Shown: positions 1-31,521 of the stretch, piece after piece
Numbering within the stretch: the stretch's first letter is position 1
Layout of the letters: the number at the start of each line of letters is the position of its first letter
Origin: a virus
Taxonomy: Duplodnaviria; Caudoviricetes
Length of the DNA: 31,521 nt
IMG/VR virus record: IMGVR_UViG_3300011335_000460
Location: 1 to 31,521 of that record
Direction: 5' to 3' (one strand)
The notes under the pieces: generated by a model
The model's input: only the letters and a program-made list of their open reading frames with translations
The model's database searches: none
Told to the model about the DNA's origin: nothing
Program-made: the position numbers and the translations under genes

Positions 1-75
1 ATTCAGCCGGTAGCCGCGCCAGGCTGTGCAATTCTCAAGTCGGCACCGGGGACGCCCGGAACAGGAGTTACTCCA

Positions 76-1287
76 ATGTCTGAAGACGCCAAGAAGTTTC
101 GTGCCATCATGAAGGCAAAGGCAATCGCCCGAGCCAAGCCCCAGACCGGCAAGGTTGACGCTTCCAGCTTCACGCCTGCCGAGCCACTGGACGCTGACGT
201 TCAGACCGGAATGCGCCCGGTATCCCGCCGCGCGTTCAAGTCTGGCGGCAAGGTCGCTGGCGAGGCGTGTGCGCCGAACATGGGCCGTCAGCCCCGCAAG
301 TCTGGCGGCAAGACTGAAGCGGTCGAGATTGCGAACGCCAAGGTCAATCGCAACGTGAAGGACGCCAACGAAGAACGCGAAGGCATCAAGCACGTCGGCG
401 GCATGAAGAAGGGCGGCGTCATCAAGAAGGAATCCGGTGGCTTCACTGACCCGCGCGCTGCGGCTGCCGCGCGCATGTCTGAGGCTGGCGCTAGATCTGG
501 CGTGCCGGTTGGCCGGATGGATTTCTCCGGCATCAAGAAGGGCGCGCTGTCTCCGCTGCGCGGCATGAAGAAGGGCGGCAAGGCCGTTTCCGGCAAGGCT
601 CCGGGCGGCGACTACGGCAGCACCGTTAACGCAGTCCGTGAAGACGCCGCGCCTCTGCCTCCCCGTCGCCCGGTTGAGTTGAGCACCGTTCCTCTGCCTC
701 CCCGTCGCCCGGTTGAGTTGAGCACCGTTCCTCTGCCTCCCCGTCGCCCGGTTGAATTGGGCGGCAAGGAGCCGGACGCAGACGATCTTTACGATGCAGC
801 CGACGCCGCGCGCCTAGAGCGCGGTTACAAGAAGGGCGGCAAGGCCAAGGCGCATGAAGACGTGGCAATGGACAAGGCGCTCATCAAGAAGATGGTGAAG
901 CCTGCGGCCCGCACTGAGAAAGAAGATGGCGGTCGCCTTGCCCGCAAGGCCGGTGGTCGCGCCAAGGGCAAGACGAACATCAACATCATTATCGGCACCG
1001 GCAAGTCGCCGGACGATGGGTCGCAGCAGGCGGCCATGATGGGCGCTCCCCCGCCGATGAACATTCCGGTTCCGGCTCCCATGCCTGCCGGTATGCCACC
1101 CATGCCTGCCGGTGGCCCGCCGCCCATGCCAATGCCGCCGATGCCCGCTGGCCCGCCTCCCGGTATGCCGCCTATGGGCCGCAAGTCTGGCGGTCGCACT
1201 TACCCGAAGATGCACTACGGCGCTGGTAGCGGCCTCGGTCGCATCGAGAAGGTCAACAAGTACGGTCTTACTCCCATCAAGGGCTGA
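76..1287 (+). CDS. Lys/Gly/Pro-rich low-complexity protein with ~10 x-x-x-GG motifs; putative internal head protein
   Basis: ATG with AGGAG at 63-67. Motifs FKSGG, RKSGG x2, MKKGG x2, YKKGG, RKAGG, KESGG, KEDGG, KAPGG; Pro/Met-rich tail; lies upstream of the scaffold/capsid genes. Function is inferred. Confidence 0.8.
   Translation: MSEDAKKFRAIMKAKAIARAKPQTGKVDASSFTPAEPLDADVQTGMRPVSRRAFKSGGKVAGEACAPNMGRQPRKSGGKTEAVEIANAKVNRNVKDANEEREGIKHVGGMKKGGVIKKESGGFTDPRAAAAARMSEAGARSGVPVGRMDFSGIKKGALSPLRGMKKGGKAVSGKAPGGDYGSTVNAVREDAAPLPPRRPVELSTVPLPPRRPVELSTVPLPPRRPVELGGKEPDADDLYDAADAARLERGYKKGGKAKAHEDVAMDKALIKKMVKPAARTEKEDGGRLARKAGGRAKGKTNINIIIGTGKSPDDGSQQAAMMGAPPPMNIPVPAPMPAGMPPMPAGGPPPMPMPPMPAGPPPGMPPMGRKSGGRTYPKMHYGAGSGLGRIEKVNKYGLTPIKG
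652..759 (+). repeat. 39-bp in-frame tandem repeat (~2.8 copies) encoding PLPPRRPVELSTV
   Basis: Units start at 652, 691 and 730 and are essentially identical. Confidence 0.97.
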
Positions 1288-1289
1288 AA

Positions 1290-1402
1290 GTTTCTGCCGC
1301 GACTGGTACGCGCGGCAGGAAACAAAGGAGGCGGGTGGTCCTCTCCCGCCCGTCTCCTAGTAAACCCGAGAGGAAAAACACCACATTTGAGAGGATGTGT
1401 GG
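1290..1402 (+). promoter_or_regulatory. Structured intergenic RNA: tandem hairpins with a possible pseudoknot or kissing loop
   Basis: Stem 1290-1301/1311-1323; 13-bp stem 1326-1338/1346-1358 with loop TCCTCTC; exact complement GAGAGGA at 1368-1374 and 1389-1395. Confidence 0.6.
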
Positions 1403-1406
1403 AACT

Positions 1407-1619
1407 ATGCAGACTTTCCAAACTGTTTATGAAGCAGAGCTTCGTAAATTAATCGCAGTCGAAGTAGAGAGATTGAAAGAAAATCTGTCTCACGGCCAAA
1501 GCGTCTGCGATTATTCGGAATACCAAAAAACTGTTGGCCAGATACTAGGTCTTCGCACGGCTTTAGAGCTTTGCGAAGAAGCAAATGCGTTGAGTGAGCG
1601 TAAAGAGCGTAACATCTAG
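1407..1619 (+). CDS. Small helical phage protein (70 aa) upstream of the GroES-like gene
   Basis: MQTFQTVYEAELRKL...DYSEYQKTVGQILGL. ATG 1407 is preferred to the track start at 1335, which lies inside a hairpin. Confidence 0.75.
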   Translation: MQTFQTVYEAELRKLIAVEVERLKENLSHGQSVCDYSEYQKTVGQILGLRTALELCEEANALSERKERNI

Positions 1620-1636
1620 CAGAGAGAGGACTGACG

Positions 1637-2029
1637 ATGCCTTTTATGACTATGGAACATCTCGAAGAACCTAAGAAGAAGATTCTCGACGAGATCAAAG
1701 ACGTGTCTCAAGTAGAAATCTTCAACAATCAGATCCTTGTGGCGATCTATATTCGCCCATCGAAGACCAAATCCGGCATTTACCTGTCCGATAAGACGAC
1801 AGATGAAGACCGTTACCAGTCGAAAGTCGGTCTAGTGTTGAAAAAGGGCGCGCAGGCGTTCGTTGATGACACGAATACTTGGTTTTCTGACGTTGAAGTC
1901 AACGAAAACGACTGGATTCTGTTCAAACCGTCCGATGGATGGTCGATTACTGTCAATAACGTCCTTTGCCGCATTCTTGACGACACGGCTGTCAAGGGTC
2001 GCGTCGATCAACCCGACCGTGTGTGGTGA
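1637..2029 (+). CDS. GroES/Cpn10-like co-chaperonin
   Basis: NQILV...KTKSGIYL mobile-loop motif, then VGLVLKKG, VNENDWILF, CRILDDTAVKGRV; RBS GAGAGGA at 1624-1630. Confidence 0.85.
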   Translation: MPFMTMEHLEEPKKKILDEIKDVSQVEIFNNQILVAIYIRPSKTKSGIYLSDKTTDEDRYQSKVGLVLKKGAQAFVDDTNTWFSDVEVNENDWILFKPSDGWSITVNNVLCRILDDTAVKGRVDQPDRVW

Positions 2030-2916
2030 TGAGCATGGCAAACAAGGAAAAGATCGAAGACATCGACATCGATGTAACGGAAAAGCCGGTGAAAGACGAG
2101 GAAATCGTCGTCGCAAAGGCTGAAGAGCTAAATGACGCTGATTCTCCACAGCAGGCTATCGAAGACATCAAGCGGCAGCTTGATACGGAGAAAGCCGCCC
2201 GTGCTGATGCAGAACGCCGGGCGCAGGACGCCGCACAACAGGCTTATCATGCCCGTAACGAGGTGGATGACACCAATCTACACCTTGTTAACAGCGCGAT
2301 TGAAACTGTAAAACGCAATAATGACATCCTGAAAGCAAATTATCGGGAGGCCATGATTGTAGGTGACTACGATAAGGCTGCCGAAGTTCAGGAAATTATG
2401 TCCAGCAACCAGGCCAAGCTGCTTCAGCTTGAAAATGGCCGCCGGGACATGGAAGTTCGGCCCAAACAAGCTCCTCCCCGTCCGGCAGACGAGATTGAGG
2501 CGCTTGCTGTTCAGGTAACGCCTGCATCGGCAAATTGGTTGCGTAACAATCGTCAGCATTTGTCGGATAGTCGCGCCGTCCGCAAGATGTTCCGCGCCCA
2601 TGAAGACGCTGTTGACGAAAACATTACCCCGGATACTCGCGAATACTTCCAGTTCATCGAGGGTCGTCTCGGAATTGGCCGCGACACCTATATTGCGCCG
2701 GAAATAGACGCAATGGCGGAAACCGCGAAGGTCACGCAGAGGCGTTCTGCTCCCCCGTCCGCCCCTGTCAGCCGATCCGGGTCTGCGCCGGGATCACGTC
2801 CCAATGTCGTCCGCCTGAGCAACGCTGAGCGCGAAATGGCGAACATGATGGGCATGACCGACATGGAATACGCCAAGAATAAGCAAGCACTCCAGAAGGA
2901 AGGTAAACTCCAGTGA
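2029..2916 (+). CDS. Putative capsid scaffolding protein
   Basis: Acidic N-terminus, long coiled coil, Pro/Ser linker and a C-terminal helix hairpin (VRLSNAEREMANMMGMTDMEYAK); TGATG coupling to the previous gene; upstream of the capsid genes. Confidence 0.7.
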   Translation: MSMANKEKIEDIDIDVTEKPVKDEEIVVAKAEELNDADSPQQAIEDIKRQLDTEKAARADAERRAQDAAQQAYHARNEVDDTNLHLVNSAIETVKRNNDILKANYREAMIVGDYDKAAEVQEIMSSNQAKLLQLENGRRDMEVRPKQAPPRPADEIEALAVQVTPASANWLRNNRQHLSDSRAVRKMFRAHEDAVDENITPDTREYFQFIEGRLGIGRDTYIAPEIDAMAETAKVTQRRSAPPSAPVSRSGSAPGSRPNVVRLSNAEREMANMMGMTDMEYAKNKQALQKEGKLQ

Positions 2917-3560
2917 CTGAACTTTCTATTACTCCCCGCCGCCGTGGCCGCCCCAGCCGCCTTGACGCAGCCTTGAAGACGATTGACGCTACGGAAGCCG
3001 CTGAAGCTGCCGCCGTTGAGGTTCATGAGGAATCTGATCCGGCTCCGGCGTCACCGTCCATTGATCGCCGTGATTTGCGCCCGTCTCTGCGGGGCGATGA
3101 TCCCCGCGCCCGTGCCGCTGCCCGTGCCGCCGAAGTCCGTAATAACATGGGCGACATGGACGAGGGAACGGACGATTTCTACGTCGATCCGAAGGTCATC
3201 CCTGCGGGCTGGGGCTACGAATGGAAGCGCAAGACGGTATTCGGGCAGGAAGACCCGGCCTATCAGGTGCAGCTTGCCCGCACCGGCTGGGAGCCTGTCG
3301 CGGCTGACCGCCATCCAAACATGATGCCGACTACGGGGTCGCACAAAACCATCGAGCGCAAGGGCATGATCCTGATGGAGCGGCCCCTGGAGCTGACGGA
3401 GGAGGCGCGCAATATCGAAAAGCGCCGCGCCCGCCAGCAGATTATTGCCAAGAAAGAGCAGCTTGGCGAGAACAAAGCCGGTGAATTCGAGCGCAATCAT
3501 GCTCAGGTTCGGCCCAAGATCAGCAATAGCTACGAGCCATTGCCGGTCCCGAAAGACTAA
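2913..3560 (+). CDS. Head-module hypothetical protein
   Basis: GTGA overlap with the scaffold stop; globular core IPAGWGYEWKR...GWEPV...GMILMERP. Confidence 0.8.
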   Translation: MTELSITPRRRGRPSRLDAALKTIDATEAAEAAAVEVHEESDPAPASPSIDRRDLRPSLRGDDPRARAAARAAEVRNNMGDMDEGTDDFYVDPKVIPAGWGYEWKRKTVFGQEDPAYQVQLARTGWEPVAADRHPNMMPTTGSHKTIERKGMILMERPLELTEEARNIEKRRARQQIIAKKEQLGENKAGEFERNHAQVRPKISNSYEPLPVPKD

Positions 3561-3564
3561 TACT

Positions 3565-3589
3565 GTGGCGGGGCTAATAACCCCGCCGC
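3565..3589 (+). terminator. GC-rich hairpin, possible weak terminator or processing site
   Basis: GTGGCGGGG-ctaataa-CCCCGCCGC directly after the stop codon; no U-tract. Confidence 0.45.
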
Positions 3590-3597
3590 CCCTATAG

Positions 3598-3627
3598 TTG
3601 ACAAATGGATTATTTATAAAGTATTCT
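3598..3627 (+). promoter_or_regulatory. Sigma70-type promoter for the capsid genes
   Basis: TTGACA (3598-3603), 18-nt spacer, TATTCT (3622-3627) in an AT-rich intergenic stretch. Confidence 0.6.
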
Positions 3628-3723
3628 ATAAATGCTCTCCCGGTGATGAGCTTAATTTAGTCCCTGTCTCTGAGTCGCCCCGGCGCGCGATGATGGACTT
3701 TCCCGTAAAAAGGAGAACCCGTC

Positions 3724-4308
3724 ATGGCGAATACCAATGCGCCTTTCGGATTTCGTCAGTACAGCGGCACCGGCTCGTCCCCGACGTATGAGCAGGTTCC
3801 AATGCGAATCCTCTACAGCAACACGACCGCAATCTATTTCGGCGATGCTGTCATTCCCCTTTCCACCGGCTACATCGGTCAGGCTACTGCCTCGACTGTT
3901 CAGGTAGCGGGCATCTTCGTGGGTTGCAAATACCTCTCGACTTCGATGAAGCGCACGGTCTGGTCAAACTACTGGCCCGGTTCGGATGTGGCTTCGACCG
4001 CTCCCGACATTGAGGCTTATGTCGTCAATGACCCGAACGCGAAGTTCCTCGTTCAGGCTGGCGGCACTGCTGTCGGCATTGCGGCCATCAACGCCAACAT
4101 CCAGCTCAACGTCGGCACCGGCAACGCCGCCACCGGCATTTCCGGCATGTACGTTGAAACCCCGAACACGACTGACACCCTGCCGTTCCGTGTTGTTGGT
4201 CTCGTGACTGATCCGCCGGGCGCAAATGGAACTGATTACGCCTCGGCGTACAATCAGATCATTGTCGCCTTCAACTATGTCAGCACGCGCACCACGACTG
4301 GCGTCTAA
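3724..4308 (+). CDS. Putative capsid cement/decoration protein
   Basis: AAGGAG RBS; beta-rich 194 aa (MANTNAPFGFR...IYFGDAV...VNDPNAKFLVQ) directly upstream of the major capsid gene. Confidence 0.65.
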   Translation: MANTNAPFGFRQYSGTGSSPTYEQVPMRILYSNTTAIYFGDAVIPLSTGYIGQATASTVQVAGIFVGCKYLSTSMKRTVWSNYWPGSDVASTAPDIEAYVVNDPNAKFLVQAGGTAVGIAAINANIQLNVGTGNAATGISGMYVETPNTTDTLPFRVVGLVTDPPGANGTDYASAYNQIIVAFNYVSTRTTTGV

Positions 4309-4322
4309 GGGAGTAGGCTACT

Positions 4323-5237
4323 ATGGCTGTCAATCTTTCAGCAATTAAAGACCTTCTCCTGCCCGGTCTAAGGGGCATTGAAGGCAAGTACGAGATGATC
4401 CCATCTCAGTACGACAAGATCTTCACCAAGCACGATTCGAAGCTCGCGCTCGAACGTACTGCTGAAATGCGTTACTTGGGCCTCGCCCAGCTCAAGACCG
4501 AAGGCGGCCAGACCGCTTTCGACAACTCGGCTGGCGAACGCTACGTCTACAACCAGGAACACACCGAAATCGCTCTCGGGTATGCGATTACTCGCAAGGC
4601 GATTGACGATAACCTGTACAAGACACAGTTTGCTCCGTCGAACCTCGGCCTGATCGAATCCTTTCAGCAGACCAAGGAAATCTACGGCGCGAACATCCTG
4701 AACACCGCGACGACCTACAATGCGGCGTTCGGCGGCGACGGCAAGGCGCTTTGTGCAACCGATCATCCGATTGATGGTGGAACGGTAGCCAACCGCACCA
4801 CGACTGACGTTGATTTGAGTGAATCCACTCTGCTCAACGGCATGATCGCCGTGCGTACCAACTTCAAGGATCAGGCTGGCCTCAAGGTCTTCGCCCGCGC
4901 CCGCAAGCTGGTTATCGCCCCGCAGAACGAGCCGGTTGCCATCCGCCTGACGAAGACGGAACTGCGTCCCGGCACGGCAGACAACGACGTTAATGCGATC
5001 ATGACAACCGCCGGGGGTCTCCCGGAGGGCTACATGACCAACGACTTCCTTACGTCGGCGTTCCCGTGGTTCCTGCTTACGAACATTGACGGTCTCTCCT
5101 ACATGGAGCGCGTCAAGTTCGAATCCGACATGCAGGTCGATTTCGTCACCGATAACCTGCTGGTTAAAGGGTACGAGCGGTATAGCTTCGGCTACTACAA
5201 CTTCCGTTCAATCTATGGAAGTTTTCCGACTTCGTAA
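4323..5237 (+). CDS. Major capsid protein (HK97 fold, Mu gpT-like family)
   Basis: 304 aa; KDLLLPGL, KTEGG, ALGYAITRKAIDDNLY, GGDGKALCATDHP, WFLLT, YERYSFGY...YGS; strong codon bias. Confidence 0.88.
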   Translation: MAVNLSAIKDLLLPGLRGIEGKYEMIPSQYDKIFTKHDSKLALERTAEMRYLGLAQLKTEGGQTAFDNSAGERYVYNQEHTEIALGYAITRKAIDDNLYKTQFAPSNLGLIESFQQTKEIYGANILNTATTYNAAFGGDGKALCATDHPIDGGTVANRTTTDVDLSESTLLNGMIAVRTNFKDQAGLKVFARARKLVIAPQNEPVAIRLTKTELRPGTADNDVNAIMTTAGGLPEGYMTNDFLTSAFPWFLLTNIDGLSYMERVKFESDMQVDFVTDNLLVKGYERYSFGYYNFRSIYGSFPTS

Positions 5238-5244
5238 TCGGCAC

Positions 5245-5270
5245 AGCCTCGCTCTTAACAGGGCGAGGCT
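5245..5270 (+). terminator. Hairpin after the major capsid gene (partial terminator or mRNA stabiliser)
   Basis: 11-bp stem AGCCTCGCTCT-taac-AGGGCGAGGCT; short U-tract. Confidence 0.55.
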
Positions 5271-5292
5271 TCAACACTGAAGGAATTCTCTT

Positions 5293-5748
5293 ATGGGTGC
5301 TACCCACTTCAGCGGGCCGGTTATTTCGGGAACGCTCGGCTACGGAGATACGCTCGGCCCAAATCAGGGTTACGCGGTACTCGATCAGGCTGTTGCGGTT
5401 TCGTATGATGCCACGCTCGTTCAGTCTTCGACTTTCTACATTCCGGCTGGTTCGCGCATTCTGAACTTCACGGCTGACGTTCTGACTGCGTATAACTCGG
5501 CCACTTCGGCCACTCTGTCTGTCGGCATCACTGCTGGCGGCACCGAGTATGTAGCCAGCGTCAACGTAAAGGCGGCCACCGGACGCATCGCCATTACATT
5601 CACTGCCGCGCAGCTTGCGGCCATGAATGGAACTTCGATTGTGGGCGCTGCGGCGGCCATCGCCGGAACCGTCATCGCCACCGTTACGTCAGTTGGTCAG
5701 CCTACGGCTGGTTACGCTGTCGTAAATTGCATTTACGCGCAGCAGTAA
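5293..5748 (+). CDS. Putative virion structural (decoration-like) protein
   Basis: AAGGA RBS; MGATHFSGPV start; beta-sandwich-like composition; follows the major capsid gene. Confidence 0.7.
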   Translation: MGATHFSGPVISGTLGYGDTLGPNQGYAVLDQAVAVSYDATLVQSSTFYIPAGSRILNFTADVLTAYNSATSATLSVGITAGGTEYVASVNVKAATGRIAITFTAAQLAAMNGTSIVGAAAAIAGTVIATVTSVGQPTAGYAVVNCIYAQQ

Positions 5749-5759
5749 GGAACAACGCC

Positions 5760-6014
5760 ATGAAGGGCACCGCTCCGAATACGGGTAAAATGAAGCTCTC
5801 GGCTTACGCTGGCGGCGACAGTGAAGTTGCAAAGGAATCGCGCACCGGCAATGACGGCTTCAAGCGCGGCGGCAAGGCCAAGAAGAATGTTGGCGATGTC
5901 TCCGGCATGATGTCGAGCGCAAACGCTGGCCGCAAGCCCCGCAAGGCTGGTGGTGGCGTATTCTCGTCTGCGTCTGGTCCGGGCACTCCCCGCAAGTCCA
6001 GCTCGCCTTACTAA
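5760..6014 (+). CDS. Small basic protein (84 aa) with three GG motifs
   Basis: ATG 5760 after AAGGAA; AYAGG, FKRGG, RKAGG. Confidence 0.75.
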   Translation: MKGTAPNTGKMKLSAYAGGDSEVAKESRTGNDGFKRGGKAKKNVGDVSGMMSSANAGRKPRKAGGGVFSSASGPGTPRKSSSPY

Positions 6015-6060
6015 GTCTGTAAAGACTTGACGATCTGTGTGGGGGCTAACTGCCCTCACA
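6013..6060 (+). other. Two tandem intergenic hairpins
   Basis: AAGTCT-gtaa-AGACTT (GNRA loop) at 6013-6028; TGTGGGGGC-taact-GCCCTCACA at 6038-6060. Confidence 0.5.
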
Positions 6061-6092
6061 TTCTCAAAATATCAAAAGCGGGATAGCCAACA

Positions 6093-6956
6093 ATGCGCCC
6101 TATCGTTGTATCAGTTGGACCGCTGGCGACTGCCGCCGCCAACAATATCTGCACTACGCAGACGCCCGGCACGGCAAACGGCGTACTGGCTCTTAACGGA
6201 TCTCTGGCAACGGGTACGTTCGCCGGAACCGCCTCGATTGCCACGAACATCCTGACGGTCACTGTAACCAGCTCTGGCGTTCTGTCGGTAGGCGACAGTG
6301 TGTCTGGCGCTGGCGTACTGGATGGAACGGTTGTTCAGGCCACGCTTACTGGCACTGGCGGCAACGGAACTTACATCCTCAACAAGTCGCAGACATTCTC
6401 ATCCGGCACGGTGTACGGAAACCGGGTTGCCACGCTTGATCTCGCCCGGCGCGTTCTGTTTACGACCGTCAGCGATGAAAGCGGAAAGACGATCACCGTC
6501 ACTGGAACCAACATTGCGGGCGCGGCCATCACTGAAACTGTGACAGGCCCGAACGCAACGACTGGCTACACGGTCCAGAGCTTTAAGACTGTCACTTCGA
6601 TTGGCGCATCGGCGGCATTTACGGGCGCGGTCACGGTCGGGACGAATACAATTGCGGATAGCGCATGGGTTCGGTTCGACGACTTTGCCCCTAGCGGTAT
6701 TTCCGTACAATGCACAGCATCCGGGACGGTTAACTACACCGTCCAGACGACGTTGGATGACCCGAACAGTGCAACAAACTCAGTGGCGGCTGCGTCGGTG
6801 ACTTGGGTGAGCACTGCGGTTACGGCTCTTGTAGCAGCAACAACGACTCAGCAGAGCAGTGCGCTTGTCACGCCAGCGTTTGCTAGAATTCTTCTCAACA
6901 GTGGCACGGGGACTGTTACGGCTACATTCTTGCAGAGCAGCAATGTGCCGCTCTGA
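6093..6956 (+). CDS. Thr/Gly/Ala-rich virion structural protein
   Basis: 287 aa, all-beta composition, with LTGTGGNGTYILN module; sits between head and tail genes. Confidence 0.7.
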   Translation: MRPIVVSVGPLATAAANNICTTQTPGTANGVLALNGSLATGTFAGTASIATNILTVTVTSSGVLSVGDSVSGAGVLDGTVVQATLTGTGGNGTYILNKSQTFSSGTVYGNRVATLDLARRVLFTTVSDESGKTITVTGTNIAGAAITETVTGPNATTGYTVQSFKTVTSIGASAAFTGAVTVGTNTIADSAWVRFDDFAPSGISVQCTASGTVNYTVQTTLDDPNSATNSVAAASVTWVSTAVTALVAATTTQQSSALVTPAFARILLNSGTGTVTATFLQSSNVPL

Positions 6957-6996
6957 TTTGTAACTTATTGGCTGGCAGTCAACACAGGGAATTGTT

Positions 6997-7686
6997 ATGA
7001 CGACCAGCGGGACTTACACATTCAACCCCTCGCTTGGCGAGCTGGTCATCTATTCTTACAACATGATCGGCATTCGCGGTACGTCGCTGCTGCAAGAGCA
7101 TATGGAAGCCGCCCGCATGGCTTCCAATCTCATGCTCGGTCGATGGTCTTCGCAAGGCGTCAACCTCTGGGCCGTTGACCTTGTGACGGTTGCGCTTGTG
7201 CAGGGTACGGCGACATACAATGTTGACGCCGACACTATCGTCATGCTGGACGCATACGTGACTACCGGCACCGGAACGAGCGCAATAAATCGCGTCATCA
7301 TGCCCATCAGCCGCACGGAATACGCCAGTTACCCAAACAAGACGCAGCAGGGGTTTCCCACGACGTTCTGGTTTGACCGTCTTTTGGCTCCGACCGTGAC
7401 GCTCTGGCCGGTTCCTGACGGCAACGAGGTTTCGCTGTCGTACTACCGTGTCCGGCAGGTGCAGGATTCCAATCTTTCAAACGGGCAAACTGTCGAAATT
7501 CCGGCCTATTTCCTTGAGGCGTTTGCCTACGGCTTGGCGCATCGCCTTGCGACAATCTGGGCACCGGATAAAGTGCAAATGCTAAAGCCAATGGCCGACG
7601 AGGCTTACGCTATTGCGGCCTCACAGAATATCGAAACGGCGAATACTTACATATCTCCGATGATCTCGTCTTACTGGAGGGCGTAA
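6997..7686 (+). CDS. Putative head-tail adaptor / tail tubular protein
   Basis: MTTSGTYTFNP...NLMLGRWSSQGVNLW...ISRTEYASYPNKTQQGFP...LWPVPD; helical ends with a beta insertion; position in the operon. Confidence 0.65.
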   Translation: MTTSGTYTFNPSLGELVIYSYNMIGIRGTSLLQEHMEAARMASNLMLGRWSSQGVNLWAVDLVTVALVQGTATYNVDADTIVMLDAYVTTGTGTSAINRVIMPISRTEYASYPNKTQQGFPTTFWFDRLLAPTVTLWPVPDGNEVSLSYYRVRQVQDSNLSNGQTVEIPAYFLEAFAYGLAHRLATIWAPDKVQMLKPMADEAYAIAASQNIETANTYISPMISSYWRA

Positions 7687-8198
7687 TGGGTTACGCATCA
7701 CAGTCAGGTCGGGCTAGAACCTCACCAAGCAACCCGCAGGCGCACGCCATCTGTGACAGGTGCGGGTTCCGGTACAACCACTCGTCTCTTTCTTGGCAAT
7801 ATGACTGGCGCGGCGCTTCGCTTCAGAACATTCGCCTGCTCGTCTGCAATATTTGCATGGACACGCCCCAGAACCAGCTTCGCGCAATTGTGGTTCCGGC
7901 AGATCCAACGCCGATCCAGAACCCCCGCGTTCAGGATTTCGTCGTCGCGTCGAGCATGAACCGGGTCACGTCCGGGCAAGACACGGTTAATGCCAAAACT
8001 GGTCTCCCTGTGCCGGGCGGCGATACGCGCATTACGGAAAATGATAAGACTAGGGTTACACAACAGACTGGCGAGCCTCCATTTGGGTTGAATGAACAGC
8101 CGGGAACTAGTATTACTGTTCCAAATAGTATTGGCGGCAATGATCCGGGACTACCTTATGACAATACTACCGTACCAGAGACAGGACCACTAACGTGA
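7686..8198 (+). CDS. Zinc-ribbon (2x CxxC) morphogenesis-region protein
   Basis: AICDRCGFRY and LLVCNICMD; TAATG coupling. Confidence 0.75.
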   Translation: MGYASQSGRARTSPSNPQAHAICDRCGFRYNHSSLSWQYDWRGASLQNIRLLVCNICMDTPQNQLRAIVVPADPTPIQNPRVQDFVVASSMNRVTSGQDTVNAKTGLPVPGGDTRITENDKTRVTQQTGEPPFGLNEQPGTSITVPNSIGGNDPGLPYDNTTVPETGPLT

Positions 8199-10819
8199 GT
8201 TCCATCCAAATCCCAAATCTTACCGCTGCCGTTTCTGTCACGGGATCTGAACAGCTTGAGGCTGTGCAGTCGGGATCGTCTGTCCGCGTGACGGCTGCCC
8301 AGATCGCTTCATTGTCCCCATCTGGTACTGTTACGAGCGTCAACGCATCCGGCGGCACGACCGGGATGTCGTTTACCGGCGGCCCGATTACTTCATCCGG
8401 CACATTGACGCTGGCCGGAACGCTGGTTGCCGTCAACGGCGGAACCGGGCAGTCATCGTATAGCATTGGCGATATTCTTTACGCGAGCAGCTCGACTGCT
8501 TTGTCTAAACTGGCCGACGTAGCCACTGGCAATGCGTTGATTTCGGGCGGAGTGACTACCGCCCCGGCGTGGGGGAAAATCGACCTTACTACGCATGTGA
8601 CCGGCATTCTGCCATCTGCCAATGGTGGAACTGGCGTTAACAACGGGTCAAGTACGATTACGTTGGGCGGGGATCTGACGACATCCGGTGCATTCAGCAC
8701 AACCCTTACATCAACCGCCGCCACTAGCGTCACTTTGCCCGTTTCAGGTAATCTTTTAAGTTCTGTTACGGCTGTGGCTGCGGTAACTGGCACACCATCG
8801 GCGTCCAATTATCTTCGTGGAGACGGGACGTGGGCTACCTTCACGACTGGCACCGTCACGAGCGTATCCGTCACAACGGCAAATGGTGTTTCTGGAACCG
8901 TGGCTACGGCAACGACGACACCTGCAATTAGTCTGACGCTTGGCGCTATCACGCCGACAACGGTTAACGGCATCACATTTACCGCAAACGCCACGGGTTT
9001 TTCTGCGGCGGCAGGCACTGGAACTTTCACGACCGCAGGTGCTTTTGCTCAAACCCACACTGTCACTGCCGCGACTAATGTTACATTTCCCGCCGGGATA
9101 ACAAATAACAATGTTATTTCGTCCGCCACTCAATTGGCAGCCAATCCCGTCACCGGAACGCCATCGGCGTCTACATATCTTCGCGGTGACGGGACGTGGG
9201 CAGCAGTAGCCGGTAGCGGCACCGTCACGAGCGTATCCGTCACAACGGCAAATGGTGTTTCTGGAACCGTGGCCACGGCAACCACGACACCTGCAATTAG
9301 TCTGACGCTCGGCGCTATCACGCCGACAACGGTTAACGGCATCACATTTACCGCAAACGCCACGGGGTTTTCTGCGGCAGGCGGGACTACATCCAAGACA
9401 TTGACTGTTAACAACACGTTAACCCTTGCGGGCACGGATAGCTCGACATTGAATATTGGAGCGGGCGGAACCCTTGGGTCACTGGCATTTTTGTCTCTTG
9501 CCACGGGTACGTATGGCGGAACCGGCGTTAATAACGGATCAAATACAATTACGTTAGGTGGAAACATTAGTACATCTGGCGCATTCACCGCCGCAGGTGC
9601 TTTTGCTCAAACCCACACTGTCACTGCTGCGACTAATGTTACATTTCCCGCCGGGATAACAAATAACAATGTTATTTCGTCCGCCACTCAATTGGCAAAC
9701 AATCCCGTCACCGGAACACCATCGGCGTCTAATTATCTTCGCGGTGACGGGACGTGGGCTACCTTCACGACCGGCACCGTCACGAGCGTTTCGTTCACTG
9801 GCGGCATTGTTTCTGTCGCTAACCCAACAACCACGCCTGCTCTTACGGTTGCGGGAACTTCAGGCGGAATACCTTATTTTAGCTCTGCCTCAACATGGGC
9901 GACATCAGCGGCTCTAGCGGCGAACGCTATTGTCATCGGAGGCGGGGCTGGGGCAACGCCCGCGACCACCACGACCGGGACAGGCGTATTAAGTGCCCTC
10001 GCGGTCAATACTGGCTCTGCCGGTGCGTTTGTGGTTAACGGCGGCGCGCTTGGCACCCCGTCGTCCGGCACCTTGACAAGCGCCACCGGATTGCCGCTGA
10101 CAACCGGCGTAACCGGAATACTACCTGTTGCGAATGGTGGAACGGCGACATCAACCGCGTTTACTGCCGGGTCCGTTGTTTTCGCAGGCGCGAGCGGCGT
10201 TTACACGCAAAACAACAGTAATTTGTTCTGGGACAACACGAACAGTTACCTTGGGATCGGGACTGCTACCCCGCTGGCTCCCATCACGATAACAAAGCAG
10301 ATTACGGCTCTATCTGGCGGAACTGCCGCCTACGGAATGTACCAATACGTTACTTCGTCCGGGGCGCAATACATCGATTGCGTCAACAATGGCGGAAATA
10401 GCGCATTTTTGAATATCAGGACGTACTCGGGCAGCGCGTATAATACGTTTACGTTCGGCACTACCGGGGCCGCAATTCAGGGTAATAACTCGTCTACGTG
10501 GACGGTAGTTTCAGACATACAGATCAAGCAGAACGTAAGGTCTATCGGGTCTCCGTTGACTAAGATCAACGCCCTGAAACCCTGCCACTACGAATACAAA
10601 AACGCGCCGGATGAGATTAGGACCGGGTTTATCGCCCAAGAGTTTGAAAAGGTATTTCCCGGTCACGTTAGCGAAACCGATCCGCCAGACGAATTTAAGA
10701 AGTTCGTCCCGGATGGAGAGAAAATCAAATCTCTGGACGCGAATATCGTCCCGTATCTGGTTGCGGCTATCCAAGAACTCACGACACGACTTGAAGCAAT
10801 TGAAGGTAAACGCCCATGA
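8195..10819 (+). CDS. Tail fibre with C-terminal peptidase S74 intramolecular chaperone
   Basis: Thr/Gly-rich; NGGTG and YLRGDGTW fibre repeats; C-terminal SDIQIKQNV...GFIAQE...coiled coil. Confidence 0.9.
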   Translation: MSSIQIPNLTAAVSVTGSEQLEAVQSGSSVRVTAAQIASLSPSGTVTSVNASGGTTGMSFTGGPITSSGTLTLAGTLVAVNGGTGQSSYSIGDILYASSSTALSKLADVATGNALISGGVTTAPAWGKIDLTTHVTGILPSANGGTGVNNGSSTITLGGDLTTSGAFSTTLTSTAATSVTLPVSGNLLSSVTAVAAVTGTPSASNYLRGDGTWATFTTGTVTSVSVTTANGVSGTVATATTTPAISLTLGAITPTTVNGITFTANATGFSAAAGTGTFTTAGAFAQTHTVTAATNVTFPAGITNNNVISSATQLAANPVTGTPSASTYLRGDGTWAAVAGSGTVTSVSVTTANGVSGTVATATTTPAISLTLGAITPTTVNGITFTANATGFSAAGGTTSKTLTVNNTLTLAGTDSSTLNIGAGGTLGSLAFLSLATGTYGGTGVNNGSNTITLGGNISTSGAFTAAGAFAQTHTVTAATNVTFPAGITNNNVISSATQLANNPVTGTPSASNYLRGDGTWATFTTGTVTSVSFTGGIVSVANPTTTPALTVAGTSGGIPYFSSASTWATSAALAANAIVIGGGAGATPATTTTGTGVLSALAVNTGSAGAFVVNGGALGTPSSGTLTSATGLPLTTGVTGILPVANGGTATSTAFTAGSVVFAGASGVYTQNNSNLFWDNTNSYLGIGTATPLAPITITKQITALSGGTAAYGMYQYVTSSGAQYIDCVNNGGNSAFLNIRTYSGSAYNTFTFGTTGAAIQGNNSSTWTVVSDIQIKQNVRSIGSPLTKINALKPCHYEYKNAPDEIRTGFIAQEFEKVFPGHVSETDPPDEFKKFVPDGEKIKSLDANIVPYLVAAIQELTTRLEAIEGKRP
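8849..9759 (+). repeat. Interleaved internal duplications A-B-A-B in the fibre gene
   Basis: A: 8849-9009 and 9218-9378 (161 bp). B: 9033-9201 and 9591-9759 (169 bp). Near-identical DNA with in-frame offsets of 369 and 558. Confidence 0.93.
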
Positions 10820-11865
10820 CCGTAACCACAAATCAAGGGCTGAACCTTCCGGCTGCTGGCGATTCGAACTGGAACACGCCCCTAAACGCTAACTTTTCGA
10901 TCATGGATAAGGCGTTCGGCGGCAATCAGGAAATCAGCGTTACGGGCGCAACAACCACGCCTATCGTTCTGACGCTGACCCAATACCAGAACATGCTCAT
11001 TACGTTCACCGGGATACTGACGGCTAACGTCACGTATCAAATCCCTGCCGGGATCGGCGGGTGCTGGATATTCAATAACGCTGCCAGTGGGGCGTACACT
11101 CTCACAGTAGGAACGTCAACGGCTGGCGTGACGCAGGTGGTGTTGCAGGACATTCCGGTTACTTTGTATGCCGATGGAACGAACATCATTCCAGCCGGGC
11201 CGGACCTTTCTTCTGGCGGCACCATCACGGGAAATTTGGCTATTTCCGGGTCGTTAACCGCGACTGGAACGATAACATCGACAGGCAGCATAAACGCCCC
11301 TAATTTCCTTATTACCACAAATTCCGCAGTAATTGGTTACGCCAATTCAGACGCATCTATCTATGTTTATAACGCAACAGGGTCCGGCGGCAATACAAAA
11401 ACAATAGCATTAAATACAGACAATACAGAGCGCCTTAGAGTAACGAGCGCGGGTAATATAGGTATTGGAACGTCAACCCCCTCCGCAAAACTTGAGGTAA
11501 ATGGCTCAATTCTTATCGGTAACGCCGTTGCATATTATGGGAAGAATACTGGCGGAGCGTCTAGAATTATTTCTTATATTAGCAATTCAAACGATTTTAT
11601 ATTTGGCGACCCAAACCAAGCGGGTTCTATACGTTTTTACAACAACGGGATAAACTCTGCGACCATCAACTTAGATGGAAACCTTACGGTCGGCACAACA
11701 GCTCCATCAGGTATTTACAACAAGATTGGCGGCGATGGGTTCTTGTGCCGCAACGGAACAGGTGGGTCGTATAGTGGGGATTCTTTCAATATTCAGTTTG
11801 ACGGATCATCTAAAGCGTACCTGTGGATTAACGGGACGAAACTTGGCCAAATTTACGTCTTTTAA
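10816..11865 (+). CDS. Second tail fibre/spike
   Basis: N-terminal anchor (NWNTPLNANFSIMDKAFGG); TERLRVTSAGNIGIGTSTPSAKLEVNG fibre repeat; ATGA overlap. Confidence 0.8.
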   Translation: MTVTTNQGLNLPAAGDSNWNTPLNANFSIMDKAFGGNQEISVTGATTTPIVLTLTQYQNMLITFTGILTANVTYQIPAGIGGCWIFNNAASGAYTLTVGTSTAGVTQVVLQDIPVTLYADGTNIIPAGPDLSSGGTITGNLAISGSLTATGTITSTGSINAPNFLITTNSAVIGYANSDASIYVYNATGSGGNTKTIALNTDNTERLRVTSAGNIGIGTSTPSAKLEVNGSILIGNAVAYYGKNTGGASRIISYISNSNDFIFGDPNQAGSIRFYNNGINSATINLDGNLTVGTTAPSGIYNKIGGDGFLCRNGTGGSYSGDSFNIQFDGSSKAYLWINGTKLGQIYVF

Positions 11866-11874
11866 GGGGAATAC

Positions 11875-12051
11875 ATGAACATTCCGATTGTGTTGAAAAT
11901 TGAAGACTGGAACGTGATCCTGAACGCTCTTGGGCAGCGGCCTTATATCGAGGTCGCTGAAATCATCAACCGCGTCAAAATACAGGCTGACGTAGAGGTC
12001 AAGAAGGCCGAAGCGAACCTATTGAACAAACCGGATGATGCGGCCTCATGA
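11875..12051 (+). CDS. Small helical protein (58 aa, missing from the ORF track); possible fibre assembly factor
   Basis: AAGGGGA RBS; MNIPIVLKIEDWNVILNALGQRPYIEVAEIINRVKIQA...; stop overlaps the endolysin ATG (ATGA). Confidence 0.8.
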   Translation: MNIPIVLKIEDWNVILNALGQRPYIEVAEIINRVKIQADVEVKKAEANLLNKPDDAAS

Positions 12052-12842
12052 CCGACTGGCGGCGTGTCCTCGTTGCAATCGAGCCTCGCGGCAAGCCCGC
12101 CATCATTGATGGGTTTTCCGCTTCGCTCGATCAATGCGCCGCCCGCGCAGATCTGACGAGTAAACTGCGGCTGGCGCATTTCCTCGCGCAGACGGCTCAT
12201 GAATCCGCCGGGTATAAAACAACTGTCGAATACGCCAGTGGAGCGGCTTACGAAGGTCGGCGCGACCTCGGAAACGTCATTCCTGGCGACGGAAAGCGGT
12301 ATCGCGGGCGCGGCTTGATCCAGCTTACCGGGCGCGCAAACTACGCCACCTACGGAGCGGCACTAAACGTCGGATTGGAAGGAAACCCACCACTTGCGGC
12401 GGTTTTTCCGTATGCGGCCATGACCGCTGCTGAATACTGGAACAAATGCAAGATCAACGCCGCCGCCGATGCGAATGACGTGGTGAGAGTTACAAAACTC
12501 ATTAACGGCGGCACAAACGGCCTTGCAGACCGCAAGGTTCGGCTGGCCCGCGCTCAACACGCGCTGTCTGATTTACCGGCAGCACTGACGCAGCGAGCCA
12601 CAGAAATCCGCACGGAAGCCACCACACAGAAGCGTCAGGCGGGAATAGCAGTTGCGGCAAACGCAAGCGTCACCGGGTCGATTGTCGCCGCGCCGGAACC
12701 TGTCAAACCGCATTGGGCCGTCCCGGTCGGCATCGGCGGCGGGTTGCTGGCGCTCGCCATCTTCGTCGCCATCAAATCGCGCCAGAGCGGAAAGCTGGCT
12801 AACACTATTGAAACAGAAGCTCAAAGGGCTGCAAATGGCTGA
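12048..12842 (+). CDS. Endolysin, glycoside hydrolase family 19, with hydrophobic C-terminal extension
   Basis: AHFLAQTAHES, YEGRRDLGN, YRGRGLIQLTGRANY, TKLINGGTNGLADR; TM-like WAVPVGIGGGLLALAIFVAI. Confidence 0.92.
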   Translation: MTDWRRVLVAIEPRGKPAIIDGFSASLDQCAARADLTSKLRLAHFLAQTAHESAGYKTTVEYASGAAYEGRRDLGNVIPGDGKRYRGRGLIQLTGRANYATYGAALNVGLEGNPPLAAVFPYAAMTAAEYWNKCKINAAADANDVVRVTKLINGGTNGLADRKVRLARAQHALSDLPAALTQRATEIRTEATTQKRQAGIAVAANASVTGSIVAAPEPVKPHWAVPVGIGGGLLALAIFVAIKSRQSGKLANTIETEAQRAANG

Positions 12843-13392
12843 AATTGATTGGGGCAAGATTGCAGGTCCGTTAGCTTCGGCTGGCGGAACAATCCTCGGC
12901 GGCATTCTAGGTGGACCGGCAGGCGCGATGCTGGGGCCGGTAATAGGTCAAGTCGTAGCGCAGTCCCTCGGCGTCGATCCTACGCCAGAAGCTATCGGCG
13001 GCGCTCTGGCGAAGCCGGAAGCAGGTGCAATCATCGCGCAGATCGAGGCGCAGCACGCGGAAACCTTCAAGTCGGCGGAAGAACTCTACCTCGCGGACGT
13101 GCAGGACGCCCGAAAGCAAACCTTGGAGCTTGTAAAGTCTGGGTCGAGGATTGCGTGGTCCGCGCCGGTTATCTCCATGATTGTTATTTTTGGCTTTCTT
13201 GGAGCGACGGCGGCAGTCCTGACGCGATCCGTCGAGGAATCGCAAATTGCTATCCTGCTGATCGGTTCGCTGGCTACCAAGTTCTCGGATGTGGTGTCCT
13301 ATTGGATCGGCTCGTCCAAAGGGTCATCTGACAAGACGGCGACGATCAACGACGCAATGCGTCAAATTGGGAAAAACGCCCCCCGGCAATAA
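12835..13392 (+). CDS. Putative holin
   Basis: ATG 12835 overlaps the endolysin end; Gly-rich hydrophobic N-terminus, DVQDAR, two C-terminal TM segments, YWIGSSKGS. Confidence 0.75.
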   Translation: MAEIDWGKIAGPLASAGGTILGGILGGPAGAMLGPVIGQVVAQSLGVDPTPEAIGGALAKPEAGAIIAQIEAQHAETFKSAEELYLADVQDARKQTLELVKSGSRIAWSAPVISMIVIFGFLGATAAVLTRSVEESQIAILLIGSLATKFSDVVSYWIGSSKGSSDKTATINDAMRQIGKNAPRQ

Positions 13393-13424
13393 ATTTTACA
13401 TGCCGCGAATAACAAGAGGTAGTA

Positions 13425-13634
13425 ATGGCCGACGACAAAACAAATGACGACGAGCGGCCATTCACTGCTGACGAACGCCGGGCTGTCAGGCAGCTCATTC
13501 AGGCCGATAACCGCCGCCAGTGGCTCTTATCGACGATCAAGGCCGTTGCGATCTGGGTTTCGGCTGTGTCGGCTGGCCTGATAGTCCTTCAGGACTATAT
13601 TCGTAAGCTGTTGTCAGGGTCGGGGTCTCACTAA
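13425..13634 (+). CDS. Small single-TM membrane protein
   Basis: GAGG RBS; charged N-terminus then AVAIWVSAVSAGLIVL. Confidence 0.7.
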   Translation: MADDKTNDDERPFTADERRAVRQLIQADNRRQWLLSTIKAVAIWVSAVSAGLIVLQDYIRKLLSGSGSH

Positions 13635-13635
13635 C

Positions 13636-14100
13636 ATGAACGCCAAGATTCAATCGGCCATTATCGCAAACGTCACCGGCGCAATCTTTGCCTTTGGGTT
13701 TTCATGGCTTTACTTCAGGGCCGACCTTGAGGCTGTCTTTAATCCTGTCTTGACAGACGTAAAAACAGAATACGTCTCTCGGGACGGCGGTATCCTGCAT
13801 TTCAAAATAGAGTTTACAAAGGCCCGTGACGCCATTGGAATCTTGAATAGCTGGACTATGGATGATGATTTAACCAAAGAGGGCGGCGAAAAGTTCTTCA
13901 CGCCGGAAACTTGCGCCGGGAACCAGTTGGCGTCCGGCGCTTCCCCAACCGGAGCCACTCAAAAGCGGGATATGTGCGTAAGTATCCCGAAATCGTTAGA
14001 TAATCGCCATTTCGTCGTCTCGGGCTTGATTATCTACAAACTCAAGTCCGGGTTTACCGTTCCGGCAAGATTCCCAAAATTCAACGTACCGAGCAACTAG
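13636..14100 (+). CDS. N-terminally anchored membrane protein with a beta-rich exported domain
   Basis: TM segment IIANVTGAIFAFGFSWLYF; two Cys; starts 1 nt after the previous stop. Confidence 0.7.
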   Translation: MNAKIQSAIIANVTGAIFAFGFSWLYFRADLEAVFNPVLTDVKTEYVSRDGGILHFKIEFTKARDAIGILNSWTMDDDLTKEGGEKFFTPETCAGNQLASGASPTGATQKRDMCVSIPKSLDNRHFVVSGLIIYKLKSGFTVPARFPKFNVPSN

Positions 14101-14233
14101 TAGTAATCCGGCCAAACTCTTTACTTACTGGTAGAAAAAGCGTAAATATTCAAAGTCACAGTCTTGACAGGCAGGCAATACCTATGACGACACCCCACGT
14201 AACTATTGCCCAACTTCAAGATAAGGTCTTACA

Positions 14234-14995
14234 GTGACTACTGGCCTCACATACAGCCAATATGTGACGCAAATCGCCACGATGGCGGTCGTGTCGGAGA
14301 CTGACCCTAATTTTCTGACAATTCTTCCGCAGGCGATCACTTACGCCGAAAATCGGATGTATCGTGACGTTAACTTCATGTTTACGTCCACATCCCTTCA
14401 CGGCGCGACGTTCATCCTGACGGCTGGCAATAGAAACTTGTCCTTTTCGATGACATTGCCCGACAATAGCGGGACGTTCGTTGTCAGCGAGCAGATTAAC
14501 CTTCTGACGGACGCGGCTGGCGACCCATCCGCCACGACTGACCCGGATGCTTGCGTCAGGGTTCCGCTTTTGCCGACAACGAAGGAATTCCTTGACGCCG
14601 TTTATGGGTCATCTTTGGCGGCAAATCAGGGCCAGCCCAAGTATTTTGTCCCGTTCAACGAGACGTTGTTTCTGCTCGGCCCGGTGCCGGACGCTGCATA
14701 CCCGGTTGAGGTCGTAGGCACGTATCGCCCGAACAGCTTGTCATCGACGAATACATCCACGTTCATCAGCCTGTACCTGCCCGACGTGTTTATCATGGCA
14801 TCCATGATCTACATTTCGGCGTACCAGCGTAATTTCGGTCGAGCTAACGACGACCCGCAGATGGCCGTCAGCTACGAATCGCAATATCAAGCCCTTCTCA
14901 AGAGCGCACTGGTCGAGGAGGCCCGAAAGACTTTCGAGGCATCTGGATGGTCGTCGCAGGCTCCCGCCACCGTCGCCTCTCCGTCGAGGGGGTAG
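14234..14995 (+). CDS. Putative tail adaptor/connector protein
   Basis: GTG start with TAAGG; LPQAITYAENRMYRD, GQPKYF, LGPVPDAAYPVEV; precedes the nozzle-like gene. Confidence 0.65.
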   Translation: MTTGLTYSQYVTQIATMAVVSETDPNFLTILPQAITYAENRMYRDVNFMFTSTSLHGATFILTAGNRNLSFSMTLPDNSGTFVVSEQINLLTDAAGDPSATTDPDACVRVPLLPTTKEFLDAVYGSSLAANQGQPKYFVPFNETLFLLGPVPDAAYPVEVVGTYRPNSLSSTNTSTFISLYLPDVFIMASMIYISAYQRNFGRANDDPQMAVSYESQYQALLKSALVEEARKTFEASGWSSQAPATVASPSRG

Positions 14996-14998
14996 CGT

Positions 14999-17566
14999 AT
15001 GCCCCATCAAACACTAAAATTGATCGCGGGCGTAGATACCAACAAGACGCCAGCGTTGAATGAAGCCGCCATCTCGTCCTGCGACCTGATCCGGTTTATC
15101 CCCGACAGGAACAATCTGGGCCTCCCGCAGAAACTCGGCGGCTGGGATAATCTGATCCCGACATTCGGGGCAAATTCTACCGTGCGCTCCCTGTGGGCAT
15201 GGGAAAACCTTAACGCCATTCCGCACTTGGGTATCGGCGCGGAACGCGCGCTGTATGAAGCGGCTGGCAACCCGCCCGGCGCGCCGAGTAACATTTCTCC
15301 CCAGCAATACACAGCCAACATCACGATTGACGCGAGCACGGTTAGCGGCTCGTCAACCGTGACGATTGTGGATTCAAATAGCTATTTGACCGGATTAGAT
15401 GCCGTTTACATTGCTACGCAAATCAGTATTGGCGGCCTTGTCCTATACGGCCTTTACCCAATCTCATATCTGACAGTTAATTCATATACCATTCAGGCGC
15501 TTGATGTCCTCGGGACGCCAGCTCTGGCAACTTCGACGGTAAACAATGCCGGGGCCGTTCCGGCATTCACAACGACTGCGGCTTCCAATTCCGTATCGGT
15601 GGCACTCACCGCGCACGGATACGCCGCTGGCGAGACCTTTCCGGTTTTTGTGCCTACCTACGTCGGCGGGATTATCCTTTCCGGCAACTACATCATCGAT
15701 TCTATAACAAGCGCCAACGCATTCACCATTCAGGCTGAAAACTCTGCCGCGTCTGGCGCAACCGTCAGCATGAATGGCGGGAAAGCTCAATATATCTACT
15801 ATATCGGCGCTGGCGTGCTGCCCACAAACACCGGATACGGAATTGGCGTCTATGGCGGCGGCGGGTACGGATTAGGTGTCGCCGTAGTGGCTGGCCGCGT
15901 TTTGACGCCTACGGTGGCGGCTGGGACAGGCTCCGTAGCGACTATTACATTTACGGGCAATTGGAGCGTCCCAATTGGGTCAACAATTGTTATTGCGGGT
16001 ATGGTCCCCGCTGGATACAACGGAACGCAGACAGTCACAGCTTACTCGTCCAGCGCATCAACTAGCTCTGTTTCGTTTTCAAGCACGACGACCGGCGCTC
16101 TGTCTACACCTGGGACCATTACGGTAACGCAGTGGAATTTGATAACCACGTCGGTATCCAATTACGTTGTCACCCCCACCGCCGCGTCTGGCACTGGATC
16201 TGTTGCAACCATCAATTTTGATGACACCGGGAACATTCCAGTCGGGTCAACGATTGTTGTATCGGGCGTAAACAACACGTCCGCCGGATATAATGGAACG
16301 CAGACAGTCACGGTATTCTACGCTGGGCCGTCGAATAGTCAGGTATCTTACGCCAGTGCTGAAACTGCCGCACTATCCGCAACATATCCCGGAACGATTA
16401 CGGCAACGAGATGGAATTCGCTTTCGACTGCCGACTGGACGCTGGACAATTGGGGCGAAACGCTCATTGCCACGCCGTTTAATGGCGGAATTTATGAGTA
16501 TAACCCGTCAACCGGCAATACAAACGCGGCAATCATCCCGCAGGCTCCGTATGTAAACCACGGCGCAATCGTCGCCATGCCACAGCGCCAGATCATCGCG
16601 TGGGGATCAACCTTTACCGGCATCCATGACCCGATGCTGATCCGGTGGTGCGACGTTAATAACTATTCCGACTGGATCGCAAGCGTTACCAATCAAGCGG
16701 GGTCGTATCGCATCCCCAAAGGTTCCCGAATTGTTGGCGGCATTCAGGGTCCGCAGCAGGCGCTTCTTTGGACTGATCTTGGCGTCTGGGCCATGCAATA
16801 CGTCAGCCAGCCCTACGTTTACCAGTTCAACGAGGTCGGTTCCGGCTGTGGTTTGATCGCCCGCAAGGCGGCGGGAGTAATAGGCGGAATTACCTATTGG
16901 ATGGGCCAGTCGCAGTTTTATCGGATGGCCGGTTCCGGCGTCGAGCCAATCGCCTGCCCGGTCTGGGACGTGATCTTTCAGGACCTGGACACCGACAACC
17001 TCGACAAAATCCGCGTGGCCACGAATTCACGTTTCGGTGAGATCGCGTGGTATTACCCCACAACCGGCAGCGGTGAAGTCGATAAGTACGTCAAATACAA
17101 TATTGTGATGAACCAGTGGGATTTTGGGACGCTGCGCCGGACTGCGTGGATTAACGAATCCATATTCGGGCCGCCCATCGGTGCGAGCGACACAATCATT
17201 TACCAGCACGAAACATCCCCGAACGCGGCTGGCGTGCCAATGTCTTCGTCGTTCACGACAGGTTATTTTGCCTTAAGCGAAGCCGATCAAAAGATATTTG
17301 TGGATGAAGTCTGGCCGGATATGAAGTGGGGCTATTACGGCGATGATGCTCCAAATGCCAACGTAAAAATCACGTTTTACGCAAGAGATTTTCCAAGTCA
17401 AACTCCGACTGTTTACGGCCCATATACAATGACAAACTCATCGACGTGGTTTAATCCACGTATTCGTGCTAGATTATTGGCTATAAAAATATCCAGCGAC
17501 GACATTGATTCTTGGTGGAGACTTGGCGGAATACGGTACAGAAGCCAACCAGACGGGAAATACTGA
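14999..17566 (+). CDS. Putative tail nozzle / DNA stabilisation protein with inserted small beta modules
   Basis: 855 aa; propeller-like core (WTLDNWGETL, DPMLIRWCD, LLWTDLG, RTAW) ending WRLGGIRYRSQPDGK; Thr/Ser-rich insert. Confidence 0.7.
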   Translation: MPHQTLKLIAGVDTNKTPALNEAAISSCDLIRFIPDRNNLGLPQKLGGWDNLIPTFGANSTVRSLWAWENLNAIPHLGIGAERALYEAAGNPPGAPSNISPQQYTANITIDASTVSGSSTVTIVDSNSYLTGLDAVYIATQISIGGLVLYGLYPISYLTVNSYTIQALDVLGTPALATSTVNNAGAVPAFTTTAASNSVSVALTAHGYAAGETFPVFVPTYVGGIILSGNYIIDSITSANAFTIQAENSAASGATVSMNGGKAQYIYYIGAGVLPTNTGYGIGVYGGGGYGLGVAVVAGRVLTPTVAAGTGSVATITFTGNWSVPIGSTIVIAGMVPAGYNGTQTVTAYSSSASTSSVSFSSTTTGALSTPGTITVTQWNLITTSVSNYVVTPTAASGTGSVATINFDDTGNIPVGSTIVVSGVNNTSAGYNGTQTVTVFYAGPSNSQVSYASAETAALSATYPGTITATRWNSLSTADWTLDNWGETLIATPFNGGIYEYNPSTGNTNAAIIPQAPYVNHGAIVAMPQRQIIAWGSTFTGIHDPMLIRWCDVNNYSDWIASVTNQAGSYRIPKGSRIVGGIQGPQQALLWTDLGVWAMQYVSQPYVYQFNEVGSGCGLIARKAAGVIGGITYWMGQSQFYRMAGSGVEPIACPVWDVIFQDLDTDNLDKIRVATNSRFGEIAWYYPTTGSGEVDKYVKYNIVMNQWDFGTLRRTAWINESIFGPPIGASDTIIYQHETSPNAAGVPMSSSFTTGYFALSEADQKIFVDEVWPDMKWGYYGDDAPNANVKITFYARDFPSQTPTVYGPYTMTNSSTWFNPRIRARLLAIKISSDDIDSWWRLGGIRYRSQPDGKY

Positions 17567-17991
17567 TGGCCGCGTCACTTGATGACATTCTTACTACCCA
17601 AAAGAATGGTGTTATTGCCATCAATGGGTTAAATGGTCTTCTGAAGACCATTTCGGATAATTTAATTATTATCTCCGGCAATTCTACCGATGGATTCCCG
17701 TCTACGATCAGCGCCACCATCGCGGCCAGTACGACGACGCTCATTGTTGCCGGTGCCGGTAAATTGTTCAGCGTCTCGATCACTGCTCACGCGGGATCGG
17801 CGCGAATTTTCATTTACAACTCCGCGACGACTGGCGGCATCGCCGCTACGAACTGCATTTACGCTTCACACCCGGCAAACGTAACGCCGTTTATTCTGTA
17901 TGAAGCAGTTCAGTTGCCATACACGAACGGCTTGGTGGTGAAGACTGAAGCCGGAATGAATTGCTGCATTGGCTACACCCCGAACCCGTGA
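17566..17991 (+). CDS. Hypothetical virion protein (141 aa)
   Basis: TGATG coupling; MAASLDDILTTQKNGV; beta-rich C-terminal domain. Confidence 0.7.
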   Translation: MAASLDDILTTQKNGVIAINGLNGLLKTISDNLIIISGNSTDGFPSTISATIAASTTTLIVAGAGKLFSVSITAHAGSARIFIYNSATTGGIAATNCIYASHPANVTPFILYEAVQLPYTNGLVVKTEAGMNCCIGYTPNP

Positions 17992-17998
17992 GGACATA

Positions 17999-18601
17999 AT
18001 GCCATTAGCCCACGGGAAATCTCAAAAAACCATCAGTTCAAATATTTCGGAAATGGTCGCTTCCGGCCATCCCCAGAAGCAGGCGATTGCTGCGGCGCTG
18101 AATACCGCCCGGCACACAAAAGCATTCGGCGGCAGTCATATGCCGCGCCCGCCGAAGATGGGCGGGACCAAGCTCCACACCGGCCCGATCCATAGCCGCG
18201 TTGCTGGCCGTACCGACCATCTGCCCATGCACGTCCCGTCGGGGTCTTATGTCATCCCTGCCGACATTATCTCGGCAATGGGCGAGGGCAACACGATGGC
18301 CGGGTTTACGCACATGAAGCGGATATTCGGCGGCGTTCCGTATGGCGGCGCTGGCGCTCCGTATGGCGCGTCCGGTGGCCCTTACGGTTCCTCAATGCCT
18401 CGCAAGGCCGAAGGCGGCGACGTTTCCGGCGTCCCTATCGTGGCGGCAGGTGGCGAATACGTCTTGACGCCAGATGAGGTTGTTTGGGCTGGCGACGGCG
18501 ATCTTGAGACCGGCCACAAGGTTCTTGACGACTTTGTTAAGCAGACACGCGCGCAGACTGTGCAGACACTCAAAGCCCTCCCCGGCCCAAAGAAAGATTA
18601 A
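17999..18601 (+). CDS. Protein with an N-terminal MPLxxGKSQKTIS module and two GG...G[SE]YV modules
   Basis: ATG 17999 after GAGGA; KAFGG...GRTDHLPMHVPSGSYVIPADII and KAEGG...VPIVAAGGEYVLTPDEV. Confidence 0.8.
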   Translation: MPLAHGKSQKTISSNISEMVASGHPQKQAIAAALNTARHTKAFGGSHMPRPPKMGGTKLHTGPIHSRVAGRTDHLPMHVPSGSYVIPADIISAMGEGNTMAGFTHMKRIFGGVPYGGAGAPYGASGGPYGSSMPRKAEGGDVSGVPIVAAGGEYVLTPDEVVWAGDGDLETGHKVLDDFVKQTRAQTVQTLKALPGPKKD

Positions 18602-18602
18602 C

Positions 18603-19091
18603 ATGACCGAAGAACTGGTAATCCGCATCGCTGGCCCGAACGACGTGGACGAGGTAATGCGCCTCGCATTGTCGAGTTGCGCCGAGAACGGGTTCATTAA
18701 TCCAAACCCGTTGAAATTGCTGGCGGAAATATGGCCCGCACTTAACCGGGACAGGGGCATGGTCGCCGTTATCGGAAAGCCGGGCGGTATTGCGGAGGGC
18801 GCAATTCTATTGCGTGTTGGCTCGATGTGGTACGGAGATCAAGAAGTATTGGAAGAAAAGGCAGTATTCGTTCACCCTGATTTCAGGTCTGCAAAAGGTG
18901 GTCGCGCTCGTAAACTTTGCGAGTTCAGTAAACAGGTCGCTGATGGGCTTGGTATTCCATTGATTATTGGTGTATTGTCTAATAATCGCACGGAGGCAAA
19001 GGTCAGAATGTATAAGCGGACCTTTGGCGAGCCTAGTGGGGCGTTCTTTCTTTATGGCGCTACGACCGGCCATTCGACCGTGGAGCACTGA
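18603..19091 (+). CDS. GNAT-fold acyltransferase
   Basis: IRIAGPNDVDEV start; motif A-like VFVHPDFRSAKGGRARKLCEF; MYKR; upstream of the ejection genes. Confidence 0.8.
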   Translation: MTEELVIRIAGPNDVDEVMRLALSSCAENGFINPNPLKLLAEIWPALNRDRGMVAVIGKPGGIAEGAILLRVGSMWYGDQEVLEEKAVFVHPDFRSAKGGRARKLCEFSKQVADGLGIPLIIGVLSNNRTEAKVRMYKRTFGEPSGAFFLYGATTGHSTVEH

Positions 19092-19093
19092 TC

Positions 19094-19861
19094 GTGGGTG
19101 GTCTTTTCTACGTTTACGAGCACTGGCGTCCTGATCGGGACACTTGTTTCTATGTGGGCAAGGGGAAGGGTCGCCGGGCTAATGATATGAAGCGGGGCCG
19201 TAACCGTTTTCATAAGTTTATCCAAGATAAATTATCAAGGATGAGCCTACTTGTTGAAGTTCGCATAGTTCAGGGCGAATTGGATGAGGAATCCGCATTT
19301 TCACTTGAAAAAAAACGTATCGCATTTTGGAAAAATAGCGGCGTCGATATTGCTAATCCAACTTCTGGCGGCGAAGGTCCGTCCGGCATGATCGTGTCAG
19401 AAGAAACTCGTCGAAAACACAGCATATCTTCGACCGGCAGAAAATTGTCTGAAAATGCAAAAAAAGCTATTTCGGTATCCGCAATAGGTAATACTCGTGG
19501 ATTGGGCAAAAAGAGGCCAATCGAAGCGATTGAGGCTACTAGGAAAGCTAATATTGGAAAGAAACGTAGCGAAGAAACCAAACTTAAATTGAGAATTATC
19601 CGTATAAATAACCCGACATTTGCGGGCAAGCACCATACTGAGGATACGATTGAAAAGATTAGCGCACCGCAACGTGGCAGGCCAAAATCTGAAGAGACAA
19701 AAGCGCGTATGCGTAAGCCAAAAAGTGAAGAACATAAATTGAAACTTTCACTTGCGAATATTGGTAAAACTCATTCGCCTGAAACACTGAAAAAGATATC
19801 AGAAAACTCCCGCCAACAGTGGGCAAAGCGTAAGTCTCTTTCACTTATGCAGAAGGAATAG
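19094..19861 (+). mobile_element. Free-standing GIY-YIG homing endonuclease with NUMOD3-type repeats
   Basis: FYVYEH...FYVGKG...R...LE...N-x3-GGEG; repeats SEETRRK, SEETKLK, SEETKAR, SEEHKLK, SPETLKK; visibly AT-richer than its flanks. Confidence 0.88.
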
Positions 19862-19865
19862 CACC

Positions 19866-22800
19866 GTGGGCGGTAAGACTAGCCAAAGCACAAGTTCCGT
19901 TTCAATCCCCCCCGAGGTTTTGGCGCGATATAATGCCGTAAATCTCAGGGCAGAAGACACCGCAAAACAAGGGTTTCAGCAGTATTCCAGCGACCCGAAC
20001 GCATTTGTCGCTCCCCTGACGGCTGGGCAGCAGGCAGGTGTTGCCAATACAAATCAATACGCCAATGCGGCGCAGCCTTATTACGGTGCGGCGGCTGGTA
20101 TGACGGCGGCAGGCGCTGGCCCAATTAACGCGGGCGAGCTAAACACGCAGAAATATATGAACCCGTTCACCAAGAACGTGGCTGATACGACGCAGCAGGC
20201 TCTACAGCAGCAGCAAGAGCAGGCCATGTCTGGCCAGACCGGCAACGCCATCCGTTCCGGTGCGTTCGGCGGCGACCGTTCTGGCATTGCGGCGGCTGTC
20301 GCGCAGCGTCAGAACCAGCAGGGCATGGCTCAGGCTATCGCGCCGATCTACGAGCGCGGGTATTCGCAGGCGCAACAGACGGCTGCACAGCAGCAGGGCG
20401 TCGGCCTTGGGGCAGAACAGGCTAACGCGGCGCGCTACATGCAGGCGGGGCAGCAATTGGCTGGCCTTGGCTCGGCAGCGCAGACGGCTGGCCTACAGGG
20501 CGCACAGGCGCAGTTGGCGGCGGGCAAAGAGCAGCAGCAGACCGAACAGGCCGGTAAGACGGCCATGTACAACCAGTTTCTTCAGCAGCAGGGCTACCCG
20601 TTCCAGGTTGCACAGTTCCTTGCGAATATCGCAATGGGCACGGGCGCATTGTCTGGATCGACGACCACCACGACGCAGCCGCAATCGTTCTTTTCTGACC
20701 GCCGCCTGAAGCACGACATTCGCAAGATTGGCGAGACGGACGACGGGCAGCCGATTTACAAATTCAAGTATAAGGGCGACCCGAAAGAGCAGACGCACAT
20801 TGGCCTGATGGCTCAGGAAGTCGAAAAGAAGCATCCAGAGGCTGTCGGCCTGTCTGGCGGATACAAGACAGTTGACTACGACAAGGCAACGCGCTTTGCG
20901 GAGGGCGGCCTTGTGCCGTCCAGCATGGGCGGTGCTGTCGATGAAGGCATGGCTTACGAGGGCTTTGCTGAAGGCGGAATGCCGTCCTTGAGCATCTTCG
21001 GTATGCCGGGCGGCGGATTGTCTGGGTATATCCCCGGCGAAGTCTTCAAAAACAATATGTCGCCGTCGGATCTTCAGAAAATGCAGTCCGGTTTCATGGC
21101 TCGCGGCGCTGGCCCGAGTTCAAAAACAGGCCTTGGCGCAGCGGCGACTGGTCTCAATGAGATCATGAGTGCTGAAAAATCCCTGGAAAGCGCCTATAAA
21201 ATGGGTTCCAGTGGGGTTGATTGGTTGAAGTCAAAGACCGCCGCCCGTGGCGGCGTTATGGGCTACGCTGGCGGCGGAATGCCGTATGGCGACGACGATA
21301 CTGACAGTACCGACATTCTCGGCGATGTCGTCAAGCAAGGTCAGCAGCAGCACGCATCGCTGCCGAAGCCCGGCGAGGCACCGAAAGCCCCACAGAGCGG
21401 CATCGGGCAGTTGGCGCAGGGTGTTGGCGCACTGAATAGCGGGATGAAAGCCGCGCAGGGTCTATATACGGGCGCTGGAAAACTTGGATCAATGATTTCC
21501 GGCCTTGGCTCGGCGGCTGAAGGCGCAGGCGCTGCGGCTGGCGCTGCTGAGGGGCTTGGGGCTGCGGCTGGCGCTGCCGGAACATTGGGCTCCATCGGAT
21601 CTGGATTGGCGGCGGCAGGATCGACGGCGGCTGAATTGCTGCCGTTCTTGATGATGCTCTCCGACGAGCGCGCGAAGCACGACAAGAAGAAGGTTGGCGA
21701 GCTTTATGATGGCCAGCCGGTCTATAGCTACAAATACAACGGCGACAACCGCACCCAGCTCGGCCTGATGGCGCAGAATGTTGAGCGGAGCCATCCCGAG
21801 GCCGTCGGATCAATGCACGGCATGAAGATGGTTGACTACGACAGGGCAACGTCAGACGCGGCTGATCGTGGGCATTTCTACAGCGGCGGCCTTGTGCCGC
21901 GACATGGGTATCAAGAAGGTGGACCGCCCGCAGATTATAGCTTTGAAGCTGACCTTCCGGCAGAAGGCGCGCAGGAGGTCGCATTTAGAGGCGATGCCGA
22001 TACTAAAAACAGAATCCGGGAAGGAATTATCTCTGCGGCCAATGAGCGTGGTATTGACCCGGTTCACCTCGCTACTGCGATATCCTATGAAACAGGCGGA
22101 ACTTTTGATCCTACCCAAGCTGGGCCGAGGACCAAATGGGGTCGACATCGCGGGCTTATTCAGTTTGGAGAACCGCAGGCCGAAAAATACAAAGTTGATT
22201 GGAATAACCCCGTAGAAACCCAGCTCGGTCCTGACGGAGCTGTCTCAAGGTATTTGGCCGATACCGGCGTCAAACCCGGCATGGGCTTGAAAGACATTTA
22301 CTCGGCCATTAATGCGGGCGGTGTCGGTCGTTACGGAGCGAGAGACGCCCAGCAAGGCGGCGCACCCGGAACCGTGGCCGATAAGGTCGAACAGCAGATG
22401 GGCGGACATCGCACAAATGCTATGAATCTACTTGGTGAGGACGGCACGCAAGGCGATACAAATGTTCCTGCGGCACGTGCCAGATCTTCTGGCGTCTCCC
22501 CGTCCGGCACATCTGCTCGAACTGAAGCGGAACCATCTGCACTTGGCGGCCTTGGTTCGGCAATGGGTGGTATAGGCGACTGGTTCAGTGAGAACAAAGG
22601 TATCATTCTTCCCGTCCTCTCCGGCCTTGGGAAAATGGCGTCTTCGCCCAGCCGTTACCTTGGATCGGCTATCCTTCAGGGTCTGGGCGGCGGTGCCGAA
22701 GCCTATTCCAGTCTCCAGAAAGAGCAGAGTGAAATCGCCAAGAATACGCTTGGCCTGGCTCAGGGAATGTTTGTTCCGGTTGATATTGGCCCATACAAAA

Positions 22801-24104
22801 ATCAATTCTACAACACGACAACTAACCAGTATTACACTTCGGCTCAGAAAAATGCAGCTATTGCAGGGTTGCTCAAAGCGTCGGGCGTTCCGCCGTCCAT
22901 GTACGCTGCACTTCTTTCTCCGTCTGCTGGGGTTGGTTCTAAAGCATCGGTTCCGCAGGCTTCGGACTCTACGGGAGAAGGACGTACGTCTACACAACAG
23001 GACTTGCCCGCACCCACTGATACAGGCGCTACATCAAGCGAAGCTCCTTCTATAAGCCAACCTGCGGCCCCTGCTGCTGGGGCAGCCGCTCCGGCGGCAG
23101 TCGTTACAAAACCGCCGGTTGACGAAGTCGAAACCGGCATTGTTCAACCGATTCCAATTCCATCGCAAAGATACAAAAACGCTCAAGAGGAGTATAATCC
23201 CGCTTTCCTTTCACAAAGAATACAAAGAAACGAAGCGGCTAAACTTTCTGCTCAAAGTCGTGGTGACTCTGCTAAGGCTGCGACGTTTGACGCACAAATC
23301 AAAACTGATTCGGACAAAATAAAAGGAATAAAAGACGGAAGTATTCCCGTCATGGACAATAACGGAAATCAGATTATTATTCCTGAGATTGAAAGAAACA
23401 AAGCTATTTCTAAGTCAAACGAGGCCATACCTACGCGCGTTGATGCGTTTAATAAGGAAGTTCTAGGATCTCAAGAGCAGGTTATAATTCAGAGGCAGCT
23501 TAATGAAATGTTGAATAAAGCATACACTTCAACCGACCTTGGTCCTGGGTCTGATTTTCAACAAAAATTGTATAACATTGCATCCAATGTGCCGGGAGTT
23601 CGTAATTTTCTGGAAAAATACGACACCGCCGGTAAATGGAATCTTGCTGTAAAGAGTTCGGATTATGCGCTAGCTGAGAAAGCCGCTATTACGGAGGCTA
23701 TTACGGCCATTCGTGAAGCTCAGGCTCAACGCGCGCCCGGCACCACTTTGAAATTTACCATGCAAACTGTTCCGGCGGCCAACTTGTCGGCTGGCGCGCG
23801 GTATGAACTCATTGCAAAAAATAATGGGAACATAGACAGGCAGGAGAAACTCAATAACGATTGGTTGGATACGATTAAGAAAGGTCAATATCCTGATCCA
23901 AACCTGTTTGTGAGAGCGTGGAAATTGAAGCCTGAAAACGATCCAAAAGTATTTATTGAAAAAGCCAAACAGAACACGCCCGCTTACGCTGGTATGACCG
24001 AGGGTGAAAAAGCACAATACGGACCAAAAGATCCTGTACACAGAGCAATATTTATGAACCCTCAGATTCTTATGGATGAGCTTAAACGCCGTGGGGCTCA
24101 GTAA
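19866..24104 (+). CDS. Large ejection (DNA transfer) protein with two internal peptidase S74 domains and a lysozyme-like domain
   Basis: Gln/Ala-rich N-terminus (YMNPF, GAFGGDR); SDRRLK at nt 20694 and SDERAK at nt 21660, each with GLMAQ...VDYD; transglycosylase-like AISYETGGTFDP...GLIQF at ~22010-22430. Confidence 0.85.
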   Translation: MGGKTSQSTSSVSIPPEVLARYNAVNLRAEDTAKQGFQQYSSDPNAFVAPLTAGQQAGVANTNQYANAAQPYYGAAAGMTAAGAGPINAGELNTQKYMNPFTKNVADTTQQALQQQQEQAMSGQTGNAIRSGAFGGDRSGIAAAVAQRQNQQGMAQAIAPIYERGYSQAQQTAAQQQGVGLGAEQANAARYMQAGQQLAGLGSAAQTAGLQGAQAQLAAGKEQQQTEQAGKTAMYNQFLQQQGYPFQVAQFLANIAMGTGALSGSTTTTTQPQSFFSDRRLKHDIRKIGETDDGQPIYKFKYKGDPKEQTHIGLMAQEVEKKHPEAVGLSGGYKTVDYDKATRFAEGGLVPSSMGGAVDEGMAYEGFAEGGMPSLSIFGMPGGGLSGYIPGEVFKNNMSPSDLQKMQSGFMARGAGPSSKTGLGAAATGLNEIMSAEKSLESAYKMGSSGVDWLKSKTAARGGVMGYAGGGMPYGDDDTDSTDILGDVVKQGQQQHASLPKPGEAPKAPQSGIGQLAQGVGALNSGMKAAQGLYTGAGKLGSMISGLGSAAEGAGAAAGAAEGLGAAAGAAGTLGSIGSGLAAAGSTAAELLPFLMMLSDERAKHDKKKVGELYDGQPVYSYKYNGDNRTQLGLMAQNVERSHPEAVGSMHGMKMVDYDRATSDAADRGHFYSGGLVPRHGYQEGGPPADYSFEADLPAEGAQEVAFRGDADTKNRIREGIISAANERGIDPVHLATAISYETGGTFDPTQAGPRTKWGRHRGLIQFGEPQAEKYKVDWNNPVETQLGPDGAVSRYLADTGVKPGMGLKDIYSAINAGGVGRYGARDAQQGGAPGTVADKVEQQMGGHRTNAMNLLGEDGTQGDTNVPAARARSSGVSPSGTSARTEAEPSALGGLGSAMGGIGDWFSENKGIILPVLSGLGKMASSPSRYLGSAILQGLGGGAEAYSSLQKEQSEIAKNTLGLAQGMFVPVDIGPYKNQFYNTTTNQYYTSAQKNAAIAGLLKASGVPPSMYAALLSPSAGVGSKASVPQASDSTGEGRTSTQQDLPAPTDTGATSSEAPSISQPAAPAAGAAAPAAVVTKPPVDEVETGIVQPIPIPSQRYKNAQEEYNPAFLSQRIQRNEAAKLSAQSRGDSAKAATFDAQIKTDSDKIKGIKDGSIPVMDNNGNQIIIPEIERNKAISKSNEAIPTRVDAFNKEVLGSQEQVIIQRQLNEMLNKAYTSTDLGPGSDFQQKLYNIASNVPGVRNFLEKYDTAGKWNLAVKSSDYALAEKAAITEAITAIREAQAQRAPGTTLKFTMQTVPAANLSAGARYELIAKNNGNIDRQEKLNNDWLDTIKKGQYPDPNLFVRAWKLKPENDPKVFIEKAKQNTPAYAGMTEGEKAQYGPKDPVHRAIFMNPQILMDELKRRGAQ

Positions 24105-26584
24105 TGGCAGGTAACTTAGATCTATCTTCCATTCCAACTGACGTTCTTAAGGCGTATGCGTCTAAACTTGGCGCTGCGCCGACTGCTGCGCCGACAACCA
24201 AGTCAAATGTCGATCTGAGTTCAATATCGACTGAAGAATTGCAGAAATATGCTGATAGCATGGGCATCAATACGGGGGGTGCCGAAACACCCCCCACCAA
24301 AACCGTAACCGCGCAAAACTTTACCACGCCTGAGCAGGACATGGAGGCCCGTGCGGCTAAGTTCCGCCCCGAGGCGGCAAAAGCTATAGCGGGGCAATCT
24401 GCGTTAAGAACAATGGTTCCGATGGGCGCAGACATTCCTGTTTTTGGGCCACTGGTTCAACGTGGAATTGCAAAATACAAATCTACCGGCACGGAAGATC
24501 AGGGTAAATACGGCTCCACGCCAGAAGAACGGTACAGAAACATACTGGCCGAGAACAAGGCGTATGAGACCGAACGCAACGTACAGAACCCCAACCTGAG
24601 CTGGGTTCCGAGTATTGCTGGCGGCATTGCGTCTGCTGCTGCAGTCCCATTGGCGTTAGCGGCATTACCGGCGGCTCCTGCAGGCGCTGCGGGTGTCGGC
24701 GGAACATTGGCGGCGTTACGTGCGGCGAGTGCTGCTCGGCCAATTGCATCGGCAATTGGTAGCGGCATAGGGTGGGGCGCAGCGTCTACCGCTGCCGAAA
24801 CTCTGCCCGGAGAAAGCGCAGAAGACTACGCCCTACGGATTGGTACAGGCGCAGCAATAGGCGCTCCGCTTGGTTTTGCCGGTTACGGAGTCAGTAAGGC
24901 AATTGTCGGGGCTGGTAAGGGTGTAGCCAACGCATCGAGTTTATTGTTCAACCCTGAACAACACGCCATCGGCAAGATGGCGGCTGCTGAAGCCGCAGCT
25001 CCCGTGGCGTCTAAAGGATTGTCGTCGGCAGAAGCCGCCGCGTTAAGGGATGCGGGTGCTCCAGTTGTAGCCACAGACATCAGAGGTGTAACGCCTGCTG
25101 TCCAGAAAGCCGCCAATCGGCTTCCAGAAAATGAGAATATTGCAAAAATAAACGACTCGCTGCTGGCTCGAACACAGGAAAGCAGCGTCAAATTTCAATC
25201 GATGATTGATGACGCACACGCAGTCAAAGTCGGCAACCCAGCCGCCGTAATAGACCCCGTCGCGTCAAGAGCTGCCGCTGATGCAGAAGCGCGGCTCGTT
25301 AACAAACCGGCCTACGACGCCGCATATGCCGCACCCGCAGCTCAAAACATCTGGAATTCAAACCTAGAAAATCTGATTAATACTAAACATGGCCAAAGTG
25401 CAATTGACTGGGCAGTGACTAATTCTAACGCACATGCGTATGACACTAAATCTATACCTATTCGAAACCCGTTTGTTAAAAATTCCAAAACTGGACTCTA
25501 CGAATTTCCTATTGGTGCGCCGCCGCCGTCACTACAGTTCTGGGATTGGGTTAAACGCGGATTAAACGGTGCGACAAGCGTAGCGAGGAACAAAGGGGAT
25601 AACGATAGCGCGAGGGTTATTGCTAATAACGCACGAAGCCTTACTGATGATTTGAAAACTACAGTTCCAGAATACGGCACTGCATTGCAGGGCGCGCAAC
25701 GCTATATAAAGGAAGACAACGCCTTTGACGCGGGGATGAAGTTCTTTACTCTTGCGGATGCGTCAAAGAAAACGGACCCGATGGTCTTGGGTAAGCAGTT
25801 GGATTTCTTCAAAAACCCCAACCCACAGAAGCAGTACACGACCGGGGAGAAAGCGGGCTTTAATGAAGGCCTGCTGTCCTTCTTGAAATCAAATCCTGAA
25901 CAAGCCGCAAAGGTGTTTGCCAAGAACGACGCTGCAACAATGAATAATCTTCAGTCCGTCATGGACCCGCAGGTATTCAAAGCGGTGCAGACGGCCTCTC
26001 AGGTTCAGCGCATTTCGGCTTTGGCAAAGACAATCGTCCCACCGGCAGAGCCCTCCCGTCTAAAGGGCGTCTTGCAGGGCGGCATAGGCGCAACTGTTCT
26101 GGTCGGTATTTATAATCACATACCAGAAATCATAGCTCATATGAGTAACCCGGCATCTCTTATTGGAACCGGCTTATTGGCCGGTACTGGCCTTGCAACA
26201 AGATCCGCCTACAACGGAATACAAAACCGAAATGCGCGTATTCTTTTAGAAATGGCAACATCAAACGATCCGGCCATACTGAAGAAGGTTCAGGAAGCCG
26301 CTGCATCTAACGCCAATGTTCGAACAGCTTTGCATGAGCTGGAACAGGGGATGGCGCGTTATCTTGCTGCAAAGGGAACGACTTACTCAACTCCTCCCGA
26401 GGCTTCAAATTCTCGTATTCAACGCAAATCCGGCGGCAAGGTCGGCCACGCGCATCTTGTCAGCCGGTTGATGAAACTGGCGGAGCACGCCAAGAAAAGC
26501 TCGAATAAGGCTACCGAGCCTCTCTTGAATGCGTCAGACGATCACGTCGTCAGGGCTTTGGATGTAGCGCAGCGGGCTATCTAA
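24104..26584 (+). CDS. Second large putative ejection/internal virion protein
   Basis: TAATG coupling; Ala/Gly-rich hydrophobic segments; two N-terminal DLSSI repeats; RKSGG near the C-terminus; last gene of the operon. Confidence 0.75.
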   Translation: MAGNLDLSSIPTDVLKAYASKLGAAPTAAPTTKSNVDLSSISTEELQKYADSMGINTGGAETPPTKTVTAQNFTTPEQDMEARAAKFRPEAAKAIAGQSALRTMVPMGADIPVFGPLVQRGIAKYKSTGTEDQGKYGSTPEERYRNILAENKAYETERNVQNPNLSWVPSIAGGIASAAAVPLALAALPAAPAGAAGVGGTLAALRAASAARPIASAIGSGIGWGAASTAAETLPGESAEDYALRIGTGAAIGAPLGFAGYGVSKAIVGAGKGVANASSLLFNPEQHAIGKMAAAEAAAPVASKGLSSAEAAALRDAGAPVVATDIRGVTPAVQKAANRLPENENIAKINDSLLARTQESSVKFQSMIDDAHAVKVGNPAAVIDPVASRAAADAEARLVNKPAYDAAYAAPAAQNIWNSNLENLINTKHGQSAIDWAVTNSNAHAYDTKSIPIRNPFVKNSKTGLYEFPIGAPPPSLQFWDWVKRGLNGATSVARNKGDNDSARVIANNARSLTDDLKTTVPEYGTALQGAQRYIKEDNAFDAGMKFFTLADASKKTDPMVLGKQLDFFKNPNPQKQYTTGEKAGFNEGLLSFLKSNPEQAAKVFAKNDAATMNNLQSVMDPQVFKAVQTASQVQRISALAKTIVPPAEPSRLKGVLQGGIGATVLVGIYNHIPEIIAHMSNPASLIGTGLLAGTGLATRSAYNGIQNRNARILLEMATSNDPAILKKVQEAAASNANVRTALHELEQGMARYLAAKGTTYSTPPEASNSRIQRKSGGKVGHAHLVSRLMKLAEHAKKSSNKATEPLLNASDDHVVRALDVAQRAI

Positions 26585-26594
26585 AGCTTGCGCC

Positions 26595-27098
26595 TCAGAA
26601 CTGCTTATAGATGCGCGATTCCGTGGTAGCCCCAGTGCGCGGCTTGTAATAGTTGACGCTGTGGTGGTGAGCGCAGAACGAATGGCGAAGGACTGTTGCG
26701 CCGCAATACAAAGTATTTGCGCCGTCAACCGGCCCGATAATTTCGTGACACGTCGTCCGGTTCAGGTCGCGCATTCCAATGGGCAACACGTTTTCCATCG
26801 CGACGGTTTCGACGGGCGGGCGCACGTACACCAGCCGAATTGTAGGCTTTCTGGGTGGGGCTGCCTTTTTGACGGCAACCTTGGCCTTGTTGGCCTTTCT
26901 CTTATTGGCTTTCTTCTGTTGAATTGTGTCAGACGGCGGAAGCATCTTTCTCCCCCTCAATCTAAAAATGCGCCCCAGGATTGCCGAGCGCGTCGTCTTC
27001 TCGCCGGTCTGGTTCTCAACCTCTATCGCAATCCGGCTGGCGGGAGCTTTTTCGTGCCACATGCGAATAACGATTGCGTCTACGTCAATTATAGCCAT
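26595..27098 (-). CDS. gcrA: GcrA-family cell-cycle regulator homologue
   Basis: N-terminal W-x4-ASRIA...TRSAILGRIFRL, basic linker, C-terminal DLNRTTC...IG...YCG...FCAHH...Y. Confidence 0.82.
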   Translation of the reverse strand: MAIIDVDAIVIRMWHEKAPASRIAIEVENQTGEKTTRSAILGRIFRLRGRKMLPPSDTIQQKKANKRKANKAKVAVKKAAPPRKPTIRLVYVRPPVETVAMENVLPIGMRDLNRTTCHEIIGPVDGANTLYCGATVLRHSFCAHHHSVNYYKPRTGATTESRIYKQF

Positions 27099-27152
27099 AA
27101 TGATCTTTCCTTCATCTATACCGTTTGGGTGGGGGAACCCCTACGCTAACTC

Positions 27153-27183
27153 GCCGCCAGTCCCCCCGACTGGCGGCATTTTT
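27153..27183 (+). terminator. Intrinsic terminator, + strand
   Basis: GCCGCCAGTC-ccccc-GACTGGCGGC followed by ATTTTT. Confidence 0.65.
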
Positions 27184-27188
27184 CTGTC

Positions 27189-27776
27189 CTACCAGTAGGA
27201 CAATGTTCCGGCCCACTGCGGAACCTTAGCATTCGCGGCAAGTTGAATGTATTGCTTCCGGTATCGTTCAGCCTTGCGAACTAGCTTTCCGTTGAACGGA
27301 TTGCCGCTAACGTGGCATGACGACATTTGAGCCTGTGTTTTCGCGCCCAGCTTTACGCAACGCTCCATGTGCCGAATACCGGCCTCGATCTGCGTAGCGC
27401 ATGACGAGTTCAGATCCGACACACTGATGCCCAGGGACATGGCGCTGCCGGGCAATACCTGCATTGGGCCTACAGCGCGCCCGTGGCGGGTCTTAGGGCC
27501 GCGCACGTTGCATGTGTAGCTGGACTCGATCTTGGCGATCTTGAGGGCCGGAACAACCCATTCCTCGCCCATCCGGCTACGGACTTTGTTGGCAATTTCC
27601 TGCGCCACTTTCATCTTTGATCCGTTCAGGTTTTCGCGCGGCGGCGAATACGTCGAGACCTGTTTCCTGTCATTGGCGAAGAAGATGGCCGGATTGTCGT
27701 CGCCGTCCCATGCGACGCTTGTGAGTGACGATGCTAAAATAGCCGAGACGGTGGCAGCCATAATTGCTTTCTTCAT
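27189..27776 (-). CDS. Secreted lytic transglycosylase (SLT domain)
   Basis: Signal peptide MKKAIMAATVSAILASSLTSVA; IAKIES, AVGPMQV, IEAGIRHM; AGGAG RBS. Confidence 0.85.
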   Translation of the reverse strand: MKKAIMAATVSAILASSLTSVAWDGDDNPAIFFANDRKQVSTYSPPRENLNGSKMKVAQEIANKVRSRMGEEWVVPALKIAKIESSYTCNVRGPKTRHGRAVGPMQVLPGSAMSLGISVSDLNSSCATQIEAGIRHMERCVKLGAKTQAQMSSCHVSGNPFNGKLVRKAERYRKQYIQLAANAKVPQWAGTLSYW

Positions 27777-27847
27777 GCGTGCTCCTGTTGTGGTCGGCTT
27801 GCTAGGCCGTGTGTTCTCTCCGGGTAGTCAACGTGACGGGGACGATA

Positions 27848-28054
27848 TTACTCCCGTGGGGCGGATTGGGCAAATGGAAGAAGGGAACCGATGGAGGCAG
27901 CCTCTATCGCGTCACGCTGGGCGGCGCGGATGAGGTCGGCGATCTCGTCGCACGACCCCTGCAATTTGCTACCCATCCGGTCAAAGCATTCGCATTCGCC
28001 ATGATGGAATTTGTCGCACTTGGCTTCTTTTGCCCATTCCTCTGCGGTTTTCAT
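27848..28054 (-). CDS. Small hypothetical protein
   Basis: GGAGG RBS; MKTAEEWAKE...LIRAAQRDAIEAA. Confidence 0.65.
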   Translation of the reverse strand: MKTAEEWAKEAKCDKFHHGECECFDRMGSKLQGSCDEIADLIRAAQRDAIEAASIGSLLPFAQSAPRE

Positions 28055-28101
28055 TGGCTGGCCTCCCTATCACGTAGCCGCTTCACAAGATCGTCGGTCA
28101 T
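28051..28101 (-). pseudogene. 16-codon stub MTDDLVKRLRDREASQ
   Basis: GGAG RBS; start resembles that of ORF 28070-28426; ATGA overlap with the next gene. Confidence 0.5.
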
Positions 28102-28426
28102 CTGTCTTCTCCATCGATGGTTTGCCATCAACAATCTTCAAATTTCCAACAAAACAATATTTTCCGTTTTTATCTATTGCCCCTACCAGACAAGATTTAG
28201 CAATTATTGCAACAACTAGATCTAATGGTTGTTGAGACAAAATATCAACAAAACCTTTTTCTAATTGCTCAATGCGGTCGGCCGCTCCTTCTAACCTGTC
28301 GTCGTTAATGATACTCCGCAACCGCTCTATCTCGTCGGCGGCTTCTTTCTTAATTGGTTCTATGACCGGACCAAAGAACGTATCAATGACTGGTTCAAGT
28401 AACCGCTTCACAAGATTGTCAACCAT
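28070..28426 (-). CDS. Small phage protein of the LVKRL...EAADEIERLR type
   Basis: Two copies of AAD[ER]IE[RQ]L; TAATG coupling to the upstream gene. Confidence 0.7.
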   Translation of the reverse strand: MVDNLVKRLLEPVIDTFFGPVIEPIKKEAADEIERLRSIINDDRLEGAADRIEQLEKGFVDILSQQPLDLVVAIIAKSCLVGAIDKNGKYCFVGNLKIVDGKPSMEKTDDRRSCEAAT

Positions 28427-28617
28427 TACCTATCCTCTGGGTTATTAGCGTATCCGCTATAAATCCAATATGGGTATGGAAATCCGTCAACTCGCACGCG
28501 CCAGACGCTCTGGAGCCAGAACGTAACGCGCTCTTCAGCGTCGGGGTTGGGTATCGTGACGGGATACCAAGCAAACCATCTGTGCCATTTGCGTTTCTCT
28601 TTATCAGACCATCTCAT
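28426..28617 (-). CDS. Trp-rich small protein (63 aa)
   Basis: MRWSDKEKRKWHRWFAWYPV...FWLQSV; AAGGAG upstream of ATG 28617. Confidence 0.7.
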   Translation of the reverse strand: MRWSDKEKRKWHRWFAWYPVTIPNPDAEERVTFWLQSVWRVRVDGFPYPYWIYSGYANNPEDR

Positions 28618-28831
28618 TTTGGCTTGTCTCCTTCCAATGCACGTTCCGCCCCATCGTGATGTTAGTCTGCGCTCTGACTTCTGGATTGCGCCAACACCAC
28701 ACTTCTCCGGTATCTTGCTGGAAACATACCCATACCAAATCATGCTCGATCCCGTAATCAATCAGCGCCTGCGCGAGCGCCTTACCCTTAGGGGTTTCTA
28801 GCGGTATCGGCGGGTTTAATTGTATGATCAT
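28604..28831 (-). CDS. Small phage protein (75 aa)
   Basis: QLNPPIPLETPKGKALA...IDYG...WVCF...GEVW; AAGGAAGG RBS; first gene after the leftward promoter. Confidence 0.8.
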   Translation of the reverse strand: MIIQLNPPIPLETPKGKALAQALIDYGIEHDLVWVCFQQDTGEVWCWRNPEVRAQTNITMGRNVHWKETSQNEMV

Positions 28832-28866
28832 CGGGGCGGCCTTCCTTGTTAATCATTTGCCTCATC

Positions 28867-28894
28867 AAAATACGCCTCTTGCTTTTCTTGTCAA
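28867..28894 (-). promoter_or_regulatory. Leftward sigma70-type promoter
   Basis: TTGACA-N16-TATTTT on the minus strand. Confidence 0.65.
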
Positions 28895-28907
28895 GAACTT
28901 TTATCAT
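28879..28907 (+). promoter_or_regulatory. Rightward sigma70-type promoter overlapping a palindrome
   Basis: TTGCTT-N17-TATCAT; palindrome TTCTTG-T-CAAGAA at 28885-28897. Confidence 0.6.
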
Positions 28908-28916
28908 CAAATCACG

Positions 28917-29123
28917 ATGACAGATGGAACCGGCAATGCAAGAGACTGGCGCGAGGCGCTCACAAAAGACGAGCGGTTGGAAATCCGGGAGATCGAGCGG
29001 GCCATTAAACGCCTATGCGCCGATCTTGCAAAACTCCGGCTTGCTCGCCGCAGAATCCAGAACCGCGCAACTAACCGTGAAGCATACGCAGAGCGGGTGC
29101 GTTTGCAAGATACAGGGACGTAG
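28917..29123 (+). CDS. Small basic coiled-coil protein (68 aa), probably near-leaderless
   Basis: ATG 9 nt after the -10 box, no SD; DWREALTKDE...RRRIQNRA. Confidence 0.7.
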   Translation: MTDGTGNARDWREALTKDERLEIREIERAIKRLCADLAKLRLARRRIQNRATNREAYAERVRLQDTGT

Positions 29124-29136
29124 CATAGGAGCCGTC

Positions 29137-29229
29137 ATGTTAGCTCTACTGATCCTGAAATGCCTCGCCAGCGAACCGTGCGACGGCTATATGCGGCGAT
29201 ATCAACGTGTCATTGAACAGCAACCGTAG
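29137..29229 (+). pseudogene. Truncated duplicate of the 29759-29971 gene start (30 aa)
   Basis: First 16 aa identical, then an unrelated 14-aa tail. Confidence 0.65.
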
Positions 29230-29296
29230 AGGAGCCAAGGTGGCTTCGTTACGAACGCACCTGCATAACGCAGGCGCCTTAGATTAGGAGGTTGTG

Positions 29297-29623
29297 ATGG
29301 ACGCCGTAGTTCGTGAGCCGGTACAAGTGTTCTCGGTCGCAGAATACATCGCGGAAGAGCTAGAAGCGCGTGGCTGGACAACCCGCGACTTGGCGGCGCG
29401 GATGAGCGATAAGGTCGCGCCGGGTATTCGGGTTCTTGCTCTCGACCTCATGCTCGCGTGCGCGAACGAGCCGGGTCTTCTAATCGAAGATGACGACCTG
29501 CGCGACTTCGCCCACGCATTCGATGTTGATACCGATCTGTTCTGCAAACTTCATGCGGTTTGGTTGGCGTGGCCGGATCGCCGGTCGCTGTTCGATTGCC
29601 CAGAACATATTTTGTCAAAATAG
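29297..29623 (+). CDS. HigA/XRE-like helix-turn-helix protein
   Basis: VFSVAEYIAEELEARGWTTRDLAARM...FAHAFDVDTDLFCKLH; GGAGG RBS. Confidence 0.75.
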   Translation: MDAVVREPVQVFSVAEYIAEELEARGWTTRDLAARMSDKVAPGIRVLALDLMLACANEPGLLIEDDDLRDFAHAFDVDTDLFCKLHAVWLAWPDRRSLFDCPEHILSK

Positions 29624-29633
29624 GAGAGTACAC

Positions 29634-29750
29634 GTGAGCTACATTGGAGACGGAATTGCCGACGCCGTTGGCCGCCAGATTATCAAAATCGCTGTCTGGC
29701 TGGCGCTACTGCTCGCCGCCGCATTTGCAGCCGGATATTTCGTAAAATAG
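29634..29750 (+). CDS. 38-aa single-TM peptide
   Basis: GTG after AGGAG; MSYIGDGIADAVGRQIIKIAVWLALLLAAAFAAGYFVK. Confidence 0.65.
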   Translation: MSYIGDGIADAVGRQIIKIAVWLALLLAAAFAAGYFVK

Positions 29751-29758
29751 GAGCCGTC

Positions 29759-29971
29759 ATGTTAGCTCTATTGATCCTGAAATGCCTCGCCAGCGAACCG
29801 TGCGACGTGCTGCACGCCGAAGTCGTCTATCAGGGTGAGTTTATGCCGCTGGATCTGTGCCAGCGAGAGGCTCTGCTAATCCTGAAGGCATTGCCGCCGC
29901 TGCCGGATGACCAGACATACGCGGCGGCATGTGTAGGGCGAACGTATATCGACAGGATGAAGTCGCTATGA
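29759..29971 (+). CDS. Small Cys-containing hypothetical protein
   Basis: AGGAG RBS; hydrophobic start; four Cys. Confidence 0.65.
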   Translation: MLALLILKCLASEPCDVLHAEVVYQGEFMPLDLCQREALLILKALPPLPDDQTYAAACVGRTYIDRMKSL

Positions 29972-30223
29972 ATCCATGCTCCATGCTCGTTTAAGCGCGC
30001 TACTGTTTGCGCCAACAAACTTCGGGCCGCTCATATCAACGGCAATGACGACCGCATCCCGGTATGCGTTCAGTAACTTATGAGTGCGCGCCAAGTCGTC
30101 GATTAATTCGTTCAACAACTTATCAGTGCGCTTCAAGTCGTCGATCAACTGCCGTAGATCATCCTTATTGACAGGAAACGTCAACCACGGGTCGCGGTTA
30201 ATCTCGTTCAGGTCAATCATCAT
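29966..30223 (-). CDS. Small protein with a 14-aa internal duplication
   Basis: GGAG RBS; LIDDLKRTDKLLNE / LIDDLARTHKLLNA. Start is 30223 or 30220. Confidence 0.65.
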   Translation of the reverse strand: MMIDLNEINRDPWLTFPVNKDDLRQLIDDLKRTDKLLNELIDDLARTHKLLNAYRDAVVIAVDMSGPKFVGANSSALKRAWSMDS

Positions 30224-30235
30224 ATGTCTCCATGT

Positions 30236-30263
30236 AAAAGCCGCCACCATTGCTGGTAGCGGC
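30236..30263 (-). terminator. Intrinsic terminator, - strand
   Basis: GCCGCTACCA-gcaa-TGGTGGCGGC-TTTT downstream of ORF 30283-30639. Confidence 0.75.
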
Positions 30264-30282
30264 CATAGTCGTCAACGGCCTG

Positions 30283-30639
30283 TTAGTCCGCCACGCGCCG
30301 AACTTGTTCCGTGAACGGATTAAACTCGCGGCTGACGCGGAATTCGTACACGCCGGGGTCGAGATGGAACGATCCGTGCGGTGTAGCTGCATCCTGAACA
30401 AACTCTTCCGGGTCGTGCAGGATAGCGTAGAAGATCTGCATTCCCGCAGGCACGTTACTGGTGCGCTCGATCACGTCGCCTCCGGTAACGACATGGTGAT
30501 GCCCTTGTTCGCTGTGGCTGATGATGTAACCCCGCGCTACGCGCTCGGCGGGCTTCGTCTCGATCTTCGCCGGAATGGCGTCGATCTTGATGATGCGGAC
30601 TTCGCCTTGCTGACCGATAATTTGCTTGCTCATATTCAT
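30283..30639 (-). CDS. His-motif beta protein, partner of the DUF6745-like gene
   Basis: QQGEV, SEQGHHH, H-x4-LDPGVYEF-x3-REFNP; ATGA overlap with the upstream gene. Confidence 0.75.
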   Translation of the reverse strand: MNMSKQIIGQQGEVRIIKIDAIPAKIETKPAERVARGYIISHSEQGHHHVVTGGDVIERTSNVPAGMQIFYAILHDPEEFVQDAATPHGSFHLDPGVYEFRVSREFNPFTEQVRRVAD

Positions 30640-31521
30640 GTCCTATGCGGTGGATGAGTATATTCGCTTTGCGGATCACCAATTCGCCAAGCCTGTGCTG
30701 CGAGCGCCGTATCAATCGGCAACCCGTCGATGTCGGAAGTGTACGGGACACCCTCGACAATAATTCCGTTGCGTGGGCAACGAGCCTTCAGGAACCTACC
30801 CGGTTCTTTAAGCCCCGGCAACGACAATTCGATCAACTGGCCCATGTCGTCATTACCACTGTCGTGGATAACTCGAGCTTTAAGCACGTCCAGCATACGT
30901 GGCCAGCCGACAATCTCAGCCCCGGCAGCTCGCTGCTCGACGTTTTCAGCCCTTATAACTTCATTGGGATCGAGCGTAGCGCGCTGCTCAATCCAGTGCG
31001 CCGGAACACTGACACCGTGCCAGTGATACGGGCTCCATCCATCGCGCCAACGGTGCGACGGGCCGGTCTCGCAATGCGGGCGGTTCATGTCATCAATACG
31101 GATAAGCTCGGGGAAGTCAGACACCATGCAGAAGTCTTCGTGCATGACGCGAAACCCGCCGTGAATTGCAGCCTGTTCCCAGTGCGCGTATGCGGCGTGC
31201 GACGGTAGTTGTAAACCAAGAATATCTCGCGCAGCAGTTAAGTAAGAATCATATGGTGCCCACATATTGCCGCCCTGATAGTTATACGCCCACCGTTTCG
31301 CGCACGCTAAACCTAACGATCCTGCGAGTAATTTACATACATCTGCTGCGTCGTACGTGGCGTTGCGCGTGGCGGCGTCCGTGGCGTTGAGCGTGGCGTT
31401 GCGCGTGGCGTTGCGCGTGGCGGCGAGCGTGGCGTCGTACGTGGCGGCGTGCGTGGCGTTGAGCGTGGCGTTGCGCGTGGCGGTGAGCGTGGCGTCGTAC
31501 GTGGCGGCGTGCGGGGCGTCG
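30636..31521 (-). CDS. DUF6745-like protein with an N-terminal tetrapeptide repeat tract (5' end outside the window)
   Basis: The frame stays open from the window end (..ATRNATYDAADVCKLL..YQGGNMW); RPHCETGPSHRWRDGW..YHWHGVSVP; ENVEQR. Confidence 0.75.
   Translation of the reverse strand, partial: DAPHAATYDATLTATRNATLNATHAATYDATLAATRNATRNATLNATDAATRNATYDAADVCKLLAGSLGLACAKRWAYNYQGGNMWAPYDSYLTAARDILGLQLPSHAAYAHWEQAAIHGGFRVMHEDFCMVSDFPELIRIDDMNRPHCETGPSHRWRDGWSPYHWHGVSVPAHWIEQRATLDPNEVIRAENVEQRAAGAEIVGWPRMLDVLKARVIHDSGNDDMGQLIELSLPGLKEPGRFLKARCPRNGIIVEGVPYTSDIDGLPIDTALAAQAWRIGDPQSEYTHPPHRT
31347..31521 (-). repeat. 12-bp coding minisatellite (A-T-x-x, ~14 units)
   Basis: + strand units of CGTGGC plus six variable bases, encoding ATRN, ATLN, ATYD, ATHA, ATDA, ATLA, ATLT. 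Confidence 0.92.

Follow-up and report, generated by a model that had tools for sequence, protein, structure and literature searches.

A recurrent A/K-x-G-G motif in putative internal proteins of an HTVC023P-like podophage is a candidate maturation cleavage site

A short peptide motif ending in Gly-Gly recurs in five proteins of a podophage resembling HTVC023P, encoded in its structural module (IMGVR_UViG_3300011335_000460:1-31521; "the window" denotes this whole stretch of 31,521 nucleotides). The motif is enriched, conserved at the protein level, and excluded from folded domains, and it is the opening element of a conserved module of about 50 residues, which the product of ORF 17999-18601 carries twice, whereas related podophage proteins and the tape measure proteins of siphophages have a single copy. 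Our analysis puts at about even the chance that the motif is a site of assembly-time cleavage, at which a protease would cut before the Ala or Lys (P1|A/K-x-G-G) and not after the Gly-Gly.

Within the window, the major capsid protein (4323..5237, + strand, as are all features below; phrog_371) stands at 87.5% to that of MW202675.1 and at 39% to that of Pelagibacter phage HTVC023P, and has four GG pairs and no motif. The gene neighbourhood of ORF 17999-18601, as judged with Pfam and PHROG, is of podophage type and includes SU10 adaptors as well as ejection genes. Among the five motif proteins, only that of 19866-24104 carries the PHROG labels 'DNA ejection protein' and 'virion structural protein'; from this label we infer that it is located inside the virion, and from gene position that the other four are as well.

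ORF 76-1287, ahead of the GroES, scaffold, and capsid genes, encodes a basic low-complexity protein of 403 aa (net +33) with ten motif starts by pattern scan (nt 235, 295, 403, 427, 565, 595, 826, 919, 943, and 1180); its family is absent in Pfam, PHROG, and NCBIfam, and its 46 relatives have a median of 10 copies (range 3–15). The sequence also includes short tandem repeats. The second gene past the capsid gene (5760..6014) encodes a small basic protein of 84 aa with copies at nt 5859 and, overlapping, at 5940/5943; its counterparts in related loci (88–105 aa) have three to four. ORF 19866-24104 encodes a predicted ejection protein of 1412 aa (PHROG 4287, DNA ejection protein, E 1e-20), in which the scan gives copies at nt 20895, 20964, 21264, 21876, and 21909, plus YETGG at 22086, probably a chance match. 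Both of its Peptidase S74 chaperone domains, the only enzyme domains that Pfam recognises in the window, precede motif copies: the first (20694..20879; PF13884) is followed a few residues downstream by F|AEGG, and F|YSGG and Y|QEGG close the second (21660..21839, matched by Pfam in two stretches). The gene adjoining it (24104..26584) encodes an 826-aa protein with a single copy, R|KSGG at nt 26423, and past this a tail of 52 residues with a VxxALxxAQ helix at nt 26546, a helix pattern found in 29 of 30 relatives.

Scanned over the 38 ORFs of the window, the pattern [FYMRK][KAEYQ]xGG—taken from an earlier note on this DNA—gives 23 matches against 4.74 in composition shuffles: ten in 76-1287, three in 5760-6014, two in 17999-18601, six in 19866-24104, one in 24104-26584, and one elsewhere. 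The 22 in the five proteins agree with the earlier estimate of about 20 copies, and they exceed composition even under a strict null in which residues are shuffled inside 30-residue blocks with GG left intact (5.24 expected; maximum of 14 in 3000 shuffles). Under this null, enrichment in single proteins is significant for 76-1287 (p 0.0003), 5760-6014 (p 0.006), and 19866-24104 (p 0.013), and is not significant for 17999-18601 (p 0.13) or 24104-26584 (p 0.41) taken alone. The GG count itself is not raised in 19866-24104 (21 versus 22.2) or in 24104-26584 (5 versus 5.1); the signal lies in the residues preceding GG. Restriction of the motif to putative internal proteins, as first proposed, holds for 22 of the 23 window matches; the exception, KAFGG (10909..10923) in the tail fibre 10816-11865, had been overlooked. 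AARGG (nt 21240), which the earlier note lists as a copy, and the YAGG copy of 5760-6014 (AYAGG, nt 5802) fall outside the pattern of that note. The refined consensus reads [R/K/Y/F/M]-[A/K]-x-G-G-x-[V/A/I], with conserved residues flanking GG on both sides (R at -6, a hydrophobic residue at +3), and 155 motif copies use 15 different glycine codon pairs, which argues that selection acts on the peptide.

The same families carry the motif in a held-out set of 2078 unique ORFs from 160 related, mutually non-independent loci. Copies number 486 against 46.0 expected in the ORF 76-1287 family (present in 46 of 46 proteins), 122 against 15.7 in the 17999 family (66 of 67), 183 against 49.7 in the 19866 family (38 of 38), and 32 against 12.6 in the 24104 family (24 of 30). 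None occurs in 21 major capsid, 42 scaffold-like, 58 GNAT, 36 GroES, or 36 adaptor proteins of these loci; 73 nozzle proteins have seven copies (20.8 expected) and 34 portals five (6.9 expected). The family of the 10816 fibre has 15 copies against 6.3 expected (9.1 under the strict null), which argues against strict restriction to five proteins. Conservation of position, whose absence the earlier note had counted among the grounds for refutation, is seen in the 24104 family, where the copy lies 51–63 residues from the C-terminus in 26 of 30 relatives. At 579 sites, the P1 residue is R in 180, K in 108, Y in 68, F in 64, M in 34, and L in 29. In Caulobacter phage RW (33 ORFs), five proteins have a single match each, and relatives of ORF 17999-18601 number 3436 at 90% clustering.

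Copies of the motif avoid folded domains and gather at their edges. Across 15 proteins of relatives with Pfam hits, none of 63 copies falls inside a Pfam match (12.2 expected, p 1e-4), and a copy lies at most 30 residues upstream of 10 of the 19 Pfam domains (p 2e-4). In the 19866 family, a copy follows within 37 residues downstream of 42 of 47 S74 domains, and one copy lies inside. Relatives combine ART-PolyVal, InPase, NUDIX, GNAT, M15, and lysozyme modules in one polypeptide; MW202675.1 ORF 40315 is one example (GNAT, M15, and ART-PolyVal), with a motif copy within its last eight residues, and 12 of the 41 long 17999 relatives scanned have enzyme-like Pfam domains.

A second element, an amphipathic terminal helix of the pattern V/I-x-x-A-L-x-x-A-R/K, often adjoins the motif. 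In ORF 17999-18601 it forms a helix-turn-helix end-tag (17999..18121; phrog_2423), whose IxxALxxAR helix (nt 18086) is followed directly by K|AFGG (nt 18119). Among 270 motif-bearing proteins, the tag occurs at the N-end in 74 and at the C-end in 37, with an adjoining motif in 47 and 32 of these, respectively, and it occurs in none of 493 shell, tail, or core proteins; the pattern was set post hoc from the data, and two families supply most matches. Phage T4 pairs a capsid targeting sequence with the prohead protease gp21. The arrangement here resembles that logic, with a putative end-tag beside a candidate processing site on predicted internal proteins; however, the sequence differs, tags occur at either end, sites also lie between internal modules, and no HK97/T4-type prohead protease was detected in the window or in the 40 proteins scanned of MW202675.1.

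The earlier statement that the window holds no recognisable prohead protease was borne out with Pfam, PHROG, and NCBIfam (the record is 54% complete), and none is annotated in MW202675.1. Among the 40 of 81 proteins scanned in this complete relative, the sole protease candidate is a SprT-like zincin; neither there nor in the window was a cysteine or JAB protease of Gly-Gly type found, and Pfam detects no ubiquitin-like domain ahead of motif copies. When unassigned ORFs were clustered, from loci reaching only 10 kb from their anchors, no widespread HExxH family appeared among the 30 largest groups. Proteolytic processing is expected for polyvalent proteins, for which built-in zincin MPTase domains have been proposed (Iyer et al. 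2017, PMC5512222, in its accessible text); relatives of the window phage likewise string together several unrelated enzyme modules, and the words 'glycine' and 'linker' are absent from the main text of that paper as far as it is accessible.

The module itself is best seen in ORF 17999-18601, a cargo-free carrier protein of 200 aa (17999..18601) consisting of an N-terminal helix pair, the motif, and two AxGG...G[SE]YV modules (AlphaFold2 model, mean pLDDT 82.5). Its C-terminal part corresponds to the end of relatives 116–1500 aa long. Copy A (18167..18337) reads GPIHS...GRTD...GSYVIPAD plus two helices and matches the module that related phages carry in single copy with an hhalign probability of 97.6%; for copy B (18398..18598), which opens with K|AEGG (nt 18404), the probability is 95.3% to the single-copy module and 95.5% to copy A. 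The two window halves thus match the single-copy module at a probability of 95–98%. In copy B, residues G152, E153, P158, G172, and D177 are invariant across 113 sequences. The module, its doubling in this ORF, the helical end-tag, and the motif after both S74 domains were all overlooked by the earlier note. No catalytic fold was recognised for the module: Foldseek gave no PDB match at E<=0.001, VIA-align was uninformative (best Z 5.6, which fell on the helix pair; for the single module, 3.0), and the BFVD fold search was topped by uncharacterised phage proteins only. Nor did sequence searches of the PDB yield anything of use, whether the query was the 17999 profile, the capsid protein, or one single module.

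Profile comparison ties the module to tape measure hooks of the JBD30/Douge type, a homologous unit of the form AxGG...GPG...SD...GE[FY]V. The single-copy profile matches the tape measure of Douge (gp16; PDB 8zdo_S, E 0.0019), MiniLon (E 1.6e-4), and Braxoaddie (E 4.7e-3), and weak tblastn matches include 31 annotated tape measures among the 60 listed of 199. Hook and window module are alike by profile, and the hook opens with [FYR]-A-x-G-G; it, however, lies inside a tape measure, whereas ORF 17999-18601 is a 200-aa podophage protein with the module doubled, and here the first element is also scattered over unrelated proteins. In JBD30 gp46, according to the accessible text of PMC11445458, the C-proximal hook (1022-1066) is a prediction only, and a cut at 1066 is a guess from a peptide-cutter program.

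The case for cleavage comes from phage T5, whose one measured maturation cut matches the motif and makes the latter a candidate cut mark on packaged proteins. Tape measure protein pb2 is cut after R1127, as established by LC-ESI-TOF-MS on undigested tails, with a fragment of 9702 Da (PMC10038345, PMC11937500, accessible parts); the computed mass of residues 1128-1219 is 9701.7, and an older report had placed the cut at V1148 ± 1 (PMC11937520). The site reads R1127|A-E-G-G, the cut bond lying two residues ahead of the first glycine. It fits the window consensus (compare K|AEGG and F|AEGG), and in both systems the protein is, or is predicted to be, ejected; T5, however, has one site in a tail protein, whereas a single protein of the predicted head cargo here can have as many as 15. 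Five of six divergent T5-like or Roseobacter tape measures (35–43% identity) retain R-A-x-G-G 84–93 residues from the end, and T5, lambda, and JBD88a share a hydrophobic stretch, A-x-G-G, and then GE..E/GE[FY]V, 92–139 residues from the end. Over its 1219 residues, pb2 matches the motif pattern twice; the full mass of the large fragment shows that the other match, R138-ALGG, is left uncut, and the five-residue pattern is thus insufficient by itself. Comparison of the window module with T5-type or crAss-type modules gave hhalign probabilities of about 2% or less (with a T5-type profile of only five sequences), and three profile iterations found no bridge; the link to T5 therefore lies in the motif and its position. 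No motif is named in the accessible parts of PMC10038345 and PMC11937500.

Two further systems bear on the register. Lambda gpH is cut during tail assembly, and its cleavage site and catalysis are described as unknown in the available portion of a 2025 paper (PMC12617516). Its residues 733-790 match the window module at a borderline hhalign probability of 42–56%; only near-identical relatives were found in the scan, and lambda was therefore compared as one sequence. A lambda fragment of ~14 kDa fits a cut at 716-720 (13.9–14.2 kDa) better than F733|A734 (about 12.6 kDa). In crAss001, the portal-bound density of gp45 (cargo protein C1) covers residues 425-552 (PF25725; PMC10172136, accessible text), and residue 425 is the Ala of N424|A-F-G-G, so this domain starts at the same register as the T5 cut. 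Like the window proteins, gp45 is an internal cargo protein with several motif copies (GG of A/K-x-G-G at 209, 263, 332, 373, 427, 562, and 828), and its resolved domain, opening at the motif Ala, contains a GEVV element; the accessible text leaves cleavage unmentioned and treats gp45 as continuous, and the density start may be a domain edge only. The PF25725 HMM gives no match above the family cut-off in the window or in 18 single-copy and two window stretches, and hhalign likewise shows no match; PF25725 is also absent from the Foldseek and VIA-align lists (second model, pLDDT 63.9). Atlas features for two different module queries give it as the nearest named cluster at 0.82–0.85, a lead only. 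The accessible parts of PMC10713586, PMC13033339, PMC12014285, PMC11972413, PMC11447400, PMC2248197, and bioRxiv 10.64898/2026.02.24.707460 contain no second mapped cut site. Neither a description of the motif nor virion proteomics of HTVC023P-type phages was found in the literature covered, from which subscription papers are mostly absent.

If the motif is cut before Ala or Lys during assembly, the terminal amphipathic helix would be a loading address, and the adjoining motif would permit its removal. The lineage may have spread copies of the bare motif over all joints between the modules of its cargo proteins. Cutting would then free the enzyme modules and the spent S74 chaperones as pieces small enough to pass the tail, and the basic products of ORFs 76-1287 and 5760-6014 would end up as peptides of 1–8 kDa. 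Under this rule, 24104-26584 is predicted to give pieces of 80.5 and 5.6 kDa, and 17999-18601 pieces of 4.3, 9.7, and 6.6 kDa. That the module, which has conserved acidic residues, does the cutting itself or serves the cutter in recognition is a guess of low probability; the cutter could instead be encoded by a phage gene beyond the fragment, or be a host protease. The broad P1 (R, K, Y, F, M, L) speaks against a single protease, and copies a few residues from the C-terminus, as in MW202675.1 ORF 40315, make little sense as cuts.

These last points leave room for a loading tag, which had been named earlier together with a maturation site, and the pair of readings was rightly chosen. In this reading, which is possible if on balance improbable, the motif is an uncut turn that docks onto the portal, the capsid interior, or the 17999 module, its many copies providing avidity. 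Such a tag would suit the conserved positions on both sides of GG, the median of ten copies in ORF 76-1287 relatives, where there is little else to release, the copies close to termini, the failure to find a protease, and the portal-bound crAss001 domain opening with AFGG, to which the Atlas lead points. However, T5 is cut exactly within a conserved motif copy, the motif stands between the cargo and a helical end-tag of its own kind, PF25725 and the module share no HMM match, and both AlphaFold models leave the motif unplaced on the module (pLDDT < 50).

A role at ejection, as an unfolding hinge or as a target for host proteases of the envelope or cytoplasm after exit from the particle, is unlikely. 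The module is common to proteins that pass the tail (tape measures and podophage internal proteins), copies fence enzyme modules, and no phage protease is evident, but purified T5 tails already contain pb2 in its cut form, and in lambda the cleavage of gpH takes place while the tail is being assembled.

ASFV pS273R, adenain, and the ubiquitin/SUMO proteases cut directly after Gly-Gly. Cleavage of this kind (Gly-Gly|X), the model of the earlier note, is suggested by the resemblance of the invariant GG and upstream hydrophobic or basic residue to such sites; the measured T5 cut, however, falls two residues before GG, so this register is probably wrong, and with no such protease family detected in the window or the scanned part of MW202675.1, and no ubiquitin-like domain ahead of the copies, the model is very unlikely. 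That the motif has no function and arose from local duplication and from disordered sequence rich in Gly, Lys, and Ala, as the tandem repeats of ORF 76-1287 and the individually non-significant 17999 and 24104 might suggest, is scarcely credible against the 22 copies under the local GG-preserving null, the fixed position in the 24104 family, synonymous codon variation, and exclusion from domains.

Cleavage before Ala or Lys can be extended to a distinctly doubtful but wider proposal, that one processing rule, P1|A/K-x-G-G, applies to ejected proteins across tailed phages (T5 pb2, lambda gpH F733|A734, JBD30 F1019|A1020, and crAss001 N424|A425). The AxGG...GE[FY]V module would be its catalyst or reader, acting in cis in tape measures and in trans in podophages (ORF 17999-18601), where it would split cargo polyproteins into injected enzymes and remove the helical loading tag. 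Little is known about how podophages choose the proteins that they carry and inject, or how they process them, and a common site rule would give exact and cheap predictions for T5, lambda (the gpH site at F733|A734), JBD30, crAss001, and the cultured relatives Pag-Yong1, HTVC023P, and RW. It could account for parts of crAss001 gp45 lying 420 Å apart, in head and tail, and, if true, would make sequence sufficient for annotating cargo proteins and their module limits in a large aquatic phage group.

The reader's pattern, [FYMRK][KAEYQ]xGG, occurs 23 times in the 38 ORFs of the window, against 4.74 expected. The observation in the earlier note is borne out: the five proteins it named (ORFs 76-1287, 5760-6014, 17999-18601, 19866-24104, and 24104-26584) hold 22 copies versus 5.24 under a strict null that keeps GG intact and confines shuffling to 30-residue blocks, with a maximum of 14 across 3000 shuffles. 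Its claim that the motif is restricted to these proteins holds for 22 of the 23 copies, with none in capsid, scaffold-like, or GroES proteins, but fails for one copy in the tail fibre 10816-11865, whose family is a mild exception (15 copies versus 6.3 expected).

Across 2078 unique ORFs from 160 related loci (these are kin, and counts therefore measure conservation rather than independent trials), relatives of ORF76 carry 486 copies against 46.0 expected (strict null 127.5), those of 17999 carry 122 against 15.7 (33.5), those of 19866 carry 183 against 49.7 (90.7), and those of 24104 carry 32 against 12.6 (22.6). The motif is missing in this set from the capsid, scaffold-like, GNAT, and GroES proteins and from one adaptor family, and nozzle proteins have seven copies at 598 GG sites. 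An extended consensus reads R-x-[GAH]-[RKYFM]-[AK]-x-G-G-x-[VAI], and fifteen glycine codon pairs are used across 155 copies. ORF 76-1287 also contains a 13-residue unit starting PLPPRRPVEL in three tandem repeats (652-768, + strand).

The record is a 31.5-kb virus fragment, 54% complete, whose + strand encodes GroES, a scaffold-like protein, the major capsid protein, two SU10-type adaptors, tail fibres, an endolysin, a nozzle-like protein, GNAT, a homing endonuclease, and two large ejection-type proteins; 'scaffold-like' and 'nozzle-like' are labels given from gene position and size. Its capsid protein shares 87.5% identity with the counterpart encoded by the complete genome MW202675.1 and 35%–39% with those of cultured HTVC023P, CRP-901, Pag-Yong1, and Caulobacter phage RW. 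The NUMOD3 homing endonuclease gene (19094-19861, +) separates GNAT from the first ejection gene, which adjoin in MW202675.1. A homologue of the cell-cycle regulator GcrA (26595-27098, −; PF07750, E 1e-8) suggests, from sequence, an alphaproteobacterial host. A DUF6745 protein (30636-31520, −), which opens with several short Ala/Thr-rich repeats in a row, extends past the window end.

Pfam matches (ART-PolyVal, NUDIX, InPase, GNAT, lysozyme, and others) were found in 12 of 41 long ORF 17999 relatives scanned. Three large MW202675.1 proteins encoded between portal and ORF76 homologue hold six, two, and one copies. The 12 relatives were examined with three MW202675.1 proteins, using the refined pattern [FYMRKH][KA]xGG. 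Chance would put 12.2 of the 63 copies within Pfam matches, yet none fell there (p = 1e-4); for 10 of 19 domains, a copy lay no more than 30 residues ahead of the start (p = 2e-4). In the 19866 family, a copy trails 42 of the 47 S74 chaperone domains at a distance of 37 residues or less; in the 24104 family, a copy lies 51–63 residues from the protein end in 26 of 30. The motif thus fences modules. Two peptidase S74 chaperone domains, of a kind best known from tail spikes, occur in the predicted ejection protein 19866-24104 (+); its MW202675.1 homologue has one, plus an SLT transglycosylase.

A helix pattern, V/I-x-x-A-L-x-x-A-R/K, is present in 67/67 ORF 17999 relatives, 29/30 ORF 24104 relatives, and 3/73 nozzle proteins, and absent from the capsid, portal, scaffold-like, and ORF76-family proteins searched. 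Among 270 motif-bearing proteins, a looser form lies at the N-end in 74 and at the C-end in 37, and in 47 and 32 of these, respectively, the motif separates helix from cargo; this form is found at the ends of none of 493 proteins of shell, tail, or other core type. The pattern was defined post hoc and its matches are dominated by two families, but unrelated cargo proteins also begin with it. T4 cargo carries a targeting sequence and a protease site. By likeness to this, the arrangement suggests a division of labour in the window lineage, in which the helix would be the address and the motif the release site.

ORF 17999-18601 comprises a helix pair, a motif copy, and two copies of one module, which match each other (hhalign 95.5%) and are modelled by AlphaFold2 as strand-strand-helix-helix, twice (pLDDT 82.5). 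Short stretches resembling the helix pair (17999-18121, +; phrog_2423) occur in Burkholderia, Prochlorococcus, Pseudomonas, Acinetobacter, Vibrio, and Enterobacter phages. More distant phages have a single module, in which the motif usually comes first: YAEGG in Pag-Yong1, MARGG in RW, and in 53 further sequences mostly Y-x-x-G-G. The profile of this single module picks out, in the PDB, the tape measure protein of Douge (two copies, E 0.0019); it also confirms the tape measures of MiniLon and Braxoaddie, as well as HMO-2011 gp49 and proteins of HTVC023P and LKA5. Weak tblastn matches are largely tape measures (31 among the 60 matches listed, of 199 records). The motif is thus the head of a module common to proteins leaving via the tail. 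The JBD30 paper terms this stretch a predicted hook (PMC11445458). In the MiniLon and Douge (PDB 8zdo_S) mycobacteriophage tape measures, the paired modules lie about 450–500 residues apart, far from the C-terminus, and possibly fence a cargo region.

The most likely function, at roughly even confidence, is cutting during assembly at P1|A/K-x-G-G, P1 being the residue before the cut. The T5 tape measure pb2 reads F-V-P-R1127-A-E-G-G-M, and Linares et al. place its maturation cut after R1127 (PMC10038345), based on undigested-tail masses of 121,683 and 9702 Da (PMC11937500); translated residues 1128-1219 weigh 9701.7, matching the smaller fragment. An earlier MALDI estimate was V1148±1 (PMC11937520). 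R-A-x-G-G is retained at this position in five of six divergent relatives; the sixth has in-frame stops and a differing sequence. A tape measure region in Aeromonas phage TS3 (OP820700.1, 151-540 of the extracted locus) lacks an annotated gene and is interrupted by several in-frame stops under table 11, as stop-codon recoding or sequence errors could produce. A second pb2 match, R138-ALGG, is left uncut, so context matters.

T5, lambda, and JBD88a share a layout of hydrophobic stretch, A-x-G-G, and a GE..E or GE[FY]V element, with 92–139 residues in all to the end. The portal-bound density of the crAss001 cargo protein gp45 spans residues 425-552 (PMC10172136), its first residue being the Ala of N-A-F-G-G, the same register as the T5 cut; the four peptides named in the text cross no predicted bond and are neutral on cutting. 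The ~14 kDa fragment of the lambda tape measure gpH (PMC12617516) fits a start at 716-720 better than the predicted A734. Lambda gpI (1374-2045 of the lambda locus) contains A-K-S-G-G-V-F some 100 residues in, and during assembly its F-pyocin homologue sheds the N-terminal part (bioRxiv 10.64898/2026.02.24.707460). Profile, Pfam, and fold searches gave no link between T5-type or crAss-type modules and the window module; Atlas features alone, a lead only, point to PF25725 (0.82–0.85), and the gpH module is borderline (42%–56%).

Against cutting, P1 is broad and some copies lie at extreme protein ends. The latter favours an uncut docking tag, a tentative second choice, although AlphaFold leaves the motif undocked on the module. 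Processing of the motif proteins at ejection rather than assembly seems unlikely. A cut after GG, the register of the earlier note, is very improbable, as T5 is reported to be cut before GG; that the motif has no function is scarcely credible. Also against cutting, no protease was identified in the window by Pfam, PHROG, or NCBIfam, or in the scanned part of MW202675.1 (40 of 81 proteins), where the only stand-alone protease-like gene found, for a SprT-like zincin (32571-33209), lies immediately upstream of the terminase genes.

No description of the motif was found in the literature searched. The system resembles both the maturation of the T5 tape measure and the trimming of T4 cargo and is classed with neither. 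The P1|A/K-x-G-G rule lends itself to exact testing in model phages, the gpH site of lambda among the cases.

Follow-up and report, generated by a model that had tools for sequence, protein, structure and literature searches.

Architecture of the fused ejection gene

The window analysed here, the whole 31,521-nucleotide stretch of the Caudoviricetes record IMGVR_UViG_3300011335_000460, contains an ejection module in which one open reading frame with a GTG start encodes a 1412-aa fused ejection protein, a putative polyprotein (Table 1). PHROG 4287 ("DNA ejection protein") aligns to residues 2–344 (E 1.1e-20), PHROG 6121 matched the same protein in the ejection/pilot profile search (E 9.1e-42), and ejection-protein profiles were the best matches for the Gln/Ala- and Gly/Ala-rich segments upstream of its two S74 domains. 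The first ejection gene sits downstream of nozzle and acetyltransferase genes, with a homing endonuclease gene interposed in this genome, and the position of the GNAT gene is shared with phiGT1 and RHph_N2. The layout resembles the P22 gp7/gp20/gp16-type module of phiGT1, RHph_N2 and ppBeUSDA76-2, in which a GNAT gene is followed by a pilot ending in a compact S74 domain, a hydrolase-bearing protein and a third large protein. Unlike in those phages, the first two proteins are fused here and an extra middle segment is added.

Table 1. Features of the ejection module and of motif-bearing or comparison genes elsewhere in the window
Feature	Position	Strand	Remarks
Basic low-complexity protein upstream of scaffold region	76..1287	+	7-10 xxGG motifs
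Ordinary C-terminal S74 of tail fibre (internal comparison)	10511..10819	+	102 aa, with coiled-coil helix
Conserved 200-aa protein	17999..18601	+	Candidate AxGG protease or AxGG-binding adaptor
GNAT acetyltransferase-like gene	18474..19091	+	Head of ejection module; PHROG 1249, E 5.9e-7
Fused ejection gene	19866..24104	+	GTG start; 1412 aa
Pilot segment, aa 1-276	19866..20693	+	Gln/Ala-rich, P22 gp7-like; predicted 28.6 kDa product
Compact S74 domain 1, aa 277-344	20694..20897	+	FFSDRRLK; Ser277, Lys282; without C-terminal coiled coil
FAEGG motif, aa 344-348	20895..20909	+	Predicted cut before Ala345, position inferred from T5 and crAss001
Middle segment, aa 345-598	20898..21659	+	Gly/Ala-rich; most hydrophobic stretch (aa 580-598) at its end
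FAEGG motif, aa 367-371	20964..20978	+	From motif scan; putative cut before Ala
YAGGG motif, aa 467-471	21264..21278	+	From motif scan; putative cut before Ala; missing from first-pass list
Compact S74 domain 2, aa 599-671	21660..21878	+	MLSDERAK; Ser599, Lys604
FYSGG (aa 671-675) and YQEGG (aa 682-686)	21876..21923	+	Variant motifs, second position not Ala
C-terminal ejection segment, aa 683-1412	21912..24101	+	Predicted ~77 kDa product; placed like separate muramidase-bearing phiGT1_18
Putative lytic-transglycosylase-like domain	21996..22436	+	Glu742 as putative catalytic residue; slot with exchangeable contents in relatives
Next likely ejection protein	24104..26584	+	RKSGG at aa 774, then conserved ~50-aa helical tail

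A first-pass annotation, made from the sequence alone, had described the middle segment as membrane-like and placed a transglycosylase in the C-terminal part. The Gly/Ala-rich composition of the middle segment was borne out, but its hydrophobicity is moderate (highest 19-residue Kyte–Doolittle mean 1.43, residues 580–598). The C-terminal domain may be lytic-transglycosylase-like, judging from a weak match to the lytic transglycosidase PDB 9UDH (E 0.021) in which the ET and GLIQF motifs were aligned; a Pfam search of this region at E 0.1 returned zero matches. The same slot in relatives holds PF01464, PF18013, PF07486, PF02557 and others.

Compact S74 domains

PF13884 matched the fused protein in two stretches (E 4.1e-18; 65.8 bits against a cut-off of 22), bearing out the two S74 domains that had been read from the motifs at Ser277 and Ser599 with their Ser and Lys intact. 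The S-D-x-R-x-K pattern is kept in 224/224 homologous domains, found with a profile that was seeded on that very pattern; four variant S74 domains occur among shorter matches, one with Lys changed to Glu. A single-sequence PDB search using the first domain gave nothing useful, whereas the S74 profile found solved ICA domains (6F45, E 3.7e-5; 3GUD, E 0.013; 7DC3, weakly).

The two domains resemble the S74/ICA family (PF13884; endosialidase, GA-1 gp12, MYRF) in this Pfam match and in the N-terminal SDxRxK dyad motif. They differ in that there are two copies per chain, each only 68–73 aa from the Ser and then followed by GG motifs, with no C-terminal coiled-coil helix recognizable in the sequence. 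The carrier also differs, as it is a Gln/Ala-rich ejection protein with no triple beta-helix, and S74 is optional within the clade. In MYRF, the S74/ICA domain occupies an internal position, and a coiled coil at its C-terminus drives both trimer formation and cleavage (PMC8326128). The premise of the first-pass annotation that S74 is normally C-terminal on spikes or fibres needs correcting; annotations of cultured podophages already include a first ejection protein that ends in a single compact S74.

Fused and split forms among relatives

The fused form is present in all 35 distinct complete relatives (1050–1868 aa), and a large uncultured clade carries the fusion (2474 matches among 7999 candidates scored). 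Split forms, which had been predicted to exist among relatives, were found in three cultured phages: the pilots of phiGT1 (phiGT1_17), ppBe (ppBeUSDA76-2) and RHph_N2 (339–367 aa) stop directly after a compact S74, the following ejection protein is encoded by a separate gene, and the gene boundaries coincide with joint 1 of the fused protein. A search for shorter homologues returned mostly likely fragments and was left out of the evidence for splitting. The syntenic, split phiGT1 gp17 is the only homologue with virion data; mass spectrometry of virions lists it as IVPB/gene 7.

The split forms and the invariant Ser and Lys support a polyprotein. Among the 35 complete relatives, two S74 domains occur in 17, one in 14 and none in 4. 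At joint 2, a GG lies within 6 residues of the segment in 15/16 one-S74 homologues (chance 0.19), and at joint 1, xRGG or xHGG stands in 8/8 intact S74-less sequences (sorted by eye). Because S74 is optional and interchangeable with xAxGG at both joints, the motif rather than S74 is the common denominator.

This optional occurrence, together with the lack of the coiled coil that MyRF needs for activity (PMC8326128), would be expected if AxGG cuts sufficed and the compact S74 were a non-cutting passenger or a small structural module. We consider this quite improbable, since Ser, Asp, Arg and Lys are retained in every one of the homologous domains, and since the same compact S74 ends the pilot in phages that have neither the motif nor the candidate protease discussed below.

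AxGG-type motifs across the phage

The GG motifs listed in the first-pass annotation were all recovered where it had placed them, and the scan added a further one (YAGGG at 467). Across 120 homologues, a GG was located ≤20 residues from the S74 end at 206/221 ends (versus 0.24 at random positions). The longer pattern [FYRKH]AxGG, picked post hoc from the data, occurred 318 times in these homologues against 51 in shuffles (approximately six-fold), with 311 of the 318 in the joint region and 0 in the pilot part. Plain GG was near chance (2215 versus 1993 expected), and enrichment was confined to the longer motif. The total GG count would fit a single long ejection protein that is never processed, with GG motifs acting as flexible linkers in Gly-rich sequence, but the enrichment of the specific motif, its concentration in the joint region and the gene boundaries of cultured phages at joint 1 make such an arrangement highly improbable. 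Both motifs that follow the second S74 domain in this phage lack the Ala, an observation that counts against the AxGG-cut scheme.

The motif is not restricted to the fused gene. The basic low-complexity protein, found in 5/5 related genomes, carries 7 motifs versus 0.49 expected (10 with a looser pattern), and relatives of the next likely ejection protein have a motif within their last 75 aa in 28/33 distinct cases. Hence the AxGG motif, which the first-pass annotation had tied to S74 excision, is instead likely phage-wide and, from its distribution, appears to mark further proteins of this phage that are likely internal. A literature search, with most subscription journals outside its scope, found neither an S74-bearing ejection polyprotein nor an AxGG cut motif in the texts accessible to it.

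Comparison with mapped and putative cleavage sites in other phages

A cut after GG, in the style of ubiquitin or adenovirus proteases, was our initial reading and was dropped because AxGG stands at the start of T5 pb2C and of the gp45 piece resolved in crAss001. The best outside evidence, as far as the accessible sources show, likewise moves the cut from GG, where the first-pass annotation had put it, to a position before A-x-G-G. In T5 pb2, mass spectrometry placed the cut after R1127 (PMC10038345), where the sequence continues AEGG. As in the proposed joints, a hydrophobic stretch precedes this cut and the AEGG follows it. A second match to the pattern in pb2, RALGG at 138, has no cut reported in the accessible text of that paper. 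The domain after the cut, described there as a muralytic metallopeptidase, is unmatched to the domain of the 200-aa protein.

For crAss001 gp45, a resolved portal-bound piece starts A425-F-G-G and a motif-initiated domain binds the portal wing; the authors read gp45 as one chain, and no cleavage is reported in the accessible text (PMC10172136). By our count, gp45 has six sites of this motif type (8 overlapping matches versus 1.1 shuffled), and both resolved pieces fall between motifs. Like the window proteins, this cargo protein (C1; PF25725) is internal cargo of a short-tailed phage with the same motif type, but it has no S74, and searches by sequence and by fold did not match it to any protein of the window. 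Because the T5 pb2 product and the resolved gp45 piece begin there, the primary signal is likely a cut before AxGG, and the role of each S74 domain is probably that of an inserted cassette that would give the same C-terminus as an AxGG cut. The T5 match is one site, and the start of modelled gp45 density need not be a cut; both would count against the AxGG-cut scheme.

In lambda gpH, F733-ATGG precedes a domain with homology to the halves of the 200-aa protein; according to a 2025 paper, the site and catalyst of gpH cleavage are not known (PMC12617516). In T5 and lambda, a siphophage tail ruler is cut once, whereas several cuts are predicted here in a podophage ejection polyprotein. Phage polyvalent proteins (PMC5512222) are injected proteins with several domains whose cleavage into units has been proposed or shown, as has that of giant-phage ejection proteins by prohead proteases. 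Those systems use zincin or assemblin-like peptidases, whereas none of these families was matched in the 26 window proteins, and S74 has 0 mentions in the main text of PMC5512222.

A candidate partner gene

The conserved 200-aa protein consists of two homologous half-domains (RTDH..GSYV and GGEYV) and carries two KAxGG motifs. Across approximately 150 representatives, R71, T72, D73 and D177 never vary and E153 is kept in 98%. Its halves share homology with a tape-measure domain located after FAxGG, including that of lambda gpH, and in most tape-measure seeds this domain comes immediately after FAxGG-like motifs. Among cultured phages, the domain occurs in 2/2 that bear the motif and 0/3 of the split phages; AxGG motifs and this gene, both present here, are missing from the three split phages tested ([FYRKH]AxGG: 0 in 7 tested of their 9 ejection genes).

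Searches of this protein by Pfam, PDB sequence and fold gave no match to known protease families. Two models (pLDDT 72.7 and 76.7) had no PDB match, a wide fold search of the full model was dominated by its N-terminal helices, and a viral-library fold search returned uncharacterised proteins only (E up to 0.001). A profile scan of the 26 window proteins matched no protease family; in the relatives G001 and G004, the conserved ORFs were inspected by eye. Homology to its domain was also sought in the domains that follow the motif, both for T5 pb2 and for crAss gp45, and was not found. The nearest named cluster in the Atlas was crAss_CARG1 (0.78–0.85, below its 0.9 bar and hence a lead only); for crAss_CARG1 (PF25725) itself, there was no candidate in the window, hhalign gave 0.15%, and it was absent from the Foldseek listing for the 200-aa protein.

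That lead and the negative protease fold search could suit a different role, in which cutting is left to S74 alone, the xAxGG motifs stay uncut and serve as docking or packaging tags, and the 200-aa protein is a cargo adaptor at the portal. The 7–10 copies of the motif in one low-complexity protein, which could reflect a multivalent tag, and the portal-wing binding of the motif-initiated gp45 domain are compatible with tags. Under such a scheme, relatives without one or both S74 domains would stay fused at joints that are cut in others, and the reported T5 cut falls exactly before AEGG; we therefore regard it as improbable.

It is possible that the 200-aa protein is the enzyme cutting AxGG, which is the least certain step of our proposal. 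A competing view of this step alone, which we hold to be rather unlikely, is that AxGG is cut by a protease of the host or by a different phage protein and that the 200-aa protein is non-catalytic. The title of a 1973 T5 paper reports selective host involvement in tail-protein cleavage, the window covers ~54% of the genome, and the T5 post-cut domain has no detectable homology to the 200-aa protein. Against this stand the co-occurrence of the domain with the motif, its placement directly after FAxGG-like motifs in most tape-measure seeds, and its strongly conserved Arg, Thr, Asp and Glu residues.

A proposed route for processing

Taken together, we favor the interpretation that the fused ejection protein is probably cut during virion assembly, by the S74 domains and by a second, AxGG-cutting activity. 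The S74 domains would cut directly before Ser277 and Ser599, and the second activity directly before A-x-G-G motifs. The AxGG cut may be the older, phage-wide signal and S74 an optional cassette between the hydrophobic segment end and the motif; with S74 placed there, either route would leave nearly the same hydrophobic C-terminus. A motif downstream of S74 would let the spent domain be clipped off the next product. If the 200-aa protein is the enzyme, Asp73 in one half and Glu153 in the other could form an acid pair.

The predicted products comprise a pilot of 28.6 kDa, Gly/Ala-rich material in one or two pieces of 10–12 kDa, a hydrolase-bearing protein of ~77 kDa and S74 fragments of 8 kDa. 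Multiple products agree with the first-pass picture, which is partly supported overall; in contrast to its count of about three, more products than that are predicted, because further cuts are expected within the middle segment.

Implications

Ejection proteins are usually encoded by separate genes, and the large phage clade described here appears to use one precursor, whose joints appear to be served by two interchangeable cutting devices. A 68-residue self-cutting S74 without the coiled coil would, if active, be a minimal autoprotease. More tentatively, A-x-G-G, cut before its Ala, might be a maturation signal that many phages share and that has gone unrecognised, its enzyme being a small protease domain with an acid pair and S74 being a self-cutting plug-in that can take its place at these sites. 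If so, this protease would be the 200-aa protein here and the domain after FATGG in lambda gpH, the fused ejection and cargo genes of this clade would be true polyproteins, and the T5 pb2 cut would be explained. It would also predict the lambda gpH site (between F733 and A734) and enzyme, and crAss001 gp45 would be stored as separate pieces. The motif offers exact predictions in model phages, naming a candidate site and catalyst for lambda gpH cleavage and giving an alternative reading of the crAss001 cargo structure.

The fused ejection gene and its genomic setting

The window covers the entire record, which is about 54% complete. Its gene content (SU10-type adaptors, a nozzle-like protein and a GNAT gene) looks like that of a short-tailed phage's virion module. 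The presence of a gene for a GcrA-like regulator hints at an alphaproteobacterial host. The ejection polyprotein gene encodes 1412 residues, and residues 2-344 matched PHROG 4287 ("DNA ejection protein") over nearly all of its 392 profile columns. A transglycosylase part is only faintly suggested. Cell-wall hydrolase families differ among homologues (PF01464, PF18013, PF07486, PF02557, PF00959, PF05838 and PF08291), and apparently occupy an equivalent slot.

Locations of features in the window and in related or cultured-phage loci, with copies of the AxGG-type motif
Feature	Location	Strand	Motif copies	Remarks
Motif-bearing ORF	76-1287		7 (0.49 expected)
GroES-like (Cpn10) gene	1637-2029			Within head module; kept in related genomes G001, G002, G004
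Candidate enzyme gene	17999-18601		2
NUMOD3-bearing homing endonuclease gene	19094-19861			Inserted between GNAT gene and polyprotein
Polyprotein	19866-24104	+	6 (1.53 expected)
Slot equivalent to hydrolases of homologues	21996-22436
Next ejection gene	24104-26584		1, near its end
Conserved helical tail	26423-26584
GcrA-like regulator	26595-27098	-		PF07750, E 9.8e-9
Fibre gene			1
crAss001 gp45	L148:21988-24516
LKA5_058	L151:18968-21130
GB2A gp65	L152:2537-4279
Large variable proteins, complete relatives	L053:15172-19739; L054:739-2646; L057:3-3233			Between portal and scaffold

Compact S74 domains

The first-pass annotation had proposed two internal S74 domains in the polyprotein, and a Pfam search bore this out with two PF13884 matches (E 4.1e-18, 65.8 bits; cut-off 22), beginning at Ser277 and Ser599. 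A profile of 42 such modules also matched ICA domains of known structure, namely 6F45 (E 3.7e-5) and 3GUD (E 0.013), with a weak hit to MYRF 7DC3 (E 0.27). S-D-x-R-x-K opens all 224 S74 domains in the best 120 homologues, although the profile was seeded on the same pattern. In MyRF, trimerisation is reported to be driven by a C-terminal coiled coil, and the trimer to be required for cleavage (PMC8326128). The polyprotein domains, by contrast, are 68-73 residues long and lack this helix, while the tail-fibre S74 encoded in the window has 102 residues and retains it. Because they are S74-like in sequence yet fail one defining feature, we class them as a compact variant, the oligomerisation of which might be supplied by the ejection protein itself.

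Optional S74 domains and split forms

Scoring of 7999 candidates yielded 2474 polyprotein matches. Two S74 domains were found in 104 of the best 120, which include the window's own protein, and one in the other 16; this ranking is tilted towards proteins with two copies. A sample with less bias comprised 80 loci chosen by a neighbouring gene, with a pilot ORF present in 68. All 35 distinct complete pilots in this sample were fused (1050-1868 aa), and since 17 carried two S74 copies, 14 one and 4 none, S74 is optional in the fused clade.

The compact S74 was also matched in 67 records of cultured podophages. In the three read for split forms (phiGT1, ppBeUSDA76-2 and RHph_N2), the pilot has a gene to itself (339-367 aa), which stops at most a few residues after the S74, and a separate ejection gene comes next; joint 1, where the first S74 sits, is therefore a gene boundary elsewhere. 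The first-pass expectation that relatives are split at the S74 joints was borne out for joint 1; for joint 2 (the second S74) no split form was seen. S74 is already annotated in the phiGT1 record; a supplement to the phiGT1 paper lists gp17 among the virion proteins (IVPB/gene 7), and the main text, as far as available, does not mention a chaperone (PMC10386132).

An AxGG motif that replaces S74

Plain GG was not enriched (2215 versus 1993 expected), while [FYRKH]AxGG, a pattern selected after inspection of the data, occurred 318 times versus 51 in shuffles. Nearly all copies (311/318) lie between the first S74 and just past the last joint, with none in the pilot. A GG follows within 20 residues of the S74 end in 206 of 221 cases (chance 0.24). 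At joint 2, 15 of 16 one-S74 homologues have GG within 6 residues of a segment resembling that before the second S74 (chance 0.19); for example, one homologue reads FLPALFL-ANGG versus LPFLMML-SDERAK in the window. A joint 1 survey of 349 distinct sequences comprised 269 with the S74 pattern, 46 without the anchor, 17 truncated and 17 without the pattern. Sorting the last group by eye gave 4 variant domains and 5 likely frameshifts; the remaining 8 were intact proteins lacking S74, and each carries xRGG or xHGG at the site. Homologues P0168 and P0174 are variants at this joint: one has a divergent insert beginning SDEDNK, and in the other the Lys is changed to Glu.

The motif was found in 5 of the 23 window genes tested, and in relatives it lies within the last 75 residues of 28/33 genes downstream of the polyprotein. 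The next ejection gene, in the window and at 33 related loci, finishes with a conserved helical tail of ~50 residues preceded by xxGG; this tail is possibly a removable packaging tag. Other motif-bearing proteins end in similar short "AL.vA" helices. In relatives, xAxGG also separates apparent domains, judged by eye, of large variable portal-adjacent proteins, which we take to resemble polyvalent proteins.

A cut before AxGG would leave a hydrophobic C-terminus almost identical to that from an S74 cut before Ser, which may account for the swap of one for the other. The T5 tape-measure protein pb2 is reported to be cut after R1127, with a hydrophobic stretch before and a C-terminal domain after (PMC10038345); the site reads RAEGG, cut between R and A. 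The crAss001 cargo protein gp45 has six AxGG-type sites (8 overlapping matches versus 1.1 expected), and the motif is absent from 13/16 other proteins tested alongside. Its portal-bound piece resolved by cryo-EM, 425-552 (PMC10172136), opens A425-F-G-G, and both structurally resolved pieces sit between such sites. The authors took gp45 as one chain, so a cut at AxGG is our reinterpretation. Lambda gpH loses a ~14 kDa piece, with site and enzyme stated to be unknown (PMC12617516); cutting at F733-ATGG would release about 12.5 kDa (12.7 from F733), near but not equal to this size.

A candidate cutting enzyme

The candidate enzyme gene is highly conserved, with 3195 representatives found at E 0.001. 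Its product consists of two homologous halves, with R71, T72, D73 and D177 in all of about 150 representatives and E153 in 98%. To profile the candidate domain, 13 sequences of cultured phages were used; most are tape-measure proteins in which it comes after an FAxGG-like motif. Against this profile the first half of the product reached 20.4 bits (300 shuffles gave at most 9.0), a score that is not independent because the window gene had led to some of the seeds. Lambda gpH reached 11.3 bits (shuffles 5.5). The accompanying hhalign values were 95%, 87% and 94%. The family occurs in 2/2 motif-bearing cultured phages and 0/3 split ones; in LKA5_058 and GB2A gp65 the domain directly follows FADGG or MARGG. 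T5 pb2C and crAss001 gp45 did not match the domain, two predicted models of the product had no PDB fold match, and an Atlas link to crAss_CARG1 falls under the Atlas's bar. We propose the product as a candidate AxGG-cutting enzyme; it is also possible that it is a binding adaptor, or that a host enzyme makes the cuts.

Implications

The most likely reading, given with moderate confidence, is that the precursor is packaged and cut at S74 and AxGG sites, which would give small Gly/Ala-rich pieces together with two larger products, a pilot of 28.6 kDa and a hydrolase-bearing protein of roughly 77 kDa. The fusion, the S74 domains, the split forms, the swap and the motif enrichment are direct results of the analysis; all of the cuts, their timing and the enzyme are proposals built on them. 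No description of an S74-bearing ejection polyprotein was found in a literature search that included the accessible parts of PMC5512222, PMC7824862, PMC10713586 and PMC8954989. The proposal offers exact cut-site tests in lambda, T5 and crAss001.
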